From positions 1,303-65,302 of the forward strand of contig JADFUW010000002.1 in NCBI GenBank assembly GCA_015222205.1: 64,000 nt of DNA, in the 5' to 3' direction. The notes below the pieces were generated by a model. The model made no database searches. It was not told the DNA's origin and saw only the letters and a list, made by a program, of their open reading frames with translations. Below are positions 1-64,000 of this stretch, piece by piece (positions within the stretch are counted from its first letter, which is position 1; every line of letters starts with the position of its first letter). The stretch comes from Chloroflexota bacterium (lineage in GTDB: Bacteria > Chloroflexota > Dehalococcoidia > Dehalococcoidales > UBA5760). A program made the translations under genes and the position numbers.

Positions 1-781
1 TAATCTGCATCATTTGATTACGAGCACGGCTGGCTTCATCATTGAGGATAAGAAGTCGCCCTGATGACTCCATAGCATTTTCCCAAGTTTTTCTACAAAA
101 GGCGCGCTCATCTAGTGTTTCAAAGGTCTTAGCATGGGCTACAAACCATTCACCTCCAGTGGCTGTAACTGAATGTTGAAGACCTGCTAATTCTACAGCA
201 TCGTAATAGGTGCCCACGCTGGCTCTAGAGAATCTTCCGCCAAACCTTGATAACGATTTGTAGAAAGTATCTGCTTTCCTAGCAAGGTTTTTAACCTTCT
301 CCTTAATATCTATGGGGACGCCTTCTTTTGGTCCTGCAAGGAATGGGGAAATGTCTCGTTTAATAGTTTCTATATGCCGAAGTTCGTCTCTAGTCCTATC
401 TTGAATTCCTCTCATGGCATCCTTAGCACTGCCAAACCAGAATGTTAAGAAAGCGAACATAATAGTTAGGATGGCAATACTGGCATACAGAATTGCAATT
501 CCTAGTGTAGAAAGGGAATTATTGGTGATTGAAAAAGGACTCTCTGAATGAAAATAATAAGAAGGAACATAGTGAATCAACAATGCTGCTATAGTGGCAA
601 TGCTGATAGCAGGCACATTGACCTTTACCCAACTGAAGAATAGAGTCTTCTTAATGCTTGAACGTTGGGCTAGGAAGATTGAACGCCATAGAGGCAAGCT
701 CCAAAAATCCTTTTGTGTTTCATCAAAGCCACTAGGTGGAGGGGGGACACTCTTAGAACCTGAACCACTTTTCTTTTTCAT
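1..781 (-). CDS. hypothetical membrane protein, C-terminus cut by window edge
   Basis: Hand translation of the minus strand from ATG (781-779) stays open to position 2 (260 codons). It is absent from the ORF track because no stop lies in the window. Starts MKKKSGSGSKSVPPPP. Two hydrophobic helices (VPAISIATIAALLIHYV; LGIAILYASIAILTIMFAFLTFWF) are followed by a soluble region. No family recognised. Visibly AT-richer than mutS. Confidence 0.55.
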   Translation of the reverse strand, partial: MKKKSGSGSKSVPPPPSGFDETQKDFWSLPLWRSIFLAQRSSIKKTLFFSWVKVNVPAISIATIAALLIHYVPSYYFHSESPFSITNNSLSTLGIAILYASIAILTIMFAFLTFWFGSAKDAMRGIQDRTRDELRHIETIKRDISPFLAGPKEGVPIDIKEKVKNLARKADTFYKSLSRFGGRFSRASVGTYYDAVELAGLQHSVTATGGEWFVAHAKTFETLDERAFCRKTWENAMESSGRLLILNDEASRARNQMMQI

Positions 782-785
782 CTTT

Positions 786-900
786 CTCTTTACATTATAC
801 CACATACCACTTATGCTACTGTCGGGGCGTCTAAGAGGGGTTTTGCCCCTCTTTTTTATATCTTCCCCTCTCCTTTGAAGGAGAGGGGAAGATATAATCT
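786..900. repeat. composite palindromic intergenic repeat, copy A
   Basis: Hairpin AAGAGGGG-TTTTG-CCCCTCTT (833-853) is followed by a T-run. Next comes a perfect 19-bp inverted repeat TATATCTTCCCCTCTCCTT / AAGGAGAGGGGAAGATATA (857-896). The left flank TTTACAT..TATACCACA.ACC and GGGGCGT.TA.GA are shared with copy B. Confidence 0.8.
794..802 (-). promoter_or_regulatory. extended -10 element (TGGTATAAT) for CDS 1-781
   Basis: The minus strand reads TGGTATAAT (TGnTATAAT) 12 nt before the ATG at 781, implying a very short leader. The motif TGTGGTATAA recurs upstream of CDS 4871-6058. Confidence 0.35.
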
Positions 901-948
901 CTATTTCTTATTTCTTTTAGCCGGAAATTCTAGTAGAATAAGCCTGAA

Positions 949-3537
949 ATGAGAGAAGGTTTAACCCCTATCCGTCAGCAATATCTCAGGATAAAGAGGA
1001 ATTATCACGAGGCTATTGTCTTCTTCCGCCTGGGGGATTTCTACGAGACCTTTGATAAGGATGCTGAGCTTACCTCTCGGGAGCTGGATATTGTGCTGAC
1101 GTCCCGGGAGATGGGTAAGGGGCATCGGGTGCCTATGGCTGGTATTCCCTATCATGCCCTGGATAACTATCTGGCGAGGCTTATTAGTAGAGGCTATAAG
1201 GTTGCTATCTGTGAGCAGGTGACCAGGCCCGGTGAGACGAAGGGACTGGTTGAGCGTGGTGTGGTTCGAGTGGTAACGCCAGGCACGGTAATTGAGCCGG
1301 CTCTTCTTGACGGTAACGCCAATAATTATCTGGTCAGCCTCGTTTTAGGTGATGATGCGGCTGGTATAGCCTATGTTGATATAACCACCAGCGAGTTTGC
1401 TGTTACTCAACTGCCCCGGGAGCGGGCTAACGCTGAACTGGAGCGGCTTAAACCATCGGAGATTATTACGGCGGAGAGTGCTGAACTACCTGATTTAGAA
1501 TTAAAGGCTCCGCTAACCCGGCTTGAGGATTACTGCTTTGAGCTAGAGACGGCCCGCCAAACAGTGCTGGAGCATTTTGGCGTGGCTACCCTTGATGGCT
1601 ATGGCTGTAGTAACCTGCCCCTGGCGATAAGTGCTGCTGGGGCAATCATTCACTATCTTCAGGAAACACAGAAAGGGGTTCTGGGACAGCTAACCCGGCT
1701 TTCTACCTACTCCACTGGTTCATTTATGGCGCTGGATATGCAGACCCAGAGAAACCTGGAGCTATTCCAATCAAGCCGTCTGGGCACTGCTGAGGGCTCA
1801 CTACTATCGGTTATTGACCTGACCAAGACGCCTATGGGAAGTCGGCTATTAAAGAAGTGGCTGGGGCAACCCATACTTGACATAACGGAACTGACCAGGA
1901 GACAGGAGGCTATTGGCTGGTTCTTTGATAATACCCTGGCTCGCAACCAGACGGTTTCCCTGTTTAGCGAGGTGGCTGACCTGGAGCGGTTGATAAACCG
2001 GGTGAGGGGTGATGTGGTTAGTCCGCGTGAGCTAATAAGCCTGAAGCGCAGCCTTGAGGTTATTCCCAAGCTCATAGAGGTAATTACGGCTGGTAAAAGC
2101 AGTAATAGTATTAGCTGGCTCAAGGATAAGCTTAAGCCTCGTCAGGATGTAGTTGACCTGATTACTGAGGCAATAGAGGAGACACCGTCATCAGCTCTGG
2201 GGGAGGGTGGTGTGGTGAGAAAGGGTTTTTCTGAGGAACTGGATAGCCTTTGTCTGGCGTCTAGGAATGCCAAGCATTATCTGGCTAATCTGGAGCGTCA
2301 GGAGCGAGACAAAACGGGAATTAAATCCTTAAAGATAGGCTTTAACAATGTTTTTGGCTACTATATTGAGGTATCCAAAGCTAATCTCGGTCAGGTGCCG
2401 GAGCATTATATCAGAAAGCAGACACTGGTAGGGGCTGAGCGCTTCTTCACCCCGGAGCTAAAGGAGTATGAATCACTGGTTTTGAATGCCCGTGACAGGA
2501 TTAGCGAGCTTGAGTCTGAGCTGTTTCATCGGGTATGTCGCCAGATAGCTACTGCTGGCGAGCGCATCCTAGCCGTTGCCAATGCCCTGGCGAGCCTAGA
2601 TGTCTTCTCCAGCCTGGCTGAGGTGGCGGTGCGTTATGACTACACTAGGCCCAAGCTAACCACGGATAGTGAAGTGGCTATCACTCAGGGACGCCACCCG
2701 GTAGTTGAAAGGAGCTTGACCTATAAGGGCTTTGTGCCCAATGATGCTCATCTTTCCAATGGTGATGCCCAGCTTATTATCCTCACCGGGCCCAATATGT
2801 CAGGCAAGTCAACCTACTTGAGGCAGGTGGCGTTAATCGTCCTTCTGGCACAGACAGGCAGCTTTGTCCCCGCTGATGCGGCAACTATTGGCCTGGTGGA
2901 CCGTATCTTTACCCGGATTGGTGCCGGGGAAGATATTGCCGCCGGTCAGTCTACCTTTATGGTGGAGATGGTGGAGACGGCCAATATCTTAAATAACGCT
3001 ACCCCTCGCTCACTGATTATCCTGGATGAGATTGGGCGGGGCACCAGTACCTACGATGGGCTGTCCATTGCCCGGGCAGTCTGTGAGTATATCCATAATG
3101 CCTCCAGACTGGGGGCGAAAACCCTCTTTGCCACTCACTATCATGAGCTGGTTGAGCTGGCTAGTTTCCTGCCCCGGGTGAAAAACTTTAATGTGGCGGT
3201 AACCGAAGAAGGGGGTAGGGTGGTCTTCTTGTACAAGATTGTGCCGGGCGGGGTTGATAGGAGCTATGGTATCCACGTAGCGCAGCTAGCGGGCTTACCC
3301 AAATCGGTGGTGCACCGGGCACACGAGGTACTGGAGGAATTGGAGGAGGCTAGCCGAGCTACAGGGGCTAAGCCCTTACCCAAGAGGCGCGGTAAGGAGG
3401 TAGCACGGCAGCTAACATTCTTCGGGCAACAATCACCGGTGGCTGAAGAGCTAGAAAAGCTGGACATTAATTCCTTAACACCTCTGGAGGCTCTCACCAA
3501 GCTCTACGAACTGCAACAGAAGGCTAAGGAGGGGTAG
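949..3537 (+). CDS. mutS: DNA mismatch repair protein MutS
   Basis: 862-aa ORF. N-terminal mismatch-binding motif (TPIRQQYLRIKRNY..FFRLGDFYETF), Walker A GPNMSGKST and STFMVEM..DEIGRGTSTYDG are all typical MutS signatures. Confidence 0.97.
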   Translation: MREGLTPIRQQYLRIKRNYHEAIVFFRLGDFYETFDKDAELTSRELDIVLTSREMGKGHRVPMAGIPYHALDNYLARLISRGYKVAICEQVTRPGETKGLVERGVVRVVTPGTVIEPALLDGNANNYLVSLVLGDDAAGIAYVDITTSEFAVTQLPRERANAELERLKPSEIITAESAELPDLELKAPLTRLEDYCFELETARQTVLEHFGVATLDGYGCSNLPLAISAAGAIIHYLQETQKGVLGQLTRLSTYSTGSFMALDMQTQRNLELFQSSRLGTAEGSLLSVIDLTKTPMGSRLLKKWLGQPILDITELTRRQEAIGWFFDNTLARNQTVSLFSEVADLERLINRVRGDVVSPRELISLKRSLEVIPKLIEVITAGKSSNSISWLKDKLKPRQDVVDLITEAIEETPSSALGEGGVVRKGFSEELDSLCLASRNAKHYLANLERQERDKTGIKSLKIGFNNVFGYYIEVSKANLGQVPEHYIRKQTLVGAERFFTPELKEYESLVLNARDRISELESELFHRVCRQIATAGERILAVANALASLDVFSSLAEVAVRYDYTRPKLTTDSEVAITQGRHPVVERSLTYKGFVPNDAHLSNGDAQLIILTGPNMSGKSTYLRQVALIVLLAQTGSFVPADAATIGLVDRIFTRIGAGEDIAAGQSTFMVEMVETANILNNATPRSLIILDEIGRGTSTYDGLSIARAVCEYIHNASRLGAKTLFATHYHELVELASFLPRVKNFNVAVTEEGGRVVFLYKIVPGGVDRSYGIHVAQLAGLPKSVVHRAHEVLEELEEASRATGAKPLPKRRGKEVARQLTFFGQQSPVAEELEKLDINSLTPLEALTKLYELQQKAKEG

Positions 3538-3629
3538 GGGCGGGTTATTGTGCCACTAGAATTCTAGATTCTATAAAAATACATCAGCTCAGGCTGGCTA
3601 TAGAAAGGCGCAAGAAAAGGAGGTAAGAG

Positions 3630-4199
3630 GTGTCCCAGTTCAGATCAAAAGAAGTGGAGAGGGAAGCAGTACGAATGACCGCAGTCATGATGGCATCGAG
3701 TGCTAGGACGGCTCCCAAGGCTAGAGGTCTTGATGCTATAGAAACAATGATTGTCGATGGTAGTGACCTCGAACTTCTGGTAAGTGCTATGGAGGATAAG
3801 GCGAAAGAGCAACCACCCTACCTTTCTTCAATCTTTGACAGGGATGCTCGCAATGTCAGAAACTCCAGTTGTGTATTGTTAATAGGGGTTGTGGGTAACC
3901 CCAAGAAGATTGAGGAATCGTTAGACTGCGGTGCCTGCGGCTACAAAACGTGTAAGGATTTACTCAATGTGAGGAAGCGTGAGGGAAAGGACTTTAGTGG
4001 CCCTATTTGCATATTCCAAGCACTTGACTTAGGTATTGCTCTAGGTTCAGCCGTCAAACTGGCTAGCGGACTCAACGTCGACAACCGCATGATGTACACG
4101 ATTGGGGCGGCGGCGAAGAAATTGCACCTCTTGGATTCTGACATCGTTATTGGTATCCCGCTATCCGTATCCGGTAAGAATATCTATTTCGATAGGTGA
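3630..4199 (+). CDS. DUF2148-like protein (uncharacterised ferredoxin-domain family, COG4739-like)
   Basis: 189 aa, GTG start preceded by AAAGGAGG. ARTAPKARG, CGACGYKTC and GIPLSVSGKNIYFDR match my recollection of the DUF2148 family consensus. Sits between two copies of the mutS 3' end. Confidence 0.7.
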   Translation: MSQFRSKEVEREAVRMTAVMMASSARTAPKARGLDAIETMIVDGSDLELLVSAMEDKAKEQPPYLSSIFDRDARNVRNSSCVLLIGVVGNPKKIEESLDCGACGYKTCKDLLNVRKREGKDFSGPICIFQALDLGIALGSAVKLASGLNVDNRMMYTIGAAAKKLHLLDSDIVIGIPLSVSGKNIYFDR

Positions 4200-4242
4200 T
4201 AGGGCGTTATCGTCCCTACCAGAGAGTCACGGCTCTTTCGTG

Positions 4243-4362
4243 GTCTTTGGGCAAAAATCACCAATATTAGACGAGCTGGAGAAACTTGACATAAACTCAC
4301 TGACGCCCCTTGAGGCCCTCACCAAGCTCTACGAGCTGCAGAAGAAGGCAAGGGAGGGGTAG
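4243..4362 (+). pseudogene. orphan second copy of the mutS 3' end (39 codons + stop)
   Basis: Encodes VFGQKSPILDELEKLDINSLTPLEALTKLYELQKKAREG*, against FFGQQSPVAEELEKLDINSLTPLEALTKLYELQQKAKEG* at the mutS C-terminus (3418-3537). The alignment is gapless and codon-for-codon. No mutS body lies upstream of it. Confidence 0.85.
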
Positions 4363-4375
4363 GGGGGGATTATCG

Positions 4376-4798
4376 GTGACTGGAAGGAGGTGGCTAATTT
4401 TGGAGACTGGGAAATATCGCCTAGTAAAGCGAATGAGGTTGGCAGCGCGGATAATTGGTTTTGGTATGGTGGGGTTTGGTGGAACGATGCTGGTTGGTGA
4501 GGCGGTGAGTGAATATCTTCGGGAAGGCTGGGCAGTAATCACCGAGGTAACCCCGACAGACCCAGGGGTTCTACTAGTTGTGATTGGAGCAGTTGCCCTG
4601 GCGGGCTGTATTCTGTCACGGTGGCGGGAGCGACTGGCTGGCATATTACTGGTTTCCGTTGCTGCTGCACTGGGTGCCCACATTGCTACCTATGCCGGCA
4701 GAAATCATGCCCTGGTGTGGGCTATGGTGGGTCTGCCGTTTCTGGTTTCCGGGTTGCTGTTCCTTAACGCCTGGCGGCTTTCAAAGGAACTAACTTAA
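4376..4798 (+). CDS. small hypothetical integral membrane protein
   Basis: The track ORF 4310-4798 overlaps the mutS remnant. The likely start is GTG 4376 (G-rich SD-like run just upstream) or ATG 4433. It has 3-4 hydrophobic helices (IIGFGMVGFGGTMLVG, VLLVVIGAVALAGCIL, ILLVSVAAALGAHI, WAMVGLPFLVSGLLFL). Confidence 0.55.
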   Translation: MTGRRWLILETGKYRLVKRMRLAARIIGFGMVGFGGTMLVGEAVSEYLREGWAVITEVTPTDPGVLLVVIGAVALAGCILSRWRERLAGILLVSVAAALGAHIATYAGRNHALVWAMVGLPFLVSGLLFLNAWRLSKELT

Positions 4799-4870
4799 AC
4801 AGAATACGCGGTATGCGAATTATAAGAGAAGGTGGAGGGGAGGGGTGAGGATGCTGAGCCGTGTGATTCG

Positions 4871-6058
4871 TCACAATGTTGGAGACTCGAAGGAAATATT
4901 CAGGTCCCCTATTTGAATACCAGATGTGTCGCCGATATACAGTGGTAAAGGCAAGACATCTTTATGCATATTATCATATTGTTCTAGAACTTTTACTTTC
5001 AGTTCCATAAGTTCTGGGGTAAATGTAATGGCGAATTTACTATTCCTGATTAACTCGGCCTTTGAAGATCGGTCTTCTCTTTTCTTTGTCGTGTCCTCTA
5101 ATGAACTCTTTGCATGGTAGAACTGGGACCTAACACGCATATCTTCAATTTTTGCTTTGGCTTTCGGTATTTCCTCTAGCTCTTGTAGCTCTTTACTGAG
5201 CTTCTCTATCTCAATAGAGTAAGAATCAATTTCCTCCAATAGCTCATTGTATTTGGATTCTAGTCTCTTAATAATCACTTGCATATCTGTTAAACATGAC
5301 CTAAGTAATTCTCTAGTGTCGGCTAGCGAAAAGAATAGATATTCCCTCCGCTCTGGATGCCCGAAACCGGTAAACACTGTGTCATTTATGTCATCGTCTA
5401 AAAACCAATTATAGTCCTTCTTCTGATAGCCATTTATCTCTATCGAGCGTATAAACAAGCGTAGTGATATGAGTTCTTCACGTTGATATCCAGCCCTGTC
5501 TTCTTCAGTAATTTTTGCTGCGTCTTTTAGAGCCTTATCTAACTCAGCGGAAATATTTCGAGGCGTGTACTTAATAGTATCATGCGTTTGTATGTTGAAA
5601 GCTAATTCTTGTCCTTCCTTCTGCAAGGGGATTACATACTTGCCTAATGCAGTCATTAGGCCATATTCATAGTAGACATTTGGGTTAGGGATATTTACCT
5701 TCCTCCCGTTTATTAGTTCCATAGTATCATCCAGTATTACAAGGCAAAATTGCGATTCTATTATTTTCCCACATATTTTTGTACAAAATATGTCCTGTCC
5801 ATAAGCTCTCTCTTTGATTGCGATTACAGGTTCAATACCGATTTTTGTAAGTTTTTCAATAATTAGAGCGAGTATAGTTTCTACTTCTTCCTCAGATGGG
5901 CAAGCAACAAAGCATGATTTTGAGGCGCCAAGAAACTTCCCGCAAGAATGGTCTTTGCGAACAAAACATTTAGGGATCTCTCTGAATTGAGTTGATTGTT
6001 GCATTTCCGGAAAGCGTAAAAACCCTCTATTATATCTATAAAATCTGTCCATACTCAT
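4871..6058 (-). CDS. hypothetical protein: N-terminal TIR-like / nucleoside 2-deoxyribosyltransferase-like Rossmannoid domain + C-terminal coiled coil
   Basis: 395-aa ORF, AT-rich. Residues ~48-165 (SCFVACPSEEE..KIGIEPVIAI..QFCLVILDD..NPNVYYEYGLMTALGKYVIPLQKEG) follow the strand/helix pattern and the N-x-x-x-E-x-G-x(4)-GK-x-V-x-L motif of TIR-like (Cap12-type) and N-deoxyribosyltransferase-like domains as I recall them. Residues ~255-330 are a heptad-rich K/E/L coiled coil. Confidence 0.45.
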   Translation of the reverse strand: MSMDRFYRYNRGFLRFPEMQQSTQFREIPKCFVRKDHSCGKFLGASKSCFVACPSEEEVETILALIIEKLTKIGIEPVIAIKERAYGQDIFCTKICGKIIESQFCLVILDDTMELINGRKVNIPNPNVYYEYGLMTALGKYVIPLQKEGQELAFNIQTHDTIKYTPRNISAELDKALKDAAKITEEDRAGYQREELISLRLFIRSIEINGYQKKDYNWFLDDDINDTVFTGFGHPERREYLFFSLADTRELLRSCLTDMQVIIKRLESKYNELLEEIDSYSIEIEKLSKELQELEEIPKAKAKIEDMRVRSQFYHAKSSLEDTTKKREDRSSKAELIRNSKFAITFTPELMELKVKVLEQYDNMHKDVLPLPLYIGDTSGIQIGDLNISFESPTL

Positions 6059-6093
6059 AGTAATATCTCACTAATTTTAGTCCTCTTTAATTT

Positions 6094-6102
6094 ATTATAT
6101 CA
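6094..6102 (-). promoter_or_regulatory. extended -10 element (TGATATAAT) for CDS 4871-6058
   Basis: The minus strand reads TGTGATATAAT ~35 nt upstream of the ATG at 6058. A second TGTGGTATAAG motif lies further upstream, inside repeat copy B. Confidence 0.35.
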
Positions 6103-6104
6103 CA

Positions 6105-6235
6105 TGCCATTGTTTACATGCTTATACCACACACCTCACTCACCAAAGGGGTTAAAGGGGCGTTAGACCCTTAAAGAACAGCTTCCCCCTCTCCTTATCA
6201 AGGAGAGGGGGACTAAGGGGGTAAGGTTACAATGT
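6105..6235. repeat. composite palindromic intergenic repeat, copy B
   Basis: Perfect 13-bp inverted repeat TCCCCCTCTCCTT-ATC-AAGGAGAGGGGGA (6184-6212). Its tail CTAAGGGGGTAAGGTTACAAT resembles the tails of copies C and D. The left flank is shared with copy A. Confidence 0.8.
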
Positions 6236-6296
6236 TGAGGGGAACTATATCCTTATTGGTGGGTTAGGGGATATAATAGGCTGGAGGGTATTAAAT

Positions 6297-7733
6297 ATGG
6301 AGCCTGCCAAGTTTTTTGAGAGACGAACCAAGATAGTTTGTACCATCGGTCCGGCGACTGCGTCGGTGGCTATGATTGAACGGCTGATTACGGCTGGTAT
6401 GAATGTTGCCAGGTTTAATTTATCTCATGGTACTGCTGGTGAGCACGCCCGTTATATCCGAATCGTAAGGAGGTTGAGTCGGCGTCTGGGGATACCGGTG
6501 GGGGTATTGATTGATTTGCCGGGGCCCAAATACCGAATTGGAAAATTGAAGGGTAGCCGGGCTATTTTGGAAAAGGGTGCCCCGGTAATACTTACCACAA
6601 GGGCAATAGAGGGTGATGCCAATTTAGTGCCGGTGAGCCTGCCCTATCTGGCGCAGGATGTGAAGGTAGAGGATACGATGCTTCTTGCTGACGGAGTGAT
6701 AGAGCTTAAGGTGCAGGCGATAGAGGGCGATGAGGTAAACTGCCGGGTAAAGGTTGGTGGTTTGCTTACTGAGGGTTGTGGGTTGGTGGTGCCTGGAATG
6801 CGTAGTTCTGTTCCTTTTATTACTGATACCCTGCGGCAGTATATTCATTTTGCTGTTGAGCAGCAACCTGATTACCTGGCGCTCTCATTTGTGGCTGCTG
6901 ATGAGGATATCACCAGTGTTAGAGCCATCCTGCAGGAGGCTGGTGTTGATATACCCATTATTGCCAAGATAGAGCGGCGGCAGGTGGTGGATACCTTTGA
7001 TAAGGTACTCTCGGTGAGTGATGGTGTTATGGTAGCGAGGGGAGACCTCGGTGTAGATATTCCCCTGGAGAAGGTACCGCTGGTACAGAAGGAGATTATC
7101 AAGAAGTGTAACTGGGTGGGTAAGCCGGTGATTACTGCTACTGAGATGCTGGAGTCAATGGTGAAATCAATCCGTCCCACGCGGGCTGAGGCTGCTGATG
7201 TAGCTAATGCTATATTTGACGGGAGTGATGCCATTATGCTTTCATCGGAAACCTCCGTGGGTAAACATCCGGTGCGAGCAGTGACCCTGATGTCCCGTAT
7301 TGCCCGGGAGGTGGAGAGAAAATTGCCCTATCAGCAAATGTTGACGGAAAGGGGCAGGTGGCTTGAGCATAAGACAGATGAGTTAATAAGCTATAATGCC
7401 TGCTACACAGCGTATAACCTGGGGGCGGTAGCCATAGTGGCCTTTACCCAGTCCGGCAGCACGGCGGGTCGGGTATCAAAATACCGCCCTAGAGTACCCA
7501 TCTTAGCCATAACTTCTAGTAATGTTGTATCGGGCCGGTTACTCCTGCGCTGGGGGGTGTATCCCTTCCGGGTAACTGGGTTATCGTCGGTGGATGAGCT
7601 ATTTGATGCGGGGGCCAAGCTTGTTAAAGAACTTGGGTTAGCTAGAGCGGGTGACCTGATAGTAATTACCGGCGGTGTTCCTATCGGCTTAATCGGGTCG
7701 ACCAATCTGCTGAAGGTGGAAGAGATTAAATAG
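6297..7733 (+). CDS. pyk: pyruvate kinase
   Basis: 478 aa. RRTKIVCTIGPA, NVARFNLSHG and MVARGDLGV..ATEMLESM are hallmark pyruvate kinase motifs. SD GGAGGG lies upstream. Confidence 0.96.
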   Translation: MEPAKFFERRTKIVCTIGPATASVAMIERLITAGMNVARFNLSHGTAGEHARYIRIVRRLSRRLGIPVGVLIDLPGPKYRIGKLKGSRAILEKGAPVILTTRAIEGDANLVPVSLPYLAQDVKVEDTMLLADGVIELKVQAIEGDEVNCRVKVGGLLTEGCGLVVPGMRSSVPFITDTLRQYIHFAVEQQPDYLALSFVAADEDITSVRAILQEAGVDIPIIAKIERRQVVDTFDKVLSVSDGVMVARGDLGVDIPLEKVPLVQKEIIKKCNWVGKPVITATEMLESMVKSIRPTRAEAADVANAIFDGSDAIMLSSETSVGKHPVRAVTLMSRIAREVERKLPYQQMLTERGRWLEHKTDELISYNACYTAYNLGAVAIVAFTQSGSTAGRVSKYRPRVPILAITSSNVVSGRLLLRWGVYPFRVTGLSSVDELFDAGAKLVKELGLARAGDLIVITGGVPIGLIGSTNLLKVEEIK

Positions 7734-7770
7734 CGACACTAGAGACTCGGTTTCTAGGCCTGGGTTGAGC

Positions 7771-8535
7771 CTATTCACCGTTTTTAACGACATAGTTTCT
7801 CAGCGTGCCTATCCCCTCTATCTTTATCTCTACGGTATCACCGGGGTACATGGGCCCGATGCCACTGGGGGTGCCGGTGGCGATAACATCACCGGGCAAG
7901 AGTGTCATGATGTGAGATATAAAGCTCACCAGTTCGGGGATGGGGAAGATGAGGTCGCTGGTAGTGCCTCGTTGCTTGAGTTCCCCGTTAAGATAGGCTT
8001 CCAGATTAGCATTACCGGGGTCAAGCTCGGTCTCAACGCAGGGACCAATGACAGAGAAGGTGTCAAAGCCCTTGGCCCGTGTCCACTGACCGTCCTTTTT
8101 CTGAAGGTCACGTGCCGTAACATCATTAAAGCAGGTGTAGCCCAGCACATAGTCCAGTGCCCTTTCTACAGGTACCCGGTATGCCCGGGTCTTTATCACG
8201 ACCCCCAGCTCTGCCTCATAGTCAACCCGCTCTGAAGAGCCGGGATAAACGATGTTATCCTCGGGGCCGATTACTGATGTGGACGGCTTCATAAAAAGCA
8301 GGGGTTCGGGGGGGATGGGTGACTTGAACTCTTTGGCATGGCTGTAGTAGTTAAGGCCCAGCGCCACTATTTTGGAGGGTGTGCACGGGGGGAGGAGTTT
8401 GACCTCGTTAAGATTATAATGACTATTAGAATGCTTGAGCTGACGGTAGGGGGTACCCGTAGCGCCCTGAATGACTTTACCATTTAATATTCCGTATTCG
8501 GCCTTTTTGCCGGTGGTAAAACATATAATTTTCAT
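7771..8535 (-). CDS. fumarylacetoacetate hydrolase (FAH) family protein
   Basis: 254 aa. DYEAELGVVI, GYTCFNDVTARD and PGDVIATGTPSGIG are typical of the FAH / 2-keto-4-pentenoate hydratase family. Confidence 0.88.
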   Translation of the reverse strand: MKIICFTTGKKAEYGILNGKVIQGATGTPYRQLKHSNSHYNLNEVKLLPPCTPSKIVALGLNYYSHAKEFKSPIPPEPLLFMKPSTSVIGPEDNIVYPGSSERVDYEAELGVVIKTRAYRVPVERALDYVLGYTCFNDVTARDLQKKDGQWTRAKGFDTFSVIGPCVETELDPGNANLEAYLNGELKQRGTTSDLIFPIPELVSFISHIMTLLPGDVIATGTPSGIGPMYPGDTVEIKIEGIGTLRNYVVKNGE

Positions 8536-8594
8536 GACTAACGCTAAGTTTACCAGTGCCTCTCGCGGATTTCAAACGGCAGGGTATCGGCTGG

Positions 8595-9158
8595 TTAAAA
8601 GTGGGGTTTGCAGAGAATCTCCTTGACCTTGAGGTCAAAGAAGTTACGGGTGTTTACCGGGCTGAGCACCAGTGCCGTATCAGCGCCGTGGCCGGTACCG
8701 GCTACGGAGATAATATCCTCGTCGGTGCGTACCAGTCCACTGTCGGCTGCCATCAGGGTTATCTCACAGGCGGCTTTTATCCCCTGACCAAAAATACGCA
8801 GCGTATCGGCGATTATCATGCCGAGGACATAGGTGTTATATTTGGTGCGCATAGCAGCACTCAGCCCGCTGAAGGCATGTGCCGTGGTTAATATTATGCC
8901 CCCCTTGTTTTCCACTATGTGCCGGTTCTCCTCCGTGAATTCTTGAATGTTGGGTCCACGCATGCCGGTAACATGGCTGACCACAATAACCCTTAGTCCT
9001 TGAAAAGCATCCATAGCCTTGACGGCAGTATCACCGGTTGTGGAGGCTACTAATATCTTCTTGATACCGAGTTCTCGTGCCCGCTCTCTGGTGATGCTGA
9101 GGGCTGTCTCGGTGGTCTCAGCGCCGGGATGCTCAAAATAGACTGTCTTTAATTCCAC
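8595..9158 (-). CDS. pyruvate kinase alpha/beta (C-terminal) domain-like protein
   Basis: 187 aa. YFEHPGAETTE..ILVASTTGDTA..FGQGIKAACEITLMAADSGL..ILCKP matches the stand-alone pyruvate-kinase C-terminal-domain-like family as I recall it. Confidence 0.7.
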   Translation of the reverse strand: MELKTVYFEHPGAETTETALSITRERARELGIKKILVASTTGDTAVKAMDAFQGLRVIVVSHVTGMRGPNIQEFTEENRHIVENKGGIILTTAHAFSGLSAAMRTKYNTYVLGMIIADTLRIFGQGIKAACEITLMAADSGLVRTDEDIISVAGTGHGADTALVLSPVNTRNFFDLKVKEILCKPHF

Positions 9159-9204
9159 TTTCGGTTCAAACCTCTCCCTTGATGTGTTGATTACTTATTT
9201 ACCT

Positions 9205-9228
9205 ATTCTACTACTAATTCTACTACTA
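9205..9228 (+). repeat. perfect 12-bp tandem direct repeat (ATTCTACTACTA x2) in the arg operon control region
   Basis: Read directly at 9205-9216 and 9217-9228, in the divergent intergenic region upstream of argJ. Confidence 0.9.
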
Positions 9229-9291
9229 AAGGTTAATCTTTGCCATAAAAACTCATTGCCTAGCTATAGCGACTATGTTATATTTTATTCA

Positions 9292-10509
9292 GTGGAAGGT
9301 GAGATTTCTTTTGTTGCCTCGGGTACGGTTACTTCCCCGAGAGGGTTTCGGGCGGGGGCGACGTATGCTGGGGTAAAGAAAAAGGGGAAGGGTGTCCTTG
9401 ACCTTGGCATCCTCCTGTCTGAAGTGCCCTGTGTGACGGAGGGCTTATTTACTGCTAATCGGATTAAGGCAGCCCCGGTAATCCTGTCGCAGCAACGTTT
9501 ACCGTCGGGGGAGGTGAGGGCAGTGGTGGTAAATAGCGGTTGTGCCAATGCTGTTGTTGGTGAGACGGGGCTTAAGGATGCTGCCAGGATGGCAGCTCTA
9601 GCCGCCCAGAATATAGGGGTATCGCCGGGGGCTGTTTTAGTGGCTAGTACCGGGGTGATTGGGAGGCGGCTACCGATGGAGCTTATAGAGACGGGCATAA
9701 GGCAGGCTACTGTTTCTAGGGATGGTGGTCATAAGCTGGCGAGGGCAATAATGACTACTGATACTGTTCCTAAAGAGGCGGCGGTAGCGGTCAGCGTTGA
9801 TAGGGGTGAGTTTATTATCGGTGGGATAGCTAAAGGCTCGGGGATGATTCACCCCAATCTGGCCACTTTCCTTTGTTTTCTGACCACTGATGCCGCCGTG
9901 GGGCAGGATTTTCTCAGGCTATCGCTAAAAAAGGCGGTGGATGTTTCTTTTAACATGGTTTCTATTGATGGTGATACCAGCCCCAATGATACGGTGCTGG
10001 TAATGGCTAACGGGCTGGCGGGTGGTAAGCCTGTTTTACCAGGGAGCAGGCGGGCTGGGGCTTTTCAGCAAGCCCTTAACCAGCTCTGTATCTACTTGGC
10101 TAAGGATATTGCCCGCGATGGCGAGGGGGCGAGTAGGCTTATTGAGGTTGCGGTTAGTGGGGCGCCCGGTATTGCTGAAGCCAGATTAGCAGCCAGGACA
10201 ATAGTAGGTTCCCCCCTGGTGAAGGCGGCAATACATGGTAGTGACCCCAATTGGGGGCGAGTTATAGCGGCGGTAGGGCGAAGTGGGGTAGAGGTGGTGG
10301 AATCTAAGATTAGCATCTATATTGGCAATATCTGTCTGGTGAAGTCTGGCTGTCCGGTGGCTTTTGATAGGGAGGGGGTGATAAGGTTATTGCGTGATAG
10401 TAAGGTGCTGATAAACCTAGAGCTTAACTTGGGCACGGCGACGGCTACTGCCTGGGGTTGTGACCTCTCGGAGGAGTATGTAACCATTAATAGTGAGTAC
10501 ACAACTTGA
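9292..10509 (+). CDS. argJ: bifunctional glutamate N-acetyltransferase / amino-acid acetyltransferase (ornithine acetyltransferase) ArgJ
   Basis: TSPRGFRAGATYAGVKK.., ATFLCFLTTDA (self-cleavage site region) and SEEYVTINSEYTT are ArgJ hallmarks. The track start 9184 adds an implausible hydrophobic leader, so GTG 9292 is proposed. The start remains uncertain. Confidence 0.9.
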   Translation: MEGEISFVASGTVTSPRGFRAGATYAGVKKKGKGVLDLGILLSEVPCVTEGLFTANRIKAAPVILSQQRLPSGEVRAVVVNSGCANAVVGETGLKDAARMAALAAQNIGVSPGAVLVASTGVIGRRLPMELIETGIRQATVSRDGGHKLARAIMTTDTVPKEAAVAVSVDRGEFIIGGIAKGSGMIHPNLATFLCFLTTDAAVGQDFLRLSLKKAVDVSFNMVSIDGDTSPNDTVLVMANGLAGGKPVLPGSRRAGAFQQALNQLCIYLAKDIARDGEGASRLIEVAVSGAPGIAEARLAARTIVGSPLVKAAIHGSDPNWGRVIAAVGRSGVEVVESKISIYIGNICLVKSGCPVAFDREGVIRLLRDSKVLINLELNLGTATATAWGCDLSEEYVTINSEYTT

Positions 10510-10530
10510 TGGTTTTCAAGGGGGTAGGGA

Positions 10531-11316
10531 TTGAATAGGGTTACTATAGTGAAGCTTGGTGGGGCTACTTTAGGTGGTCATGATACGGCTATTGAGGATA
10601 TGGTCAAGCTTCAGCAGCGAGGCATACCGCTGGTTATAGTCCATGGTGGGGCTAAAGTAGTAACCGAGTGGCTGTCGCGTCAGGGGATTGCTACCAGGTT
10701 TGTCCGTGGTGAGAGGGTGACTGACGAGGCAGCGCTTGAGATGGTAACCGCGGTGCTTGGTGGCTTGGTTAATAAGGGGATTGTGGCGGCTATCAATAAC
10801 TTGGGGGGGCGGGCAGTGGGTATTACCGGTATTGACGGAGCCATGATTCAGGGTAAAATTAGGGATGGAGAGATGGGCTATGTCGCCAGCATAGTTAAAA
10901 TAGATACGGCTCTCCTGGAGGCTTTGTTACGGTCAGGCTACATTCCGGTGGTGGCTCCATTAAGTATGTATTCATTTGAGAGACCAGACGGCGCCCCATT
11001 AGTGCTTAATGTTAACGGTGATACTGTGGCGGGTGAAATTGCGGTGGCTATGGGTGCAGAGAGGCTCATCTTTTTAACTGATGTTGCTGGCATCTGTGAC
11101 CGAGCAGGCAAGCTGCTGCCTTACTTATCGTCCCGTGAGGCTGAAGCGTTAGTAGCTTCAGGCACAGCTTCAGGGGGAATGATTCCTAAGGTTAAAGCTT
11201 GTCTGAGGGCTTTAACTAATGCTTCGGTTACATGCATTATAAATGGGAAACAGCCACACGCATTGCTTAGGGAGGTTGAGGAGGGTGATGTAGGCACAAC
11301 AATACAGCGTAAATAA
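10531..11316 (+). CDS. argB: acetylglutamate kinase
   Basis: 261 aa. IVKLGG...VIVHGGA...NVNGDTVAGEIA is the amino-acid kinase family ArgB pattern. TTG start after AAGGGGG. Confidence 0.93.
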   Translation: MNRVTIVKLGGATLGGHDTAIEDMVKLQQRGIPLVIVHGGAKVVTEWLSRQGIATRFVRGERVTDEAALEMVTAVLGGLVNKGIVAAINNLGGRAVGITGIDGAMIQGKIRDGEMGYVASIVKIDTALLEALLRSGYIPVVAPLSMYSFERPDGAPLVLNVNGDTVAGEIAVAMGAERLIFLTDVAGICDRAGKLLPYLSSREAEALVASGTASGGMIPKVKACLRALTNASVTCIINGKQPHALLREVEEGDVGTTIQRK

Positions 11317-11360
11317 GTGGGGGTGATGGGTTACTAAATAATCTTATGATAGAGGTGAAA

Positions 11361-12548
11361 ATGAGTCACTGGCAGGAGCTTGAGCACAGGTATTTTATGC
11401 CGACCGTGGAGCGTACCCCCGTTACCCTGGTTAGGGGGCAGGGGGTACGGGTGTGGGATGATGCTGGCCGGGAGTACCTGGATTTTGTTGGTGGCTGGGC
11501 GGTTGATAGTCTGGGGCACTGTCATCCGGTGGTAGCTCAGGCGGTGATAGAGCAGGTGCAGACACTTATTCACACCTCAAACCAGTTCTATACTATCCCC
11601 CAGATTCGCCTGGCTGAGCTTTTGGTCAAGAATAGCTGTTTAGACAAGGTCTTTTTCGGTAATAGTGGCACCGAGGCTAACGAGGGAGCGGTAAAACTGG
11701 CTCGTCGCTATGGGAAACGCTATCTGGATGGAGCCTACGAGGTTGTTACCGCTTATGCATCTTTTCATGGTCGCACTCTGGCTATGGTGGCGGCTAGTGG
11801 ACAGGCTAAGTTTCAGGAGCCATATATCCCCCTGCCGGTGGGATTTATCAATGTGGAGTATAATAATGTTGAGGCAATAAAGGCAGCCACCACCAGCCAG
11901 ACCTGTGCCGTGATGTTAGAACCGTTGCAGGGGGAGGGTGGGGTTAATGTGCCTAGCAAGGGTTATTTAGCAGCAGTGCGGGACTGGTGCGAGCAGGCGG
12001 GCATACTGTTTATTCTAGATGAAATTCAGACGGGGTTGGGACGGACAGGAACACTTTTTGCCTATGAACAGTACGGTGTTGAACCTGATATAATGACACT
12101 AGCTAAAGGTTTAGCCAGTGGCTTACCCATTGGGACTCTCTTGGCTAAGGATAGAGCCTCGGTATTTACCCCCGGGGAGCATGGCTCTACCTTTGGTGGT
12201 AATCCGGTGGCTTGTGCGGCTGGTTATGCCACGCTAAAGTTCATTATTGAAAATGACATTGCTGGGAATGCCCGTAGGGTGGGAGAGCATCTGCTTTCTG
12301 GACTGGGGAAATTGAAAGAGAAGTTCAGTTTCATTACTGACGTGCGGGGGCGCGGATTACTAGCGGCTATGGAGTTTAGTAGTGAGATTGCCCAGTCGGT
12401 GGTAACAGCCTGTCTTGATAGGGGCTTATTGGTTAACAAGCTTAAGCCCAATGCCCTACGTTTTATGCCACCCCTGGTTGTTAGTAGCCGGGAGGTTGAT
12501 GAGGCCATAGGTATTTTGGATAAAGCATTATCAAGCGTCAGTAGCTAA
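11361..12548 (+). CDS. argD: acetylornithine aminotransferase
   Basis: Class III aminotransferase motifs (GNSGTEANEGA, LDEIQTGLGRTG, TFGGNP) in an arg operon context. ATG 11361 has SD GAGGTGA. The track start is 11346. Confidence 0.93.
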   Translation: MSHWQELEHRYFMPTVERTPVTLVRGQGVRVWDDAGREYLDFVGGWAVDSLGHCHPVVAQAVIEQVQTLIHTSNQFYTIPQIRLAELLVKNSCLDKVFFGNSGTEANEGAVKLARRYGKRYLDGAYEVVTAYASFHGRTLAMVAASGQAKFQEPYIPLPVGFINVEYNNVEAIKAATTSQTCAVMLEPLQGEGGVNVPSKGYLAAVRDWCEQAGILFILDEIQTGLGRTGTLFAYEQYGVEPDIMTLAKGLASGLPIGTLLAKDRASVFTPGEHGSTFGGNPVACAAGYATLKFIIENDIAGNARRVGEHLLSGLGKLKEKFSFITDVRGRGLLAAMEFSSEIAQSVVTACLDRGLLVNKLKPNALRFMPPLVVSSREVDEAIGILDKALSSVSS

Positions 12549-12563
12549 TGTGAGAACCTGCGT

Positions 12564-13430
12564 ATGAAATTTAGTGAATTAGAGAATCTAATGGAATACG
12601 GATATGAGAGGTATATCACGGTAGGCGGGATGAATATTCGCTATGCAGTGAGGGGGGCTGGCCCTCCCCTTCTATTGCTTCATGGCTTCTGTGAGTTTCT
12701 AGAGACCTGGGATTTTAATCTTCGTCCCTTGAGTGAGTGCTACCGGGTGTACGCTATGGATTTACCTGGGCATGGCTTATCGGATAAACCTTATCGCGAT
12801 TACAATATTTCCTTTTTTACTGACTTTACTATTGGCTTTATGCAGGCGTTAGAAATTGACCGGGCTGATATAGTAGGGCATTCTTTTGGTGGTGCTATAG
12901 GCATAGGTGTTGCCACGAGCTTTCCGGAGAAGGTTAATAAGCTTGTCTTGGAATCTAGTTTTGGTTTGAGTAACGATGTATCCCTGCTTCATAGGCTGTG
13001 TAGTATTCCGGTTTTGGCTGATGTTGGTAAAGGAGAGGGGGTAGCGGTAAAGAGTGCTTTGGAGCAGAGAATAGAGCTGGAGTTCTATCGGCCAGACTTT
13101 GTTGCCCGGGAGATGATTGGACGAAGTTACCAGTTTATGCAAATGCCAGAAGCGAGGCGAGTGATGTTGAACATTATGCATAATTGGGTGGGCGTTAATG
13201 GTTTGAAGCCAGAGGCAGTTATGGTGGACAGGTTACACCTGATTAAATCACCTACTCTGCTCATCCACGGTGAGCAGGATAGCATCCACCCGCTGGTGCT
13301 CTCCCAGGATGCATGTCGCCTTGTTCCGAATGGTATGTTAAAGGTATTTGGCGAGTGTGGCCATTGTCCTCATATAGAAAGGGCGGCTGAGTTCAATGAG
13401 ACGGTCTTAGAATTTCTGGGGGCTAATTGA
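12564..13430 (+). CDS. alpha/beta-fold hydrolase
   Basis: 288 aa. LLLLHGF, nucleophile elbow GHSFGG and C-terminal GHCPHIE are typical alpha/beta hydrolase features. Embedded between argD and argG. Confidence 0.85.
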   Translation: MKFSELENLMEYGYERYITVGGMNIRYAVRGAGPPLLLLHGFCEFLETWDFNLRPLSECYRVYAMDLPGHGLSDKPYRDYNISFFTDFTIGFMQALEIDRADIVGHSFGGAIGIGVATSFPEKVNKLVLESSFGLSNDVSLLHRLCSIPVLADVGKGEGVAVKSALEQRIELEFYRPDFVAREMIGRSYQFMQMPEARRVMLNIMHNWVGVNGLKPEAVMVDRLHLIKSPTLLIHGEQDSIHPLVLSQDACRLVPNGMLKVFGECGHCPHIERAAEFNETVLEFLGAN

Positions 13431-13457
13431 GACTATTTATAGCGACGGAGGTTTACT

Positions 13458-14672
13458 ATGTCAGACAAAGTGGTATTGGCTTACAGCGGGGGGTTGGACA
13501 CATCAGTAGCTGTCAGATGGCTTAAAGAGAAGTATGACCTGGATGTCATCGCTGTTTGCGTTGATGTGGGAAATGAGCGAGACTTTTCGGTAGTTCAGCA
13601 AAAAGCACTGGATGTCGGCGCTATAAAGTCATTGGTGATAGATGCCAAGGATTCTTATGTTAGTGACTATGTTTTTCCTGCCTTGCAGGCAGATGCCATT
13701 TACGAAGGGGAGTATCCCCTGGCTACGGCTTTAGCTCGTCCCTTAATGGCCAGGTTGCTGGTGAATATAGCTCGGCAGGAGGGGGCTTCAGCAGTAGCTC
13801 ATGGCTGTACTGGCAAGGGTAATGACCAGGTGAGGTTTGATGTCAGCTTTAATGCTCTGGCGCCAGACCTGGGGGTCATTACCCCAGCTCGGGAGTGGGG
13901 GATGACGCGCCAGGAGACTATTAAGTATGCTGAGCGCTATGGTATTCCGTTACCGGTTACCGTGGCTAGTCCCTATTCTATTGATGAGGCCCTCTGGGGT
14001 AGGGCTATTGAGTGTGGTGTTCTTGAAGACCCCTGGGTTGAACCCCCGGAGGAAGTATTTACCTGGACAAAGTCGCCCAGTGAGGCACCCAGCGAGCCGG
14101 GCTATGTGGAGATTAGCTTTGAGAAGGGTATTCCGGTTACTATTGACGGGCAGAGATTAGCTGGCGTCGGTCTCATTCAGCGGCTGAATGAGCTGGCCGG
14201 AGAGCATGGAGTGGGTCGGATTGACCACATAGAGAATCGGCTGGTAGGCATCAAATCAAGGGAGGTTTATGAAGCCCCGGCGGCGGTAGTCTTACTTCAG
14301 GCGCACCTGGACTTAGAGCTACTGACCTTATCCAGAGACCAGCTGCGTTTTAAGCAGAGGGTAGCTCAGGTATATGCCGACCTTATTTATAATGGCTTGT
14401 GGTTTAGCGCCCTCCGCCAGGACTTGGCTGCCTATGTCCGGTCTTCACAGCGTTTCGTTACCGGGACCGTGCGCTTAAAGCTGTTTAGGGGAAGCTCAAT
14501 TGTGGTCGGGCGAAAATCACCATTTTCACTATATAAGTATGGTCTGGCTACCTATGATAAGGGCGACGAGTTTGACCAGAGTGCCTCTACTGGGTTTATC
14601 CATCTCTGGGGATTACCGGTTAGAACTCAGGCGCAGGCGCAGCCAATAATAGATAAAGCTGAGGGTTCTTAG
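13458..14672 (+). CDS. argG: argininosuccinate synthase
   Basis: VVLAYSGGLDTS, AHGCTGKGNDQVRF and GRIDHIENRLVGIKSRE are canonical ArgG motifs. Confidence 0.97.
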   Translation: MSDKVVLAYSGGLDTSVAVRWLKEKYDLDVIAVCVDVGNERDFSVVQQKALDVGAIKSLVIDAKDSYVSDYVFPALQADAIYEGEYPLATALARPLMARLLVNIARQEGASAVAHGCTGKGNDQVRFDVSFNALAPDLGVITPAREWGMTRQETIKYAERYGIPLPVTVASPYSIDEALWGRAIECGVLEDPWVEPPEEVFTWTKSPSEAPSEPGYVEISFEKGIPVTIDGQRLAGVGLIQRLNELAGEHGVGRIDHIENRLVGIKSREVYEAPAAVVLLQAHLDLELLTLSRDQLRFKQRVAQVYADLIYNGLWFSALRQDLAAYVRSSQRFVTGTVRLKLFRGSSIVVGRKSPFSLYKYGLATYDKGDEFDQSASTGFIHLWGLPVRTQAQAQPIIDKAEGS

Positions 14673-14703
14673 ACATTATAGAGCTAAAGGGGGAGAGCTT
14701 AAC

Positions 14704-16083
14704 ATGAGTCTTATCAGGGGTCGTTTTTCTAAGGCGGCGGATAAATTGGTAACCGAGTATACTGCCTCTATCCCCTTTGACTTCAGGTTATATTCTCAGG
14801 ATATTACCGGTAGTATTGCCCACGCCAGGATGCTGGCCAGGCAGGGTATAATCTCAGAAAAAGAGGCTGGGGTTATCACTAGTGGGCTGGAGTCTATCCG
14901 GGAGGAGATAGAGCAGGGTAAATTCCAGTTCAAGACCGAGCTGGAAGACATCCATATGAATATTGAAGCCCGGCTTACGGAGAAGGTAGGTGAAGTAGGC
15001 CGAAAGCTCCACACGGCTCGGTCAAGGAATGACCAGGTAGCCCTGGATTTACGCCTCTTTGCCAAGGAGGCAATCTCTGACACTTTGCTTGGTTTGAAAA
15101 ATCTCCAGCGGGTGCTGGTTAGCCTGGCTGAGGCTAACAAGGGCGTGGTTATGCCGGGATATACCCATTTGCAGCCAGCTCAGCCGGTGCTGCTGGCTCA
15201 TCATCTTTTGGCCTACTTTGAGATGCTGAAGCGGGATGCTATCCGATTTAGCGGTTGTCTGGAGCGGGCTGATGTCATGCCCCTGGGCAGTGGTGCCCTG
15301 GCTGGCGTTGCCTATAATGTTGACCGGGAATTCCTGGCCCGTGAGCTGGGCTTTAGCCAGCTCAGCCAGAATAGTATTGATGCTGTCTCGGATAGGGATT
15401 TTGTGCTGGAGTATGAAGCGGCGGCTAGCCTGTGTATGATGCACCTTTCCCGATTGGCGGAAGAGATTATTCTGTGGTCTTCTGAGGAGTTTGGCTTTGT
15501 TGAGCTTGACGAGGCTTATACCACCGGCTCAAGCATAATGCCGCAGAAGAAGAACCCCGATGTTGCCGAACTGGCACGGGGTAAGGCGGGGCGGGTCTAT
15601 GGCCGACTTATGGCACTACTCACTACCATGAAAGCCCTTCCCCTTGCCTATAATAGGGACCTGCAGGAGGATAAAGAGGGCTTCTTTGATACTGTAGATA
15701 CCATACTGGCGACATTAGCGGTGTTTGCTGGTATGCTTAAGACCCTTAAGGTTAAGGCAGAGAATACTGAGCTAGCGGTGAAGCGGGGTTATATTCTGGC
15801 TACCGACCTGGCTGACTATCTGGTTAGGAGGGGTGAAGCATTCCGTACGGCTCATGATATAGTAGCCAGATTAGTAAGCTACGCTATGGGAAAGGGTAGA
15901 TTGTTTAGCCAGCTTAGCCTCAGTGAGTATAAAGAGTTCTCTCCTCTCTTTGAGGAGGATGTTTATGCCATTACTGTGGAGTCATCTGTGGCGGCTAGGG
16001 ATGTAATTGGCGGCACGGCACCCAAGCAGGTAGACCGGGCGCTGGCTATCGCCAAGAAGATACTGGGGGAATCTAAAACTTGA
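14704..16083 (+). CDS. argH: argininosuccinate lyase
   Basis: 459 aa. TARSRNDQV and GSSIMPQKKNPD are fumarate-lyase signatures, and the overall pattern is ArgH. Confidence 0.97.
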   Translation: MSLIRGRFSKAADKLVTEYTASIPFDFRLYSQDITGSIAHARMLARQGIISEKEAGVITSGLESIREEIEQGKFQFKTELEDIHMNIEARLTEKVGEVGRKLHTARSRNDQVALDLRLFAKEAISDTLLGLKNLQRVLVSLAEANKGVVMPGYTHLQPAQPVLLAHHLLAYFEMLKRDAIRFSGCLERADVMPLGSGALAGVAYNVDREFLARELGFSQLSQNSIDAVSDRDFVLEYEAAASLCMMHLSRLAEEIILWSSEEFGFVELDEAYTTGSSIMPQKKNPDVAELARGKAGRVYGRLMALLTTMKALPLAYNRDLQEDKEGFFDTVDTILATLAVFAGMLKTLKVKAENTELAVKRGYILATDLADYLVRRGEAFRTAHDIVARLVSYAMGKGRLFSQLSLSEYKEFSPLFEEDVYAITVESSVAARDVIGGTAPKQVDRALAIAKKILGESKT

Positions 16084-16748
16084 AAAGTCCCGGAGTGAAG
16101 CTGGCTCCGTCTATTCTCTCTGCCGATTTCGGTTGTCTTGGCGAGCAGGTGGCTGAGGCTGCTGAGGCTGGTGCTGACTATATCCATATAGATGTTATGG
16201 ATGGGCATTTCGTGCCTCAGATAACGATTGGGGCTCCGGTGGTAGCTGCTATTCGTCGTTGGACTAACCTTCCCCTGGACGTCCACCTCATGATTAGTGC
16301 TCCTGAGAATCAGGTTGAACAATTTGCTGATGCCGGGGCAGATATTATTACCGTTCATGTGGAGGCTTGCTCTCATGTTTACCGGGTCGTGCAGATGGTT
16401 AAGGGGTTGGGGGTTAAGGTTGGGGTTTCGCTTAATCCAGCCACGTCTATAAGCACGCTTACTGAAATCCTGCCTGAGCTTGATATAGCCCTGGTAATGA
16501 CGGTTAATCCTGGCTTTAGTGGGCAGGCTTTCATTGAGGGTACGCTGGATAAGATAAGCCGCTTGCGTACTGAGCTTGACCGAAGAGGGCTGGCGGCTGA
16601 GCTGGAGGTGGATGGGGGTATCAATGCTGAGACAGCTCCCAGGGTGGTAAGGGCAGGTGCCAGGGTACTGGTAGCCGGCGCAGCGGTGTTTAATCCACAG
16701 CGAACAGTGAAGGAAGCTATAGACAAGATACGAGCTAGCTTTGACTAG
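16080..16748 (+). CDS. rpe: ribulose-phosphate 3-epimerase
   Basis: KLAPSILSADF, HIDVMDGHFVP and MTVNPGFSGQ match Rpe. The start may be GTG 16095 rather than TTG 16080. Confidence 0.94.
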   Translation: MKSPGVKLAPSILSADFGCLGEQVAEAAEAGADYIHIDVMDGHFVPQITIGAPVVAAIRRWTNLPLDVHLMISAPENQVEQFADAGADIITVHVEACSHVYRVVQMVKGLGVKVGVSLNPATSISTLTEILPELDIALVMTVNPGFSGQAFIEGTLDKISRLRTELDRRGLAAELEVDGGINAETAPRVVRAGARVLVAGAAVFNPQRTVKEAIDKIRASFD

Positions 16749-16938
16749 ATAGTTGCTTTTTAGCAGCTTTATGCTGAGTGCGTAGACACCTGGTACAGAG
16801 GTTTAAGCGTTTTGGCTGGCCATCTATAGTAATAGTAACCGGGTGAATGTTAGGTACCCAACGACGGTTGGTGTGGTGTTTAGAATGGCTTACATTGTGA
16901 CCGAACTGGGGTGATTTGCCGCATAAATCACATTTCAT
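16735..16938 (-). CDS. rpmB: 50S ribosomal protein L28
   Basis: 67 aa. MKCDLCGKSPQFGHNVSHSKHHTNRRWVPN is the L28 signature. Confidence 0.93.
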   Translation of the reverse strand: MKCDLCGKSPQFGHNVSHSKHHTNRRWVPNIHPVTITIDGQPKRLNLCTRCLRTQHKAAKKQLSSQS

Positions 16939-17187
16939 AACTAGTGTAAATACCTCTTTACTATTGGATAAATTTGGCGTAGAATTTTAATACAGTAAAT
17001 TATGCTCTCGTTATAATGCTAAAATATTAAGCGTTATAATGTTATCATAGTTGTGGCTAGCTTGGCAAGGATGGGATTAGGTGTTGGTAGGATTTTGCCG
17101 GGTAGGGCCAGTAATATAATTAGCCTTCCTCTTGACAAAGAGGAAGTAGGGGGAAAAATAAAAAATCTTAAGTAAGGAGAGCATAAC

Positions 17188-18819
17188 GTGAAGCACGTTG
17201 ATTCTCTTAGTGGGCAAGAGTTGAGGGATATGTTTGTAGCGGCTACTCACTGGCTGGAGAAGAATGCTTCGGATATTGATGCTTTGAATGTTTTCCCGGT
17301 GCCGGATGGAGATACCGGGACTAATATGTTGCTTACTATGCGTTCCACCATTGAGGAAGCCTACCGGGCTCCTGACCACAGCACTGCGGCGGTGGCTGGA
17401 GCTATGGCCAAAGGGGCTCTGATGGGGGCTCGGGGTAATAGTGGAGTAATTCTGTCACAGATTTGGCATGGACTGGCGCAGGGTTTGGGGGGGAAGGAGT
17501 CATTTGCCGGTAAAGACTTGGCTGATGCCTTACTGATGGCATCGGTAGCGGCTTATAACGGGATAGATAATCCGGTAGAGGGGACTATTCTTACCGTGGC
17601 GAAAGAAGTAGCGTCGGCGGCTAAGGCTCAGGTTGATAGTAGTAATGATGACCTAATATCAATTATGGAGGCGGTAGTTAGTGCTGCCCGAGAGTCAGTG
17701 GCTAATACTCCCAATCTTCTTTCTGTATTGAAGGAAGCCGGGGTGGTGGATGCTGGGGGGCAGGGTCTATACACGATTTTGGAGGGTATCCTGCATTACC
17801 TTAGGGATGAGGTAGAGGAGTTTCAGTCGAGCAAGCCGGGAATAGTCATTGGCAATATGCCTCTAGTGAATAGGACTCCACAAATGATGGTTGCGGATGA
17901 AGTACCGTATGGATATTGTACTGAGTTTCTGATTAAGGGGCAGGGGCTTGACCCGGATAGGCTTAGGACCAGACTGAAGAGGCAGGGGGAGTCTCTAATT
18001 GTAGTTGGGGATAGCTCTGCCGTTAGGGTTCACATTCATACTTTAGACCCGGGTAATGCTGTTCATCTAGCTACTGCTTTAGGCACGGTACATCAGGTCA
18101 GTATTCGGAATATGGATGAACAGCACCAAGGTTTCCTGGAGATGCAGAAGGGCAAGGTGCTGGCGGCTGATATAGCTATTGTAGCTGTGGTCTCTGGGGA
18201 TGGGCTTAGTGATGTTTTTACTAGCCTGGGGGCGGTTGTTGTTCCTGGTGGTCGAACGATGAATCCGAGTACTAAAGATTTGCTCCAGACGGTAAATTCA
18301 CTGGCTTCAGATAAGGTTATTATTTTGCCCAATAACAAAAATGTAATCCCGGCGGCGAGGCAGGCCCGGTCTCTGACCCAAAAAGTCGTTAAGGTGATGG
18401 CTACGGTATCAATTCCGCAAGGGATAGCTGCCCTTTTAGCTTTTAACAGTGAAGCCGACCTGGAGACAAATGTTCAGGTAATGAAGAAGTCACAGGTAGC
18501 AGTAAAGTCTATTGCTGTTACCCGGGCGGCTCGCTTTTCCCGGATAGGTGGTTTGAGTATTAAGCGGAAGCAGCCTATTGGATTTCTGGACGGGGAGTTG
18601 GTTGTTGCCGGTGATGATATCGTTGATACTTTGGGTAAGGTGTTAGCCAAGGTGGATTTGGACGCTGCCGAGGTAGTTACTATTTACTACCGGGGTGACG
18701 CCGAGCGAACTGAGGTGGAACCGTTTATCATTAGTCTTCGTGAGCAGCATCCCGAATTGCAGATTGAGCTAGTTAGGGGTGGGCAACCTCACTATGACTA
18801 TATTGTTTCTGTAGAATAG
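17188..18819 (+). CDS. DAK2 domain-containing protein (YloV-like)
   Basis: 543 aa. The N-terminal DAK2 pattern (LNVFPVPDGDTGTNM..RGNSGVILSQ) and its position directly upstream of recG match Firmicutes-type yloV-recG synteny. Confidence 0.88.
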   Translation: MKHVDSLSGQELRDMFVAATHWLEKNASDIDALNVFPVPDGDTGTNMLLTMRSTIEEAYRAPDHSTAAVAGAMAKGALMGARGNSGVILSQIWHGLAQGLGGKESFAGKDLADALLMASVAAYNGIDNPVEGTILTVAKEVASAAKAQVDSSNDDLISIMEAVVSAARESVANTPNLLSVLKEAGVVDAGGQGLYTILEGILHYLRDEVEEFQSSKPGIVIGNMPLVNRTPQMMVADEVPYGYCTEFLIKGQGLDPDRLRTRLKRQGESLIVVGDSSAVRVHIHTLDPGNAVHLATALGTVHQVSIRNMDEQHQGFLEMQKGKVLAADIAIVAVVSGDGLSDVFTSLGAVVVPGGRTMNPSTKDLLQTVNSLASDKVIILPNNKNVIPAARQARSLTQKVVKVMATVSIPQGIAALLAFNSEADLETNVQVMKKSQVAVKSIAVTRAARFSRIGGLSIKRKQPIGFLDGELVVAGDDIVDTLGKVLAKVDLDAAEVVTIYYRGDAERTEVEPFIISLREQHPELQIELVRGGQPHYDYIVSVE

Positions 18820-18931
18820 CCCTGTCGATACAAACCTAGTAATCGGTGCTCATACTAACCCTCACGTTCTTTTTTATCTGTATTAGGGGGAGAGGGGATA
18901 GGTACTGGCAGAGACGAACGGAGGCAATATC

Positions 18932-21389
18932 TTGGCACTAAATGTTAAGCCTCTGCGCCGGATTCTTGAGCTTGAGCATAAGAAGGGTTACCCGGACTCA
19001 GCCGTAATTGGGGGTCTGGATAGATTCCTCCATCAGTGGGTAAGTCAAGCTATAGAGTCGATAACTAACCCTAAACTCTTAAGTCACTTTCATAAACTCA
19101 ACCTGGTTAACTCTAACTATGCCTCTTTAACCACAGAGCAGCGTCGGCAGTGGGCTGAGGATATGCTTGGCTTTTTGGGTGAGCTAGAACACCAGGGTGG
19201 AGAGAGCACCACAGCTAAATTGATGTCTCCAGCTAGCCCATCAGTGCCAGTACCAAGGAAGTCGAAAGCCACTCCTAGCCAGTCTGTAAACTTGCCCATT
19301 ACGGCTATCAAAGGTATCAGCCCCAACCTAGCTAATAAGTTTAGTAAGTTGGGGGTGAAGACGATTCGGGACTTGCTCTACTTCTTCCCCCACCGCCACC
19401 TTGACTATAGTCAGAGAAAGTATATCTCCCAGCTTGCTGAGGGCGAGGAGGAAACGATAATTGCCAATGTGTGGCAGGCTCAGGAGGTCAGGCTGGGGGG
19501 TCGGCGCAGTACCGAGGCTATTGTCGGTGACGAAACGGGTAATGTCAGGGTAGTATGGTTTAACAACCCTTATCTGGCTAAAAAATTGACCACTAATACA
19601 AGAGTAGTTGTCAGTGGCCGGGTTGGCTTGTTTAACGGCCGGCATGTATTCCAGTCTCCAGAGTGGGAGTTGGTCGGGGATGAGGACCTGATTCACACCG
19701 GGCGTTTGGTTCCCCTCTATCCTCTTACTCAAGGACTGCGCCCACGCCAGGTAAGAAAACTGATGAAAGGGGTTATTGACCAGTGGGCGTGGCAGGTGAC
19801 AGATTTCTTACCCCCAGAGGTGAAAAAACGGCAGAGCCTTCTGGAGCTATCTCAGGCGATATGCCAGGCTCACTATCCCGATGATGAAGCCCTTAAGACT
19901 CAAGCCAGAATTCGGCTGGCTTTTGATGAGCTGTTTCTTCTCCAGCTGGGTGTGCTCAGCAGGAAGCATGACTGGCAGTATAGTCAGCCGGGTAATCCGT
20001 TTAGTGTCCAGGGGATGCTTATGGATACCTTTCTAGAGTCCCTGCCCTTTGAGCTGACCCCGGCTCAGCAAAAGGTACTCGGGGAGCTACTGGCTGACCT
20101 GCAGAAGTCGCAGCCAATGTCCCGGTTACTACAGGGGGAGGTGGGCAGTGGTAAGACAGTAGTGGCTACGGCGTTACTGCTTATGGCGGTGGCTAATGGT
20201 TATCAGGGGGCCTTTATGGCGCCTACCGAAATTCTGGCAGAGCAGCACTTTACCACTATCTGTCAACTCCTGTCCCGACTAGGGCATAAAGATAGTGGGG
20301 AAGATTGTCTCCATAGTTATTCCGGGTTTCTGTCTCATCCGGTTACGGTGGCGCTACTTATTGGTGATATTAACCTCAAAAGTAAGCAGAAACTAAAGCA
20401 GCACATTTTAGATGGCGATATAGGTGTTATTATTGGAACTCACGCCCTCATTCAGAAAGGGGTAGAATTTCACAAATTGGGGCTGGTGGTGATAGATGAG
20501 CAACACCGGTTTGGTGTTACTCAGCGCTCAGCACTCCGGCAAAAGGGGTTTAATCCTCATGTACTGGTGATGACGGCAACACCTATCCCGCGTACCCTAG
20601 CCCTGACACTATACGGAGACCTTGACCTCTCGGTTATTGACCAGTTGCCGCCGGGGAGACAGGTGGTGAAGACAAAGTGGCTTAAACCAGGGCAGAGAAA
20701 TAGCGGCTATGCCTTTTTGCATCGTCAGGTGGCTCAAGGCCATCAGGCATTTATTATCTGCCCTCTGGTTGAGGAGTCAGAGGTGATTCAGGCCAGGGCA
20801 GCGGTTGCTGAATATGAGCGTTTATCTAGAGAAGTCTTTCCTAACTTGAGGTTAGGCTTGCTCCACGGACGCATGACGGCGGCGGATAAAGATAAGGTAA
20901 TGCGTCGGTTTCGCTCTGGCGAGCTGGATATTCTGGTTTCCACTCCAGTAGTTGAGGTGGGTATAGATGTGCCCAACGCTACGGTAATGATGGTGGAGAG
21001 CGCTGACCGTTTTGGTCTGTCGCAACTACATCAGTTTCGGGGCCGGGTGGGACGGGGCCCGGAGCAAAGCTACTGCATGCTGCTTGCCCAGAACCCATCC
21101 GAGGTGGGGTAGAGAGCGGCTTGACATAATAGAAAAGTTTCACGATGGCTTTCAACTGGCTGAGGAAGACCTGAAGCTGCGGGGTCCGGGTGAATTCTTT
21201 GGCACGAGGCAGAGTGGACTGCCCGACCTCAAGATGGCTAAGCTCTCTGATGTCACCCTGCTGGAACTGGCACGTAGTGAAGCGATAAAGGTCTTTGAGG
21301 TAGACCCCCGTTTAGAAAAGCCGGAGCATAAGCTTCTGGCTAAAGAGCTAGCCTGGGTCTGGACAGCCGAGGGTGGTGAGTGGAGCTAG
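18932..21389 (+). CDS. recG: ATP-dependent DNA helicase RecG, reading frame broken by an apparent 1-nt insertion in a G4 run (21106-21109)
   Basis: Track ORFs 18932-21112 (helicase motifs GEVGSGKT, DEQHRFG, QLHQFRGRVGRG) and 21012-21389 (ERLDIIEKFHDGFQLAEEDLKLRGPGEFFGTRQSG, the RecG C-terminus) are consecutive parts of one RecG. Deleting one G from GTGGGGT restores ...SEVGRERLDII.... Confidence 0.9.
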
Positions 21390-21456
21390 ATACCTCATGG
21401 GTCAAATCCTGACCGAGACAGGCAAGAGTGCAGATTATCCTCTCTTGCTAGCTTTG

Positions 21457-21465
21457 TGCTATAAT
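21457..21465 (+). promoter_or_regulatory. extended -10 element TGCTATAAT upstream of argS
   Basis: TGnTATAAT match ~35 nt before the argS start. No good -35 at proper spacing. Confidence 0.35.
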
Positions 21466-21497
21466 TTGGGCATACAGGAGGCTAAGGCGGGATATTA

Positions 21498-23159
21498 GTG
21501 ATTAAACAGAAGTTAGTAGAGCTGCTGACTCAGGCGGCAAGCGAGGCCCAACAGCAGGGCAGGCTGCCGTCAGTCGTTTTGCCTCAGGTTACAGTAGAGC
21601 ATCCCCAGAATCCAGAATACGGGGACTATGCCTCAAGCCTGCCCCTGAAATTAGCCCGGGCAACCGGTGTTAAGCCTCTGGCTATTGCCGAGAGTATAGC
21701 CGGACTTATCATACCCGGCCCGGAGATTGACACTATTACGGTAGCACCGCCCGGTTTTATCAATTTCACCCTTAAGAGCGATTGGTTAACCAGGCAGGTA
21801 GATGAGGCCCTTGAAGCTGGCGATTCTTATGGCAATATTGACCTGGGACAGGGCAGCCGGGTACAGATAGAGTTTGTTAGTGTTAATCCCACCGGGCCGC
21901 TTCATGTCGGGCATGGCCGCGGGGCTATTCTGGGTAGTACTTTAGCCAATATACTCACGGCTACTGGCTATAATGTGGAGAAGGAATACTATATTAACAA
22001 CGCTGGTAGCCAGATAACCGCCTTTTATCGTTCCCTATATGCCCGTTATCAGCAGTGTTTGGGTATTAGTGCCGAGGTACCTGCTGATGGCTACCTGGGT
22101 AGCTATATGGTTGACCTGGCTAAGGAGATTATCGCCGAGGAGGGGGACAGGTTTCTGGCTCTAGCCGAACCAGAAGCAGTGCTAAGCTTGGGTAAGCTTG
22201 GGCTGGACAAGATGATAGCGCAGATCAGGGCTGACCTTGAGCTATTAGGGGTAGTTTTTGATGTCTGGTTCAGTGAGCAAAGCCTTTACGATAATGGTCA
22301 GTATCAGAAGGCAATGTCGCTGCTGCGTGAGGGGAGCTATATTGGCGACAAGGAAGGGGCTACCTGGTTTATGTCTACTGCCCTGGGTGAGGATAAAGAT
22401 AATGTGGTGGTGCGGGGTGATGGTTCTCCCACCTACTTTGCGGCTGATATTGCCTATCACTACAATAAGTTTGTTGAGCGCCATTTTGATAGGGTGATTA
22501 ATATTTGGGGGGCTGACCACCAGGGGCATGTATCTCGCATGAAAGCCGTGGTCGGTGCCTTTGGTATTGCCCCAGAGCAGCTTCAGGTGATAATTTCTCA
22601 GCTGGTTACCCTGCGCCGCGGTGAGGAACTGGTTCGTGTTTCCAAACGCAGTGGTGACATCATTACCCTGCGTGAGGTAGTTGATGAGGTGGGGGCTGAT
22701 GCCTGCCGCTTTTTCTTTCTGTCCCGCTCGGCGGATAGTCAGATGGACTTTGACCTGGAGTTAGCTAAGAAGCAATCAGAGGACAATCCTGTTTACTATG
22801 TTCAGTATGCCCATGCCCGTATTGCTAGCATCCTTCGCCTGGCTAAAGAAAGGGGGATTGACTTTGGGGATGGAGATGTTTCTTTACTAACTACTGAGCC
22901 TGAGCTGAGCCTGATAAGGAAGATGCTACTTTTACCGGAGATAATTGAGGTAGTGGCTGGTACACTGGAACCCCATCATCTTGCCTATTATGCTCAGGAT
23001 TTGGCTACTATATTTCATAGCTTTTACACGCAGTGTCGTGTTGTTTCTCAAGATGACGAGATACTAACCAAAGCCCGTCTCAAACTGGTGGCGGCGGCCA
23101 AGCTGGTGCTGGCTAAGACCCTTTATCTTATGGGGATGACAGCCCCAGAGACAATGTGA
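21498..23159 (+). CDS. argS: arginine--tRNA ligase
   Basis: 553 aa. [14 protein letters not shown] (HIGH region), the class I aaRS layout and the C-terminal DALR-type anticodon-binding pattern are present. Confidence 0.96.
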
Positions 23160-23268
23160 GGGTATAGTAGCCGTCAGGTTTAAAGCCATTGCTTTAATTG
23201 GGGTAGGCTATTACTAATTAACTATCTGCCAGGGGTGAGTTGAACATGATTAAGGAGGAACTTTAGGG

Positions 23269-24243
23269 ATGAAAAACCGTGTTTTTTCTGGGGCTCGTCC
23301 TACCGGCCGGCAGCACTTGGGCAACTACCTGGGTGCCATACAGAATTATGTGAACCTTCAGGACGAGTATGACTGCATTTATTGTATTGTTGATATCCAT
23401 GCCCTGACCACGCTGGATGATACCAGTTCGTTGCAAAAGAATATCCATGAGATGATGCTCGACTGGCTAGCGGCTGGCCTTGACCCCAGAAAAAGCATCC
23501 TTTTTGTTCAGTCTCATGTGCCTGAGGTTACAGAACTGCATACCCTGCTTAGTATGGTTACCCCATTGAGCTGGCTGTTACGGGTACCTACCTTCAAAGA
23601 AAAGGTAAAGCTTCAACCTCAGAATGTAAACTATGGGTTGGTTGGCTATCCCGTTCTGATGACGGCTGACATTGTGCTTTATAAGGCTGGGGTTGTACCC
23701 GTTGGTGAAGACCAGTTACCCCATCTGGAGTTAGCCAGGGAGATTGCCCGCCGTTTCAATAACCTGTTTGGTGATACCTTTCCGGAGCCTGAAGCCAAGC
23801 TTACCACCTTTCCCTTGATACTGGGGCTGGATGGTAAGGAGAAGATGAGTAAGCAACTGGATAATGATATTGAATTAGCCCTCTCCGATGAGGAGACAGC
23901 AGCCCGGGTAATGGAGGCAGTTACTGACCCGGCGCGCCGCTATCGCAGTGACCCGGGGCATCCTAAGATATGTAATATTTTTCGGCTTCACGGATATTTT
24001 AATCCATTCCAGTCAGATAATTTAGCCGAGCAGTGTCGCTCAGCCGAGATTGGCTGCGTTGATTGCAAGAAGGCTCTGGCGCAGGAGATTAATTCTACGC
24101 TTAAATCCTTCCGGGAACGTCGGGCAAAACTGGCTGAGAAACCAGAGTATATCGTTAATGTTCTTGCTGACGGTGCTTCCCGCGCCCGAGTTATTGCCCG
24201 GGAAACCATAAAAGAGGTTAAGCAAAATATGAGGCTTCTCTAG
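23269..24243 (+). CDS. trpS: tryptophan--tRNA ligase
   Basis: 324 aa. SGARPTGRQHLGNYLGA (HIGH-like) and KMSKQ (KMSKS) motifs are present. Confidence 0.96.
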   Translation: MKNRVFSGARPTGRQHLGNYLGAIQNYVNLQDEYDCIYCIVDIHALTTLDDTSSLQKNIHEMMLDWLAAGLDPRKSILFVQSHVPEVTELHTLLSMVTPLSWLLRVPTFKEKVKLQPQNVNYGLVGYPVLMTADIVLYKAGVVPVGEDQLPHLELAREIARRFNNLFGDTFPEPEAKLTTFPLILGLDGKEKMSKQLDNDIELALSDEETAARVMEAVTDPARRYRSDPGHPKICNIFRLHGYFNPFQSDNLAEQCRSAEIGCVDCKKALAQEINSTLKSFRERRAKLAEKPEYIVNVLADGASRARVIARETIKEVKQNMRLL

Positions 24244-24265
24244 ATTTCAGCTACCTAGTACGATA

Positions 24266-24349
24266 TTTGGGGGCTTTGCCCCTCTTAAAATAAATCTCCC
24301 CCTTCCCCTTATTAAGGGGAAGGGGGATACAGGGGATAGGGTTAATAGA
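24266..24349. repeat. composite palindromic intergenic repeat, copy C
   Basis: Small hairpin GGGGC-TTT-GCCCC followed by TCTTAAAA. Then a perfect 15-bp inverted repeat TCCCCCTTCCCCTTA / TAAGGGGAAGGGGGA centred at 24312. Tail ACAGGGGATAGGGTTAAT. Lies between convergent trpS and the aminotransferase. Confidence 0.8.
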
Positions 24350-24362
24350 TTAGTCTTTCGGC

Positions 24363-25535
24363 CTAAGCTACTCGGTGTTTATCTAAAAATCGTTTTATTC
24401 GGGACAGTGCCTCTTCAATTTCAGCCATTGATGTAGCATAACAGGCACGGACATATCCGTCGCCCTGCTCTCCAAAGGCTGTGCCCGGGACCACGGCTAC
24501 CTTTTCCTCCATGATGAGCTTTTCCACAAAGTCCTCTGAGGTCATACCGGTGCTCTTTATTGACGGGAAGGCATAGAATGCTCCATGAGGTTCAAAGCAT
24601 GATAGACCAAGCTCGTTGAATCCCTTGACTATTACCCGGCGTCGGCGGTCATATTCAGCACGCATCTCCTCACCATCGGCATCGCCGGTTTTTAGTGCCT
24701 CTATGGCGGCTACCTGTCCCATTGTTGGTACGCACATAATAGTGTACTGGTGAATCTTGGTCATCGAGGCAATAATTTCTTTATTAGCTGCGGCGTAGCC
24801 AACACGCCACCCGGTCATGGCAAAATACTTGGAGAACCCGCCCAGGAAGATAGTGTTATCCTTCATCTCAGGCAGAGCCGCTATACAGGTGTGTTCCACG
24901 CCATAGACTAGCTTGGCGTAGATTTCATCAGAGATTATCAGTAGCCCATGATGCCGGGCCATCTCAGCTATCTCGGCCAGTTTATGTCTGGGCATTACGG
25001 CGCCGGTGGGGTTGGCGGGGTAGCCAATGAGAATGGCCTTAGTCTTGTCTGTGATTCGTTCTTCAATATCGGCGGCACTGAGTTCAAAGTTATTCTCCTC
25101 ATTGGTGGGTATCATAACTGGTGTGCCGCCAGCCATGATTATAGAGGGGACATAGGAGACATAGCATGGGTCGTGGGTAATGACCTCGTCGCCGGGGTCA
25201 AGGATTGCCCTCATGGCTAGGTCTAATGCTTCACTGACGCCCACTGTTATCAGAAGTTCGCCGTTAGGGTCATACTCTACATTATAATTATCATTCAAGT
25301 AGCGTGATAGCTCCTGACGCAGTTCGGGCATTCCTGAATTTGAGGTATAACTGGTTTTGCCCTTTTCTAGTGAGCGAATAGCTGCCTCAGTAAGATGCTG
25401 TGGGGTGGAGAAATCAGGCTCGCCCACCCCGAGTGAAATGGAGCCTTCCATGCCGGCTAACAGGTCAAAGAACCTTCGTATTCCTGAAGGCGATATCTGG
25501 TTTACTTTTTGTGAGGTAAGACTGCGAGTTTTCAT
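24363..25535 (-). CDS. pyridoxal-phosphate-dependent aminotransferase, class I/II (aspartate aminotransferase-like)
   Basis: 390 aa. GVGEPDF, NPTG and the SKYFAMTGWRVGY PLP-lysine motif are present. Confidence 0.9.
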   Translation of the reverse strand: MKTRSLTSQKVNQISPSGIRRFFDLLAGMEGSISLGVGEPDFSTPQHLTEAAIRSLEKGKTSYTSNSGMPELRQELSRYLNDNYNVEYDPNGELLITVGVSEALDLAMRAILDPGDEVITHDPCYVSYVPSIIMAGGTPVMIPTNEENNFELSAADIEERITDKTKAILIGYPANPTGAVMPRHKLAEIAEMARHHGLLIISDEIYAKLVYGVEHTCIAALPEMKDNTIFLGGFSKYFAMTGWRVGYAAANKEIIASMTKIHQYTIMCVPTMGQVAAIEALKTGDADGEEMRAEYDRRRRVIVKGFNELGLSCFEPHGAFYAFPSIKSTGMTSEDFVEKLIMEEKVAVVPGTAFGEQGDGYVRACYATSMAEIEEALSRIKRFLDKHRVA

Positions 25536-25609
25536 GTACTCCTCCTAGTGTTTATTGATATAAAGTTATACTCGTCATAGCCTGGGGTATTGCTGGCTGC
25601 TATCTGGGT

Positions 25610-25840
25610 TCAGTTATACCGTAGCTCAATTAGAGACCACTGCTTTTCAATTTCATTATAGCAAAGATTGAACAGCCTGTCATCCTTGGTTCTGACCTGA
25701 AAGCATCTTTTTTCCGGCTCCTGCCAGGTCTTTTCTACTTTATCAACTTCGTATTCTATGCCCTGCCATGCAAAAGACCTTGGCTCTTCGGCATAGGTAT
25801 ACCCTGAGTAGCAGCTAACTTTAAGATTATTCACCCCCAT
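25610..25840 (-). CDS. small hypothetical protein (76 aa)
   Basis: ORF with a plausible beta-rich sequence (PRSFAWQGIEYEVDKVEKTWQ..CFQVRTKDDRLFNLCY). No family confidently recognised. Coding status is uncertain. Confidence 0.4.
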   Translation of the reverse strand: MGVNNLKVSCYSGYTYAEEPRSFAWQGIEYEVDKVEKTWQEPEKRCFQVRTKDDRLFNLCYNEIEKQWSLIELRYN

Positions 25841-25963
25841 CCCCCTTTAGGGTTTTTATTGGGTAACTCTCCCCCTTGTGTTCCCCCTCCCTTGATAAGG
25901 GAGGGGGAAGTAGTTATATAAGGGAGGCGAAGCCTCCCTTCAACTCTCTTTAATAAAGAGTCT
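25841..25963. repeat. composite palindromic intergenic repeat, copy D (inverted orientation relative to A-C)
   Basis: 13-bp inverted repeat TTCCCCCTCCCTT-GAT-AAGGGAGGGGGAA (25881-25909). 8-bp hairpin AGGGAGGC-GAA-GCCTCCCT (25921-25939). 6-bp hairpin CTCTTT-AAT-AAAGAG (25946-25960). The reverse complement aligns with copy B, including the tail AAGGGGGAGAGTTACCCAAT. Confidence 0.8.
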
Positions 25964-25974
25964 GGCATTACCCC

Positions 25975-26003
25975 TTGACAAAAATAGGGTTAAATGTTAT
26001 AGT
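25975..26003 (+). promoter_or_regulatory. near-consensus sigma70-type promoter (TTGACA-17 nt-TATAGT with TG) pointing antisense into CDS 26118-26870
   Basis: TTGACA at 25975-25980, a 17-nt spacer ending TGT, and TATAGT at 25998-26003. A second CTTGACAAAA box lies at 26018-26027. No plus-strand ORF follows. Confidence 0.35.
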
Positions 26004-26117
26004 ATGGACGGTTAGGTCTTGACAAAAGGCAACTAAGCGTATATCGTACAAAAGAGAACATAAATTAAGTTATTTATAAAGTAGGCTGATGTTTATGATT
26101 TGCCAAGATTGGCATCC

Positions 26118-26870
26118 TTAAGTAAGTGGTTCAAAGTCGTTCCATCTCTGTTTCCATTTATCGAATCGGGGATGTTCCTTTAAGCTATTAAGTTTTTGCT
26201 TAGCTTCCTCGCGGTCTTTAGATCCTATACGAGGAAGTACATAACGAGAGAAGTAAATTGTTTCTTCTGTTGATTGTGACTCGTGAAGAGGCATTTCGCT
26301 TTTATGTTTTTTTAACAATTCTTCTAGTTCATGACCCACCTTGTAGGCTAAGTTTGTATCACCTAAGTCATGCCTCTCTGACAATGCCATTAAGTAGTTG
26401 TTAAGTGCCATTCCTTTTAATTCCCAATGGGTCTTTTCGTCAATTTCTCTAGCATAATTTACTGCCTTCTCTGCTTCGGTAACCGCATAGTCAATAAGGT
26501 AGGTGGCCGTCTTATCATGTTCATAGAGGCGACCCCACAACGGTGCGACTTTCATGTGTAGGGTGCTAAAGAAGTCGTTCTTACACTCTTCAATAGCACC
26601 GCTAAGTTCAGCCCTGAGATCACGTAATAGCATATTTCGAAGAGCCCAGCCAAGTATAGCTATTAGTACTGCCGTAAGGACAGTCAAAACTGCTATCACA
26701 ATCAAAATCACATCACGTAGAACATTATAGGCATCCTCCCCACTAGTGAGCAGAATTGGATGTTGTGAAAAATACAAATACGCAAAAAAGCCTGCTAATC
26801 CACCAAATATAACTACTAAAAGAATTAGTAAGGGCGGTAGTAATGACAGCCTCCTCGTTCTCATCGTCAT
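26118..26870 (-). CDS. hypothetical membrane protein (two N-terminal TM helices + helical soluble domain)
   Basis: 250-aa ORF, AT-rich, SD AAGGAGG before the ATG. Helices LSLLPPLLILLVVIFGGLAGFFAYLYF and VILIVIAVLTVLTAVLIAILGWAL. No family recognised. Confidence 0.6.
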   Translation of the reverse strand: MTMRTRRLSLLPPLLILLVVIFGGLAGFFAYLYFSQHPILLTSGEDAYNVLRDVILIVIAVLTVLTAVLIAILGWALRNMLLRDLRAELSGAIEECKNDFFSTLHMKVAPLWGRLYEHDKTATYLIDYAVTEAEKAVNYAREIDEKTHWELKGMALNNYLMALSERHDLGDTNLAYKVGHELEELLKKHKSEMPLHESQSTEETIYFSRYVLPRIGSKDREEAKQKLNSLKEHPRFDKWKQRWNDFEPLT

Positions 26871-26894
26871 CCTCCTTATCCTGTTTTTAATAAT

Positions 26895-26942
26895 TTATAT
26901 CTCCGGTCTCCTCTTATGCCACTCGGTTGCCTGCTGGTAGGC
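26895..26942 (-). pseudogene. orphan second copy of the gatA 3' end (15 codons + stop)
   Basis: The minus strand encodes [15 protein letters not shown], identical to the gatA C-terminus (27088-27135). 5 of 48 nt differ and all are silent (including TAG vs TAA). Confidence 0.85.
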
Positions 26943-26975
26943 GATTTTCATTTTTCACCTTTTACCAAGTAACTA

Positions 26976-27004
26976 TTGACAAATGTCTGATTATCTGATA
27001 GTCT
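26976..27004 (+). promoter_or_regulatory. promoter-like element (TTGACA-17 nt-TAGTCT)
   Basis: TTGACA at 26976-26981, a 17-nt spacer, and a weak -10 TAGTCT at 26999-27004. It lies ~30 nt upstream of the terminator hairpin. Confidence 0.25.
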
Positions 27005-27030
27005 TAAGGCTAGAATCACGACGAAAAGCA

Positions 27031-27069
27031 CCCTGTGAGGTTCCGTCCTTACAGGGGGTTTTTCTTTTT
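27031..27069. terminator. bidirectional intrinsic terminator (gatCA on minus strand; strong U-tract on plus strand)
   Basis: 10-bp stem CCCTGTGAGG / CCTTACAGGG with a 6-nt loop. It is followed by GGTTTTTCTTTTT on the plus strand. On the minus strand the hairpin is followed by TGCTTTTCG. Confidence 0.7.
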
Positions 27070-27087
27070 ATACTCCAATTTTCCACT

Positions 27088-28557
27088 CTAAATTTCCGGT
27101 CTCCTCTTGTGCCACTCGGTTGCTTGCTGGTAGGCGTAGGCAATTTTTAAGATAGTTTCCTCAGCAAAGGGCTTGCCGATAATCTGCATGCCTATGGGCA
27201 GCCCGTCGGCAAAGCCGGCCGGGATGGAGATAGCCGGCACTCCGGCGATATTTATCGGCAGGGTGCAGATATCGCTTAAATACATCTGAAGGGGGTCGTC
27301 TACCTTCTCCCCGATTTTGAAGGGGACGGTGGGGGAGGTGGGGGTTATCAGGGCATCAAATTTGCTAAAAGCCTGGTCAAACTCCTGCCGTATTAAGGTG
27401 CGCACCTTTTGGGCTTTTAGGTACCAGGCATCATAGTAGCCGGCGGACAGGGCATAGGTTCCCAGCATAATACGCCTTTTCACCTCAGGTCCAAAGCCAT
27501 ACTGGCGGGTCTTTTCCAGCGCCTCCCACATATTGTCGGTCTCCTGATAGGAGAAGCCATACTTTACCCCGTCGTAGCGAGCCAGGTTGGCTGAAGCCTC
27601 TGATGGGGCGATGATATAGTATGCCGCCAGGGCATAGGGGGTTGATGGTAGTGATACTCCCCACTCTATCTTGGCCCCCAGTTCTTTAAGTTTAGCGATA
27701 GCGGCTCGTATGGCTGTTTCTACTTCTGTCTGCATTCCCTCAACGAAATACTCCTTGGGGACACCGAGGCGAAGGCCATTAAGGTTGCCGGTTAGGCACT
27801 GAGTGTAATCGGGCGTAGGCTCGGGAACCGAGGTAGAATCTCTTGGGTCATAGCCAGCGATGGCGTTTAATACTAGGGCACAATCAGTAACATCCTGGGT
27901 TAGCGGTCCAATCTGGTCAAGGGAGCTGGCAAAGGCGACCAGACCGTATCGGCTCACCCTGCCGTAGGTAGGTTTGAGGCCGGTAACACTGCAGAAGCCA
28001 GCCGGCTGGCGAACACTGCCGCCGGTATCCGAGCCCAGGGCATAGATGGCTTCGCCAGAGGCTACCCCCACGGCTGAACCCCCACTACTTCCGCCAGGCA
28101 CGCGGCTCAAGTCCCAGGGGTTATGGGTGGGGAAGAAGGCGGAGTTCTCGGTAGACGAACCCATAGCAAATTCATCCATGTTTGCCTTACCTATAATTAC
28201 GGGGTGATGCCCGTTTAACCTTTCGACTACAGTGGCGTCATAGGGTGGCACAAAATTTTCCAGCATCTTTGATGAGCAGGTGGTTTTTATCCCTTTGGTG
28301 CACATGTTGTCCTTGATTAGCACCGGGATGCCGGTAAGTGGGTTAGTATTGCCAGTCGCAATAAGCTCGTCAGCCTCTTGAGCTTGCTTTAGTGCTAGCT
28401 CATCAGTAACAGTAACCAGGGCACTAATCTTTGGCTCGATTTCATGTATACGCGCTAGATGGGCTTTGGTTAGTTCAACTGAGGAAAGTTGCTTGGTTTT
28501 AAGTAGCTGATGTGCCTCATGGATTGTCAAATGGTTATGATTAGTTATATTACTCAC
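27088..28557 (-). CDS. gatA: Asp-tRNA(Asn)/Glu-tRNA(Gln) amidotransferase subunit A
   Basis: 489 aa. Amidase signature [20 protein letters not shown]. Located downstream of gatC. Confidence 0.97.
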
Positions 28558-28565
28558 CCCTTTGA

Positions 28566-28859
28566 TTATGTATTACCAAGTACAGCTCGCACTCTAAAGA
28601 AGTCTCCGTCCTTTCGGGGGGCATTGGCTAGAACCTGGTCTTGGGATAGGGAGGCTTGGGCTTCATCACTGCGGACTACATTCTGGAGGGCAATAGATTG
28701 GGCTGTAGGTGGGATACCAGTGGTATCTACCTGCTGTAGTATCTCAAAGCTCTCTAAGAGATTGGATAATTGCTTGCTAAACCTATTCACCTCAGCTTCG
28801 GTCAAACCAAGTCGAGCCAGGAGAGCAATATGTAATACCTCTTCGCGGCTAAGTTTCAT
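28566..28859 (-). CDS. gatC: Asp-tRNA(Asn)/Glu-tRNA(Gln) amidotransferase subunit C
   Basis: 97 aa. [14 protein letters not shown]...D is the GatC pattern. Immediately upstream of gatA. Confidence 0.93.
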
Positions 28860-28932
28860 TCTTTACCTCTAATTATGACTACATCGGCTAATTATAGCAC
28901 CCATATTTAATTATCAGCAACAGGGGCATTCC

Positions 28933-28941
28933 TGCTATAAT
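28933..28941 (+). promoter_or_regulatory. extended -10 element TGCTATAAT upstream of the NfeD-like gene
   Basis: TGnTATAAT match 18 nt before ATG 28959. Confidence 0.3.
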
Positions 28942-28958
28942 AGATGTGGTGATAGGAT

Positions 28959-29369
28959 ATGAATATGAGGCTTAGATTTGTACTGGCTATTTTGTCTACT
29001 TTGATAGAGGAGATAGCTATAGTAGTTATTGTGCTTTGGGGTTTGCCCACTCTGGGGGTTCAGATACCTTTGGGTGGTGTTATTGGCATTGTGTCGGGAC
29101 TAGCTGTCTACGCCGTTTTCTCTTACCGTCTTGGTAGCCGAGCCCTGATGCAGAAACCGATAATTGGTTTGCCGGATATGGTTGGTAGTAGGGGTGAGGT
29201 AGTAAAACCTTTAGCCCCCCAGGGGGTTATCAGAATTAGTAGCGAACTCTGGGAGGCTAAATCAGCCAGCCGGAAGATAGACATGGGCAAGGAAGTCGTT
29301 GTCGTGGGGCAGGATGGCCTTAAGCTCACTGTGCGTAAGAGTGACCATGGTAGTGCGAGGGGGAATTAG
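28959..29369 (+). CDS. NfeD-family membrane protein
   Basis: 136 aa. Two TM helices followed by a C-terminal OB-like segment (GSRGEVVKPLAPQGVIRISSELWEAKS...G..V.V), typical of NfeD. No SPFH/stomatin partner lies adjacent. Confidence 0.7.
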   Translation: MNMRLRFVLAILSTLIEEIAIVVIVLWGLPTLGVQIPLGGVIGIVSGLAVYAVFSYRLGSRALMQKPIIGLPDMVGSRGEVVKPLAPQGVIRISSELWEAKSASRKIDMGKEVVVVGQDGLKLTVRKSDHGSARGN

Positions 29370-29537
29370 GTACATATTGACATCGTGAAGCTCTACTGCC
29401 GTTGGCTTTAGATCTCGTGGGAATAGATTAACCTTGCTTTAGTGATACGTGTAATAACCTCAATGGTCTGGCTTTAGAACCTTTCCTGAGGAACTCAACC
29501 TAGGCTGCCGGCTGGAATGTGCTTGCTGCCCACGAGA

Positions 29538-30308
29538 CTATATTATTACCGGTACCCCTTTTTCTTTTAGATATAGTTTGGCTTGTGGTATAGATATTTC
29601 CTTAAAGTGGAATATGGACGCAGCCAAAACCGCAGATGCTTTACCTACTACCACGGCTTCGTACAGGTGCTCTAGCTTCCCGGCACCCCCGGAGGCAGTA
29701 ACTGGAATGTGGACGGCTTCAGCAACGGCTTTTGTCATCTCTAAGTCATAGCCTGCCTTGGTTCCATCAGCATCCTTACTGGTGAGTAGAATCTCCCCGG
29801 CTCCTAGTCCCTCTACCCTCTTGGCCCAGTCAACAATCTCGATGCCGGTAGCCTCATTGCCACTTTTCACCACTACCTCTAGTCGAGGAAGATTGCTGTC
29901 TGGTGGGTTCTTCCGGCCGTCAATGGCGACCACGAGCCTTTCCTTACCAAATTCTCTGGCTGCTTTGGTTATAAGCTCAGGGTTCTGCACTGCGGCGGTA
30001 TTTATAGAGACCTTATCTACACCGAGGTCAATCAGTGCCTTCATATCTTCAATACTACCTATGCCACCACCGACGGCAAAGGGAACGGTCGTTACCTCTC
30101 GAACCTTCTTGACCCATTCCAACCTTGTTTTTCTGTTTTCAACAGTAGCGAAGATATCAAGGAATACAAGTTCGTCGGCTCCCTCTCGGCAGTAGGCTGC
30201 TGCTGCTTCTGCAGGGTCACGGGCGTCTTTCAGGTTGACAAATTTGACCCCTTTGACCACTCTGCCTTCTTTGATATCCAGGCAGGGTATGACTTTAACC
30301 TCTTTCAT
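29538..30308 (-). CDS. hisF: imidazole glycerol phosphate synthase, cyclase subunit HisF
   Basis: 256 aa. IPCLDIKEGRVVKGV..., VPFAVGGGI and ASGGAG are HisF motifs. Confidence 0.96.
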   Translation of the reverse strand: MKEVKVIPCLDIKEGRVVKGVKFVNLKDARDPAEAAAAYCREGADELVFLDIFATVENRKTRLEWVKKVREVTTVPFAVGGGIGSIEDMKALIDLGVDKVSINTAAVQNPELITKAAREFGKERLVVAIDGRKNPPDSNLPRLEVVVKSGNEATGIEIVDWAKRVEGLGAGEILLTSKDADGTKAGYDLEMTKAVAEAVHIPVTASGGAGKLEHLYEAVVVGKASAVLAASIFHFKEISIPQAKLYLKEKGVPVII

Positions 30309-30430
30309 CTCATGGCTCCTTAATTTTGATTAAATTTTGGTATTATAAGATTTTCGTCTCCGATACTAAGTCGGGTAAAACAAAAGTGCCTGGAATCCTG
30401 TATTATATCTCAGACACAGAGGTTTCGGGT

Positions 30431-30784
30431 TGGTGGAGACGGGGGAGAGTTGAACTCCCCGTCCAGAGGAAGCTACCCAAAATATCCTACAAGCTTAGTC
30501 AGCTCTTTTTCTTACTTAGCTAGCCTCTGCTAACCGAGTTTAGCCAAGCCAGCCAATAAATCTTTCGTCACTCTTTATTGGCATCAGAGCGGCGGCACCT
30601 CAACTTTTCGTCACCCAATCCTAACCCATTGAGGCGAGGTCAGGTTGGATGTGCAACCTATTTAATTAGGCTGCAAGAGCGAATTCAGGTTCGCCAGTTA
30701 TTTCTGCCACTTGTTTTATGAGGGTAGCGGCACCTCAGCTTGCAATTCTGCAGCATACCTCCCCTGTCGAACCCATGCGTCCCC
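30431..30784 (-). ncRNA. ssrA: tmRNA (SsrA)
   Basis: The minus strand reads 5' GGGGACGCATGGGTTCGACAGGGG ... GGACGGGGAGTTCAACTCTCCCCCGTCTCCACCA 3'. It has a tRNA-Ala-like acceptor stem with a G3:U pair, a T-arm and an encoded CCA. The internal tag ORF ends ...GGC GAA CCT GAA TTC GCT CTT GCA GCC TAA, giving (AEIT)GEPEFALAA*. The resume codon is not determined. smpB is adjacent. Confidence 0.95.
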
Positions 30785-30811
30785 ACTTATTAGGGAGGGT
30801 TTAGATGTGAA

Positions 30812-31276
30812 CTACCTCCTTTTGTATTTCTGTCTCTTTAAGGCTCGTCCTATTTCCCGCTCTGTCTCACGACGGGCTATTGACTCTCGCTTGTCGTATA
30901 ACTTCTTGCCCTTGGCTAGTGCAATCTCAACCTTGGCGATACCGTCTTTAGTATAGAGTTTTAGGGGAACCAAAGCAAAGCCCTTTTCCAGCACTTGACT
31001 GCTAAGATTATCTATCTCCTTGTGGTGCAAGAGAAGCTTCCGAGGTCGGGTTGGTGTGTGGCTCATATAGCTACCCGCTTCATAACGGGCAATGTGAGCG
31101 TTTAGTAACCATAGTTCCCCAGCCTCAGGCTTAACATAAGCATCCCCAAGACTTACTCTACCGGCTCGGATTGACTTTATTTCCGTACCGGTGAGCACCA
31201 TTCCAGCCTCTATACTCTCCTGTATATGATAATTATGATATGCTTTGCGGTTGGTAGCTACCGTCTTTATAACCAC
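30812..31276 (-). CDS. smpB: SsrA-binding protein SmpB
   Basis: 154 aa. NRKAYHNYHI..EAG..L.GTEIKSIR and a basic C-terminal tail fit the SmpB signature. Confidence 0.96.
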   Translation of the reverse strand: MVIKTVATNRKAYHNYHIQESIEAGMVLTGTEIKSIRAGRVSLGDAYVKPEAGELWLLNAHIARYEAGSYMSHTPTRPRKLLLHHKEIDNLSSQVLEKGFALVPLKLYTKDGIAKVEIALAKGKKLYDKRESIARRETEREIGRALKRQKYKRR

Positions 31277-31435
31277 GGTTTTTACCTTTAGATTATATCA
31301 TATAATTAAGGACTAGACCAAAAGTCAGGAGTAGTCAAGGAGCACTCAGTCTAGCCTAGTATCAAATCAGGGGCAGGAAATGAGGCAACTCCCTAAAGAC
31401 CAACGGCTTCAGGTAGGGTGGTTGACAGTATCATG

Positions 31436-32980
31436 CTATTGCTTTACCAGTATGATGTGGTGCTGCCACTCGGGTAGAGTCTGGGGAAAGTCAGAGCGAA
31501 AGTGGGCGCCTCGGCTCTCTTCTCTAAGAAGGGCAGCCTCAGTTACTAATCGTCCGGTTATCACCAGGTTATTTAGTTCATGTGAGGGGCGGTCTGTAGG
31601 CTGGGGCAAGCATTTTTGCCAGGTAGCCAGGACATCTGCCGCCTCAGTCAGGTTCTCTTTGTTTCGTATGATGCCAACTTTATCCCAGTGTAGCTGTTGT
31701 AGGGTGGAGAGGTTGGGTGGGGGTGCTGTTTCAAGAGGTTCCCTCTGACTCAGCGAGCAGCGAACTCCGGTGCCTTGGTCAGTGTCGGGTGTCTTGGGCG
31801 CAGTCTTCTTAATTGTTCTTTCCACGATTCTCTGGCTGAAGACAACTGCCTCAAGCAGTGAGTTTGATGCCAGGCGGTTGGCTCCGTGGACATCGGTGCA
31901 GGCGGTTTCACCGACAGCGAATAAGCTGGCGATATTGGTCTCCCCCCAGCTATTGGTTTTGATACCGCCCATTATGTAATGGGCTGCTGGAGACACTGGT
32001 ATCAGATCTTTGGTAATATCCAGACCATGGTCTCGGCAAAAGCGGTAGATCTGGGGGAACCTGGTGGTGGTAACATAGGGCGGGAGTTGGGTAATATCAA
32101 TGAATACCCTGTCTGAGCTCGTTTTTCTCATCTCGTAGAGTATGCTACGAGTGACCACATCTCGTGGTGCCAGGTCAGCCTCTGGCGTATAGTCGGGCAT
32201 GAAGCGATAGCCGTCTACATTACGCAGTACCCCGCCTTCACCCCTGACGGCTTCTGATATGAGGAACGGGGTCACTCCTGGCAGGTGGAGGGCGGTAGGG
32301 TGGAACTGGAGGAACTCCATGTCAATCATCTCAGCCCCGGCGTTATAGGCAAGAGCTATACCATCACCGGTAGCTACGTTAGAATTCGTAGTGAACTTAT
32401 ATAACTGCCCGGCACCACCGGTGGCCAGTACTAGAAAGTGACAATCAAACTTCTCCACCGAGCCGGTATGGCAATCAAGTGCTTTTACCTGCTTAACTGT
32501 CCCTCTATCTACCAAAATCTCGGTAACTAAGCAGTCTTCAAGTACCTGGATTTTTGATGAACGCACCCGGCTACTGAGAGTGACTTCAATGTGTTTGCCG
32601 GTGGCATCACCCCCGGCATGAAGGATACGGGGCACACTGTGAGCTGCTTCCTTAGTGAGGGCGACCTCTCCATTAAGGGTGTCGAAGGGTACCCCTAAAT
32701 TGACGAGGTCAGCGATACAAGCCGGGGCTTCGCTGGCTAGAATATGCACTGTCTCTATATTGCACAAGCCGTCTCCAGCGGCTATGGTGTCCTTAAAGTG
32801 ACTCTCCGGGGAATCATTTTTGCCTACAGCGGCGGCAATGCCTCCCTGGGCATGTTTGGTATTACAATCATCAATGCTGCCTTTGGTTATGATAAGCACA
32901 CTGCCGTGCTCCTTGGCCAGCAAGGCAGTATAGAGTCCAGCAATGCCGCTGCCAACTATGATATAGTCATACTTACCCAT
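31436..32980 (-). CDS. nadB: L-aspartate oxidase
   Basis: 514 aa. FAD motif YDYIIVGSGIAGL, QGGIAA, HPTAL and ESRGAHFR fit the succinate dehydrogenase/fumarate reductase flavoprotein family. The length and sequence pattern fit NadB. Confidence 0.9.
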   Translation of the reverse strand: MGKYDYIIVGSGIAGLYTALLAKEHGSVLIITKGSIDDCNTKHAQGGIAAAVGKNDSPESHFKDTIAAGDGLCNIETVHILASEAPACIADLVNLGVPFDTLNGEVALTKEAAHSVPRILHAGGDATGKHIEVTLSSRVRSSKIQVLEDCLVTEILVDRGTVKQVKALDCHTGSVEKFDCHFLVLATGGAGQLYKFTTNSNVATGDGIALAYNAGAEMIDMEFLQFHPTALHLPGVTPFLISEAVRGEGGVLRNVDGYRFMPDYTPEADLAPRDVVTRSILYEMRKTSSDRVFIDITQLPPYVTTTRFPQIYRFCRDHGLDITKDLIPVSPAAHYIMGGIKTNSWGETNIASLFAVGETACTDVHGANRLASNSLLEAVVFSQRIVERTIKKTAPKTPDTDQGTGVRCSLSQREPLETAPPPNLSTLQQLHWDKVGIIRNKENLTEAADVLATWQKCLPQPTDRPSHELNNLVITGRLVTEAALLREESRGAHFRSDFPQTLPEWQHHIILVKQ

Positions 32981-33070
32981 TAGACTATCTCTTGAGCTTT
33001 AATCTGAATTTTTGTGTTTTACAGGTTTCTTTATTCCTGGGTTTAATTGGCTTCTAGAGCTAATATACTT

Positions 33071-33622
33071 CTAGCCTATCCTGTATTTGGCTTTTCCCTC
33101 CTCGTAGAGGTCTCCGCCATAGATATCATTTATCACCGTGACTGGGAAATCTTCTACCTCCAGGCGGCGCACTGCCTCAGTGCCAAGCTCCTCATAGGCT
33201 ATCACCTCTGACTTTTTGATTCTCTTGGAGATGAGGGCACCGGTGCCGCCAATGGCTCCAAAGTACACTGCTTTATATTGCTTCATCGCTTCTTTAACTG
33301 CTACTGAGCGCATCCCCTTGCCAATCATACCTTTAAGTCCCTCAACTATCAAGCGGGGTGAGTAGCTATCCATACGGCCACTGGTGGTTGGGCCGGCTGA
33401 GCCAATTACCTGCCCTGGTCTAGCTGGGGAAGGCCCCATAAAGTATATTGTTTGCCCTTTAATATCAAAGGGCAGAGGTTTTCCCTGGTCTAGAGCCTCA
33501 ATCATTCTTTTATGGGCAGCATCTCGTGCCACATATATAATGCCAGTAAGCAAAACATCATCCCCGGCTTTAATGTCTTTTGAGGCCTCGTCAGTTAGAG
33601 GGAGTATAATCTTTTTAGCCAT
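33071..33622 (-). CDS. class I (Fe-S) fumarate hydratase / hydro-lyase, beta (C-terminal domain) subunit
   Basis: 183 aa. GIIYVARDAAHKR, GPTTSGRMD and AIGGTGAL match the FumA/TtdB C-terminal domain family. Confidence 0.88.
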   Translation of the reverse strand: MAKKIILPLTDEASKDIKAGDDVLLTGIIYVARDAAHKRMIEALDQGKPLPFDIKGQTIYFMGPSPARPGQVIGSAGPTTSGRMDSYSPRLIVEGLKGMIGKGMRSVAVKEAMKQYKAVYFGAIGGTGALISKRIKKSEVIAYEELGTEAVRRLEVEDFPVTVINDIYGGDLYEEGKAKYRIG

Positions 33623-33658
33623 TACTAGCCCCTTTTACTTAACTAATTGCTTAATAGT

Positions 33659-34504
33659 TTAGATAGTTGCTTCTTTATGTCGGGCACACCAGCACTGCAG
33701 GTTAACCGCTACTGGTAGGCTGGTGGTATGGGTGGGGAAAACCTCAATATGAACTGCCAGAGCCGTAGCTCGGCCACCGTATCCCATCGGGCCGATGCCC
33801 AGGTTATTGACTCGCTTGAGAATTTCTCTCTCCAGTTCAGCAACCTCAGCCTCCGGGTTGGGCTCACCTACCTTTCGTAATAACGCTCGTTTTGCCAGCA
33901 TAAAAGTCTTTTCTGCAGTGCCGCCAATGCCGACACCAACAATAACCGGGGGGCAGGGATTGCTGCCGGCTCTGTCCACAGTATTAACCACAAAGTCTGT
34001 GACCCCTTGACGGCCTTGCGCCGGGGATAGCATAGCCAGGCGAGCCATGTTCTCAGCGCCACCCCCCTTCGGCAGGGCAATAATTTTAAGCTTGTCGCCA
34101 GGGACAATATCGGTATATATAATAGCCGGTGTGTTGTCCTTGGTGTTAATTCTAGCAGTACAAGGCTGGCTCACCATAGACTTGCGTAGATAGCCCTCGG
34201 TATATCCCTGCCTCACTCCTTCATTTATTGCTGAGCCTAGGTCGCCGCCAACTATGCAGGCATCCTGCCCTAGCTCTAAAAAGACTACGGCGGTTCCTGT
34301 ATCCTGACACAGGGGGATTTTCTCTCTGGCTGAGATGTCGGCGTTCTCTAGTATTCTATCCAGCACCTCACGCCCTATGGACGATTCCTCTGTCTCTCGT
34401 GCCCGCTTGATAGCATTTAGCACATCCTCAGGGAGGTAATGGCAAGCCTCTTGGAAAAGCCGAGATACTGTCCTTGTTATTTCCTTTGCTTCAACCTCTC
34501 TTAT
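33659..34504 (-). CDS. class I (Fe-S) fumarate hydratase / hydro-lyase, alpha (N-terminal domain) subunit
   Basis: CQDTGTAVVF and GGGAENMA motifs are present. Homology-like sequence (IREVEAKEITRTVSRLFQEACHYLPED) continues 27 codons upstream of the track's GTG start (34423), up to an in-frame TAA at 34513-34511. The only start-like codon there is ATA (34504-34502), 9 nt after GGAG. The 5' end is therefore uncertain. Confidence 0.85.
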   Translation of the reverse strand: MREVEAKEITRTVSRLFQEACHYLPEDVLNAIKRARETEESSIGREVLDRILENADISAREKIPLCQDTGTAVVFLELGQDACIVGGDLGSAINEGVRQGYTEGYLRKSMVSQPCTARINTKDNTPAIIYTDIVPGDKLKIIALPKGGGAENMARLAMLSPAQGRQGVTDFVVNTVDRAGSNPCPPVIVGVGIGGTAEKTFMLAKRALLRKVGEPNPEAEVAELEREILKRVNNLGIGPMGYGGRATALAVHIEVFPTHTTSLPVAVNLQCWCARHKEATI

Positions 34505-34568
34505 AGTCGCTTACTCCTTTCCCTACCCGCCGGTAAGTCAACAACTCTAGGCATCAATCATAAGCCAG

Positions 34569-35924
34569 TTATTCTTCAGGCACAGGTGGTATCAGCCCTG
34601 ATTTCATGAGAAGAGCGGTAGTTTCCCTCGACTCCTTGATCATCTTTTCAGCTTGCTTGGTCAGCTCTTCGTGGTCGGCTGTTTTGCGGGCTACACCCTG
34701 CTCTATGGCCTTCATGCCTACGGCTACCGCCTCTTTGATAAAGACCTCCCATTCTCCCATAGTGGGGATAACATAATCATCGTGTATTCCCCGCTCCTCG
34801 GCACATTTAGCTAACTCGTAGGCGGCGGCAAGGCACATCTCGTCGGTGATGGTTCTAGCTTTGACATCCAGGGTGCCGCGGAAGATAGCGGGAAAACCGA
34901 TGGAGTTATTTACTTGATTGGGGAAGTCTGACCTGCCGGTAGCTACAATCCTGGCGCCGGCCTCTTTGGCTTCCCACGGCCAGATTTCAGGAATAGGGTT
35001 GGCACAAGCAAAGAGTATGGCATCCTTGGCCATAGATTTTATCCATTCCGGCTTGATAGTATCTGGTCCTGATTTAGACAGTGAGATACAGATATCAGCT
35101 CCCCTAAGAGCCTCGTAAGTTCTGCCAGTTCTCTTCTCGGGGTTAGTTCTCTGACACAGGTCCCACTTGTAGGGATTCTCGGCTTGCCTTGCCTCAAGGT
35201 CGGTTCTACCGGTATGCAGGGTACCCTTGCTATCGACAAAGATGGCATTCTGCGGCTTGAAGCCAGCGGTGAAGAGGAGCCTAGCGATGGCTATGTTGGC
35301 CGCCCCGACCCCATTTAAGGTGACGCTTACCTCATCCTTCTTCTTGCCCACTATCTTGAGGGCATTGACCAGTCCAGCCAGGGTAACTGCGGCTGTCCCC
35401 TGCTGGTCATCATGCCATACCGGGATAGCCATTTCTTGGCGCAGGGTGTCCAGAATATAAAAGCATTTGGGGTTAGCAATATCCTCCAGATTAATGCCAC
35501 CAAAGGAGGGTTGAAGCCACTTTACTGCCTGAATTATCTCATCGGGGTCTTTGGTGTCAAGACAGATAGCGACGGCATCAACGCCACCCAGGTATTTAAA
35601 TAGTAGGGCTTTACCCTCCATTACTGGTAGGCCTGCCTCGGGGCCAATGTCACCTAGTCCCAGGACCCTGGTACCGTCGGATACTATGGCTACGGTATTC
35701 CACTTATTGGTATATTCATAGACCTTTTCTTTATCTATCTTTATTGCCTTGCAGACCTCGGCAACACCGGGGGTATACCAGATAGCAAAATCATTAACAT
35801 CACGAACGGCACATTTAGCCGTAGTCTGCATCTTACCCCGGTAAAATGGGTGCAATCTCATAGCGTCTTCTGCCGGTTGGCGTGCTTTAGCCAGGAGCTC
35901 TTCTTTGGTTACTTTTGGCGACAT
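34569..35924 (-). CDS. NAD(P)-dependent malic enzyme
   Basis: 451 aa. [12 protein letters not shown], the [19 protein letters not shown] pattern and the Rossmann motif [10 protein letters not shown] fit the prokaryotic short malic enzyme family. Confidence 0.92.
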
Positions 35925-36087
35925 TGCTTACCTCTTTTAATCAGTGGTCATTCATACTTTCAACGAATATAGGCGTTATAGCTCTTATTAATCTATTAAG
36001 GCATTATTAGTTTAAGGGGTGTAAATTAAGTGAAATGCTTCCCGAAGGTTAAGGCCAGAATTTGAGACGAATATTAAAACCCCTTAA

Positions 36088-37674
36088 TCATGTTGGTATA
36101 ATGCCGTGCTTCTTTTTAGGTCTTGGTTCCATCTTATCTATTACCATCTCCAGTGCTTTTATCAACCTTGGTCTTGTTTCTGCTGGGTCAATTACATCGT
36201 CAACATGGAGGTGTTCGGCGGCCCTATATGGATTGGCGAATATACTTCGGTATTCCTGTATTTTCTCCTGCAGTAGCGCATCAGCATCTTCAGCCTTTTC
36301 CAGTTCTTTTCTGAATATTACCGCCGCCGCTCCCTCTGGCCCCATCACTGCTAGTTCTGTGGTAGGCCAGCAAAATACCGTATCAGCACCTAGATCTTTA
36401 CAGCACATTCCTAGATAAGCACCCCCGTATGCCTTTCTGATAGTGAGGGTGATTTTGGGTACTGTGGCCTCCGAATAGGCGTAGAGCATCTTGGCGCCGT
36501 GCCTGATTATCCCCCCCCACTCCTGGTCGGTGCCGGGTAGATATCCGGGAACATCAACCAGATTGATAATCGGGATATTAAAGGCATCGCAGAATCGGAT
36601 AAATCTTGAGGCCTTATCGCAGGCATCAATATCCAGACATCCTGCCTTTGACATCGGCTGTTGAGCTATTATGCCTACTGACCACCCGTTAAGTCTGGCA
36701 AAGCAGGTGATTATGTTGGTGGCAAATATGGGGAAGAGCTCAAAGTAATTCTTCTTTCCATTCGGTTCCTGGTCAAATACTCGCTCAATTATCTTGTGTA
36801 TATCATACGGTTTGTTGGGACTGGCGGGGACAATATCAAATAGGGTTGGGTCTATACGGTTTGGGTCATCGCCGAGGTCAACCCTTTTCGGTCTCTCCCT
36901 ATTGCTTGATGGCAGGTAGCCCAGCAGCTCCCTTATGCTTTCCAGACATTCAGCCTCGCTATTTTCAGAGCGGCAAGCCACCCCCGCCTTCTTTTGTGCC
37001 GTAATAGCACCGCCAAGCTCCTCGGGGTTAATCTCCTCCCCCATTACGGCCTTGACCACCTGTGGTCCGGTGATAAAGGCATAGCTTATGCCTTTAACCA
37101 TGAATATAAAGTCCATTAGTGCTGGGGAATATACGCCACCTCCAGCGCAGGGACCGAGAATGGCACATATTTGAGGGATTACCCCGGAAAATATCGAGTT
37201 TCTGTAGAAAATTTGACCATAGCCAGCCAGGGCATCAACGCCGTCCTGAATTCTGGCACCCCCGGAATCATTTATGCTGATGATAGGGCAACCTACCTTA
37301 GCGGCGCTATCCATTATGTGGCAAATCTTGGCGGCGTGTATTTCGGATAGACTTCCTCCAACAGTGGTGAAATCTTGAGCGTAGACATATACTTTTCTGC
37401 CATCAATCTTACCGTAGCCAGTAACTACCCCATCGGCGGGCACCTGTATCTTATCCATACCAAGGGCAGTACCTCGGTTGGTGGCGAACATACCCGTTTC
37501 ACAGAAAGTTCCCTTGTCAAGTAATCGGTCAATCCGCTCGCGGGCGGTTAGCTTGCCTCGCTTTTTCTGTTTTGCCACGCCATCCCTGCCCCCCATCGCC
37601 TTAATCTTTTCCTGGCGCTCTTTTAGGTCAGCGAGTAATTTGTCCTTTATTTGTTTATCTTCCCGTGTTGCCAT
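36088..37674 (-). CDS. acyl-CoA carboxyltransferase (methylmalonyl-CoA decarboxylase alpha / propionyl-CoA carboxylase beta family)
   Basis: 528 aa. Two carboxyltransferase domains (DFTTVGGSLSE..., PKITLTIRKAYGGAY). No biotin carrier or other subunits in the window. Confidence 0.9.
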   Translation of the reverse strand: MATREDKQIKDKLLADLKERQEKIKAMGGRDGVAKQKKRGKLTARERIDRLLDKGTFCETGMFATNRGTALGMDKIQVPADGVVTGYGKIDGRKVYVYAQDFTTVGGSLSEIHAAKICHIMDSAAKVGCPIISINDSGGARIQDGVDALAGYGQIFYRNSIFSGVIPQICAILGPCAGGGVYSPALMDFIFMVKGISYAFITGPQVVKAVMGEEINPEELGGAITAQKKAGVACRSENSEAECLESIRELLGYLPSSNRERPKRVDLGDDPNRIDPTLFDIVPASPNKPYDIHKIIERVFDQEPNGKKNYFELFPIFATNIITCFARLNGWSVGIIAQQPMSKAGCLDIDACDKASRFIRFCDAFNIPIINLVDVPGYLPGTDQEWGGIIRHGAKMLYAYSEATVPKITLTIRKAYGGAYLGMCCKDLGADTVFCWPTTELAVMGPEGAAAVIFRKELEKAEDADALLQEKIQEYRSIFANPYRAAEHLHVDDVIDPAETRPRLIKALEMVIDKMEPRPKKKHGIIPT

Positions 37675-38156
37675 ATTAGTCCCTCAGTTCAACTAGTTCG
37701 ATTAGTATTTTTGGTTTCTTCTTATTAATTAAAGTTAAAACAATATTATTATTGCCTAAAGATATATTCCTAAACTTGGCAGGGTCATCCCTGCTAGGTT
37801 GAGCTAAAGCTTAACAACTTTTGCAGCGTTTGTCTATCTCCTGATAGAGTTCCTTGATACCCATATCATTTATGACTTACGCAATGACAACTTGACAGCT
37901 TAAACTGTATTTCTTGTTGTTCTGCCTTTCTCTCAGTTTATTTTACTATATTCCCGCTTCTCTATAAAGGGTGCCTGCTTATTTGAGTTATTGGTAACAT
38001 ATAACTAACCTCTTCAGTCCTCTTTTTCTGTTAACTGCTTTAAGAGCTGAACTGGGAGTCTAGTTGGTGTTAAAGCCTAGAAATCCTAACCCCGCTAGGC
38101 TATAATAAACACTAGTTCAAGTAGCTGGAATGTCGTTCTGAGAACAGGAACGGGTT

Positions 38157-39323
38157 GTGAATATAGATGAACTAAAGACCTTAGTTATTGGCGAAGTGGA
38201 TGCTCACCGTGACCAGCTTAACGAGCTCAGCCTAAGAATTCACTCTAATCCAGAGCTGGCTTTCCAGGAAACTAAGGCGGTAGCCTGGCTAACTCAATAC
38301 CTGGAGGCAAACGGTTTCTCTGTAGAACAAGGAATCTGTGGACTCCCGACTGCTTTCCGGGGAGACTATGGGCATGGAAAACCGGCTATTGCCATTCTGG
38401 CTGAATATGATGCCCTACCCGGGCTGGGGCATGCCTGTGGCCATAATCTTATTGCTACTCTGGCTGTTGGTGCTGGGGTGGCTTCTAGGCTGGCGGTTGG
38501 CCAGCTTGGGGGTAGCATCCTCGTTATCGGCACACCGGCCGAAGAGCTATATGGGGGCAAGATAAAAATGGCTAGCCGAGGAGCCTTTGACAGTGTGGAT
38601 GTAGCTATGATGGTACACCCGGGGACACATGATGTTGCTACTACCCAGGCCCTTGCTTGCCAGACTCTAGAGGTTGAATTCTTCGGTAAGGCAGCTCACG
38701 CTGCTGCCAAGCCGGAGGCAGGCATCAACGCCCTCGAGGCAATGGTTCAATCCTTCGTGGCTATTAATTCACTGCGGCAGCATATCAAGGATAAATCTCG
38801 AATCCACGGTATTATTACTGACGGTGGGCAGGCGGCTAATATAGTCCCCGCCCACAGTGCTGGGATTTTTATTGTGCGGGCTGAGAGTGATGTTTATCTT
38901 GATGAACTAAAGCAAAGGGTCATAAACTGTTTTGTTGGTGCCGCTACAGCTAGTGGGGCTCGCTTAGAATACAGGTGGGAAGATGTCCGTTATGCTAACA
39001 TGCGTAATAATCTAACCCTGGCCCGATTATTCAAGCAGAATATGGAGTTCTTGGGGCGCAAGGTTAAGCTCACTGACCCCGATAGCAGTGTCGGTAGTAC
39101 TGATATGGGTAATGTCAGTCAATTAGTGCCCGGTATTCATCCCACGGTAGCAATAGCTCCAGAGGGTGTAGGTATTCATTCCCCGCAGTTTGCCTCGGCG
39201 GCCGCTTCGGAAGCAGGGAGCCGTGGTCTCTTTGATGCCGCTAAAGCCCTAGCTATGACCGTTGTTGACTTAGTGACCAGCCCCGGGATAATTTTCAGGG
39301 TTAAAGAGGAATTTAGGCAGTAA
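38157..39323 (+). CDS. M20-family amidohydrolase/metallopeptidase (AbgB-like)
   Basis: 388 aa, GTG start. HACGHNLI and GTPAEE motifs and an M20D-type layout. Confidence 0.85.
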   Translation: MNIDELKTLVIGEVDAHRDQLNELSLRIHSNPELAFQETKAVAWLTQYLEANGFSVEQGICGLPTAFRGDYGHGKPAIAILAEYDALPGLGHACGHNLIATLAVGAGVASRLAVGQLGGSILVIGTPAEELYGGKIKMASRGAFDSVDVAMMVHPGTHDVATTQALACQTLEVEFFGKAAHAAAKPEAGINALEAMVQSFVAINSLRQHIKDKSRIHGIITDGGQAANIVPAHSAGIFIVRAESDVYLDELKQRVINCFVGAATASGARLEYRWEDVRYANMRNNLTLARLFKQNMEFLGRKVKLTDPDSSVGSTDMGNVSQLVPGIHPTVAIAPEGVGIHSPQFASAAASEAGSRGLFDAAKALAMTVVDLVTSPGIIFRVKEEFRQ

Positions 39324-39379
39324 CCGCTGCTGGTGATGGGGCTACGGCGGCCATTAGTGCCGAAAAATTTCTCACCTAA
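39317..39379 (+). pseudogene. orphan 3'-terminal fragment of a thioredoxin-disulfide reductase (trxB-like) gene
   Basis: 20 codons + stop encode AVTAAGDGATAAISAEKFLT*. This matches the conserved TrxB C-terminal pattern QA(I/V)TAAG(D/S)G..AA..AEK(F/Y)L. An in-frame TAG lies immediately upstream, no trxB body exists, and the fragment overlaps the last two codons of the M20 gene. Confidence 0.65.
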
Positions 39380-39439
39380 CCGTTTGATAAGCTTTTACTT
39401 GGTTGTCTGGTGAAGTATAATTAGAGAGAAGGGGAAACT

Positions 39440-39916
39440 ATGAAGGTTATTTTCCTAGAGGATGTATCCAATATGGCTAGAGCCGGTGACATAAAAGAGG
39501 TGGCTGATGGCTACGGCAGGAATTTTCTTATCCCTAAAAAGTTGGCTCTTCTGGTGAATTCTCAGGCTATTAGCCTGGTGGAGGCACGGCGTCAAATAAG
39601 GGTCCGACAACAGGCCGAAAGCGAAGCCGAACTACTTGACCTGGCTAAGCAGCTAGACGGGAAGGAGATTACCCTGAAGGCTCGGGTAGGGGCTAAAGAC
39701 CGTCTGTACGGCTCAATTACTAGTGCCGATATTGCAGATGAGCTTAAAGGTAGTGCCGGTCTGGTGGTTGACAAGAGAAAAATAGAGTTGGCTGAGCCTA
39801 TCCGTAAACTCGGTAGCTATGAGGTAGTGGTTAAGCTGGGTAAGGATATACTGCCCCAGATAAGGGTTAGGGTGATAGAGGAGGAGGTTACAGCAACAGA
39901 GGGGGCGTCAGAATAG
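39440..39916 (+). CDS. rplI: 50S ribosomal protein L9
   Basis: 158 aa. MKVIFLEDV...G..G.IKEV.DGY.RNFLIP is the L9 signature. Upstream of dnaB as in many bacteria. Confidence 0.95.
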   Translation: MKVIFLEDVSNMARAGDIKEVADGYGRNFLIPKKLALLVNSQAISLVEARRQIRVRQQAESEAELLDLAKQLDGKEITLKARVGAKDRLYGSITSADIADELKGSAGLVVDKRKIELAEPIRKLGSYEVVVKLGKDILPQIRVRVIEEEVTATEGASE

Positions 39917-39917
39917 A

Positions 39918-41297
39918 GTGAACGGCGAGAAATTACCGCCACATGATATTGATGCTGAGGAAGCCGTAATCGGCTCGCTCCTGATAGAGGGCACAGCCAT
40001 CTACAAGATTACTACCCTTATTGAGCCATCGGATTTTTACGGTGAGAGAAACTCACAGATATATCGGGCATGCCTGGCACTTTACCAACGCAGTGAAGCC
40101 ATAAACCAGATTACCGTAGCCCAAGAGCTTGACCGACAGGATAAGCTGGAGGCATGCGGCGGTGCTGCTTATCTAAGCCACCTGATATCTATAGTGCCTA
40201 CGTCACTCGATATTGAGCACTATGCCCAAATTGTTTACCGTCTATCAGTAATGCGTCGTCTTATTAATGCGGGTAATCAGATTGAGGCTATTGGTTATGA
40301 AGCTGACCCGAGTGTTGAAACTAGCCTGGGTCGGGCGGAGAATATTCTATTTAGGCTGCGTCAGGGGGAAAGTGCTCAGGACCTAGTTCCTATCCGCCAA
40401 GTGCTGGATAAGTATTTTGAAGCCGTTACTCCTACCCTGGCTACTGAAGAAGGCCGTGCTGAGTCAATCCCTTATGTGCTATCCGGTTTTGCTGGCCTAG
40501 ATGAATTTCTTGGTGGATTTCAACACTCCGACCTGACTATTGTTGCTGGTAGGCCCAGCATGGGCAAGACCAGCTTAGCCCTTAACATCGCCCGAAATGC
40601 GGCGGTGGAGCAAGGAGCTTGCGTGGCTCTGTTCAGCATGGAGATGGCGCGAGAGTCACTGGTGTTGCGCCTCTTGTCCAGTGAATCCGGGGTTAATTTG
40701 AGGCAGGTTCGTCTTGGGCTGCATACGGAAGCAGAGGAAAAAAGGATTATGGACGCTACCGGTGTCCTTTCAGAGGCGCCGATTTATATTGACGATACCC
40801 CTCAGCTACGGGTAGTAGAGATGCGAAGCAAGGTCCGGCGACTGCAATATGAGCGTGGTGTCAACCTCATTATTGCTGATTACCTGCAGTTGATGCAGGG
40901 GGATAGTAGAGCCGAAAACAGGGTTCAGGAGGTTAGCTATATCTCTCGTTCCCTTAAAGGAATAGCGCGTGAGCTTAATGTGCCCGTGATAGCTGTATCT
41001 CAGCTCAGCCGCGCGGTGGAGTGGCGGGCTTCACATAAGCCTCAGCTCTCTGACCTGCGTGAAAGTGGCAGTATTGAACAGGATGCCGATGTTGTTCTGT
41101 TTATCTACCGGGATGAAGTACGCTATGCTAACCAAAAAGCCTGGGAGGATGAGCATCTCGGTGAGGCCTATCCACCTCCAGCTGAGATTATAATTGGCAA
41201 GCATCGTAATGGCCCTACCGGAGAAATAAATCTGCGTTTTATCCCAAGACTGGCTAAGTTTGAAAATATTGCTAATGCCGAGCCGAGCCTGCTATGA
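39918..41297 (+). CDS. dnaB: replicative DNA helicase DnaB
   Basis: 459 aa. PPHDIDAEEAVIGSLL, Walker A GRPSMGKTS, IADYLQLM and SQLSRAVE are present. Length is normal, so no intein. Confidence 0.96.
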   Translation: MNGEKLPPHDIDAEEAVIGSLLIEGTAIYKITTLIEPSDFYGERNSQIYRACLALYQRSEAINQITVAQELDRQDKLEACGGAAYLSHLISIVPTSLDIEHYAQIVYRLSVMRRLINAGNQIEAIGYEADPSVETSLGRAENILFRLRQGESAQDLVPIRQVLDKYFEAVTPTLATEEGRAESIPYVLSGFAGLDEFLGGFQHSDLTIVAGRPSMGKTSLALNIARNAAVEQGACVALFSMEMARESLVLRLLSSESGVNLRQVRLGLHTEAEEKRIMDATGVLSEAPIYIDDTPQLRVVEMRSKVRRLQYERGVNLIIADYLQLMQGDSRAENRVQEVSYISRSLKGIARELNVPVIAVSQLSRAVEWRASHKPQLSDLRESGSIEQDADVVLFIYRDEVRYANQKAWEDEHLGEAYPPPAEIIIGKHRNGPTGEINLRFIPRLAKFENIANAEPSLL

Positions 41298-42013
41298 AGC
41301 AGTTTAGCGGTTTCCCGGCTAAGATGCAGTTTATCCCCCTGCCCAATCTTTTCTTTAGTGCACTCTTGCCGCAAATCAACGATATGGCTGAGCTAAAGAC
41401 AACTCTATATATCTTAGCCACTCTTTACCGCAAGCGGGGCTACCCTCGCTTTGTCAGTTATAGAGAGCTATTAAGCAGCACCAGCCTGATATGTAGCCTT
41501 AAAGAAATAGCTGAGCCACCCGAAAAGTTATTGCGTAAAGCCCTGGAGATGGCGGCCAAGCGGGGCACTGTCCTTCATATAGTAGTGGATAGGGATGGGG
41601 TGTCTGAGGATATTTATTTTTTGAATACTGAGGAAAGTAGACAGGCGGTAGCTAAGATTGAGGGTGGTGAGCTTATCCTCCCTGGACTGGAAACTGCGGG
41701 GCGAACTTATCTTGGTGCCGGGGTTGGTGAGCAGTCTAACATCTTCACCCTCTACGAGCAGAATATTGGTATGCTAACCCCGATGATTGCTGAGGAGCTA
41801 CGGGAGGCGGAGAAGCTTTATCCTGCAGCCTGGATTAAGGATGCTATCAAGGAGGCAGTTAACCAGAGTAAACGCAAATGGAGCTATATTTCGGCAATAT
41901 TAGAGCGCTGGTCATCAGAGGGTAGGAGCGATGGAACCTATAGGCGAGATTCTGAAAAGACAGACCCGGATAAATACATCAAGGGCAAGTATGGGCACAT
42001 GGTCCGGCGCTAG
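41294..42013 (+). CDS. DnaD-domain (DnaB_2-type) replication protein
   Basis: 239 aa. ATGA overlap with the dnaB stop. The C-terminal NIFTLYEQNIGMLTPMIAEEL...WIKDAIKEAVNQSKRKWSYISAILERW is the DnaD C-terminal domain pattern. Confidence 0.75.
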   Translation: MKQFSGFPAKMQFIPLPNLFFSALLPQINDMAELKTTLYILATLYRKRGYPRFVSYRELLSSTSLICSLKEIAEPPEKLLRKALEMAAKRGTVLHIVVDRDGVSEDIYFLNTEESRQAVAKIEGGELILPGLETAGRTYLGAGVGEQSNIFTLYEQNIGMLTPMIAEELREAEKLYPAAWIKDAIKEAVNQSKRKWSYISAILERWSSEGRSDGTYRRDSEKTDPDKYIKGKYGHMVRR

Positions 42014-43340
42014 CGAGACTGAAGAAGACCTCCCAGGTGCAAACTGCCCTATTTGTGGCGGGGCGGGGTTTGTTCACCCTCTTCTCCCCACCGGGAAGGC
42101 CGATTTTAGTCGGGTTATCCCCTGCCGTTGTAGCCGGGAAGCCTTGGATAAGGAGCGCCAGACTCACTTGCTCAGTTACAGCAACCTGGGAGCACTGACC
42201 CGCTTCACTTTTGCCAATCTATTACCCCAAGGGAGAAGTGGGGACCCGATAAACCAGGAGCAGTTTACCCGTGCTCATGAAGCTGCCAAAGCCTTTGCTA
42301 GTCAGCCCGAGGGATGGCTAGTCCTGACTGGCCCCAGTAGCTGTGGTAAAACGCATCTAGCGGCGGCTATTGCTAACGAATGTATTAGCCGAGGTCAGCT
42401 AGCCTTTTTTATCTCTGCGCCTGACCTCCTAGACCGTCTGCGCTCTGCCTTCAGCCCCAATAGTGAAATGCCCTATGACGAATTCTTTGACCGGGTGCGT
42501 AATGCTCCGCTATTGGTTTTAGATGATTTAGGGGCTCAAACCAGTACCACTTGGGCCAAGGAAAAATTGGACCAACTGCTAAATTATCGCTTTAATAGCC
42601 AGTTACCCACGGTGATTGTTACTATTGCTCTTGTTGAACAGCTTGAGGAGCGAATACGCACTCGCCTGACCGACCCTGATTTGTGTCATATATGTGTCGT
42701 TGAGGCAGAGCCAGTCCTGTCAGAATATAGCTGGGGTCCAGAGTTCGAGCTACAAAAAACTATGACCTTTAAAAGCTTTGACCGTCGGCGGCTTAATCTG
42801 CCACCAGAGCAGCGCGAGAACCTGGAGTCAGCATTTGATTTGGCTTTTAACTTTGCCAAATCACCTGAGGGTTGGGTAGTATTTATGGGCGTTACCGGCT
42901 GTGGTAAAACGCATCTAGCGGCGGCTATTGTTAACTATTGTTATCAAGCCCAAAAGCCTGCCCTGTTCGTGGTGGTCCCTGAGTTCCTTGACCATTTGCG
43001 TTCCACTTTCAGCCCGGAGAGCAAGGTTTCCTATGACCAGCTGTTTGAAAGAATAAAGACGGCGCCGTTACTCGTTCTGGATGACTTTGGTGAGCAGTCA
43101 ACCACACCCTGGGCACAAGAAAAGCTCTATCAGGTTATTAACTACCGCTATAACGCGCGATTGGCGACAGTAATTACTGCCCGCGGTTCACTAGATGAGA
43201 TCGATAGCCCTATCAGTTCCCGGCTAGCAGACCCTAAAATAAGCACCCCATTTAATATCATCGCTCCTGATTATCGGGGTGATTTACAGTCCAGCCGGAG
43301 GAAAGTATCCCATGGTGGTAGGAAAAGGCGCTGGGATTAG
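41991..43340 (+). CDS. tandem-duplicated DnaC/IstB-like AAA+ helicase-loader protein with N-terminal zinc ribbon
   Basis: Two consecutive DnaC-like modules, each with Walker A (GPSSCGKTHLAAAI / GVTGCGKTHLAAAI) and Walker B (LLVLDDLG / LLVLDDFG). They are preceded by CPICGG...CRC. The start is ATG 41991 or 41931. Confidence 0.8.
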   Translation: MGTWSGASETEEDLPGANCPICGGAGFVHPLLPTGKADFSRVIPCRCSREALDKERQTHLLSYSNLGALTRFTFANLLPQGRSGDPINQEQFTRAHEAAKAFASQPEGWLVLTGPSSCGKTHLAAAIANECISRGQLAFFISAPDLLDRLRSAFSPNSEMPYDEFFDRVRNAPLLVLDDLGAQTSTTWAKEKLDQLLNYRFNSQLPTVIVTIALVEQLEERIRTRLTDPDLCHICVVEAEPVLSEYSWGPEFELQKTMTFKSFDRRRLNLPPEQRENLESAFDLAFNFAKSPEGWVVFMGVTGCGKTHLAAAIVNYCYQAQKPALFVVVPEFLDHLRSTFSPESKVSYDQLFERIKTAPLLVLDDFGEQSTTPWAQEKLYQVINYRYNARLATVITARGSLDEIDSPISSRLADPKISTPFNIIAPDYRGDLQSSRRKVSHGGRKRRWD

Positions 43341-43461
43341 GAAGCCATAAGCCAGGCTTGTATACCCAGAGAGTTTTTAGTAAAATGGGTAAACCTACCT
43401 GTGGGAAGAAGCTTTTCGAACAAGATACTTAAGCCTGTTTGTGGAAAGAGAGCTTATAAAC

Positions 43462-43965
43462 ATGGTAAATCAGTCAGTCCTAGTATTAAATCAGAGCTAT
43501 GAGCCACTCAATATATGTCTAGCCCGGCGAGCAGTAGTGCTGGTTTATCAAGGCAAGGCTGAGATGTTAGAAAACGGTGCTGGCTTTATCCAGTCAATCA
43601 GTTGTAGCTTTCCCCTTCCCTCAGTAATACGGCTACACCGTATGGTTAAACGCCCCCGACCTAGGAGAAGGCTGACTCGCCTGGAGGTTTTCAGCCGTGA
43701 CCAATACACCTGCCAGTATTGTGGCCGGGAAAGTCGACAGCTTACATTGGACCATGTTATCCCTCGCTACCGAGGTGGTGAGCAGACCTGGGAAAATGTG
43801 GTTAGTGCTTGTATCTCCTGTAATCGGCGCAAAGCCGGCAGGACGCCTGAAGAGGCCGGGATGAAATTAAGACACCGTCCGTCCCCTCCGCGAGATAACC
43901 TTCTTTTTTATATCCCTCTCCCCCTCAAAACTCAGGTTCAGTGGCAAAAGTATCTCCCTCATTGA
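43462..43965 (+). CDS. HNH endonuclease
   Basis: VLVLNQSYEPL...RRAVVLVYQGKAE at the N-terminus and CQYCG...LTLDHVIPRYRGG..TWENVVSACISCNRRK (HNH with zinc-finger cysteines). The start is ATG 43462 (the track uses GTG 43441). Confidence 0.88.
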   Translation: MVNQSVLVLNQSYEPLNICLARRAVVLVYQGKAEMLENGAGFIQSISCSFPLPSVIRLHRMVKRPRPRRRLTRLEVFSRDQYTCQYCGRESRQLTLDHVIPRYRGGEQTWENVVSACISCNRRKAGRTPEEAGMKLRHRPSPPRDNLLFYIPLPLKTQVQWQKYLPH

Positions 43966-43984
43966 AATCGTAAGTAGTGACCTG

Positions 43985-44821
43985 TTAAACTTCAGCCTGT
44001 TTCGTCTGCTTAGGGGGATGCTTAGCCTCAGCAGTTACCTCACTGAGAGCAAGTTCTACAGTTGCCCCACTCTCTAGTTCAGCCAGTACCGTTTTCTTGA
44101 GTAGGTTATTCCCAACCACAGTAGCTCTGCCCATGGGGGTCAATACCTGCTGGCCCTTTTTGGGTAATTCATCTCGCATAGCATGATAGAGCTCACACTC
44201 ATAACCTAAACAGCACATTAAACGCCCACAAACACCCGATATTTTCATAGGATTAAGAGGCAGGTTCTGTTCCTTGGCCATTCTAATAGAAACCGGGGCA
44301 AACTCAGTTAAAAAACTCCCGCAACATAGCGGACGTCCACATCGGCCGAAGCCACCTACCAGCTTAGTCTCATCTCTAGGCCCTACCTGTCGTAATTCCA
44401 CCCGTACTTTAAGGTAATTAGTTAACTCCCGCACTAGCTCACGGAAATCAATCCTCTCGGCAGCACTGAAGAAGAAAGTAAGACGGCTCCCATCAAGGTT
44501 GTATTCAGCTGATAGTAGCTTCATCGGTAAGTGTAGCCGCTCAACCTGCTTGCTGCATTCAGCTAGGGCCTCTATGCTTTTTTGCTCCAGCTCCTGTTCC
44601 TGTTTGATATCATCGGGTTCTGCCTTGCGTATTATTGGCTTGAGTTGTTCACCCAACTCACTATCTACTACCTGCTTGGGGGCAATGACCACGTATCCCA
44701 GCTCCGGGCCGCGGGTCGTCCTGACTACTACCCGGTCATTTACCTCCAGTTCAATACCGGTCGGGTCGAAGTAGTACACCTTCCCGGTTCTCTTGAAGCG
44801 TATGCCAACTATATCAGCCAT
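43985..44821 (-). CDS. PSP1 domain protein (YaaT/RicT-like)
   Basis: 278 aa. RFKRTGKVYYFD and the C-terminal Cys-rich GRCGRPLCCGSFL...CGRLMCCL are typical of PSP1/YaaT. Downstream of holB as in Firmicutes. Confidence 0.88.
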   Translation of the reverse strand: MADIVGIRFKRTGKVYYFDPTGIELEVNDRVVVRTTRGPELGYVVIAPKQVVDSELGEQLKPIIRKAEPDDIKQEQELEQKSIEALAECSKQVERLHLPMKLLSAEYNLDGSRLTFFFSAAERIDFRELVRELTNYLKVRVELRQVGPRDETKLVGGFGRCGRPLCCGSFLTEFAPVSIRMAKEQNLPLNPMKISGVCGRLMCCLGYECELYHAMRDELPKKGQQVLTPMGRATVVGNNLLKKTVLAELESGATVELALSEVTAEAKHPPKQTKQAEV

Positions 44822-44824
44822 CCT

Positions 44825-45841
44825 TTACTCTCCTCTTCCAGGTATACTAAGCATTAATACCTCAAATACTAGCTGTGGATTGGCGTTCTGCCTGAGCTGT
44901 TCCCCAGCCGCTTGAATACTACTAATAAAGCCCTTTATTTGCGATAGACTGTAATTCCTGGCTTGCTCGACAAGTATAGCTGAAATATCGGTGTTAGCAA
45001 TAGCATCAATACAGCCTATCTTAACTAACAGGAGGTCGCGCCACCAGTCAAGCCAAAAATCCAGAGTCTCCTGGACTAACCCCCTGTTTTGGCTGAATTG
45101 GGTTGCCAACTGGGTGGCATAGCCAATACATTCCTCGCAATCAGTATTGATAATGTGAAGTAGTCTCTCTGTCTTTTCCGTTCGTTGCTGAAGCCAGCCA
45201 TCATCTTGGAAGGCTGATAGCGCCCAACCCAGGCGGCCGTGGGAAAGTCTAGCTAAAAGCTTGGCTTTTTGGGACTCAACGGCCCAGCGATTATTAAGGG
45301 CAGTCTCTACCTCTCTGGCTGTTAGTGGGGGTAACTCTAGACGCTGGCAGCGAGAAATAATAGTAGCTGGCAGCGACCTCTCACTAGTGGTTAGCAGGAG
45401 AAAGATTACCTTCCCTGTCGGCTCTTCCAGGGTTTTAAGCAAGCAGTTGGCCGCTTCGTTTGACATTAGCTCTGCCCCGTCAATAATAAATATCTTGTAC
45501 TTGCCTTCAAATGGTGGCAAGCTGGCTGAGTGTTGCATTTGTCTGACCTGGTCAATGCTGATTTCTATCTGAGGCTTGGTCTCAACTGAATCTCCGTTTC
45601 TAATCACACCTATAATCTGGACATCAGCGTGCTTACCTGAAGCTATTCTCTGGCAGGAGACACATTCTCCACAGGGAGGCTCAGCTGCCTCACAGTTTAG
45701 CGCCTTGGCTAAATCCAGAGCCAGGGTCATTTTGCCCACCTGGGGTGGGCCAACCAGAAGATAAGCGTGAGCCACCGCCTCCCTCTCCAGGCTACGCTGG
45801 AGTAAAGAGATAGCCCTGGTCTGACCAACTACCTGCCACAC
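44825..45841 (-). CDS. holB: DNA polymerase III subunit delta'
   Basis: 338 aa. HAYLLVGPPQVGK, the zinc module C..C..C and SRCQRLEL are clamp-loader delta' motifs. Confidence 0.9.
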   Translation of the reverse strand: MWQVVGQTRAISLLQRSLEREAVAHAYLLVGPPQVGKMTLALDLAKALNCEAAEPPCGECVSCQRIASGKHADVQIIGVIRNGDSVETKPQIEISIDQVRQMQHSASLPPFEGKYKIFIIDGAELMSNEAANCLLKTLEEPTGKVIFLLLTTSERSLPATIISRCQRLELPPLTAREVETALNNRWAVESQKAKLLARLSHGRLGWALSAFQDDGWLQQRTEKTERLLHIINTDCEECIGYATQLATQFSQNRGLVQETLDFWLDWWRDLLLVKIGCIDAIANTDISAILVEQARNYSLSQIKGFISSIQAAGEQLRQNANPQLVFEVLMLSIPGRGE

Positions 45842-45861
45842 CCTAAATCTCCTCTTGCTCT

Positions 45862-47169
45862 CTAAACTAAGTCACAACTGGTCAGGTCGGCGAGGTTTTC
45901 CCGCCGACGAATAAGGCGTGCTTTGCCCTCCTTGACTAGAACAACTGCCGGTTTAAACGAGGCATTATAGTTACTAGCCATCGGTAGGCAGTACGCACCG
46001 CAGGTGGGTAAAGCGATGATATCGCCAGCTGAAACTGAGGGCAGGGTAATATCCTTAATCAATATATCACCCGACTCACAAAACTTACCGGCAATAGTAA
46101 CCTCTCTGGCTTCTGTCTCCCTCATCTTGTTAGCCACCACTGCCTCATATTTAGCCCCGTAAAGGGCGGGGCGGATATTGTCACCCATGCCGCCATCTAC
46201 CGAGACGTAGCGTCTGATGCCAGGTATGTCTTTGATGGCGCCTACTTCATATAGTGCCACTCCAGCCTGCCCTATAATAGCTCTGCCTGGTTCAACAACA
46301 AGCCCAGGTAGTGCTAGACCTAGCTTCTGGCAGTTACTGACAACCTTTGTGGCTATCGCTTGAGCATAGACGGAGACGGGTGATACCGGTCTGTCCTGAG
46401 TATACTGAATAGCAAATCCGCCACCAATATTTAGCTCTCTGGGTTCCAGCCTGTACCTTGACTTCATGTCATTGGCAAAATTAAGGACAATCTCAATAGC
46501 TTGCAAGTATGGCTCAACCTCAAAGATAAGGGAGCCAATGTGAAAATGCAGGCCGACAAGGTTAAGGTTAGGCGATGACATGGCTTGAGCTACCGCCTCT
46601 GCGGCGCCTGACAGGAAGAAACCGAACTTACTATCGGTAACGCCGGTGGCAATATATTTATGGGTATGAGGGTCAACCCCGGGGGATAAACGCAACAGTA
46701 TGTCGGGTTTAGCCCCTTGCTTCTTGGCTATTTCATCAAGCATTCTAAGCTCGTGGAAGTTGTCTACTACTATGCGGCCGATATGCCACTTTAAGGCTAG
46801 TTGTAGTTCCTCGGCTGATTTATTATTGCCATGAAAGTAGACCTTATCCAAAGGGAAGTGAGCTGATTGGGCAATACTCATCTCTCCAGCCGAGACCACA
46901 TCTAACCCTAGCCCCTCCTCTTTAAAGATAGTAGCCAGAGTTCTACTGATGAAGGCTTTGCAGGCATAGACAACTTTAGTATCAGTATAGCACCGGCTAA
47001 ATTCGTCTCTGAACTCAGCGCACTTGTGGCGCAGGCTAAGCTCATCAAAGATATATAGCGGCGTGCCAAATTCAGCCGCCAGCTCTATGCTGTCACAGCC
47101 GCCGATTACGAGGTGTCCAGCATCGTTTGCCTTAGTAGTTAATGGGAATAAAGAAAGCTTGCTCATCAT
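45862..47169 (-). CDS. lysA: diaminopimelate decarboxylase
   Basis: 435 aa. YACKAF (PLP-Lys region), HFHIGS, GGGF and CESGD are Orn/DAP/Arg decarboxylase group IV motifs with a LysA-like pattern. Confidence 0.94.
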   Translation of the reverse strand: MMSKLSLFPLTTKANDAGHLVIGGCDSIELAAEFGTPLYIFDELSLRHKCAEFRDEFSRCYTDTKVVYACKAFISRTLATIFKEEGLGLDVVSAGEMSIAQSAHFPLDKVYFHGNNKSAEELQLALKWHIGRIVVDNFHELRMLDEIAKKQGAKPDILLRLSPGVDPHTHKYIATGVTDSKFGFFLSGAAEAVAQAMSSPNLNLVGLHFHIGSLIFEVEPYLQAIEIVLNFANDMKSRYRLEPRELNIGGGFAIQYTQDRPVSPVSVYAQAIATKVVSNCQKLGLALPGLVVEPGRAIIGQAGVALYEVGAIKDIPGIRRYVSVDGGMGDNIRPALYGAKYEAVVANKMRETEAREVTIAGKFCESGDILIKDITLPSVSAGDIIALPTCGAYCLPMASNYNASFKPAVVLVKEGKARLIRRRENLADLTSCDLV

Positions 47170-47481
47170 TTCCCTTAAATGTTACCAGTGCCCTGAAGCG
47201 AAGTCAATCTATTGTCTTTGTTCATTCTACGGGCTGAGGGCAACAGACTGGTATTTTATTATATCTTCTAAGTAGTCTGCTGTGGAGCCGGCGGTAACTT
47301 TTCTTGCTTATCCTCATTGACGAGGTAGTAATCTATAGCTTATTATCACAGAGGCTTATTCGGCAACATGAGGCTAGATTGGGAGGCAGTAAGATATAGT
47401 TTTACTCTATAAGCTGAGCTCTAAGAACCTAAATATGAACCAGGTTGCATGGTGTTTACGGTCTAATTATGGGGGAGACAG

Positions 47482-49176
47482 ATGAAATGCTATAGAGTTT
47501 TCTGCGGGGTGGCGTTGGGTATTATCTTTGCCTTGTTAATGGCGGTATTTCCGACTATACCCGTCCACGCTGAGGGTGAACTTATTACCCTCTACCCTGC
47601 TGAGGGGGAAATTGGTGAGAAGATTGATATTGAGGGTGGGGGCTTTGGTGAAGGTAGCTATGTTTATATCTACTTCTCCGGCGATGCTGCCAATGAAGGC
47701 GATGACATTGATGGGGAGGTTACCCACTATAAGCTGTTGGAAAGAAATATTAGGGTTAGTGAAGAAACTTCATTGCATCCGGGTGAATTTAATACCTATT
47801 TCAAAGTGCCAGAGGAGCTTGATGACGGTGAAAGTAGGGAAGATGTGCATTGTGGCGACTATTATGTTTACGCTACTTATCGTACCAGTAAGGATATAAT
47901 TGCAGTGGCTAGATTTGCTGTAATTGGCTGTAAAATTGAGTTAGCCCCTGAGGAAGGCACAGTGGGTACTGAGGTTAAGGTTAGCGGTGAGGGTCTGTGT
48001 AGTAATAAAGAAATTACCGCTAGATATGATGATAGTGAGGTTGACATAATAAGTGGTGATACGAGGAGCGACGAAGAAGGTCAATTTGTATGTACTATTA
48101 TTGTACCAGAGAGTACTGTTGGTAACCATATTATAGCCGTTGTTGATGAATCGGGTAGTAAGCCTGAGACCGGGTTTTGTGTAAAGCCAGCAATAACTGT
48201 AAATCCTTCGTTACAGGCTGTAGATGGGATAGTAAATATTAGAGGCACCGGGTTTGAGGGGAGGGAACGTATCACCATCGTTCTTGATGGTGGTGAGATT
48301 TTCACTACCCCGGTAACCCTGTATACATCCCTACATACATCCCTACATACTAACTACTATGGTAGCTTTAATGGAAGTTTCATCGTGCCTCCCTATCCCG
48401 CCTATGTAGGTGGCGGCACCGGGAAGGTAAAGGCCTACGATGATAGCTTTAATGTGGCTGAGTCAGAACTAACTGTTGTGGCTATTCCAGCCAGCATCAG
48501 CCTGTGCCCGACTACTAGTCTTGCCTCACCTGGCCATGCTGGCATGGAGCTTACCGTTGATGGTACCTGGTTTATAGCCGACACGACGGTTACTATTACC
48601 TATACTAGTGGTGATATCCTCACTGTGGCTACAGCCAGGACTAGTGAAAGCGGGGATTTCTCAGTGACCTTTACGGTACCACCCAGCGCTGTGGGAGGCC
48701 ATGCCGTAACTGCTACCGATGGTACCAACAGGGTAACAACCATCTTTACTATGGAATCAGAAACACCACCAATGCCAGTGCCACGGCTACCAGAGGTTAC
48801 CGCTACGGTAGAAGGGGAGACATATTTTGATTGGGAGGATGTTACTGACCCCAGTGACATAACCTATGTTTTGCAGATTGGGGCTGATAGCGATTTTGCC
48901 GTTATAGTGTTGGAGAAGGAGGGGCTGGCTGCCTCAGAATATACCCTTACTGAAGAAGAGAAGCTAGAATCAAGTGAGAAGGAGATGCCTTACTACTGGA
49001 GGGTAAAGGCGATAGATGGTGCCTTCAATGAAAGTGGATGGACAGCCCCTAGCGCATTTTATGTTGGCACTTCCTGGGTATCAATTCCTACCTGGATTAG
49101 ATATATATGGATAGGGCTCGGTATATCGTTGGCTGCTATCCTTATCTTCCGGATGCGGAGAAGGGTCAGCGAGTAG
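47482..49176 (+). CDS. secreted, C-terminally membrane-anchored surface protein with repeated IPT/TIG-like Ig-fold modules and a C-terminal FN3-like module
   Basis: 564 aa. Signal peptide (...PVHA-EG). At least four repeats of the pattern P.EG.(I/V)G..(I/V).(I/V).G.GF......D..G.F...F.VP....G.H. C-terminal TM helice WIGLGISLAAILIF followed by RMRRR. Confidence 0.7.
   Translation: MKCYRVFCGVALGIIFALLMAVFPTIPVHAEGELITLYPAEGEIGEKIDIEGGGFGEGSYVYIYFSGDAANEGDDIDGEVTHYKLLERNIRVSEETSLHPGEFNTYFKVPEELDDGESREDVHCGDYYVYATYRTSKDIIAVARFAVIGCKIELAPEEGTVGTEVKVSGEGLCSNKEITARYDDSEVDIISGDTRSDEEGQFVCTIIVPESTVGNHIIAVVDESGSKPETGFCVKPAITVNPSLQAVDGIVNIRGTGFEGRERITIVLDGGEIFTTPVTLYTSLHTSLHTNYYGSFNGSFIVPPYPAYVGGGTGKVKAYDDSFNVAESELTVVAIPASISLCPTTSLASPGHAGMELTVDGTWFIADTTVTITYTSGDILTVATARTSESGDFSVTFTVPPSAVGGHAVTATDGTNRVTTIFTMESETPPMPVPRLPEVTATVEGETYFDWEDVTDPSDITYVLQIGADSDFAVIVLEKEGLAASEYTLTEEEKLESSEKEMPYYWRVKAIDGAFNESGWTAPSAFYVGTSWVSIPTWIRYIWIGLGISLAAILIFRMRRRVSE
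48323..48350 (+). repeat. in-frame 12-bp tandem repeat (ATACATCCCTAC x2.3) inside the surface-protein gene
   Basis: Read directly. Encodes the duplicated TSLH-TSLH. Confidence 0.9.
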
Positions 49177-49252
49177 TTAAAATATGTTAGCTTAAAGAGG
49201 CGTAGTAGATTTAACCAGGGCAATAAAGACTAGTCTTTAATATTTAATATGG

Positions 49253-49768
49253 CTATTCTGGTTTTAGCCTAATCTGGATTTTCTTGCCCTTCTTAACCAC
49301 CTGCTCTACAGGCGGCATTTCCCTTAAGATGTCTATTAAGGGGATGGATTTTTCCGCTGAGATAATAATCTCGCTACCTTCAGCTACTGAGCCACCAATC
49401 AATACTAGGCGTAGGTCTTGAACTTGGTGCAAGCACTCTTCTAACTTCCTAACCTGACCTAAATCTATCGGCGATACTATCGTTAGTTTTACTATTCCCC
49501 TATGAGGTTCAGCATTTACTGCTTCTTTAGCTCCTCTCTTGGCTGTCTCTTTGGCTGTCTGCTCAGCCTTCTTTTTAGCCTTTGCCTCAGCTTCTTTGGC
49601 TTTCTTAGCTTCTTCAGCTTCCCTCATTGCTCTCTCCTTGGCTTCTTGCTCGACCTTCTTTTTTGCCTTTGCTTTCCCGGTTGAGTCACCTCTCATTATA
49701 ATAGGGTAACCGCACCATCGGCAAAAGTCGCCATCAGTTCTTTGACCACAGCTAGGACATTTTGGCAT
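49253..49768 (-). CDS. hypothetical zinc-ribbon protein with K/A/E-rich low-complexity linker and conserved-looking C-terminal domain
   Basis: 171 aa. N-terminal CPSCG..(9)..CRWCG, then ~60 aa of K/A/E repeats, then an 80-aa alpha/beta-looking domain. No family recognised. Confidence 0.55.
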   Translation of the reverse strand: MPKCPSCGQRTDGDFCRWCGYPIIMRGDSTGKAKAKKKVEQEAKERAMREAEEAKKAKEAEAKAKKKAEQTAKETAKRGAKEAVNAEPHRGIVKLTIVSPIDLGQVRKLEECLHQVQDLRLVLIGGSVAEGSEIIISAEKSIPLIDILREMPPVEQVVKKGKKIQIRLKPE

Positions 49769-50134
49769 TCTACGCCCAGCTTAGTGTTAAATCTAAATTG
49801 CACTTATCACAGTATCATTAAACCAACGCCTCGGGAGCAGCCGGGCTATTCTTGAGTGCTTGTTAGTATAATCACAGTTAAAAGTGCCTGTCAATCACTG
49901 CTGTAGGGGTTCGTTCCTCCCTATTTCTCATCCTGAGATGGTTTCTCAGTTACCTATCTTCTCCTCGTCCTATTATTTGATTATTGTGGGATTATCTGCT
50001 ACCCTAGCCACCCTCCTACTATTAGGGGGTTGTTTATTATACTAATTGGTCCATTTGGGTGATTGCCTTGGGAATTAAGATAAGGTAGCATAGGGAGAGG
50101 TAAGTTTAAGGTAGTTTATGAGAGGAAGGAGAAT

Positions 50135-50371
50135 ATGGGGAATCACGAAGGGATTAACCCTATGCTGACAATAGGCGATGTTGCCCGCCTTCTTAATGTG
50201 CATATCAACACGGTAAGGCGATGGAGTAATCAGGGGATACTAAAGACATACCGTATCGGCTCTCGGGGTGATCGAAGATTTGAACGGGAGGATATTGCTA
50301 GCTTTCTTTTGCAACAGAGGTCAAAGATGGCAGAGGCAGGTGTGGAAAGAAAACCCCTCTCATCAAGCTAA
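50135..50371 (+). CDS. helix-turn-helix DNA-binding protein (excisionase/MerR-type HTH_17-like)
   Basis: 78 aa. LTIGDVARLLNVHINTVRRWSNQGILKTYRIGSRGDRRFEREDI is the excisionase-family HTH pattern. Strong SD GGAAGGAG. Confidence 0.8.
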   Translation: MGNHEGINPMLTIGDVARLLNVHINTVRRWSNQGILKTYRIGSRGDRRFEREDIASFLLQQRSKMAEAGVERKPLSSS

Positions 50372-50443
50372 GCCCGGGAGGATGAGATAACATATTAGAA
50401 GTCTGCCGGATATAAATATAGTACTTAAATGAGGAGCAGTTGG

Positions 50444-51139
50444 ATGAATAAAATCGTGGTGATGGTAATTGATGAGGAGTCATTTTTCAGGGTTGGTGTG
50501 CGCCAGGCACTATCTCAACAATCTGACTTCAGCATTTTAGATTGTGACCCGGCTCAGGACCCATTAGAAATGATTGAAGCCCACCTCCCCAATGTTGTGC
50601 TATTAGGTTCTAACCTTGCTGCCCACGACGGCCTTGAACTGGGTAGAAGAATTGCCCGATATTACCCAAATACTAAAGTAATAATGCTGAGTCCCAACCC
50701 TGGTGACGAAGAGCTTTTTGAGGTTATTAAGACGGCAGCCGTGGCTTGCTTAAGTAGGAACATCGCTACGGAAGAGCTGGTTAGCACGATAAGACGGGCG
50801 TACCGAGGTGAATACCCCATTAATGATAGCCTTATAACTAGACCTAAGGTTGCCCAGCGGGTGTTAAATCAGTTTCAAGAAATGTCGTCAATGGGGAAGG
50901 CCATAGAGACTATAGTCGCCCCTCTCACCCGTCGGGAAACACAGATTCTGAACTATGTTGCCGAGGGCAACACCAATAAACAGATTGCCCATACCCTGGG
51001 GATTAGTGAGCAGACGATTAAGAGTCATATCAGCGCTATCCTGCGCAAGCTGAATGCTAATGATAGGGCCCATGCTGTTGCCCTAGCTATACGTAATGGC
51101 TGGATTTCAGTGGAGGGGATATCAGGAGAGGCATACTAG
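50444..51139 (+). CDS. LuxR/NarL-family response-regulator-like transcription factor with degenerate receiver domain
   Basis: C-terminal LuxR HTH (LTRRETQILNYVAEGNTNKQIAHTLGISEQTIKSHISAILRKL). The N-terminal receiver fold lacks the phospho-acceptor Asp: VVLLGSNL appears where VVLMDLxMP is expected. Confidence 0.85.
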   Translation: MNKIVVMVIDEESFFRVGVRQALSQQSDFSILDCDPAQDPLEMIEAHLPNVVLLGSNLAAHDGLELGRRIARYYPNTKVIMLSPNPGDEELFEVIKTAAVACLSRNIATEELVSTIRRAYRGEYPINDSLITRPKVAQRVLNQFQEMSSMGKAIETIVAPLTRRETQILNYVAEGNTNKQIAHTLGISEQTIKSHISAILRKLNANDRAHAVALAIRNGWISVEGISGEAY

Positions 51140-51209
51140 ATTTAATGAAATTTAGACGCTGGTTTTATAGATATTTAATCCCAGCGGTTTAAAATTAAGG
51201 ATAGGTAAG

Positions 51210-53621
51210 GTGAGCAAAGAAGGAATTGGGAACATGGGTGATACCCTTGATTTTTGCCAGTTGGCGGATTACACCCCACTGGAGTGGTTGCAAGAGGAGG
51301 ATAAGGTACCCCAGTTGAAAATTGACTCAAAGCTAAGAGACCAGATTCGTGAATATCTGCAGAAGCAGGGTTACGAGATAACCGAGGGAGCTAGGCTCGC
51401 CGGTAAGTCGGGGATTGAGCATAGCTTTGACATGGTGGCGCAAAGGGAAGATGGTTTTACTAACTATACTGTGGCTATCTGCATTGCGGCTGGGGGTGAT
51501 AGAGAAACAGAAGTGAACACAATTTTTGGCTTTGCCAACAAAGCCTACGATACCGGTATCCATGACCGGGTTCTCATTGCCGTTCCTGAGCTTAGTCGAG
51601 AGGCGAAACAGTTGGCCCGCAAGCAGCGAATAAAGGTCATTGATGGAGAAAAAATAGGGGCGTTATTAGCCCTGGAGCCTATGCCACCAGTTAAACTAAA
51701 CGAGCCCTTTAGCTTTGAGACAAAGGAGCAATTGGTGGAATCGTTAGTGAACCGAGGCTATGTGGTTGAGGAGAATGCCAAGGTTCAAAGCCGCTCAGGG
51801 GTTGAGTATAGCTTTGATATATTGGCTCATATTGATATGGATAACGTTGGCCACAGCCTAGGCATAGATTTCCTGACTGGGGAGAGGGAGATAGGTCTGG
51901 AACAGGTGTCCTTATTTGATACTAAAGCCTACGAGACCGGCATCGACGATAAGGTCATTGTTGTGTCGCCGGGGCTTAGCCCTGAAGCGAAGCAATTTGC
52001 CCAGCACCAGCGGATAAGAGTCTTTGGGTTAGGTCGAAAGTCGGTTTCTAAAGACTCAGTAACTGAAAAAACCCCTACCCAGCCAGTGGAGAAACCAACT
52101 AAGTTAGCCCCCACCAAGCCTCGGACTAGGCAGCTGCGGCAAATGGTTCAACCTGAGGCGTTGCAACTGGTTCCCGAGGTGATGGCGAGAAGGTATAATG
52201 CTATACCTTTGGCTATCTCTGGTAACACGCTGAAGGTAGCTATGGCTGACCCGACGGATATCTTTGCCCTGGAGGCTTTCACTGCCCAGAGTAAGAAGAG
52301 AATTCAGCCTGTAGCCGCTGGTGCCAAGGAAGTTAGGGAGGCTATCGACTTTAGTTATAAAAGCTACGGCGAGATTGAGAAGCAGATTTCTAGTATCTCC
52401 ATCCCATCTGATGCCCTTGATGAGAGGCTGGCTATTGATGCTGCCGTTGATGCTCCTCTAGCTCAGGCTCTCGACCTCATTGTTGGAGAAGCGTTTAAGG
52501 CTCGCTCATCTGATATTCATATTGAGCCAGAAGAGGACAGGGTGAGGGTGCGCTATCGTATCGATGGTACGCTTCAAGATATGATGTCCCTGCCGCTAAA
52601 CATACATCGGGCTATTATTTCTCGAATTAAAATCCTGTCTGATATGAATATTGCTGACCATCATCATGCCCAAGATGGCCAATTCTCTACTGAGGCTAAA
52701 GGGCGGGAAATAGACATTCGTGTAGCTACTAGTCCCACTGTCTCTGGTGAGATGGCGGTACTACGTCTTCTTGACAAATCACGAGCTACTTTAGGGTTAG
52801 CCGACCTTGGTCTCCTGCCGGATAGCCTGGCAAAGTACGAAAGCATGCTCAAGGTTCCTTACGGCATGATTTTGATTAGCGGCCCTACTGGGGCCGGTAA
52901 AACTACTACTTTATATGCTTCAATCAATTCCCTTGATACCCTGGGCAGGAACATCATTACTATTGAAGACCCGGCTGAATATCGGTTCCGGGATATTAAC
53001 CAGATCCAGGTTAATCCTCAAGCTGGTATTACCTTTGCCCGGGGACTACGGTCTATACTTCGTCTTGACCCTGATGTCATATTGGTCGGTGAGATACGTG
53101 ACGCTGAGACAACTAACATAGCGGTTCAGTCAGCTTTAACCGGACACCTGATGCTCTCTTCTATCCATGCTAGCGATGCTGCCGGTGTGCTTACCCGACT
53201 CATTGACCTGGGTGTAGAACCCTTCTTAATAGCCTCATCGGTTATTGGTATTATGGCTCAGCGAATGGTGCGTCGCGTCTGTCCTGATTGCAGCCACCTT
53301 ATTGAGGCGCCTCTGGTAGAACGGATGGCTTATGAAAAGGAAATTGGGGAAGAGAGGACTGAATTTTTATATGGTACCGGCTGTGAGACATGTGCTTATA
53401 CCGGTTATCTGGGTCGGACTGGAATCTTTGAGATTCTAGCTATGAGTGATGATATAAGAACCCTCCTCTGTAATCAAGCTAGTAGCAGCGATATTCGTGC
53501 TCAGGCAGTTAAAGAGGGGATGACATCTATGATGAATGATGGCATGCGTAAAGTAAAAGAAGGTATTACTACTCCTGTTGAAGTGCTGCGTAGTGCCTAC
53601 TCTCCTGATTTGAAGCTGTGA
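51210..53621 (+). CDS. pilB: type IV pilus assembly ATPase PilB/GspE family with two extra N-terminal restriction-endonuclease-like modules
   Basis: 803 aa. T2SSE N-domain (ARRYNAIPLAISGNTLKVAMADP), Walker A GPTGAGKTTT, Asp/His boxes and the tetracysteine CPDC...CETC are present. Residues ~40-270 are an internal duplication of a ~115-aa module. Confidence 0.92.
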   Translation: MSKEGIGNMGDTLDFCQLADYTPLEWLQEEDKVPQLKIDSKLRDQIREYLQKQGYEITEGARLAGKSGIEHSFDMVAQREDGFTNYTVAICIAAGGDRETEVNTIFGFANKAYDTGIHDRVLIAVPELSREAKQLARKQRIKVIDGEKIGALLALEPMPPVKLNEPFSFETKEQLVESLVNRGYVVEENAKVQSRSGVEYSFDILAHIDMDNVGHSLGIDFLTGEREIGLEQVSLFDTKAYETGIDDKVIVVSPGLSPEAKQFAQHQRIRVFGLGRKSVSKDSVTEKTPTQPVEKPTKLAPTKPRTRQLRQMVQPEALQLVPEVMARRYNAIPLAISGNTLKVAMADPTDIFALEAFTAQSKKRIQPVAAGAKEVREAIDFSYKSYGEIEKQISSISIPSDALDERLAIDAAVDAPLAQALDLIVGEAFKARSSDIHIEPEEDRVRVRYRIDGTLQDMMSLPLNIHRAIISRIKILSDMNIADHHHAQDGQFSTEAKGREIDIRVATSPTVSGEMAVLRLLDKSRATLGLADLGLLPDSLAKYESMLKVPYGMILISGPTGAGKTTTLYASINSLDTLGRNIITIEDPAEYRFRDINQIQVNPQAGITFARGLRSILRLDPDVILVGEIRDAETTNIAVQSALTGHLMLSSIHASDAAGVLTRLIDLGVEPFLIASSVIGIMAQRMVRRVCPDCSHLIEAPLVERMAYEKEIGEERTEFLYGTGCETCAYTGYLGRTGIFEILAMSDDIRTLLCNQASSSDIRAQAVKEGMTSMMNDGMRKVKEGITTPVEVLRSAYSPDLKL

Positions 53622-53629
53622 GGTGAAAT

Positions 53630-54841
53630 ATGGATTATGCTTATGTAGCCTATACTAGAGATAGGAGATTGGTTAAGGGTAAGCTCTCTGCTACCAGCGA
53701 GGAAGTGGCGGTTGACATATTGGGTTATGGTGGCTATCAAGTGCTTAGTCTCAAGCAATTTATCCCCTTTTTTGATAAGAGGAAGCTAGCCAGTCGCTTT
53801 TCTCAGCTAAAACCGACAGAAATAGTAATGTTTTCCCGTCAGCTAGCCTTATTGCTTGAAGCAGGTATTGACATTGTTACTTCTTTGGGGCTGTTACAGA
53901 ACCAGACGACCAGTCAAACCCTGAAACGGGTGATTGGTGAGGTGGTTGCTGATATTCGTGGCGGTAGCGCGCTGTCAGTGGCGCTAAGTAAACATCCCCG
54001 AGTTTTCTCGCAACTATACCATCGGGCAATATCTGCTGGTGAGCAAGGTGGTAATCTGGAAGTGGTGCTGAGGCAAATGGCTGACCATATAGAGAAAGGA
54101 GTTACCACCGAAAAGAAGGTGAAGGGAGCCCTGACCTATCCTATTATCGTTGGCGTGGTAGCTATTGTCGTGGTAGGTATACTAGTCTCCTATGTTTTGC
54201 CCAGCTTCACCTCTTTATACGCTGCATTTGATGTTGAATTACCCTTACCAACGAGGATAGTTATGGGGATTAGTGACTGGTTTAGCCAGTACGGACTCTA
54301 TCTTGGGTTGGGGATAGCCGCTATCTTTGGCTCTATCTTTGCTTACGTCAAAACCCCGGCCGGAAAGTATCAATGGGATAGCTTATTACTCAGGTTACCT
54401 GTATTTGGGCGTATTAACCTCCTTAATCAGCTTTCTCGTTGTTGTCGAACAATGGCGCTGTTATTTAAGGTCGGCGTGCCTGTACCGGAGATTATGGTAG
54501 TAGCCATTTATGGCACTACTAATAAGGTTGTGGCTGAAGCTTTGACTGAGATTCAGGGTGAGCTATTAAAGGGCGAAGGCTTATCCCAACCCATGTCAAG
54601 GAGAAAGCTATTTCTACCCTTGATGGTGCAGATGGTCGGGGTCGGTGAGGAAACCGGCAACCTTGATGCCACACTAACCACTGTAGCCCAGAGCTACGAA
54701 GCCGAGGCTGAGGATAAGACCAGTGCTGCTGTTGCCCTTATTCAACCAGCTATGACCATAATTATTGGAGCCGTAGTTGGCTTTATTGCCCTGTCTCTGA
54801 TTTCAGCTATGTATTCTATCTATGGTGAGGTAAGTTTCTAG
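53630..54841 (+). CDS. pilC: type II secretion/type IV pilus platform protein PilC/GspF family
   Basis: 403 aa. Two T2SSF repeats and three TM segments. Immediately after pilB. Confidence 0.92.
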   Translation: MDYAYVAYTRDRRLVKGKLSATSEEVAVDILGYGGYQVLSLKQFIPFFDKRKLASRFSQLKPTEIVMFSRQLALLLEAGIDIVTSLGLLQNQTTSQTLKRVIGEVVADIRGGSALSVALSKHPRVFSQLYHRAISAGEQGGNLEVVLRQMADHIEKGVTTEKKVKGALTYPIIVGVVAIVVVGILVSYVLPSFTSLYAAFDVELPLPTRIVMGISDWFSQYGLYLGLGIAAIFGSIFAYVKTPAGKYQWDSLLLRLPVFGRINLLNQLSRCCRTMALLFKVGVPVPEIMVVAIYGTTNKVVAEALTEIQGELLKGEGLSQPMSRRKLFLPLMVQMVGVGEETGNLDATLTTVAQSYEAEAEDKTSAAVALIQPAMTIIIGAVVGFIALSLISAMYSIYGEVSF

Positions 54842-54853
54842 GAGCTAGAGTCA

Positions 54854-55276
54854 ATGAAAAGTGAAAAGGGTTTTAGTTTAATCGGGGTAGTAATAGCCAT
54901 GGCTTTAGTGGGTATAATTGCGATTGCCTTTCTTGGCGGCTTGGCTAATGCCTCTAAGACTCTGTTTATTGCTGATGAGCGGGAGACTGCCAAAGACCTG
55001 GCAGAAAGCCAGATAGAATATGTTAAGAACCAAGATTATATTGCCGCTCTTGAGGGGGGTGAGGCAACCTATAACAACATTGACGAACCCCTGGGCTACG
55101 CTGTTATGAGTATCAACCGTAACAGTGAAACTGTTGAAGAGATAATAGGTGTTCCCTGGGATACTCAAAATAATCAACCATCAACTACTGACGATGGTAT
55201 CCAAAAAGTAGTAGTTGTCATTAAGCATCTCGGCAAGGAAGTAATCGGGTTAGAAAGCTATAAGGTAAACCGATGA
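54854..55276 (+). CDS. prepilin-type N-terminal cleavage/methylation domain protein (candidate major pilin)
   Basis: 140 aa. Class III signal MKSEKG|FSLIGVVIAMALVGII. Position +5 is Gly, not Glu. Confidence 0.8.
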   Translation: MKSEKGFSLIGVVIAMALVGIIAIAFLGGLANASKTLFIADERETAKDLAESQIEYVKNQDYIAALEGGEATYNNIDEPLGYAVMSINRNSETVEEIIGVPWDTQNNQPSTTDDGIQKVVVVIKHLGKEVIGLESYKVNR

Positions 55277-55824
55277 TATTTCGCAGGCTTAGATTGGTAC
55301 ATAAGAACCAGAGGGGTTTTACTATAATTGGGCTGATTATGGCTATCGCCGTTACCGGTCTTATCAGCACTGGTGTCACGATGACTATTTTCCAGATGCT
55401 TGATTATAATGCTCGTGATACAGCCCGTATGACCGCTGTCAAGCAGCTGGAAAATGCTGTCCATTGGATTAGCCGTGATGGCCAGATGGCTCAAACCGTG
55501 ATAGATTCCGATGACCCGGCAACCGCAGATGTTACTGAGTTCTTTGTCTTGAGCTGGACTGAGTGGAATAATGATGTGCACCGGGTTGCTTATGTCCTGG
55601 AAGGTGGCGAGCTTAAACGGAGCTATTACATCAACCCCGGAGAGCCAAGCGAGACCCTGGTGGAGATTATGGTGGCTCAACATATTGTCCCTAGTGAGTC
55701 AAGCTGTGTTTGGAATGATATTGCGGGCAGGATTACCTTTACCTTAACTACCGCTGTGAGCCATGGCTCAGGGGAGGCTACCGAGGTTCGGGTATGGGAG
55801 GTTACCCCCAGGCCAAGCTTATAA
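55273..55824 (+). CDS. prepilin-type pilin-like protein (minor pilin candidate)
   Basis: 183 aa. ...NQRG|FTIIGLIMAIAVTGLI. ATGA overlap with the previous gene. +5 Gly again. Confidence 0.75.
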   Translation: MIFRRLRLVHKNQRGFTIIGLIMAIAVTGLISTGVTMTIFQMLDYNARDTARMTAVKQLENAVHWISRDGQMAQTVIDSDDPATADVTEFFVLSWTEWNNDVHRVAYVLEGGELKRSYYINPGEPSETLVEIMVAQHIVPSESSCVWNDIAGRITFTLTTAVSHGSGEATEVRVWEVTPRPSL

Positions 55825-55841
55825 CAAACGAGTATAGTGTG

Positions 55842-56987
55842 ATGAGTAAAAGGATAAGAGTGTCACTAAATAAATCCATAAAAGGGGAGAGGGGACAGGC
55901 GCTCGTTTTAGTCTTAATCATGCTGCTTTTGGGCGGTCTTATAATTGCTCCTCTCCTGGCTTATATGGGCACTGGGATTAAGACCGGCCTGGTATTTGAG
56001 AAAAAGACCGATGAGCTATATGCTGCCGATGCCGGTGTAGAGGACGCAGTATGGAAAATAATGAGCGAGGTTGCCAGCCTGCCCAGTGAGGAAAATCCCA
56101 TGCCGCTAACGTATACCGTTGCTGATGTGAATAGTAAAGATGCGGGGGTTACTGTAACCTATGAAGGCAAGGATAGTGAGGGCGGGGATGTTTATTTAAT
56201 TACCTCAACCGCCGATGAAACTGAAATTAAATCCTATGTTGTGCTAAGCGGCGGTTTTGGTATGATATTGGACAGTGTTATCACCTCTCAGGCTGATTAT
56301 ACACTGCAAGGCCCGACTAGTGTCACCCCCGGCGAGGGAGAAGAACACGGGCCTGTAGCTAACTATAACGGGGACTGGCCTACACCTGAGGAGCTTGCTG
56401 CATTTTACTGGCAAGATGTAGAAGATGAAGTCCCTTATGCTTCTGGCACTTTAGATGTCAAAGACTGGGCTGCTACTGGAATTGGGCCACTTTATAGAGA
56501 CGGAACGCTGAGCATACAAAACAGCGGAGCTAGCGGGTTAACATTGCAACTTAATGGAACTGTCTATATTACCGGTGATACACTGATTGGGACGATCAAC
56601 CATGATTTCACTATCAACCTTAACGGGAATACAATATTTGTTGAAAGCGCCACCATAGGTAGCCCATATGCCCTGGAAATCGGGAATAAATGCACCATTA
56701 CCGGCTCGGGGTGCATTATTGCTGTTGGTGACATTCAGTTTAAACCAAATTTGAACGCCAGCCCTGGCGATTATGTTCTTGTTATGTCTGTAACAGGCAT
56801 GACTTATATGCAACCTAACGGTGATTTCTACGGCACTTTGGCCGGTAGCTCTGAAGTTCAGATACAAAATGGTGATGCTTATTGGACTGACCCATCTGAT
56901 GTTGAGGGTGGATTAAACTTCCCTGGTGGGGGTGGTGGGGGCAGCAGCGGTCGTAGTCTAAAGATACATACCTGGGGGATTAGCTGA
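55842..56987 (+). CDS. PilX-N-like pilus-associated protein with C-terminal poly-Gly
   Basis: ATG 55842 (the track ORF starts at 55794). GERGQALVLVLIMLLLGGLII resembles PilX N-terminal segments. The large beta-rich body ends in GGGGGSSG. Confidence 0.55.
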   Translation: MSKRIRVSLNKSIKGERGQALVLVLIMLLLGGLIIAPLLAYMGTGIKTGLVFEKKTDELYAADAGVEDAVWKIMSEVASLPSEENPMPLTYTVADVNSKDAGVTVTYEGKDSEGGDVYLITSTADETEIKSYVVLSGGFGMILDSVITSQADYTLQGPTSVTPGEGEEHGPVANYNGDWPTPEELAAFYWQDVEDEVPYASGTLDVKDWAATGIGPLYRDGTLSIQNSGASGLTLQLNGTVYITGDTLIGTINHDFTINLNGNTIFVESATIGSPYALEIGNKCTITGSGCIIAVGDIQFKPNLNASPGDYVLVMSVTGMTYMQPNGDFYGTLAGSSEVQIQNGDAYWTDPSDVEGGLNFPGGGGGGSSGRSLKIHTWGIS

Positions 56988-57001
56988 AGTAGGAGTGGTT
57001 A

Positions 57002-57682
57002 ATGAAGTTTGGTAAGACAGCCCAGATAATTCTGACAGTCGGCATTTTTGCCGTTGCCCTTATCATGCTGTATAGAATGAATCTGCAACAGGGGGTTGAG
57101 CAGGAGCAGCTAAATATGCAGTTGGCTACGAGTCAGGGTCTTCTGCCCAAGCTCACCGCTGAAGAGGAGGATTTGCAAAGCCAGCTTACCCAGTTAAACA
57201 GCAACCTGGCTGAAGCCACCTTATCACTTGGTGAGGCTAAAGGAAGATTCCCTAGTTCAGTAGAGAGTATTGAATACGACGAGGTATTATTTGAGCTGGC
57301 GTATGAGTGTGACCTGGATATAATATCACTCGTTGCCTCAGAGCCGGCTGATGAGGAGGTAGAGGTTGAGCTGGAGGCGGATGAGGAGGACCAAGAGGTA
57401 GATAATGTTACCTACTCTGTTACTTTTTTTGAAATAGAGGTGCAGGGTAAGGCGGCGACATCAACCCTTGAAACAGAGGCGGAGTGTAAGGAATATATTT
57501 ATCAGACCGTGGCTGACATACTCAGCTATTTTAGCGCAGTAGCCAGTGGAGATTACTTCACTACCGCCACTGCGGAGCTGGTAAAGATTAGTGTTCCTGA
57601 ACCTGCTATAGGGGAAGAAGGAGAAGTTGAGGCAGCGTCAGCTACCATTAAGCTTGGCGTTTACAGCTATGAAGGTGAATAG
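57002..57682 (+). CDS. PilO-like pilus assembly protein (TM + coiled coil + acidic insert)
   Basis: 226 aa. N-terminal TM helix IILTVGIFAVALIMLY, a coiled coil, and an acidic run EPADEEVEVELEADEEDQEVD. The assignment rests on architecture and context. Confidence 0.45.
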   Translation: MKFGKTAQIILTVGIFAVALIMLYRMNLQQGVEQEQLNMQLATSQGLLPKLTAEEEDLQSQLTQLNSNLAEATLSLGEAKGRFPSSVESIEYDEVLFELAYECDLDIISLVASEPADEEVEVELEADEEDQEVDNVTYSVTFFEIEVQGKAATSTLETEAECKEYIYQTVADILSYFSAVASGDYFTTATAELVKISVPEPAIGEEGEVEAASATIKLGVYSYEGE

Positions 57683-57684
57683 TT

Positions 57685-59166
57685 ATGGCTGAAGTTACTC
57701 TATTTATTGAAGATACTGCCATCAGGCTGTTAGTGGCTAAAGGTCGGCGAGTGGAAAAGTGGGCAACACTGCCACTAGAGCCAGGTTTAGTGAGCGATGG
57801 GGTCATTCTTGATGAAGCTCAGGTGGCTAGCCGGCTCAAAGAGCTATTTAGGCTCCAAAGAGTAGGGGTAAGAACGGTCACTGCTGGTTTAAGTGGGTTC
57901 AACTCTATATATCGTCTGGTTTCTCTGCCTGAGCTACCGCCGGCTATACTTCCTGAGGCGGTAAAGCAAGAGGCGAGCCGGGTGATACCGACACCTATAG
58001 ACCAGGTTTACCTTTCATATCAGTCTATTCCTGCCCCAGCAGGGGAGACGCGTGTTTTTATGGCGGCTTTCCCCCGAAATACGACTGATGCTTTACTCAG
58101 GACGCTGAATAAGGCTGGTCTTAAGGCAAGCACTATGGACCTAGCCCCTTTAGCCCTGTGCCGAACTGTTGATGTACCTCAAGCTGTAGTTGTTGATGTT
58201 CGTTCTGCCAGCTTTGATATTGTTGTTATGGTGGATAGGGTGCCCCAGGTAATTCGCGGTCTTTCTCTACCCAGTGAGGCTAAGTCTCTATCGGAGAGGC
58301 TGCCGTCCATTGCTGAAGAACTTAATAGAACTATTGCCTTTTATAATTCTAGCCACCAGGAAAAGCCCTTAGATTCAACCGTGCCTATATTTGTCTCTGG
58401 TGACCTAGCTGTAGAGCCGGACATCTGGCAATCGCTGGTTGGTACCTCCGGTTATTCTGTCTCAGCATTGCCATCGCCTATGCAATCCCTTGAGGGGTTT
58501 GACCCCAGCCAATTTATGGTTAATATTGGGCTGGCTCTCAAGAAACTATCACTGGAGAAGGAGGGGGCGCTTTTCTCTTTGGTGAACTTTAACACCATGC
58601 CTGAGGCTGAAAAGCCTAAGGGTATATCTTTATCTAAGATTCTTATGCCGGTTGGTATTGTAATTGGTACTGGCTTAGTTTTCTGGATGGTAACGCTTGT
58701 CCAGAATAGCATGGCTCATACTGAGACCCTGCGTTCTCAGCTGCTACCTATTGAGAGCCGCATTACTGAGCAGCGCCAGGAGATAGTGGCCGTTATGGAA
58801 GGGATTAAGCTGATAGAACCGCAGGTTGAGCCGTTAGAGGCTACGGCGAGTATTTTTGAGACCACATTTACCAGTCTAGGAGAAGAGCGTGACCAGGTTG
58901 ATGGCGATTTGAGTAGGATTGTTGGCTTGTTGCCCGAGAGTGTAAATTTGACTGATATTAATCATAGCGTTGCTCAGGTGATAGTAAGCGGTATAGCTCC
59001 AGATGAGGATGGCATTTTTGAGTATGCCAGAAATTTAAGGAGTAGTGGTCGTTTCTCTATGGTTGTTATCTCATCTATAGATACTTCTATAGAGGCAGAG
59101 GGGGAAGAAGAGGAAATTACGGGTTTTAGTTTTGAGTTTCTACTTATAACTAACATAGGGGAGTAA
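57685..59166 (+). CDS. PilM (actin-like ATPase fold) fused to a PilN-like TM/periplasmic segment
   Basis: 493 aa. The N-terminal ~300 aa have a PilM-like pattern, followed by TM helix ILMPVGIVIGTGLVFWMVTLV and a coiled-coil plus alpha/beta tail. Confidence 0.65.
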   Translation: MAEVTLFIEDTAIRLLVAKGRRVEKWATLPLEPGLVSDGVILDEAQVASRLKELFRLQRVGVRTVTAGLSGFNSIYRLVSLPELPPAILPEAVKQEASRVIPTPIDQVYLSYQSIPAPAGETRVFMAAFPRNTTDALLRTLNKAGLKASTMDLAPLALCRTVDVPQAVVVDVRSASFDIVVMVDRVPQVIRGLSLPSEAKSLSERLPSIAEELNRTIAFYNSSHQEKPLDSTVPIFVSGDLAVEPDIWQSLVGTSGYSVSALPSPMQSLEGFDPSQFMVNIGLALKKLSLEKEGALFSLVNFNTMPEAEKPKGISLSKILMPVGIVIGTGLVFWMVTLVQNSMAHTETLRSQLLPIESRITEQRQEIVAVMEGIKLIEPQVEPLEATASIFETTFTSLGEERDQVDGDLSRIVGLLPESVNLTDINHSVAQVIVSGIAPDEDGIFEYARNLRSSGRFSMVVISSIDTSIEAEGEEEEITGFSFEFLLITNIGE

Positions 59167-59170
59167 CGAT

Positions 59171-60253
59171 ATGGATATTTTCCCATTGCTTCACACAGCT
59201 AAGTCAAGGGGTGCCTCTGATTTGCACCTGGTTACCTCCAGCCCGCCGCTAGTGCGTGTTAACGGTTGTCTGGAGCCGGTAAACAGTGTGGCGCCACTGA
59301 CTGCTAACGAGATAAGCCAGGCTTTTCTTCAGATAACTACGCCTGAAGAGAGGGAGAACTTCCACCGTCAATTGGAGCTTGATTTTAATTACACCTTATC
59401 CGGGGTTGGTCGTCTCCGTTGTAATGCTGCTCAGCAGCGTGGTGCTATCAGCCTTGCCGTGCGTCTGTTGCCACCAGAAATTCCGACTATAGATGAACTG
59501 GAGCTGCCTCAGATATATAAGGAGCTTTCCCTAAAGCCAAGGGGGTTGATAATAGTTACCGGGCCTACCGGTAGTGGTAAGACTACCTCACAGGCGGCTA
59601 TGATTCGGTATTTAAATGAAAATGAAAGCCGTCATGTGGTTACCATTGAAGACCCGATTGAGTATATCCACCCCAGTACAAAATGTGCTATAACCCAGCG
59701 GGAGCTGGGGAGCGATACCTTGTCCTTTGCTGAAGCACTGAGGCGTGTCTTGAGACAGGACCCGGATGTAATTCTGGTAGGTGAGATGAGGGATTTGGAT
59801 ACAGCAGCGGCGGTGCTTTCAATAGCTGAGACCGGGCACTTGGTATTAAGTACTGGTCATGCCCCCAGTGCCAGCCAGGCAGTAGAGAGGGTAATAGATT
59901 TGTTTCCACCTTATGAGCGGCACTTGGCTCAGACGCGGTTGGCATCTCTACTGATTGCCGTAATGTTTCAGACACTTGTTCCTAGGGCTGACGGCTCAGG
60001 GAGAATAGCCGCTCTGGAGATTATGCTGGCTAATTCACCGGTAAGGAATCTCATTCGTGAAGGCAAAATCTATCAGTTACCCAATGTAATCCGAACTAGT
60101 CGGAATGTCGGCATGATTTCACTTGATGAGTCCTTGGTTAGCCTCTATCTTAAGCGAATCATCAGCGGTGAAAACCTGTTTACTTTCTGTAACGACCGCC
60201 AGGAAGTGGAGAAGCTTATCGGTGGGGTGGAGATGAAAAGCCCGGTGGCTTAA
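59171..60253 (+). CDS. pilT: type IV pilus retraction ATPase PilT
   Basis: 360 aa. GASDLHL, Walker A GPTGSGKTT, ILVGEMRD and AIRNLIREGK-like (PVRNLIREGK) are PilT hallmarks. Confidence 0.93.
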   Translation: MDIFPLLHTAKSRGASDLHLVTSSPPLVRVNGCLEPVNSVAPLTANEISQAFLQITTPEERENFHRQLELDFNYTLSGVGRLRCNAAQQRGAISLAVRLLPPEIPTIDELELPQIYKELSLKPRGLIIVTGPTGSGKTTSQAAMIRYLNENESRHVVTIEDPIEYIHPSTKCAITQRELGSDTLSFAEALRRVLRQDPDVILVGEMRDLDTAAAVLSIAETGHLVLSTGHAPSASQAVERVIDLFPPYERHLAQTRLASLLIAVMFQTLVPRADGSGRIAALEIMLANSPVRNLIREGKIYQLPNVIRTSRNVGMISLDESLVSLYLKRIISGENLFTFCNDRQEVEKLIGGVEMKSPVA

Positions 60254-60302
60254 AGAAAAGCTGCGGTAAAGGCGATAACTCTATCGATTAACATACCCCC
60301 TT

Positions 60303-60330
60303 CCCCTTTGACTGAGAAGGGGTACTTTTT
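60303..60330 (+). terminator. intrinsic terminator of the pilus operon
   Basis: CCCCTT-(8 nt loop)-AAGGGG followed by TACTTTTT, 50 nt after the pilT stop. Confidence 0.55.
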
Positions 60331-60630
60331 GAGCTTACTACTAGGTGCCCTTTCCTCTAATGTTTCCTTGAACTAACTGCTGGGTGGCCTTTCCCCATCT
60401 TGCCGACAAATTGTCTGGCATTCCCCATCACTGGATAGTACATCTAGACACGAAATCCATAGTGGTGATGAGCATAATGATATGTAATGCTAGCTGGTGG
60501 GATTGGGCGGCACATCAAGCTTCTTACTTTTAATAAGATGACATTCAATCTAAAGGTCAAAAAATAGCTAACAAGTAGCTGACCAACGTAATGGTGTGGG
60601 TTATCACCAACTGGTATTTTAGCTTTGAAA

Positions 60631-60704
60631 TCGGGGTGGGCGGATTTGAACCGCCGACCACCTGAACCCCATTCAGGTGCGCTACCTGGCTGCGCTACAC
60701 CCCG
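60631..60704 (-). tRNA. tRNA-Pro (anticodon GGG)
   Basis: Hand-folded cloverleaf. Acceptor CGGGGTG/CACCCCG, D-arm GCGC/GCGC, anticodon arm CCTGA-ATGGGGT-TCAGG (U33, GGG, G37), T-arm GGCGG-TTCAAAT-CCGCC, discriminator A. CCA is not encoded. Confidence 0.95.
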
Positions 60705-60958
60705 ACTGACTCTTAGTACTTTGCAACCACATATTAGCATAATTCATTTTGGTGAGCAAATAAAGCTTATCTGTATAGCTAGGGTAACCAGATTTTCCAC
60801 TTTCTCATTGGATGTGGGGCATTTCTCTTTGGGATTAGGGCTAGTCGCCATCGGTTTGGTTATGGACAGGAACAATACAAATCTGCTAACATTAATATCT
60901 TGGCAAGGGAGATAGAAGATTTTAGTCACTAGTAGAGGAGAGGGGTAGTTATAGCACA

Positions 60959-61453
60959 ATGCCAGCACGGGTAATGCATCGTCTTCCTGATGATTCGGTG
61001 TTGAGGCGGAAGGCCAAGAGGGTACCCACTATAGATAAATCAATCCAGCGTCTGATTGATGATATGTTGGCGACGATGCGTCGAGAGGGGGGTGTGGGAT
61101 TGGCAGCGCCTCAGGTTGGAGTATCCCTGCGGGTTGTAGTGCTCCAAATGCCGGGTGAGGAGCCTGTAGCTATCATCAACCCGGAAATAGTAAAGCGTGC
61201 TGGGGAACGAGAGGTTACGGAGGCCTGCCTGAGCGTGCCTGGCTACGGCGGTGAGATAAAGCGGTCAATTTCGGTTACTGTCAAAGGTCAAGACCGAAAC
61301 GGGAAGACGATTAGAATTAAAGCTGATGGTCTTATGGCTCAAGCTCTGGAGCATGAGATAGACCACCTTGACGGTGTGCTTTACATCGACCATATAGAAA
61401 GTCAGGATAAGCTGCACAAGATTGAGACTGAAACTGGGGCTGAGGGGATGTAA
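60959..61453 (+). CDS. def: peptide deformylase
   Basis: 164 aa. GVGLAAPQVG, EACLSVPG and HEIDHLDG are the three Def motifs. Confidence 0.96.
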   Translation: MPARVMHRLPDDSVLRRKAKRVPTIDKSIQRLIDDMLATMRREGGVGLAAPQVGVSLRVVVLQMPGEEPVAIINPEIVKRAGEREVTEACLSVPGYGGEIKRSISVTVKGQDRNGKTIRIKADGLMAQALEHEIDHLDGVLYIDHIESQDKLHKIETETGAEGM

Positions 61454-61508
61454 GACTATCGCTGGTTTAATATCGCTTGGCTAGCTTGACCTCGGTTCTT
61501 TTAATCTT

Positions 61509-62204
61509 ATGATTAATCCATGTTTTAATGTGGGAGTTACTGGTAGAGCAGTGAAAACCCTTCTTCAGTGTGATTTTGATGGTACTATTACTCAGGAGGA
61601 TGCCAGCTTTTTGATACTGGATGTCTTTGGCAGTAAGGACTGGAGGCAACTGTTTCAAGAGTATGTAGAGGGTAAAATATCTGTCGGTCGCTTTAATATG
61701 ACAGCTTTTGCTAGGGTTAAAGCCGATGAGCCGACCTTAATCAAACTTGTGCAAGATAGGGTAAAGATACGGCCTGGATTGCATAATTTACTGGCGTGTT
61801 GTGATAGGCTGGGCTTTGAGTTTGTCATTGTCAGCAACGGTCTGGACTTCTATATCCAGGCGATTTTAAGAGATATGGGCATAAGTGGTATTAAAGTATT
61901 TGCCGCCAGAACCCGATTTGGTCCTGATGGTATTGAGGCCCGTTATCTAGGACCTGAAGGCAATATTATAGAGGACGGCTTCAAGGAGTCGCATCTCAGG
62001 TTATTTCAGAGTAAGGGTTATCGCATAATATATATCGGTAATGGTGTCTCCGATGTCTCCCCGGCAAGGCAGGCCTATGGCGTTTTTGCTACTGGCGACC
62101 TGCTAGCCTGCTGTAGCGAGATGGGCATTAATTGTATGCCCTTCAATGACTTTAATGATATAGTTAAGGACTTACCATCTCTCCTACAAGTTAAAAACCC
62201 TTAG
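61509..62204 (+). CDS. HAD-superfamily phosphatase (MtnX / phosphoserine-phosphatase-like subfamily IB)
   Basis: CDFDGTIT (motif I), SNG, and GNGVSD (motif IV). The start is uncertain (possible GTG ~61551). Confidence 0.75.
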   Translation: MINPCFNVGVTGRAVKTLLQCDFDGTITQEDASFLILDVFGSKDWRQLFQEYVEGKISVGRFNMTAFARVKADEPTLIKLVQDRVKIRPGLHNLLACCDRLGFEFVIVSNGLDFYIQAILRDMGISGIKVFAARTRFGPDGIEARYLGPEGNIIEDGFKESHLRLFQSKGYRIIYIGNGVSDVSPARQAYGVFATGDLLACCSEMGINCMPFNDFNDIVKDLPSLLQVKNP

Positions 62205-62258
62205 ATAACATAACAGAAGGGTTAATCCTTCGCCATAGCCCGGCATTATTTGCGGCGG

Positions 62259-62678
62259 TTAAACAGGTGAGATGCAATCCTGCTTGTCGCCAACACAATC
62301 AATGCAACATAGAAAGATAACTGGCTCAGAGTCACTGAGATTTTTTATAGCGTGAGGCTCAAAGGAGTAGGTGTAGCCGAAATCGCCTGGGTTAACCGCT
62401 TTTTCTTCCAGCTTCCCATCCTTAGTTAAGCAGCTGCAGACAGCCTTTCCGCTTACCACATACATAATTTGCGTATATCTATGGCTGTGCATGGGAATCT
62501 CACCCCCGGGGCCGATGGTGAAATGCCTCAGGGCATGGTTGTGCTGGTATTCATCGCCACCCAGGTCTTTGTGAGTTAACCACCTCACCAGGGTGTTCTT
62601 AACTTCGTAAATCCTATCCTCATACTTGAGTTCTTTTATCTGGGTCGGTGTGACATCTTTGGTGTGCTTACAAATCAT
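62259..62678 (-). CDS. cupin domain protein
   Basis: 139 aa. G.EIPMHSH......YVVSG and PGDF......PHA are cupin motifs 1 and 2. Confidence 0.8.
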   Translation of the reverse strand: MICKHTKDVTPTQIKELKYEDRIYEVKNTLVRWLTHKDLGGDEYQHNHALRHFTIGPGGEIPMHSHRYTQIMYVVSGKAVCSCLTKDGKLEEKAVNPGDFGYTYSFEPHAIKNLSDSEPVIFLCCIDCVGDKQDCISPV

Positions 62679-62761
62679 TTTTCCCTCCGAGTGTATTTAT
62701 ATTTTCCCTAGCCTATGCAATGCTATTTTAAGGGGCTAAATAGAAAGGGCAGGCAAATGGG

Positions 62762-63445
62762 TTATTGTGGCGTAGCTTGGCTACTTGTGTAATCCCGTTC
62801 CCCAAATAATTTAGTCCCTATTCTTACCATATTGGTTCCTTCCTCTATGGCAATTTTGTAGGAATTTGTCATGCCCATGGAGAGGTATCGCATCTCAACA
62901 CTGGGTAGATTGAGTTTCCTGATTTTTTCAAAGAGCTTTTTCGTTTCCACAAAATAGGGCCTTGAATCTTCGGGGTTGCCCCCAAAAGGTCCCATAGTCA
63001 TAAGCCCCATTATCCTTATGTTTTGATAGGTTGAAACTTCTTCTATCAGCTCTCCTGCCTTTTCGGGGAAGACGCCTGACTTCTGGTCTTCCCGACCGCT
63101 GTTTATCTCGATTAATATCGGCATAATTTTGCCAATTTGGGTGCATCTTTTGTCGATTTCTCTGGCTATTTCTACGGAGTCAACGGTTTCTACCATGTCA
63201 AATAGTCCTACTGCCTTCTTTACCTTATTCTTTTGTAGGTGTCCGATAAAGTGCCATCTTGCCTTATTACCGATTGCTTGATAGGCTCTTTCTGCCTCCT
63301 GAACATAGTTTTCACCGATAATTTTCACTCCGGCATCAACGGCCTCTAGGATTTCTTCGGGTTGCCTTGTCTTAGCGGCGGCTACCAGTTCAACACCATC
63401 CGGTAGCTCACTTAAGATTAGCTTGACATTTTCTCTAATCGTCAT
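62762..63445 (-). CDS. yggS: YggS-family pyridoxal-phosphate homeostasis protein
   Basis: 227 aa. LVAAAKTR, GENYVQE, WHFIGHLQKNKVK and LSMGM are YggS/PROSC motifs. Confidence 0.92.
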   Translation of the reverse strand: MTIRENVKLILSELPDGVELVAAAKTRQPEEILEAVDAGVKIIGENYVQEAERAYQAIGNKARWHFIGHLQKNKVKKAVGLFDMVETVDSVEIAREIDKRCTQIGKIMPILIEINSGREDQKSGVFPEKAGELIEEVSTYQNIRIMGLMTMGPFGGNPEDSRPYFVETKKLFEKIRKLNLPSVEMRYLSMGMTNSYKIAIEEGTNMVRIGTKLFGERDYTSSQATPQ

Positions 63446-63468
63446 GGGCTTCTACCTCGCTTACACTT

Positions 63469-64000
63469 TTATAGCTCAAAGATGGCTCCAGCACCGCAAT
63501 CCCAACATCTGTCTGGGAATAGGTGCTTAATCGCTGACTTATACTGGGTGCAATGACAGGGGCAAATCAGAGATAACGGCTCTAGCCTGTCAAGCTTATG
63601 AAAGCCGTGAAATCCACCAATGATACCGTATACTTTACCAAATCTGGCGGCGGTGTCAAGGATATTGCCGACACCGGGGTGCGAACAGCCGACTATTACC
63701 AGCAGGCCTTTATCAGTATTAATTACCAGGGATTGCTCAATACCCCCAATTTCACCGGTGGTAAAAATATTATGGCGAATCTCAAAGGGTTCTTTAACCT
63801 TGGTTACCAGCTTGGTGGAAACCTCCCCCCTGAACGACTGTGGCAGATAAAGCTCAGCATCAGGATTGGCTTCCATAATATCGTGAAGACCACCGGTATG
63901 GTCGCCGTGAGGATGTGAGATTACGACGATGCCAATGTCACTTGGGTTAATCTTTAGCTCTTTCAGGTTGTGTAGCAGTATCGAGCCGCTAGCCCCGGTA
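63469..64000 (-). CDS. MBL-fold metallo-hydrolase, N-terminus cut by window edge
   Basis: The track ORF starts at an internal Met (63876). Hand translation continues open to the window end and contains the metallo-beta-lactamase motif HPHGDHTGG. Confidence 0.8.
   Translation of the reverse strand, partial: TGASGSILLHNLKELKINPSDIGIVVISHPHGDHTGGLHDIMEANPDAELYLPQSFRGEVSTKLVTKVKEPFEIRHNIFTTGEIGGIEQSLVINTDKGLLVIVGCSHPGVGNILDTAARFGKVYGIIGGFHGFHKLDRLEPLSLICPCHCTQYKSAIKHLFPDRCWDCGAGAIFEL

Follow-up and report, generated by a model that had tools for sequence, protein, structure and literature searches.

The composite palindromic repeats found in the window, i.e., the whole 64,000-nt stretch of Chloroflexota DNA that was analysed, are most likely copies of a high-copy intergenic repeat of Dehalococcoidia-type genomes, the core of which could fold into an intrastrand triplex and belongs to the type known as BoxC/PIT/TM. 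A triplex-type repeat is already known from E. coli (BoxC/PIT), and Dehalococcoidia and their phages appear to harbour a two-part version of it.

The repeat family in the window

Four composite intergenic repeats of ~80-110 nt each and a fifth, decayed copy were identified:

818-897, plus strand: copy A, composite repeat (palindrome 856-897, 20-bp stem)
6146-6232, plus strand: copy B, composite repeat (palindrome 6184-6212, 13-bp stem)
24270-24350, plus strand: copy C, composite repeat (palindrome 24297-24327, 15-bp stem)
25852-25959, minus strand: copy D, full composite (palindrome 25881-25909, 13-bp stem)
60272-60322, plus strand: decayed fifth copy, Y arm CCCCCTTCCCCTT kept, R arm shrunk to AAGGGG, then a T-run (weak profile match, nhmmer E = 9e-4; fold -8.5 kcal/mol)

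The palindromes of copies A to D are the longest perfect hairpins in the 64 kb. Their stems are perfect over 13-20 bp, with a 5' arm of 90-100% pyrimidine and loops of 1-3 nt, and a degenerate pattern that fits all four of them gave 0 matches in 100 dinucleotide-preserving shuffles. A family profile, composed of copies from other genomes and copy D of the window, recovered copy A with E = 3e-16, copy B with 9e-18, copy C with 1.5e-19, and copy D, which is itself part of the profile, with 1e-20.

The four composite palindromes were thus found as described in the original prediction, including the compensatory arm changes, which extend also into the tail, and the shared tail of three copies, which is present in B, C, and D and absent in A. 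The small GC hairpin ascribed to every copy is observed at 833-853, 25920-25940, and, 5'-truncated, at 24270-24282, except for copy B, where it is degenerate (6155-6172). The promoter-like motif TGTGGTATAA is indeed situated 24-25 nt to the left of copies A and B, namely at 795-804 and 6122-6131 (minus strand), but the family consensus elsewhere does not include it, and it occurs four times in the 1.5 Mb examined. The presumed half-sites at 18886-18905 and 60933-60950 are purine tracts undetected by the profile and therefore are not supported as copies. In agreement with the earlier view, this is a structure-conserving dispersed repeat family, REP/BIME-like in a broad sense; BoxC is one among the small palindromic repeat families of enterobacteria. 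What was overlooked is the nature of the tail as third strand in a potential intrastrand triplex, and it is this tail that places the family in the published BoxC/PIT/TM class.

Mirror third strand and proposed fold

The modules of the four copies are arranged as follows, with all triplex motifs being predicted:

824-853, plus strand: copy A left module, GGGGCGT (824-830), loop CTA, purine arm AGAGGGG (834-840), loop TTTTG, pyrimidine arm CCCCTCTT (846-853)
856-897, plus strand: copy A right module, 20-bp perfect Y/R hairpin TTATATCTTCCCCTCTCCTT tg AAGGAGAGGGGAAGATATAA
6146-6172, plus strand: copy B left module, degenerate, GGGGTT (6148-6153) mirroring AAGGGG (6155-6160), assigned from sequence, fold, and profile alignment
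6184-6228, plus strand: copy B class II motif, Y arm TCCCCCTCTCCTT (6184-6196), loop ATC, R arm AAGGAGAGGGGGA (6200-6212), loop CTA, third strand AGGGGGTAAGGTT (6216-6228)
24270-24282, plus strand: copy C left module, 5'-truncated, GGGGC ttt GCCCC followed by TCTT, assigned from sequence and fold
24297-24345, plus strand: copy C class II motif, Y arm TCCCCCTTCCCCTTA (24297-24311), loop T, R arm TAAGGGGAAGGGGGA (24313-24327), loop TAC, third strand AGGGGATAGGGTTAA (24331-24345)
25852-25959, minus strand: copy D composite, GC hairpin AAGGGAGGC ttc GCCTCCCTT (25940-25920), spacer ATATAACTAC, Y/R hairpin (25909-25881), loop CAC, third strand AAGGGGGAGAGTT (25877-25865), tail ACCCAATAAAAAC

The tail repeats the purine arm in mirror order, with A or T at the places of A, and would thereby fit as the reverse-Hoogsteen arm that follows the Y and R arms in a potential intrastrand triplex of the class II purine motif. 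This arrangement, with the third segment 3' of the purine arm, antiparallel, and matched via G.G:C, A.A:T, and T.A:T, is found in copies B and D, each with 12/13 compatible triplets and loops of 3 and 3 nt, and not in copy A. In case of copy C, one extra C:G pair in the stem puts the third strand out of register, and with 12/15 compatible triplets it is marginal against the ITxF criteria (stem 6-15 nt, at most 1 mismatch, loops 1-6 nt). The right hairpin of copy A is devoid of a third strand (best scores 0.55 3' of the hairpin and 0.50 for the opposite strand), and this copy is therefore considered truncated or derived; its profile match covers model positions 9-83 only, and that of copy C begins at model position 28. 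Due to the missing third strand of copy A and the displaced one of copy C, the fold is not essential for the persistence of a copy. DNA fold energies were -27.6 kcal/mol (z = -8.8) for copy A and -30.4 kcal/mol (z = -6.1) for copy D; ViennaRNA energies refer to hairpins only, triplexes being outside its model.

For 138 palindromes from 120 genome loci and the window, segments beside the hairpin were surveyed with a cut-off of at least 85% triplet compatibility. Such a segment flanks 102 of them, compared to ~2/138 with shuffled flanks. Purine arms, read 3' to 5', and third strands change together:

purine arm GGGGAGAGGAA, third strand GGGGTGAGGTT
purine arm GGGGAGGGGAA, third strand GGGGTGGGGTT
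purine arm GGGGAAGGGGAA, third strand GGGGAT(A/G)GGGTT

This co-variation comprises all three segments and holds between phyla as well as for the four subfamilies, the cross-phylum sequence similarity being partly by construction, since the scan pattern pre-selected CCCCTYYCCYT arms. For 53 full copies the mirror/triplet score was 0.918, versus 0.653 when scored as direct repeat and 0.234 when scored as Watson-Crick pairing, and it dropped to 0.80 +/- 0.011 (maximum 0.833 in 500 trials) upon swapping between subfamilies. The mirror is retained even in a polarity-swapped variant (GGGGAGAGGG with GGGTGAGGGG), and such symmetry cannot be produced by inversion or duplication. In the consensus, T is conserved opposite A, in line with the purine motif; this would disfavour pairing with the Y arm as well as a fold of the C-rich strand in the pyrimidine motif. 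As copies share descent, the co-varying cases counted here are not independent of each other; subfamilies and phyla together probably account for ~6-10 independent switches.

In Dehalococcoidia, the small GC hairpin on the left is accompanied by a mirror segment as well, on its 5' side, and the unit therefore resembles two triplex motifs back to back. In register, 81% of the triplets of the left hairpin are compatible, versus 32-63% when slid, and A.A:T and G.G:C alternate in triple co-variation (Fisher p = 6e-6). In copy A, where its stem begins at 833 (833-840), the left module is a potential class I triplex motif (RH'-R1-Y1) with 6/7 mirror triplets compatible when read by eye; in copy B, AAGGG/CCCTT (6155-6159 with 6168-6172) are the only remaining pairs. 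Each of the at least four subfamilies has its own loops, spacer, and tail, and the unit is inherited as a whole.

It is quite unlikely that the hairpins act simply as Rho-independent terminators and/or REP-like mRNA-protecting 3' stem-loops with an incidental G-rich tail. The left hairpin, a GC-rich stem followed by a T/A-rich run, does fit an intrinsic terminator, by motif in copy A and by position in copies C and D. The T-run lends copy A a terminator-like appearance, and a terminator scan flags 833-853 plus TTTTTAT. Copy C lies 3' of trpS, and its left module begins 27 nt past the stop codon, which makes a terminator role plausible; copy D is situated 3' of the ORF 26118-26870. Every stem would be very stable as RNA, and the upstream gene is co-oriented in 26/43 copies. 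Nevertheless, the remaining 17/43 are anti-oriented to it, copies A and B are located between divergent gene starts, one copy separates gatC and gatA, which in relatives have overlapping stop/start codons, and no T-run follows the long hairpin of copies B, C, and D. RNA pairing leaves the mirror co-variation of the tail unexplained, and the E. coli PIT elements showed no terminator activity (as cited in PMC4666352).

The G-rich tail may also be read, with a much lower probability than the triplex, as part of a G-quadruplex/hairpin switch, in which purine arm and tail provide four G-runs and the quadruplex competes with the hairpin. These runs exist (GG, GGGGG, GGGGG, GG), such a switch was proposed by Kaplan et al. 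for the same E. coli repeats (PMC5100583), and archaeal repeats with an adjacent C-tract switch between triplex and quadruplex in vitro (PMC8044849). However, a quadruplex would not need tail A/T positions that mirror the A positions of the arm, the commonest subfamily has only GG in two of the four runs, and the G-runs of the left module are too few; we regard it as very unlikely. A double-stranded palindromic operator for a dimeric DNA-binding protein is highly improbable: perfect palindromes do occur in the promoter-containing spacers of copies A and B, but the arms differ with compensatory changes that conserve pairing over readable sequence, the loops range from 1 to 3 nt, and the asymmetric third segment is left unexplained.

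The triplex fold is the preferred reading. On the G-rich strand, pyrimidine and purine arms would pair as a perfect hairpin, and the third G-rich segment, 3-4 nt downstream, would fold back antiparallel onto the purine arm via the class II triplets given above. Upstream of this core, the ~100-nt unit would contain a smaller class I motif that runs in the other polarity, from third strand via purine arm to pyrimidine arm, and whose hairpin resembles an intrinsic terminator and may sometimes serve as such. The fold is presumably transient, forming only while replication, transcription, repair, or DNA entry leaves the G-rich strand single-stranded, and could be the target of selection or of a copying mechanism.

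Genomic distribution and spread

Hundreds of copies occur across relatives, intergenic and in both orientations. Except for two, all 51 copies of the window and the genome loci are located between crude ORF calls, with all four gene-orientation classes represented. The outcome that would have spoken for ordinary terminators, i.e., a confinement to convergent 3' ends without further copies, was not observed, as divergent, tandem, and convergent spacers and one operon interior are occupied. Relative to the local GC skew, orientations are unbiased (34 versus 31), which argues against a simple mechanism involving the lagging-strand template. Inverted pairs of elements sometimes occur.

Filled and empty orthologous sites were observed for the trpS-aspC spacer, for gatC-gatA, where one copy lies inside the operon, and at the start of an Lrp-like gene. 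The trpS-aspC spacer, the site of copy C, also carries copies in L087, L123, L165, and L167, and L087 has a copy at the same place as copy D. Two copies reside on contig L303, a genuine phage. Non-orthologous copies are 87-91% identical, versus ~76% for flanking genes. Neither target-site duplications nor terminal inverted repeats were found in the filled-versus-empty comparisons at three sites, whose diverged flanks may conceal short duplications, and a MITE in the strict sense was rejected on these grounds. No transposase gene was seen beside any copy examined. The elements may have spread as non-autonomous units out of few master copies, against which the lack of these three hallmarks must be weighed.

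These data bear on a somewhat unlikely reading which overlaps with the triplex explanation, namely that of a MITE- or REP-like mobile non-autonomous element, whose hairpins and G-rich flanks are the structure recognised by a transposase or recombinase specific for single strands (RAYT or IS200/IS605 TnpA type), co-variation reflecting the needs of the enzyme. In its favour are the filled and empty positions, the phage contigs, the high identity of non-orthologous copies, and the co-inheritance of non-structural features within subfamilies, implying copying from master copies. Against it, besides the missing hallmarks, stands a core which is nearly constant from E. coli via cyanobacteria to Dehalococcoidia, unlike REP/RAYT pairs, which are lineage-specific. 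Furthermore, the E. coli elements were not found on mobile elements (PMC4666352).

As proposed originally, the elements tend to border AT-rich variable ORFs: 53% of the low-GC ORFs lie within 150 nt of an element, versus 24% of those with normal GC (p = 8e-4), and the slot beside gatA contains different ORFs in the window and L087. Both observations would suit integron-like attC sites or another recombinase cassette boundary for the insertion of AT-rich ORFs, but this is extremely improbable. The stems are perfect, without extrahelical bases or bulges, neither GTTRRRY/RYYYAAC boxes nor an R' box are visible in the consensus or, by eye, in the window tails, which read GGTTACAAT and GTTACCC instead of GTTRRRY, orientations are mixed without one-directional arrays, some copies lack an adjacent cassette, and no integrase was seen beside copies.

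The main role of the triplex-type repeats could be that of a structure-prone punctuation favouring local gene insertion and deletion. It is tempting to speculate further, although we hold this to be unlikely, that a "double-triplex" ssDNA element is actively copied in Dehalococcoidia and their phages, that an enzyme recognises its folded purine-motif triplex, and that its insertion sites are entry slots for foreign low-GC genes in these small genomes. If true, the three-way co-variation would be the first evolutionary (in vivo) evidence of purine-motif DNA triplexes being formed and selected in cells.

Triplex-forming bacterial repeats have been known for 25 years. This lineage is unusually informative: in several subfamilies arms and third strand vary in concert, the unit includes an additional motif with reversed polarity, orthologous sites have cleanly gained or lost copies, and some copies lie on phage DNA. 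Three questions thereby become accessible to direct tests, namely whether evolution responds to the fold itself, by which route the elements spread, and whether they create insertion slots for new genes. In annotation, such hairpins should not automatically be read as terminators, attC sites, or REP elements.

Comparison with known repeats

In Methanomicrobiaceae, G-rich repeats that have a C-tract next to them were first of all presented as potential G-quadruplexes (PMC8044849). They are likewise intergenic and in vitro combine a GC hairpin with an antiparallel G-rich third strand, in the polarity of the left module described here, but are archaeal single modules of other sequence. REP/BIME elements share with the Dehalococcoidia repeat a short, intergenic, palindromic, high-copy nature, mosaics, both orientations, and an association with genome plasticity; some of them function as terminators or stabilise mRNA. 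In REPs the palindrome is imperfect, a tetranucleotide is conserved at the 5' end, and each lineage is tied to a single RAYT. Unlike these, the present stems are perfect, the mirror third segment is a conserved extra, and the core recurs across phyla; a GTAG-like 5' foot is not visible in the 63-copy consensus.

The closest relatives are the BoxC, PIT, or TM elements, the class II kind published for E. coli and cyanobacteria (Holder 2015, PMC4666352; G/C-rich motifs of cyanobacteria and BoxC/PIT/TM_ECO in Hoyne & Maher 2000, 2002, as cited there). Elements with their consensus CCCTCNCCC-N3-6-GGGNGAGGG-N3-GGGNGAGGG lie between genes, show no strand bias, and are unstable. The E. coli sequence forms a stable triplex as ssDNA in vitro and can block DNA polymerase in vitro, and the elements mark loci prone to rearrangement; in vivo, DMS footprinting did not detect the triplex, and no promoter, terminator, or replication effect was found (PMC4666352). 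A term search of the main text of this survey gave no mention of Dehalococcoidia (Chloroflexota). The strict TM_ECO consensus has 0 matches in the window and 5 in the other genome/metagenome loci examined (L021, L059, L093 twice, and L109).

The E. coli hrpB-mrcB copy was read directly in sequence. BoxC/PIT/TM_ECO and the Dehalococcoidia repeat share the order of pyrimidine arm, short loop, purine arm, 3-nt loop, and G-rich mirror segment, with a nearly identical core (CCCTCTCC / GGAGAGGG / GGGTGAGG). Both are multi-copy, strictly intergenic, and without strand bias, occur at times as inverted pairs, and are tied to locally variable gene content. Unlike TM_ECO, the Dehalococcoidia repeat has arms of 13-15 nt ending in TT/AA and a ~100-nt unit that includes an AT spacer and a further hairpin, the latter class I-like, terminator-like, and opposite in polarity. 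It forms at least four subfamilies that co-vary, and copies are found on a phage contig and within an operon.

Composite copies in the window

The window repeat is real and highly non-random. The four palindromes named in the original prediction lie exactly where it placed them and are the four longest perfect hairpins of the 64-kb window; in each, the 5' arm is pyrimidine and the 3' arm purine, joined by 1-3 nt of loop. A degenerate pattern that fits all four hairpins had 0 matches in 100 window shuffles, and the composite copies fold as single-stranded DNA with -19.6 to -30.4 kcal/mol (z-scores -3.3 to -8.8). The four copies and a decayed one were matched by a family profile made from 20 copies of other genomes and window copy D.

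Composite copies (profile match) and their long hairpins in the window
Copy A, 818-890, E = 3e-16; hairpin 856-897, stem 20 bp
Copy B, 6146-6232, E = 9e-18; hairpin 6184-6212, stem 13 bp
Copy C, 24270-24350, E = 1.5e-19; hairpin 24297-24327, stem 15 bp
Copy D, 25852-25959, minus strand, E = 1e-20; hairpin 25881-25909, stem 13 bp
Decayed copy, 60272-60322, E = 9e-4

At gathering thresholds, no Rfam family was found for the elements of the window and of three element-rich loci. A 9-bp pyrimidine/purine hairpin (CTTCCTCTT gaca AAGAGGAAG) at 17125-17146, upstream of ORF 17188-18819, contains the -35-like hexamer TTGACA in loop and stem; it has no match to the family profile.

The consensus of 63 distinct full copies begins with the left module, aaGGGGaGTcTAAGAGGGGC-gaa-GCCCCTCTT, followed by an AT spacer of approximately 11 nt, and continues with the right part TCCCCCTCyCCTT-tca-AAGGrGAGGGGGA-taa-AGGGGGTGAGGT-tgcTAAAtAAt. 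Four subfamilies are distinguished by the arm cores TCTCC, TTCCCC, TCCC, and TTCCC. The second loop, the spacer and the tail are specific to each subfamily, and thus the whole unit is inherited together. A promoter in the tail was considered and rejected, as the conserved TAAAC and TTACCTAATAAAA tails lack a convincing -35/-10 pair.

Putative third strand and co-variation with the hairpin arms

The G-rich tail was scored as an antiparallel third strand along the purine arm, with G accepted opposite G, and either A or T opposite A. Triplet compatibility of at least 85% was observed in 102 of 138 elements among the matches listed, compared to about 2 of 138 with shuffled flanks. In the window, copies B and D score 12/13 each and copy C 12/15, the register of the latter being shifted because of an extra C:G pair in its stem; copy A is without a third strand by this scoring. 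Across subfamilies the tail tracks the arm variant.

Purine arms (read 3' to 5') and the corresponding third strands
Arm GGGGAGAGGAA, third strand GGGGTGAGGTT
Arm GGGGAGAGGGA, third strand GGGGTGAGGGT
Arm GGGGAGGGGAA, third strand GGGGTGGGGTT
Arm GGGGAAGGGGAA, third strand GGGGAT(A/G)GGGTT

The mirror/triplet score of 53 full copies of the Dehalococcoidia type is 0.918, versus 0.653 for a direct repeat and 0.234 for a Watson-Crick partner, and it falls to 0.80 +/- 0.011 if tails are exchanged between subfamilies. The mirror is retained even in a rare polarity-swapped copy with arm GGGGAGAGGG and tail GGGTGAGGGG. Mirror symmetry is not a product of duplication or inversion. In our reading, a T conserved opposite A in the consensus would suit a T.A:T triplet, and it would spoil both pairing to the pyrimidine arm and folding of the complementary strand in the pyrimidine motif. 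The best explanation for the three-way co-variation is that the G-rich single strand folds in the purine motif; neither an RNA hairpin nor a G-quadruplex (PMC5100583, PMC8044849) predicts it. The original prediction had described the copies accurately but had overlooked the key feature, the putative triplex third strand, as well as the published family.

The small GC hairpin of the left module likewise has a mirror segment, situated 5' of it (GGGG[A/T/C]GT, loop CTA, AGAGGGG). Its triplets are compatible to 81% in register versus 32-63% at a slide of 1-4 nt, and all three columns switch together between A.A:T and G.G:C (Fisher p = 6e-6, a value that is only indicative because the copies are related by descent). 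Due to mirror, register and co-variation, we interpret the unit as a class I-like motif, with the third strand first, followed by a class II motif, in which the third strand comes last. In addition, the left hairpin is terminator-like.

Rearranged building blocks were observed in cyanobacterial and Methylococcales loci (L046 at approximately 2190-2290, L064, L098, and L043) and in the viral contig L203 with 5 copies. In one variant architecture, a class II motif comes immediately after a pyrimidine-type motif (ACCTCTCTCC, CCTCTCTCCT, AGGAGAGAGG); in another, the third-strand complement (AACCTCACCCCC) lies 5' of the hairpin and replaces the 3' third strand.

Distribution and genomic context

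The repeat family is very large and cross-phylum. A scan of 185,579 species genomes with CCCCTYYCCYT-N0-6-ARGGRRAGGGG yielded at least 120 loci, with hosts among the matches listed in the Dehalococcoidia, Anaerolineae, Nostocales, Bacteroidota, Patescibacteria, Proteobacteria, and others. Complementarity at the free pattern positions is perfect in 131 of 140 of the matches listed, nearly all of which have a GGGGTGAGGT-like sequence on the 3' side of the hairpin, the complementary sequence on the 5' side, or both. The pattern is also frequent on IMG/VR contigs, with at least 47 near-full Dehalococcoidia-type units among the matches listed. Contig L303 contains two units (7665-7973) and ORFs matching portal, scaffold and major head protein families; L257, L309, L301, and L256 have a similar ORF layout and carry Dehalococcoidia-type composite units. 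The window comes from a Dehalococcoidia-type genome: its genes share approximately 76% nucleotide identity with MAG contigs, and window TrpS, of which no exact match is on record, reaches at most 89% identity (partial match) and 85% over full length with metagenome-contig proteins. Element copies are 87-91% identical across genomes, compared to approximately 76% for the genes flanking them. Loci L087, L039, L062, and L041 are recorded as "delta proteobacterium" or "Bathyarchaeia", their units are of the Dehalococcoidia type, and L087 is in addition syntenic with the window at approximately 76% identity. Probably, these taxonomic labels or the binning are wrong.

Except for 2 of 51, all copies in the window and the genome loci (among the matches listed) are located between crude ORF calls. 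Their neighbours are tandem and co-oriented in 16 cases, tandem and anti-oriented in 9, with a divergent upstream gene in 8 and a convergent downstream gene in 6. Orientation is unbiased with respect to local GC skew (34 versus 31), and no replication-strand bias was found.

Units were gained and lost at orthologous sites. The trpS-aspC spacer is element-free and 10-72 nt long in nine relatives; one or two units occupy it in both the window and L087 and also in at least four metagenome loci (L123, L156, L165, L167), with extra small ORFs in L087 and probably L165. In case of L130 and L146, a unit directly follows trpS in a spacer of approximately 1 kb. L131 shows a clean insertion of a unit of approximately 100 nt between gatC and gatA; without a unit, these genes overlap in GTGA in L143 and adjoin without gap in L130, L087, and L141. 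In L149, a unit lies directly against the start codon of an Lrp-like gene, in place of the gene's AGGAG. Neither target duplication nor terminal inverted repeats were seen on comparing filled with empty sites. L087 has copies at the positions corresponding to copies C and D. The window gatC-gatA junction ACTCACCCC, considered as a remnant, is actually coding and start-codon sequence rather than a footprint, and L103 cannot serve as an empty/filled counterpart of window position ~31.3 kb because the neighbouring gene differs.

Low-GC ORFs are enriched beside elements: 18 of 34 low-GC ORFs have an element next to them, versus 74 of 307 normal-GC ORFs (odds ratio 3.5, p = 8e-4), and each of the window low-GC ORFs 1-781, 4871-6058, and 26118-26870 adjoins a copy. 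The slot beside gatA is filled by unrelated ORFs in the window and L087. No transposase was found in the AT-rich ORFs by Pfam and PADLOC, which gave nothing or weak TIR/coiled-coil matches. ORF 4871-6058 (minus strand, 395 aa, 38% GC), with only weak sub-threshold matches to the CAP12/Pycsar TIR domain and to the coiled-coil defence proteins JetC and LmuB, may be a defence-type orphan gene. The extended -10-like TGTGGTATAA at 795-804 and 6122-6131 (minus strand) is located 24-25 nt to the left of copies A and B and is directed towards the divergent low-GC ORFs 1-781 and 4871-6058. It has only 4 occurrences in 1.5 Mb of related sequence, and the others are away from elements. A larger unit common to A and B was rejected, as their flanks are unalignable beyond the element and TGTGGTATAA.

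Further repeats were observed in the window. A ~140-nt stretch at the end of mutS, which includes the stop codon and ~20 nt beyond (3419-3548), recurs 825 nt downstream at 4244-4373 with ~78% identity, the two bracketing a DUF2148 ferredoxin-domain gene (3630-4199); this resembles a footprint left by an insertion at a core-gene 3' end that rebuilt the gene end. A 48-nt direct repeat (26896-26943 and 27089-27136, 92% identical, 193 nt apart) duplicates the gatA 3' end and brackets a terminator-like hairpin (about 27027-27060), with low-GC ORF 26118-26870 just beyond. A 91-nt direct repeat (42293-42383 and 42851-42941, 75% identical, 558 nt spacing) contains GGCTGTGGTAAAACGCAT, which may encode a P-loop (GxxGxGKT) and would then suggest two adjacent paralogous genes. 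A tmRNA gene with the tag peptide GEPEFALAA is located at 30431-30784 (minus strand); genomic islands of Dehalococcoides are known to use ssrA as an integration target.

We presume that the triplex fold of the elements is transient and that the units are non-autonomous and have spread from master copies. Mainly, they would cause a local structural fragility favouring gene insertion and loss, and the left hairpin might sometimes terminate transcription.

Relation to BoxC, PIT and TM_ECO elements

Elements with the same architecture have been described under the names BoxC, PIT elements and TM_ECO (PMC4666352), PIT elements being attributed by Holder et al. 2015 (PMC4666352) to Hoyne and Maher 2000, 2002. 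TM_ECO, CCCTCNCCC-N3-6-GGGNGAGGG-N3-GGGNGAGGG, belongs to the class II purine-motif intrastrand triplexes, and its single strand forms a stable triplex in vitro; the triplex was undetected in duplex form and by in vivo DMS footprinting (PMC4666352). Prior work, as summarized there, reports polymerase blockage in vitro and no promoter, terminator or in vivo replication effects (PMC4666352). The E. coli elements are intergenic and without strand bias, loci bearing them are rearranged more often among strains, and G/C-rich motifs are abundant in cyanobacteria (PMC4666352). One copy, lacking RefSeq annotation, was read directly in the E. coli hrpB-mrcB spacer.

Identity with this kind of element is well supported. 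The strict TM_ECO pattern has no match in the window, and therefore the window copies are relatives rather than TM_ECO proper. No paper on these elements in Dehalococcoidia was found in our literature search; the two-motif architecture is lineage-specific, and no description of it was found in the literature searched. Whereas the E. coli motif is reported to be absent from phages and plasmids (PMC4666352), Dehalococcoidia-type units occur on a phage contig.

Follow-up and report, generated by a model that had tools for sequence, protein, structure and literature searches.

A displaced mutS terminus bounds a single-gene insertion in a gene-flux hotspot of uncultured Dehalococcoidales

Why should the 3' end of mutS occur twice in one locus, with a single gene set between the copies? 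The arrangement lies in a stretch of 64,000 nucleotides from a Chloroflexota bacterium (the window, Table 1), whose MutS protein is 100% identical to P0121, annotated MutS in a Chloroflexi MAG. The original prediction had described an ungapped repeat of 39 codons plus stop with 28 differences in 120 nt, 18 of them synonymous, and alignment reproduces these counts as well as the peptides it quoted: mutS 3418-3537 and 4243-4362 pair codon for codon, with synonymous-only changes in 17 codons (18 nt) and non-synonymous changes in seven, and all 15 nucleotide differences across codons 11-33 are, as had been said, silent. A repeat search independently pairs 3419-3548 with 4244-4373 at 78% identity and follows the likeness for ~11-15 nt beyond both stops, in agreement with the ~15 nt proposed; the 705 nt separating the copies (3538-4242) do hold one gene only, with its own Shine-Dalgarno sequence and a start codon that is GTG in the window and ATG in relatives. 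The Nei-Gojobori estimate between the copies (Sd 19.2, Nd 8.8, pS 0.71, pN 0.10) gives a dN/dS of ~0.05, far from a value near 1, which indicates that copy 1 and copy 2 grew apart while each served as a MutS end in a different lineage and that at least one of them was therefore imported, as had been argued from the silent bias. The copy 2 peptide matches MutS C-termini of other species in tblastn (loci L001, 1e-16, and L002, 6e-16), and a MutS C-terminus HMM scores copy 2 at 73 bits (E 2e-20) and the true mutS end slightly lower at 69 bits, the copy 2 score being partly by construction because both window copies were in the HMM alignment. We conclude with high confidence that 4243-4362 represents the original 3' end of a mutS gene, now displaced and non-coding, and, with equally high confidence, that the insertion, ~39 codons ahead of the mutS stop, was of a segment comprising a replacement mutS end and the single DUF2148 gene. 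Because the insertion brought a replacement end, MutS remained whole, ending in copy 1, and its former end was shifted downstream as copy 2.

Table 1. Positions of the features discussed, in coordinates of the window
Feature	Position	Strand	Remarks
mutS	949..3537	+	full length, 862 aa; Pfam MutS_I to MutS_V; conserved left flank of the gene-flux hotspot
Copy 1	3418..3548	+	functional end of mutS (final 39 codons and stop) with ~11 nt of conserved sequence beyond it
Spacer 1	3538..3629	+	holds the DUF2148 GGAGG ribosome-binding site; within the block 98-99% common to L161
DUF2148 (ferredoxin-like) gene, single-gene cargo	3630..4199	+	Pfam PF09918, 6e-32; GGAGG ribosome-binding site
Spacer 2	4200..4242	+	DUF2148 stop to copy 2; identical in L081 and L148; conserved across all clade members
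Head of copy 2	4243..4262	+	GTCTTTGGGCAAAAATCACC; moves with the cassette; recombination breakpoint at its 3' edge
Remainder of copy 2	4263..4373	+	displaced mutS terminus, not translated, including the stop and the sequence after it; pristine here
DUF7670 membrane-protein gene, second array unit	4400..4798	+	Pfam PF24709, 8e-8; TTG start after GGAGG
Copy 3 (tentative)	4810..4848	+	heavily decayed mutS-tail relic after DUF7670; alone not significant
Strain-specific gene, 395 aa	4871..6058	-	weak TIR-like and coiled-coil matches; variable hotspot content
Conserved hairpin-containing sequence	6140..6235	.	right hotspot edge; terminator-like hairpin 6184-6212
Fumarylacetoacetate-hydrolase-family gene (FAH)	7771..8535	-	Pfam; conserved right flank
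gatA terminus duplication	26895..27147	-	gatA end 27088-27147, relic 26895-26948, 139-nt gene-less insert between

The same layout of mutS, DUF2148 and a copy 2 with the same left edge recurs in L081, L090, L091, L092, L095, L097, L101, L146, L148 and L161, and also in L099, where copy 2 is nearly lost. The clade with the duplication (MutS proteins 82-89% identical) is represented by at least 10 independent metagenome contigs, which come from independent studies and assemblers (ENA, JGI, NCBI), have mostly short flanks and may be strain chimeras, though only inside truly shared sequence. Copy 2 is pristine in the window and in L092. That of L148 has decayed by point changes, L081 has a truncated copy, L090, L091 and L095 have frameshifts, L097 and L101 have internal deletions, and in L099 almost nothing is left. 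The recurrence of the layout and this range of states show that the duplication is no recent event private to this genome. Between the window and L092 copy 2 has a dN/dS of 0.04, and copy 1 and copy 2 are 91% identical in L092 as against 76% in the window. The pristine copy 2 of L092 is immediately preceded by a stop codon and offers no ATG, GTG or TTG in frame, so that its state is not due to selection on a peptide and copy 2 is a relic rather than a gene. Relatives free of the insert are also found: L158, L159 and L160 (MutS 84%), together with L001, have other genes between mutS and FAH and a single mutS tail, and in the star-like MutS tree DUF2148-positive and DUF2148-negative lineages interleave. 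Homologues of the DUF2148 gene (76-84%) occur without repeats in a dinB/PALP-DUF2148-clp context, and in L097 and L101 spacer 1 is deleted, joining the mutS tail straight to the DUF2148 ribosome-binding site.

We are highly confident that this locus forms the first unit in an array made up of mutS with copy 1, DUF2148, copy 2, DUF7670, the copy 3 relic and strain-specific genes, and, to the same degree, that the array occupies a gene-flux hotspot between mutS and FAH in a clade of uncultured Dehalococcoidales. Orthologues of the DUF7670 gene come after copy 2 in L081 (79% aa), L148, L091, L097, L101, L099 and L146, and in many clade contigs DUF7670 is present together with a third mutS-tail relic, itself decayed; copy 3 of the window is syntenic with relics that are significant by nhmmer in L081 (1321-1364, 8e-6), L148 (715-745, 3e-4) and L099 (2854-2896, 1e-3). 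The position of the 395-aa gene is taken by a different gene in every lineage, in L092 by a PADLOC PDC-S19 candidate defence gene (4e-77). At the right edge, the hairpin sequence adjoins the FAH gene in L158 and L160, and the right neighbour FAH is syntenic in L001, L158, L159 and L160.

Comparison with the closest loci resolves the region into a mosaic. Against L161, the window is ~85% identical in mutS and 82% in copy 1, then differs at only 9 of 735 nt over 3528-4262, after which copy 2 drops to 73%; against L081, one nucleotide of 603 differs (3660-4262), followed by copy 2 at 54%, a value lowered by a 32-nt deletion in L081, and then by DUF7670 at 81.5%. The DUF2148 gene itself is 99.3-99.5% identical to those of L081 and L161, and the block around it is 98.8-99.8% identical between genomes with ~15% mutS divergence. 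In comparisons with L081, L148 and L161 near-identity stops at 4262, the first run of differences beginning at 4263, and window 4263..4373 is 73-80% identical to copy 2 of these three. The middle of window copy 2 (4275-4315) is almost identical to the functional copy 1 of L161, and window copy 1 (3459-3518) is 96.7% identical to copy 1 of L081 and only 82% to that of L161; these matches show the import directly. The mutS tails have been shuffled between array positions, window copy 2 resembling L161 copy 1 and window copy 1 resembling L081 copy 1, and the two window copies differ in ancestry. Within the repeat, the block breaks at position 20 or before in window copy 2, at ~102-110 in L161 copy 1 and at ~95-100 in L090, L091 and L095, and the L081 breakpoint lies inside DUF2148; such varied positions point to homologous rather than fixed-core site-specific recombination. 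L090, L091 and L095 have one decayed copy 2 in common, followed by three unrelated downstream regions. The right-hand breakpoint of the window falls in a 14-20 nt identical stretch, little homology for an exchange that depends on RecA, unless the boundary was fixed by heteroduplex repair.

As the original prediction stated, the window has no recombinase: Pfam revealed no integrase, resolvase or transposase among its ORFs of at least 150 aa across 7.7-63.4 kb, and none among the mutS, DUF2148, copy-2 ORF, DUF7670, orf395 and pyk proteins. Searches by phmmer with XerD and Hin yielded no recombinase among six-frame ORFs of at least 100 aa in the window and in loci L001-L161 (including ~12 related loci and L027), outside the window an insensitive search, with only these two seeds. 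A scan of viral contigs gave no isolated mutS-end mimic. An independent mutS-end duplication is present in L027, an Anaerolineae MAG, where the cargo is a toxin-antitoxin pair (88 aa and DUF3368) and the copy begins with ATG; the left edges of copy 2 in L027 and the window both lie just past a clamp-binding-type motif, ~2-10 codons apart, which hints at a preferred, possibly enzyme-defined, site. In the window itself, the terminus of gatA is duplicated as well; end and relic differ at 6 of 54 aligned nt, all third codon positions, and by a 6-nt indel, and relative L162 has no gatA relic and different downstream genes. That a second terminus is duplicated in this window speaks against a system specific to mutS.

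We lean, with some reserve, towards the explanation that the locus is an imported-DNA scar that now spreads by homologous recombination, with no dedicated recombinase required; the steps by which this would have happened we infer with moderate confidence. The first duplication would have had a single origin: imported DNA of a relative would have crossed over homologously within mutS on its left side, while its right end was joined, non-homologously or at a microhomology, immediately before the mutS tail of the recipient. Homology-facilitated illegitimate recombination could have achieved this, as could a circularised fragment inserting in the Campbell manner; neither a donor junction nor a microhomology was identified for this origin event. 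The repeated mutS tails would then serve the cassette as homology arms of its own: copy 1, together with the mutS body, would pair with the recipient's mutS and copy 2 with the recipient's own functional mutS tail, and ordinary RecA-type recombination might bring the cassette into related genomes or exchange the genes downstream of copy 2. Every such event would install a fresh copy 2 tail from a functional mutS, and this refreshment would explain why copy 2 looks as if under purifying selection without translation, and why it decays where it is not refreshed. Type IV pilus genes at 51210-60253 could support the uptake of DNA.

A less probable but serious alternative is a remnant of site-specific integrative elements, in which an integrase acted at the mutS 3' region on an attP with a mutS-end mimic, successive integrations built the array of copies 1, 2 and 3, and the integrase modules of CIME-like one-gene units were lost or acted in trans. 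The original prediction had likewise seen the footprint of an element that integrates into a gene's 3' end; its layout of replacement end, cargo and displaced end stands, equivalent to attL-cargo-attR with the target gene kept, as do the empty sites in relatives, but the negative integrase searches and the variable breakpoints do not fit. The tandem array of at least three repeats and the similar left edge in the independent L027 event also suit such elements, as do the direct repeats of ssrA at which Dehalococcoides accretes islands and elements that may be cis-mobilisable (PMC3146451), and the mutS-targeting integrase clades of proteobacteria (PMC7192596, PMC2612704); a fixed-core integrase followed by patches of homologous recombination could also yield a mosaic. 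Against this, no tyrosine or serine recombinase turned up in the 64-kb window, the ~12 related loci or L027, no isolated mimic in the viral contigs scanned, shared-block boundaries fall at several repeat positions, the cargo consists of ordinary single genes with their own ribosome-binding sites, and the gatA duplication with its gene-less insert is hard to assign to a mutS-specific integrase.

Duplication in situ when DUF2148 was inserted, with copies at first identical, mutS and copy 1 later replaced and copy 2 left as a fossil allele, we consider improbable. It would accommodate the ~85% identity of mutS beside ~99% of the cassette to L161, by which mutS and cassette have different histories, and the unequal identities of copy 1 to copy 2 in L092 and the window, which suggest different times since the last homogenisation; however, window copy 2 is free of neutral decay though copy 2 of sister lineages visibly decays, the orthologues of copy 2 differ almost only at silent sites and so each was recently a functional end rather than a long-standing fossil, and the right-hand breakpoint within copy 2 is not predicted. 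Far less probable still is a functional copy 2, whether translated as a MutS C-terminal mini-protein of ~40 aa or acting as a cis-regulatory element: the consensus-like sequence, the in-frame GTG at 4240 in a frame open from 4093 and the ATG start in L027 would allow it, but the pristine L092 copy lacks a start codon, Rfam gave no match, promoter and terminator matches are no commoner than chance, and the frameshifted, truncated or lost copies of L081, L090, L091, L095, L097, L101 and L099 largely refute it. That the mutS ends of two strains were joined in tandem by assembly is scarcely credible, for although the window derives from a metagenome-assembled contig (P0121), the same layout with a complete gene between the copies is found in the contigs from independent studies and assemblers.

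A protein-coding terminus as insertion target, which had been taken as a departure from known cases, is not new, e14 and icd/icdC being the classic case. At icd of Escherichia coli the incoming DNA of e14 or phage 21 brings an alternative end with mostly silent differences, icdC is the displaced C-terminal pseudogene, and recombination between the two ends gives chimeric, functional genes (PMC13626634); long direct-repeat blocks have been noted there (PMC7192596). Both cases involve insertion within the 3' end of a protein-coding housekeeping gene, with the displaced end left downstream, but e14 measures 15 kb, encodes an integrase and excises upon SOS induction, whereas the mutS locus has one ordinary cargo gene, no integrase found, varying breakpoints and clade-wide exchange. 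The integrases that target mutS in Burkholderia and other proteobacteria (PMC2612704, PMC7192596) document the gene as an integrative-element target; those insertions lie in its 5' part or middle, with 15-bp repeats, and are possibly inactivating, unlike the 3' insertion here, which preserves MutS. In the same class (Dehalococcoidia), the tandem ssrA islands of Dehalococcoides are units bounded by a direct repeat of a gene's 3' end, some without integration genes (PMC3146451). They too form unit arrays at the 3' end of a single-copy essential gene, but their repeats measure 20 bp, insertion occurs at a defined point and a serine-integrase module (DsiB) is conserved, in contrast to ~120 nt coding repeats, silent-site divergence and no detected integration module at mutS. 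Comparable repeat-bounded arrays are formed by CIMEs and ICESt elements at fda in Streptococcus thermophilus, fda being the target of ICESt3.

Homology-facilitated illegitimate recombination is familiar from natural transformation of Acinetobacter and Streptococcus pneumoniae, where a one-sided homologous anchor with an illegitimate join can add foreign DNA beside a conserved gene. It would account for how the mutS and gatA duplications arose, although in experiments such events usually remove recipient DNA instead of duplicating a terminus. The minimal mobile elements and recombination-driven flexible regions of Neisseria are varied cassettes between the same conserved flanks, exchanged by homologous recombination (PMC3787668, PMC3082526), and resemble the mutS locus in exchange through flanks without element-encoded mobility functions; flank duplication is not described for minimal mobile elements, whereas here the duplicated terminus would provide an internal, portable homology arm and datable relics. 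In these Dehalococcoidales, the leftover mutS ends seem to act as homology handles for swapping neighbouring genes between lineages.

The final 39 codons and stop of mutS (copy 1) recur downstream in the window as a second mutS end (copy 2), and base-by-base comparison aligns the two without a gap. The insert leaves its target intact, MutS being a full-length protein of 862 aa with all five Pfam MutS domains. The copies differ at 28 of 120 nt, with synonymous changes only in 17 codons and non-synonymous changes in 7, and across codons 11-33 all 15 differences are silent; by the Nei-Gojobori method pS is 0.71 and pN 0.10, with dN/dS at ~0.05. An independent repeat search recovered the same pair, the likeness extending beyond both stops. 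MutS C-termini of other species match copy 2 at 1e-16, and an HMM of the MutS C-terminus, in which both window copies were included, scored copy 2 slightly above the real end. What the original prediction had observed, a repeated terminus, a silent-site bias and a one-gene insert, is confirmed in every detail: dN/dS is not near 1, and the second end is recognisably that of a mutS gene. Its core argument, that the two copies came to differ while serving as functional ends in separate lineages, so that one of them was imported, also holds. A tandem or target-site duplication in situ, whose copies would be identical at birth and would diverge without regard to codons, is contradicted by this low dN/dS and by the wholly silent differences of codons 11-33.

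Positions of the mutS-end repeats and of other features, in the window unless another locus is named
Locus	Position	Feature	Remarks
Window	3418-3537	Copy 1, functional mutS end	
Window	3630-4199	DUF2148 gene	Sole gene in the 705 nt between the copies, own ribosome-binding site; Pfam 6e-32
Window	4243-4362	Copy 2, second mutS end	
Window	3419-3548 / 4244-4373	The pair as found by repeat search	78% identity
Window	~4810-4848	Copy 3, decayed mutS-tail relic	Recognisable by synteny only
Window	4871-6058 (-)	Strain-specific 395-aa protein	Weak TIR-like (CAP12/Pycsar) and coiled-coil matches; equivalent position in L092 holds PDC-S19
Window	6140-6235	Conserved hairpin sequence	Directly beside FAH in L158 and L160
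Window	6184-6212	Hairpin	Marks right edge of the variable interval
Window	6297-7733	Full pyruvate kinase gene	Separates the hairpin sequence from FAH
Window	8595-9158	PK_C-domain-only protein	Separate; present likewise in relatives
Window	27088-27147 (-)	Last 19 codons and stop of gatA	
Window	26895-26948 (-)	Repeat of the gatA end	139 nt downstream
Window	41931-43340	DnaC/IstB-like ORF with two AAA modules	3' of dnaB and a DnaD-like gene
Window	42293-42383 / 42851-42941	Internal 91-nt repeat of that ORF (the AAA modules)	75% identity
Window	43441-43965	HNH endonuclease gene	After the DnaC/IstB-like ORF
Window	51210-60253	Type IV pilus-like cluster	PilC, PilM/N, PilT-like ATPase
Window	51210-53621	PilB-like ATPase	N-terminal Mrr_cat restriction-endonuclease domain, an unusual fusion
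L027	8437-9544	Independent duplication of mutS 3' end	
L081	1-110	mutS stop TAG to AAG	MutS longer by 11 residues
L097	380-520	mutS stop and spacer deleted	mutS extended ~12 codons into DUF2148 start region
L101	4877-5020	mutS stop and spacer deleted	mutS extended ~12 codons into DUF2148 start region

The window belongs to an uncultured Dehalococcoidales-type member of the Chloroflexota; exact-sequence searches with its MutS and Pyk gave no match, and a MutS 100% identical to its own is encoded on an 86-kb contig of a Chloroflexi MAG. Among the mutS loci of the best species-representative genomes, whose MutS proteins are 66-75% identical to that of the window, 0 of 80 have DUF2148, DUF7670 or pyk within 6 kb of mutS. 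Further loci, all metagenome contigs, were reached via the DUF2148 and MutS proteins. The order mutS end, DUF2148, second mutS end is found in L081, L090, L091, L092, L095, L097, L101, L146, L148 and L161, and also in L099 with copy 2 almost erased. The MutS proteins of this clade are 82-89% identical to each other, and the DUF2148 proteins 79-83% between sub-lineages. The left edge of copy 2 is sharp and lies at the same place in all lineages with the arrangement, and because of this shared edge we consider that the duplication probably has a single origin. In the MutS tree, DUF2148-positive and DUF2148-negative lineages are interleaved within a star-like clade. The closest DUF2148 homologues not linked to mutS (76-84% identity; L082-L085 and L088) lie between a dinB or PALP-enzyme gene and a clpB/clpC-like gene, with unusually long intergenic gaps (260-680 nt) that lack flanking repeats, and the mutS-linked copies are not clearly monophyletic with respect to them. 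Repeats of the upstream gene end flanking DUF2148 were looked for in these dinB/PALP-clp loci and none was found; DUF2148 is therefore not generally a terminus-duplicating cassette.

Judging from its state across lineages, copy 2 is a relic and not a gene. It is pristine in the window and in L092, carries three damaging substitutions in L148, the same three together with a 32-nt tail deletion in L081, and 14-nt and 3-nt deletions in L090, L091 and L095, while L097 and L101 have lost ~30 of its internal codons. Pristine as it is, the L092 copy nevertheless has a stop codon directly 5' and zero in-frame start codons, which together with the decay elsewhere led us to reject translation of copy 2 as a mini-gene. 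No Rfam family matched in window 3300-6400. After copy 2, most lineages have a gene for a DUF7670 membrane protein and then a strongly decayed third tail, copy 3, detected at 8e-6 in L081, 3e-4 in L148 and 1e-3 in L099. The array thus reads copy 1, DUF2148, copy 2, DUF7670, copy 3, its units being repeat-bounded, in tandem and without recombination genes, as in accretion arrays. Copy 3 is more decayed than copy 2, which is consistent with units having been added one after another at the functional end of mutS.

Identity among the carriers is mosaic. Between the window and L161 it is ~85% along the mutS body and 82% in copy 1; there are then only 9 differences in the 735 nt of 3528-4262, which comprise the end of copy 1, spacer 1, DUF2148, spacer 2 and the first 20 nt of copy 2, before identity falls to 73% in the rest of copy 2. 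Between the window and L081 there is 1 difference in 603 nt (3660-4262), followed by 54% in the rest of copy 2, a value lowered by the deletion in L081, and 81.5% in DUF7670. The window's copy 2 parts from those of L081, L148 and L161 at one place, 4263. In its middle part the window's copy 2 is almost the same as the functional end of L161, and the window's copy 1 is almost the same as that of L081; tails have therefore been shuffled between the two positions. L090, L091 and L095 share one common decayed copy 2 with identical deletions, and from its last ~25 nt onward they diverge fully, with their own tail ends and unrelated genes 3' of them. Counted along the mutS-tail repeat, the near-identical blocks break at positions <=20, ~95-100 and ~102-110, and once inside the cargo. 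Nearly all differences between copy 2 of the window and copy 2 of L092 are silent (dN/dS 0.04), and since an untranslated sequence has diverged in this manner, each copy 2 must be recently derived from a functional mutS end. These patterns indicate that the cassette has been transferred from one lineage to another, the exchanges breaking within the repeats. A single Campbell crossover predicted that copy 2 of L161 would equal copy 1 of the window at positions 21-42; with 18 of 22 identities, such a simple one-step history was rejected.

The interval between mutS and the conserved FAH-family gene on its right flank has the attributes of a flexible region, namely variable genes between fixed flanks and mosaic identity with variable breakpoints, no mobility genes having been found. 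L158, L159 and L160, with MutS 84% identical to that of the window, and L001-L004 have one mutS end and no DUF2148; unrelated single genes stand between mutS and FAH in L158, L159, L160 and L001, and the content of the interval differs among the window, L001, L158 and L160. The position 3' of copy 2 differs among L081, L090, L091, L092 and L095, and beyond the last relic there is a different gene in every lineage. At the right edge lies a conserved hairpin sequence; promoter and terminator scans gave counts not above those of shuffled sequence, and this hairpin alone was useful, as a synteny marker. PADLOC gave a strong match among the variable genes in L092 only, to the candidate defence gene PDC-S19, which does not warrant a general description of the region as a defence island.

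That the window holds no recombinase, as originally stated, is borne out by both Pfam and phmmer. Pfam found no integrase, resolvase or transposase among window ORFs of at least 150 aa from 7.7 to 63.4 kb, where the same scan returned housekeeping genes, a type IV pilus cluster and an HNH protein, nor among six proteins of the mutS-pyk region. With XerD and Hin seed sequences, phmmer found none in the window, the mutS-linked loci or L027, an Anaerolineae MAG, its sensitivity being limited outside the window. We saw no cognate element that encodes an integrase and uses this site in the loci sampled, namely 80 from genomes (up to 6 kb from mutS), 13 from related metagenomes and the viral contigs, a shallow sampling, and searching viral contigs by MutS C-terminus alignment gave no isolated mutS-end mimic and one full-length mutS on a contig of doubtful viral nature. 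Of genes that could serve DNA entry, only those of type IV pili are seen in the window.

L027 has independently duplicated its own mutS 3' end (dN/dS 0.20) around a toxin-antitoxin-like pair, an 88-aa protein and a DUF3368 PIN-like protein, and its copy 2 starts with ATG. It is the sole second mutS tail from self-search of 72 genome loci, weak matches in L005, L009 and L050 proving to be noise on inspection. In the window itself, the end of gatA is repeated with six differences, at third codon positions only, and a 6-nt deletion (AY), around an insert that has no gene and holds a terminator-like hairpin; L162, with a GatA relative, is without the relic and has different genes downstream. mutS is therefore not the only gene whose duplicated terminus has diverged at silent sites alone. 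Among the other repeat families of the window, D2, D3 and D5 each recur inside one and the same ORF, and D6-D8 are probably due to chance.

How might such an array arise? The original prediction read it as the footprint of an element integrating at a gene's 3' end, and as to layout this stands, the structure being formally the same as that of the E. coli prophage e14 at icd, where the displaced end persists as the pseudogene icdC (PMC13626634). The target 3' end flanks the insert as a direct repeat, the target itself being intact, and uninterrupted target sites occur in relatives (L158, L159, L160 and L001-L004), as with integrating elements; the main support for an integrase-made, CIME-like array of repeat-bounded units, the integrase having been lost or acting in trans, is the similar left edge of the independent L027 event. 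We regard this origin as plausible but less likely. No element-encoded tyrosine or serine integrase was found in the window, the mutS-linked loci or L027, no cognate integrase-bearing element was encountered at the same site in our shallow sampling, and the junctions, instead of sharing one fixed crossover in a common core, break at several positions, although later patches of homologous recombination could blur an originally fixed core.

We lean towards a two-step history driven by homologous recombination, because no integrase was found, the breakpoints vary, the tails have been repeatedly refreshed and gatA offers a comparable case; these four findings fit it better than integration. One rare import would first have created the duplication, with homologous crossing-over within mutS on one side and an illegitimate joint immediately 5' of the recipient's tail on the other. 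The repeated tails would then have provided the arms at which ordinary homologous recombination acts, through which the cassette spreads and downstream genes are swapped.

Parts of this picture have precedents. That an element can insert at the 3' end of a protein-coding gene and bring a new end with it is already known from icd and e14 (PMC13626634), mutS is a known integrase target, but in its 5' or middle part (PMC2612704, PMC7192596), and the minimal mobile elements of Neisseria exchange cassettes between conserved flanks by homologous recombination (PMC3787668). The mutS array also resembles the repeat-bounded tandem islands at Dehalococcoides ssrA (PMC3146451). New here are the single-gene units with no recombinase found, the array of displaced termini that spans the clade and shows graded decay, and the evidence for displaced termini themselves acting as recombination substrates.

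Tentatively, and with more doubt than confidence, one might go further and view duplicated gene termini as a means of gene transfer that needs no recombinase. If it lay between two diverged copies of the ~40-codon end of a universally conserved gene, a cassette would carry its own homology arms and could, by ordinary homologous recombination, insert itself or downstream cargo at the same gene end of any related genome, each event regenerating the duplication and leaving datable displaced termini; the mutS array, the mutS/toxin-antitoxin case of L027 and the gatA relic would then be three examples of one general way, not described before, in which accessory genes spread in Chloroflexota. If the termini are such portable arms, accessory genes, including candidate defence genes, could cross ~15% divergence without integrases or transposases. 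Programs that look for islands by an integrase or a tRNA would overlook events of this kind. A genome-wide screen would be easy, looking for the end of a conserved gene that recurs within a few kb with silent-site differences. Displaced termini are sequence fossils of an earlier allele of an essential gene, as it was before the import, and therefore record the direction and relative age of gene flux in unculturable organisms. Lastly, turnover of mutS alleles affects both the mutation rate and the recombination barrier, and imports at the 3' end of this gene may therefore be linked to mutS allele replacement.

Follow-up and report, generated by a model that had tools for sequence, protein, structure and literature searches.

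Results

Three detached gene ends

The window (the whole stretch of 64,000 nucleotides that was analysed) is Dehalococcoidales-like and was taken from a contig of a metagenome-assembled genome (MAG). Detached 3' termini of mutS, gatA and trxB are all present at the places where the original prediction had reported them (Table 1). Its further statement that these orphans border accessory or low-GC DNA holds at gatA only; the mutS orphan is flanked by the DUF2148 and DUF7670 genes, both of normal GC content, and the trxB remnant lies between its ancestral neighbours, the M20 peptidase gene and rplI.

Table 1 Features of the three loci in the window
Feature	Position	Strand	Basis
mutS, 862 aa, intact	949..3537	+	ORF
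Copy A, working mutS 3' end: last 39 codons, stop and 11 nt beyond	3419..3548	+	Direct repeat D1, translation, codon comparison
735-nt block with the DUF2148 gene, the spacers on both sides of it, the mutS stop and the first ~20 nt of orphan	3528..4262	+	Mismatch maps, alignment
DUF2148 (ferredoxin-domain) gene, "cargo" between two mutS ends	3630..4199	+	Pfam PF09918, E = 6e-32
Copy B, orphan 3' end of mutS; translation VVFGQKSPILDELEKLDINSLTPLEALTKLYELQKKAREG, then stop at 4360-4362	4244..4373	+	Direct repeat D1
DUF7670 membrane-protein gene, downstream of orphan	4400..4798	+	Pfam PF24709
Low-GC (38%) accessory ORF, 395 aa, orphan not adjacent	4871..6058	-	Composition
Pair of GC hairpins closing variable slot	25883..25945		Same pair at far side of slot in L148, L149, L150
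Low-GC (0.40) accessory cargo gene, 250 aa	26118..26870	-	Starts 24 nt after orphan stop
Orphan gatA 3' end, 18-residue reading	26895..26951	-	Repeat copy 26896-26943
Spacer from gatA stop to orphan, with 10-bp GC hairpin (27031-27056)	26952..27087	-	
gatA, intact; working repeat copy in its last 16 codons (27089-27136)	27088..28557	-	ORF
M20 peptidase gene, conserved neighbour	38157..39323	+	Pfam
trxB remnant, ~21 codons and stop	39316..39379	+	Aligned with L152 trxB end
Promoter-like TTTACT-16-TATAAT (39394-39421) and rplI (39440-39916)	39394..39916	+	Pfam L9

The mutS locus

The window MutS is 75% identical in amino acids to MutS of the Dehalococcoidales MAG CP070645.1, and the gene is ~80% identical in nucleotides to mutS of L091 and L089 over its full length with no visible breakpoint. 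Its two 3' ends, copies A and B, are 78% identical to each other. They differ at 31 of 123 nt, 21 of these at third codon positions, and 20 of the changes are synonymous as against 11 non-synonymous (dN/dS 0.13/2.2, about 0.06; binomial P = 1.4e-6 for the synonymous excess); the copies thus differ like alleles from two lineages.

The order mutS-DUF2148-DUF7670 recurs in L087, L089 and L091, whose MutS proteins are 81-83% identical in amino acids to that of the window, and tblastn matches to DUF7670 were obtained in L138, L089, L087, L136 and L091. DUF2148 and DUF7670 are conserved syntenic neighbours of mutS and not accessory DNA. The 395-aa ORF farther downstream gave only weak TIR and coiled-coil matches under the cut-off, and past DUF7670, on the side that covers this ORF, no homology to L138 was found. 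The full arrangement mutS-DUF2148-orphan-DUF7670, with an identical right-hand junction, occurs in several independent metagenome contigs, and the orphan with DUF2148 is present in independent ENA, JGI and NCBI contigs (L001, L002, L085 and L138). Its state varies: the window and L138 have it intact, L085 has it with a frameshift, ~9 codons of it are left in L091, L087 and L136, and in L089 it is no longer recognisable. The displaced copy has thus eroded in some lineages. The homologous orphans of L138, L085, L091, L087 and L136 have their upstream junction in common, and the spacer from the DUF2148 stop to the orphan is homologous across the contigs, so that the mutS rearrangement was one old event shared by the whole clade. 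Where DUF2148 genes lie in other contexts, no repeats flank them.

The copies also show mosaics and concerted evolution, as the following comparisons illustrate. Copy B of the window is 89% identical to the functional mutS end of L001, copy B of L085 carries a lineage-specific GCTCTGACC that is also in its own copy A, and copy B of L002 is a mosaic with an L138-like 5' half and a 3' half like copy A of L001. The intact orphan evolves like a working allele (dN/dS ~0.1, window vs L138), and the survival of so old an orphan in the window and L138 needs either repeated overwriting or selection. The 735-nt block is 99.2-99.5% identical to L001, L002 and L138, where the flanks are ~80% identical, and its three distinct right flanks all diverge from base 4263. 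An independent event at mutS was found in the Anaerolineae MAG L029, in which the duplicated end starts within 3 codons of the start in the window clade, a near-coincidence that hints at a preferred site. The L029 insert consists of a PIN-like DUF3368 gene (25.8 bits vs a cut-off of 27.3) and an unassigned gene upstream of it.

The gatA locus

The window gatA is a 100% match to P0001 ("GatA, MAG Chloroflexi bacterium"). All five differences between orphan and working end in the 16 shared codons are synonymous (P = 2.3e-4), and the stop codons differ as well. The orphan also has a private 6-nt in-frame deletion (codons AY) that none of 120 functional alleles shows. Three relatives with GatA 86-88% identical (L148-L150) retain the order NfeD, gatC, gatA, slot, aminotransferase, and each carries a different small gene 19-99 nt past the gatA stop; the position directly after this stop is a variable gene slot. 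These three relatives have neither the orphan nor a counterpart of the window's spacer 3' of gatA, and the orphan structure was seen in the window and in no other assembly.

The cargo gene in the window's slot has no significant Pfam family (the sole match, DUF6057, has E = 0.0086 and 15.4 bits vs a cut-off of 29.8) and no PADLOC, phage or plasmid match. It has 17 homologs, and the six loci examined for two of these (L158-L164) are not gatA loci and have promoter-like sequence of their own upstream. Among the three loci, gatA is the only one that looks like a recent gain of an accessory gene.

The trxB locus

The trxB remnant is real, matching the trxB end of L152 base for base, and is slightly longer than first claimed (~21 codons, from ~39316). 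L152-L155 have the order M20, trxB (307 aa), rplI, dnaB, DnaB_2, IstB-like gene, HNH, and the window has the same order minus trxB, with no second trxB elsewhere in it. The window M20 peptidase is 79% identical in amino acids to that of L152 over residues 1-385 of 394, and trxB sequence in another frame now supplies the last two codons and the stop of its gene. The comparison shows a deletion of ~888 nt between 4-nt microhomologies ((C/A)GGC), with no inserted DNA, that left just the remnant of the ~924-nt trxB. The same junction is present in the independent JGI contig L157, and the promoter-like sequence of rplI is conserved in L152 and L157, untouched by the deletion.

Search for an enzyme and background of duplicated ends

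In agreement with the original prediction, Pfam searches of the window ORFs gave no integrase, recombinase or transposase. Nor was one found by Pfam in L029 (both insert genes), next to mutS in L004 (three of four downstream ORFs) or among the Pfam-scanned genes of the gatA slots of L148-L150; in L149 the first slot gene was scanned and the others were judged by precomputed Pfam annotation, which held nothing relevant. The three junction sets have no k-mer of at least 8 nt in common except the Shine-Dalgarno-like TAAGGAGG and one opposite-strand 8-mer, and the mutS 3' fragment was not found on IMG/VR viral contigs. The rplI reading frame of one relative continues into a serine-recombinase fragment (P0168).

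Duplicated last-40-residue segments were also sought in 1.8 Mb of fetched loci, a crude and biased background. Outside the window only two cases (L029 and L054) were detected, giving ~0.07 expected duplicated termini per 64 kb, against which two parent-linked orphans in 64 kb are an excess (P(>=2) about 0.003) as far as so rough and biased a background allows. This excess speaks against the explanation that we favour below.

Discussion

We suggest that the three orphan termini are probably scars of three separate, ordinary rearrangements bordering conserved genes, and not products of a dedicated cassette-insertion system. The one recurrent, lineage-specific process inserting cassettes next to stop codons that was originally proposed is not supported: the mutS event is a single old one of the clade, and the trxB scar is an insert-free deletion. 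Most likely, the mutS and gatA scars arose by recombination that was homologous at one end and illegitimate at the other ("C-terminal displacement") and the trxB scar by simple gene loss. The second mechanism offered in the original prediction, homology-facilitated illegitimate recombination (HFIR) on conserved gene ends, would fit mutS and gatA and would explain why the duplicated ends resemble working alleles of another lineage. Because no donor arrangement for the mutS or gatA insertion was recovered, we infer the step with one homologous and one illegitimate end from the products.

At mutS, an incoming mutS 3' end with DUF2148 would have entered an ancestor of the Dehalococcoidales clade by homologous recombination inside mutS, and the other end of the incoming DNA would have joined illegitimately ~118 nt before the resident stop codon, thereby displacing the resident end downstream. 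Where the displaced copy did not erode, short-patch recombination or gene conversion may have replaced it with sequence from working alleles, as the mosaics suggest, and the two repeats may now serve as crossover points for swapping adjoining segments, as suggested by the sharp identity breaks. At gatA, one slot exchange in the window lineage may have ended imprecisely, with 16-18 codons of a second gatA allele left ahead of the low-GC cargo as a result. At trxB, the deletion joined the M20 gene to the final ~21 codons of trxB and spared the rplI promoter.

The high identity of the 735-nt block and its common break at base 4263 would also fit a discrete mobile unit. The block might be an enzyme-less, repeat-flanked cassette that RecA excises as a circle with a hybrid repeat and that, after uptake, enters another mutS end by a Campbell-type single crossover. 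Both breaks in identity fall within the two repeats, the A/B sequences are mosaic between strains and the window encodes a type IV pilus cluster, all of which suit such a cycle. It predicts, however, that positions 20-110 of window copy A equal copy B of L001 and L002, and the identities observed were 87% over 15 nt and 75% over 60 nt. Moreover, the architecture is ancestral to the clade, so that ordinary allelic replacement by double crossover in conserved patches explains the block pattern too, and we regard the cassette as unlikely. Somewhat less likely still is a tyrosine or serine recombinase, encoded elsewhere, that places small elements into attB sites at the 3' ends of protein genes and supplies surrogate ends, its remnants having decayed or been mobilised in trans. 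Direct repeats of gene ends that flank an insert and differ mainly at silent sites are reminiscent of e14 at icd (PMC6379469), the independent L029 insert begins at nearly the same mutS position, integrase elements targeting the mutS 5' end have been described (PMC5296598), and the recombinase fragment joined to the rplI frame lies in a relative. Against it stand the lack of any recombinase in the genes scanned, inserts of one or two genes lying flush between the repeats, a mutS event that is single and ancient, a trxB scar that is a deletion, junctions lacking a common core and the absence of the mutS fragment from viral contigs; the site-specific recombinase of the original prediction finds no support here.

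The orphans could also be kept for use in place, for instance the mutS end as a small MutS C-terminal peptide or RNA element and the gatA end as an 18-codon leader ORF for the cargo. The low dN/dS between the window and L138 mutS orphans would suit this, as would the ATG of the gatA orphan, with AAGGTG 5 nt upstream and its end 24 nt before the cargo start. Yet the mutS orphan is frameshifted, truncated or lost in five relatives and its only in-frame GTG has no Shine-Dalgarno sequence, while neither the post-gatA cargo genes of relatives nor the cargo homologs elsewhere have such a leader, which makes a role in place very improbable. We give almost no weight to assembly artefacts from a strain mixture. 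The window does come from a MAG contig (P0001, P0241, "MAG: Chloroflexi bacterium"), the clade is very diverse in metagenomes, with over 120 GatA relatives that are 84-88% identical, and the gatA structure was seen in no other assembly. But the identical structures in independent assemblies, for mutS-DUF2148-orphan in four contigs and for the trxB junction in L157, dispose of a chimera at these two loci, and the gatA orphan carries a deletion absent from functional alleles and has just ~12 nt in common with the sequence that a chimeric join would require.

Several known systems come close to what is seen at these loci. Microhomology-mediated deletion leaving a pseudogene remnant is a generic route of gene loss in streamlined genomes, and trxB conforms to it: syntenic relatives have the gene intact, the two ends of the deletion have 4 nt in common, and the neighbouring genes and the promoter survive, the sole twist being that the M20 gene borrows its stop codon from trxB sequence. 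Dehalococcoides, of the same bacterial class, has integrase-carrying genomic islands targeted to ssrA (tmRNA) with direct repeats of its 3' end; a gene 3' end is likewise duplicated at the borders here, whereas the window's own tmRNA gene (30431-30784) has neither a duplicated 3' end nor an island. In Escherichia coli, e14 and phage 21 integrate at the icd 3' end and leave a 163-bp pseudo-icd duplicate (PMC6379469; Hill et al. 1989 cited there). There too a copy of the target end flanks the insert on either side, the differences are mostly silent and the functional copy comes from the incoming DNA, but these elements are prophages of 15-40 kb that have an integrase and defined att cores, whereas the window inserts measure 0.15-0.8 kb and have no integrase, phage genes or common core that we could find. 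The original prediction knew of no described system that uses mutS termini in this way, a remark to be qualified because integrase-bearing mobile elements in Beta- and Gammaproteobacteria insert in the mutS 5' end (HTPMMQQ motif) and bring a new start for the gene (Chu et al. 2017, PMC5296598). As in the window, mutS is repeatedly targeted, a replacement terminus is supplied, the host-derived terminus is orphaned and near-identical elements occur in diverged hosts; these elements differ in using the opposite gene end, in their size of 4 to >150 kb, in their integrase and experimentally proven excision, and in belonging to a different phylum.

The mechanism proposed for mutS and gatA has a precedent in C-terminal displacement by HFIR at rhs loci and in the effector-immunity arrays of the Vibrio cholerae type VI secretion system, HFIR itself having been reported in Acinetobacter, Streptococcus pneumoniae and Pseudomonas stutzeri (PMC5361080 and references therein). 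There, as proposed for the window, a new 3' part and a downstream gene enter by way of an anchor in the conserved part of the gene upstream, and the former 3' end is shifted downstream, where it remains as an orphan resembling another allele. Unlike those polymorphic toxins, mutS and gatA are single-copy housekeeping genes, each window locus has one orphan rather than an array, and the mutS orphan is ancient and seemingly refreshed; for this phylum the mechanism is proposed by analogy.

The type IV pilus cluster of the window is a possible DNA-uptake machine, although we know of no demonstration of natural transformation for this bacterial group. That the scars are concentrated at gene ends would follow from selection, which retains a junction only if the essential gene and the promoter downstream still work.

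Results

Features of the window, with positions in nucleotides; paired entries are the two copies of a repeat
Feature	Position	Strand	Description
mutS	949-3537	+	closest species representative 75% identical at most
mutS ends, working / orphan	3419-3548 / 4244-4373		130 nt, 78% identity (repeat finder)
DUF2148 gene	between the working and orphan mutS ends		Pfam
Block shared with L001, L002 and L138	3528-4262		735 nt, 99.2-99.5% identity; right end (4262) reads ...AAATCACC
395-aa ORF	4871-6058	-	low GC; long coiled coil
REP-like palindromes	865-888, 6186-6230, 24298-24326, 25883-25907		CCCCTCTCC-loop-GGAGAGGGG and GGGGG-rich tail
GC hairpin pair	25883-25945		far side of gatA slot
Cargo gene in gatA slot	26118-26870	-	low GC, 250 aa
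gatA ends	27089-27136 / 26896-26943	-	48 nt, 92% identity (repeat finder)
ORF in gatA orphan	26951-26895	-	18 codons, ATG, AAGGTG 5 nt upstream
AT-rich segment	37675-38156		region upstream of M20 peptidase gene
trxB orphan	39323-39379		reads TAAGDGATAAISAEKFLT and stop
Repeat in IstB/DnaC-like gene	42293-42383 / 42851-42941		91 nt, 75% identity
PilB-like ATPase gene	51210-53621		in pilus cluster
Type IV pilus genes	51210-60253

The three detached gene ends of the original prediction, those of mutS, gatA and trxB, are all present. The mutS orphan translates as VVFGQKSPILDELEKLDINSLTPLEALTKLYELQKKAREG up to its stop and the gene's own end as TFFGQQSPVAEELEKLDINSLTPLEALTKLYELQQKAKEG; for both mutS and gatA, the gene itself is intact and the displaced piece of 3' end, from the same gene family, follows it downstream. 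The silent-site bias between copies also held, with 20 synonymous versus 11 non-synonymous changes for mutS (P = 1.4e-6) and 5 versus 0 for gatA (P = 2.3e-4). The dN/dS values of the end pairs are 0.13/2.2 for mutS, 0/1.0 for gatA and 0.14/1.03 for a second mutS pair from an Anaerolineae locus (L029), with about 0.06/0.8 for functional-versus-functional pairs. The strong excess of silent changes therefore rules out tandem duplication in place followed by neutral decay; within each pair, the copies evolved in separate lineages, each as the end of a functional gene.

The best match of MutS among species representatives is that of the Dehalococcoidales MAG CP070645.1 (75%). A metagenome scan with the DUF2148 protein returned 65 loci, and in L087, L089 and L091 (MutS 81-83% identical) mutS, DUF2148 and DUF7670 are ordered as in the window. 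DUF2148 and DUF7670 are therefore conserved neighbors, and the mutS orphan does not lie beside accessory DNA as had been proposed. The orphan decays by degrees: it is intact in the window and in L138, L085 has a frameshifted version with an internal gap, L091, L087 and L136 retain only its last ~9 codons (HELQKKAREG), and in L089 it is past recognition. Because the spacer between the DUF2148 stop and the orphan aligns as homologous across all these contigs, the mutS-DUF2148-orphan structure arose once, before the lineage split. The outgroup loci L003 and L005 have neither DUF2148 nor the orphan, and in L004 the mutS end itself has changed from KARE onward, with unrelated small genes behind it. 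Where the mutS insert ends on the right, homology does not extend past the repeat, and no breakpoint inside mutS was visible at 150-nt resolution in comparison with ~80% identical relatives. A mobile DUF2148 cassette that always brings gene-end repeats was rejected: among those of the 49 located DUF2148 loci that have at least 150 nt on both sides, flanking repeats occur only next to mutS, and homologs in other contexts (e.g., dinB, DUF2148, UPF0182 in L083 and L084) have none. In L087 (~495-531) and L091 (~5286-5322), mutS has lost its stop and reads ~12 codons into the start of DUF2148, and its terminal codons AAGGAGGGGTAG resemble a Shine-Dalgarno sequence for the next gene.

Two features of the mutS locus go beyond ordinary decay, namely an orphan that behaves like a working allele and a near-identical block. 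By sequence comparison, the intact mutS orphans look like just another functional allele. Ranked by identity, the window orphan is closest to the L001 working end (89%), then to the L085 working end (83%), the L138 orphan (80%) and its own working end (75%), and intact orphans compared with one another give a dN/dS of about 0.1. Conversion has left traces. In L085, the decayed orphan and the working end both carry the lineage-specific GCTCTGACC, while the L002 orphan is a mosaic whose first half is L138-like and whose second half equals the working end of L001 over 24 nt. We infer that working alleles occasionally overwrite the orphan.

The near-identical block that the window shares with L001, L002 and L138 has sharp edges. 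The strains of these three contigs are recorded under ENA ERZ23498685 and ERZ27251159 and JGI Ga0114921. On its left, mutS falls to about 81% identity; on its right, identity in the orphan and DUF7670 is about 80% and there is no homology past DUF7670; both identity breaks fall in the repeats. The DUF2148 allele may have spread among diverged genomes, with double crossovers in these conserved stretches, or near-identical genomes may have had their flanks replaced; the short contigs of L001, L002 and L138 are compatible with both readings. A single excised circle as the source of the block does not fit, since the window's working end and the orphans of L001 and L002 are not the same sequence. 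Below threshold, the 395-aa ORF shows a weak resemblance to a TIR domain (CAP12/Pycsar effector TIR, E = 0.0015); it may be a defense gene in the variable region after DUF7670.

At gatA, three relatives on long contigs (L148-L150; GatA 86-88% identical) share the order NfeD, gatC, gatA, a variable slot, (DUF6504, AsnC), aminotransferase. The slot gene differs in each, starts 19-99 nt past the gatA stop, and encodes 113, 135 or 203 aa that match no Pfam family; on its far side, the slot carries in each relative the same GC hairpin pair as in the window, and none of the three has a gatA orphan. The family of the window's cargo gene comprises only 17 proteins, and six loci around two of its homologs (L158-L164) are set in other surroundings, where a promoter-like sequence of their own precedes them and gatA has left no remnant. 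The window orphan ends 24 nt before the cargo start, and the gatA stop lies 19 nt (L149) and 31 nt (L150) before the slot gene; from this same spacing geometry it follows that the orphan used to be a genuine gatA end with a slot gene immediately behind it. A private 6-nt deletion in the orphan shows that decay has begun, and no homology beyond the repeat was seen at its left junction. The orphan and the cargo may have entered as one piece that was attached behind the resident terminator, or the resident end may have been displaced by an incoming gatA 3' part with its terminator.

The small ORF in the gatA orphan, which likewise ends 24 nt before the cargo start, could encode a leader peptide or be a coincidence. 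The slot gene of L149 (5238-5645) has a Cys/His pattern that is HNH-like by eye (CRKCK...CRNCH) and no Pfam match. The AsnC-type regulator between DUF6504 and the aminotransferase in relatives is gone from the window, with no recognizable remnant (25536-25610 compared with L148 7282-7797 and L150 7492-7974). The REP-like palindromes, present also downstream of gatA in L148-L150, are intergenic, each has a second small GC hairpin before it, and their position is kept in relatives (5 matches versus 0 expected). They were considered as element ends, with an inverted pair (6186-6230 / 25863-25907) bounding both islands; the same palindromes occur at 865 and 24298, and relatives have them in slots that are empty or hold other genes; they are therefore not element ends.

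The trxB scar is a gene loss. In relatives found by RplI on long contigs (L152-L155), the genes run M20 peptidase, trxB, rplI, dnaB, DnaB_2, IstB-like gene, HNH, with a 307-aa trxB product and trxB overlapping the M20 stop. The window has the same row minus trxB, which is found nowhere else within it, and its M20 protein matches that of L152 at 79% identity across residues 1-385 of 394. In L152, M20 reads ...GAATTTCGGC... and trxB ...CCGGCAGGCAATAATC..., a short direct repeat at both end points. In the window and in L157, the junction reads GAATTTAGGCA(G/A)TAACC, M20 ...GAATTT being joined to trxB AGGCAATAATCGCTGCC... across (C/A)GGC microhomology. About 888 nt were removed, the end point being uncertain by about 4 nt because the relative compared is diverged, and M20 now stops at a TAA from trxB read out of frame. 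A promoter-like TTTACT-16-TATAAT of rplI lies just downstream of the scar and is conserved. An assembly chimera, raised at the outset as a possible source of such scars, is contradicted by the same junction in the independent JGI contig L157 (sample 3300032062, RplI 96%). Nor does this orphan border accessory DNA: the M20 gene is not accessory, and the AT-rich segment lies upstream of it.

In P0168, a database RplI relative (71% identity) on an 859-nt ENA contig, the RplI frame runs into a large serine recombinase fragment (PF07508), and the 3' end of rplI in that relative may hold an element that carries a recombinase. The internal repeat in the 469-aa IstB/DnaC-like ATPase gene is consistent with two tandem AAA modules, and relatives share the long form (453 aa in L152).

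Beyond this clade, a duplicated mutS end was found in one other of 75 species-representative mutS loci, the Anaerolineae MAG locus L029. Its insert consists of two genes, a PIN-like DUF3368 just under the Pfam cut-off and one without assignment. Its mutS ends also differ mainly at silent sites, its orphan starts 3 codons from the window-clade orphan start, at the QLxLF clamp-binding motif, and a near-copy of this orphan is a 42-aa database protein. Queried with the 43-aa orphan, phmmer matched 233 of 1.84 billion representatives, and nearly all of these hits are short. The best 150 of these include about 100 plain MutS C-terminal fragments from contig edges and at least 30 short ORFs with a non-MutS N-terminus before the MutS tail, counts that lack a control gene and genomic context and hence give no rate, the chimera share being inflated by clustering of the representatives at 50% identity. 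Recognizable N-termini among proteins P0258-P0407 are MutL, NIF3-like, OMP decarboxylase, ParB, three PIN and NfuA-like, P0284 is a single case of an in-frame internal MutS deletion, and the joins of the chimeric ORFs cluster at QLxLF and EELEKLD. These hits are only a hint that detached mutS tails may be widespread. In an unrelated phylum, an Ignavibacteriota MAG (L054) offers an orphan-tail candidate: a 471-aa protein has two further copies of its last 40 residues in the vicinity (11099-11215, 4799-4918), one of them being 95% identical in a 43-codon frame.

Discussion

Our results do not bear out the single recurrent process, inserting cassettes at gene ends, that was originally proposed: there is no shared motif, the events differ in age and kind, and there is no enzyme candidate. 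The mutS event is clade-wide, and the trxB event is common to a 96% relative (L157); in kind, they are an insertion with a displaced end at mutS, a slot exchange at gatA and a deletion at trxB. Because just two more orphan tails linked to a parent gene turned up in 1.8 Mb of fetched loci, a small and biased background, the window shows some enrichment (P about 0.003). In our reading, the breakpoints that survive are concentrated at gene ends since no other position would spare both the essential gene and the promoter after it. Each of the three scars is a further instance of an already known type of rearrangement.

Insertion by a site-specific recombinase, of the type known from e14 and phage 21 at icd, shares with the mutS and gatA loci the repetition of the target-gene 3' end on both sides of the insert (for trxB the comparison is not applicable), but differs in having a recombinase in or next to the insert and a shared att core, neither of which was found here. 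Pfam searches of essentially every window ORF gave no recombinase, integrase or transposase, as the first reading had stated; what they identified was genes for core metabolism and replication, along with the type IV pilus cluster. No recombinase was found by Pfam in either L029 insert gene, three of four ORFs downstream of mutS in L004, or the first cargo gene of each of L148-L150, and the precomputed Pfam annotation of the other L149 slot genes contained nothing relevant. The mutS, gatA and trxB junctions share no informative k-mer of at least 8 nt as a common att core. The suggestion of a site-specific recombinase thus finds support on neither count, a gene within the window or the scanned inserts and a common junction core. 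Classical integrase cases include e14 at icd (PMC6379469) and elements at the mutS 5' end (PMC5296598); an integrase insertion might be the origin of the ancient mutS event, but has no support in these data. IMG/VR contigs contain no mutS 3' fragment, the cargo proteins have no match in phage or plasmid collections, and PADLOC gave nothing usable. Integron cassettes differ in having attC sites and an adjacent IntI, whereas here no integrase was found and the repeats are gene ends rather than attC-like imperfect palindromes. A tmRNA-type island was rejected, the window having no duplicated ssrA end; Rfam and ARAGORN report one tmRNA gene and one tRNA gene only within it.

The mutS and gatA loci resemble C-terminal displacement by homology-facilitated illegitimate recombination (HFIR) in that the two ends are like alleles from separate lineages, unlike a duplicate decaying in place. 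We favor a model whereby both insertions would have arisen by recombination with one homologous and one illegitimate end, which has been described in transformable bacteria and proposed for orphan toxin and effector tails (PMC5361080). The window encodes type IV pilus genes, and DNA uptake by this host is putative. Within the pilus cluster, a restriction-endonuclease domain, Mrr_cat (Pfam E = 6.9e-11), forms the N-terminus of the PilB-like secretion ATPase, an unusual fusion.

A broader reading, which we think improbable, is that the last 30-40 codons of mutS, from the beta-clamp-binding QLxLF or from EELEKLD to the stop, might be a recurrent breakpoint in many bacterial lineages. Orphan tails would then be footprints of repeated mutS replacement with the donor's downstream DNA, or of gene loss and re-acquisition, and in some lineages the orphan would be kept alive by conversion and serve as a homology arm that moves neighbors, such as the ~99%-identical DUF2148 block, between diverged genomes without a dedicated recombinase. 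Leads for this reading are the L029 event, the chimeric ORFs and the sharp boundaries of the DUF2148 block.

As it stands, the finding matters little. It shows that, in this streamlined Dehalococcoidales genome, short detached gene ends are everyday scars of gene gain and loss and that three neighboring scars do not imply a hidden enzyme. It is a worked example of how relatives tell apart an old displaced end, a recent slot exchange and a deletion that look alike in one sequence. Displaced mutS tails might record the natural frequency with which mismatch-repair genes are replaced, an old question that goes back to the mosaic mutS genes of E. coli. The repeats may also act as built-in crossover points for swapping neighboring genes.
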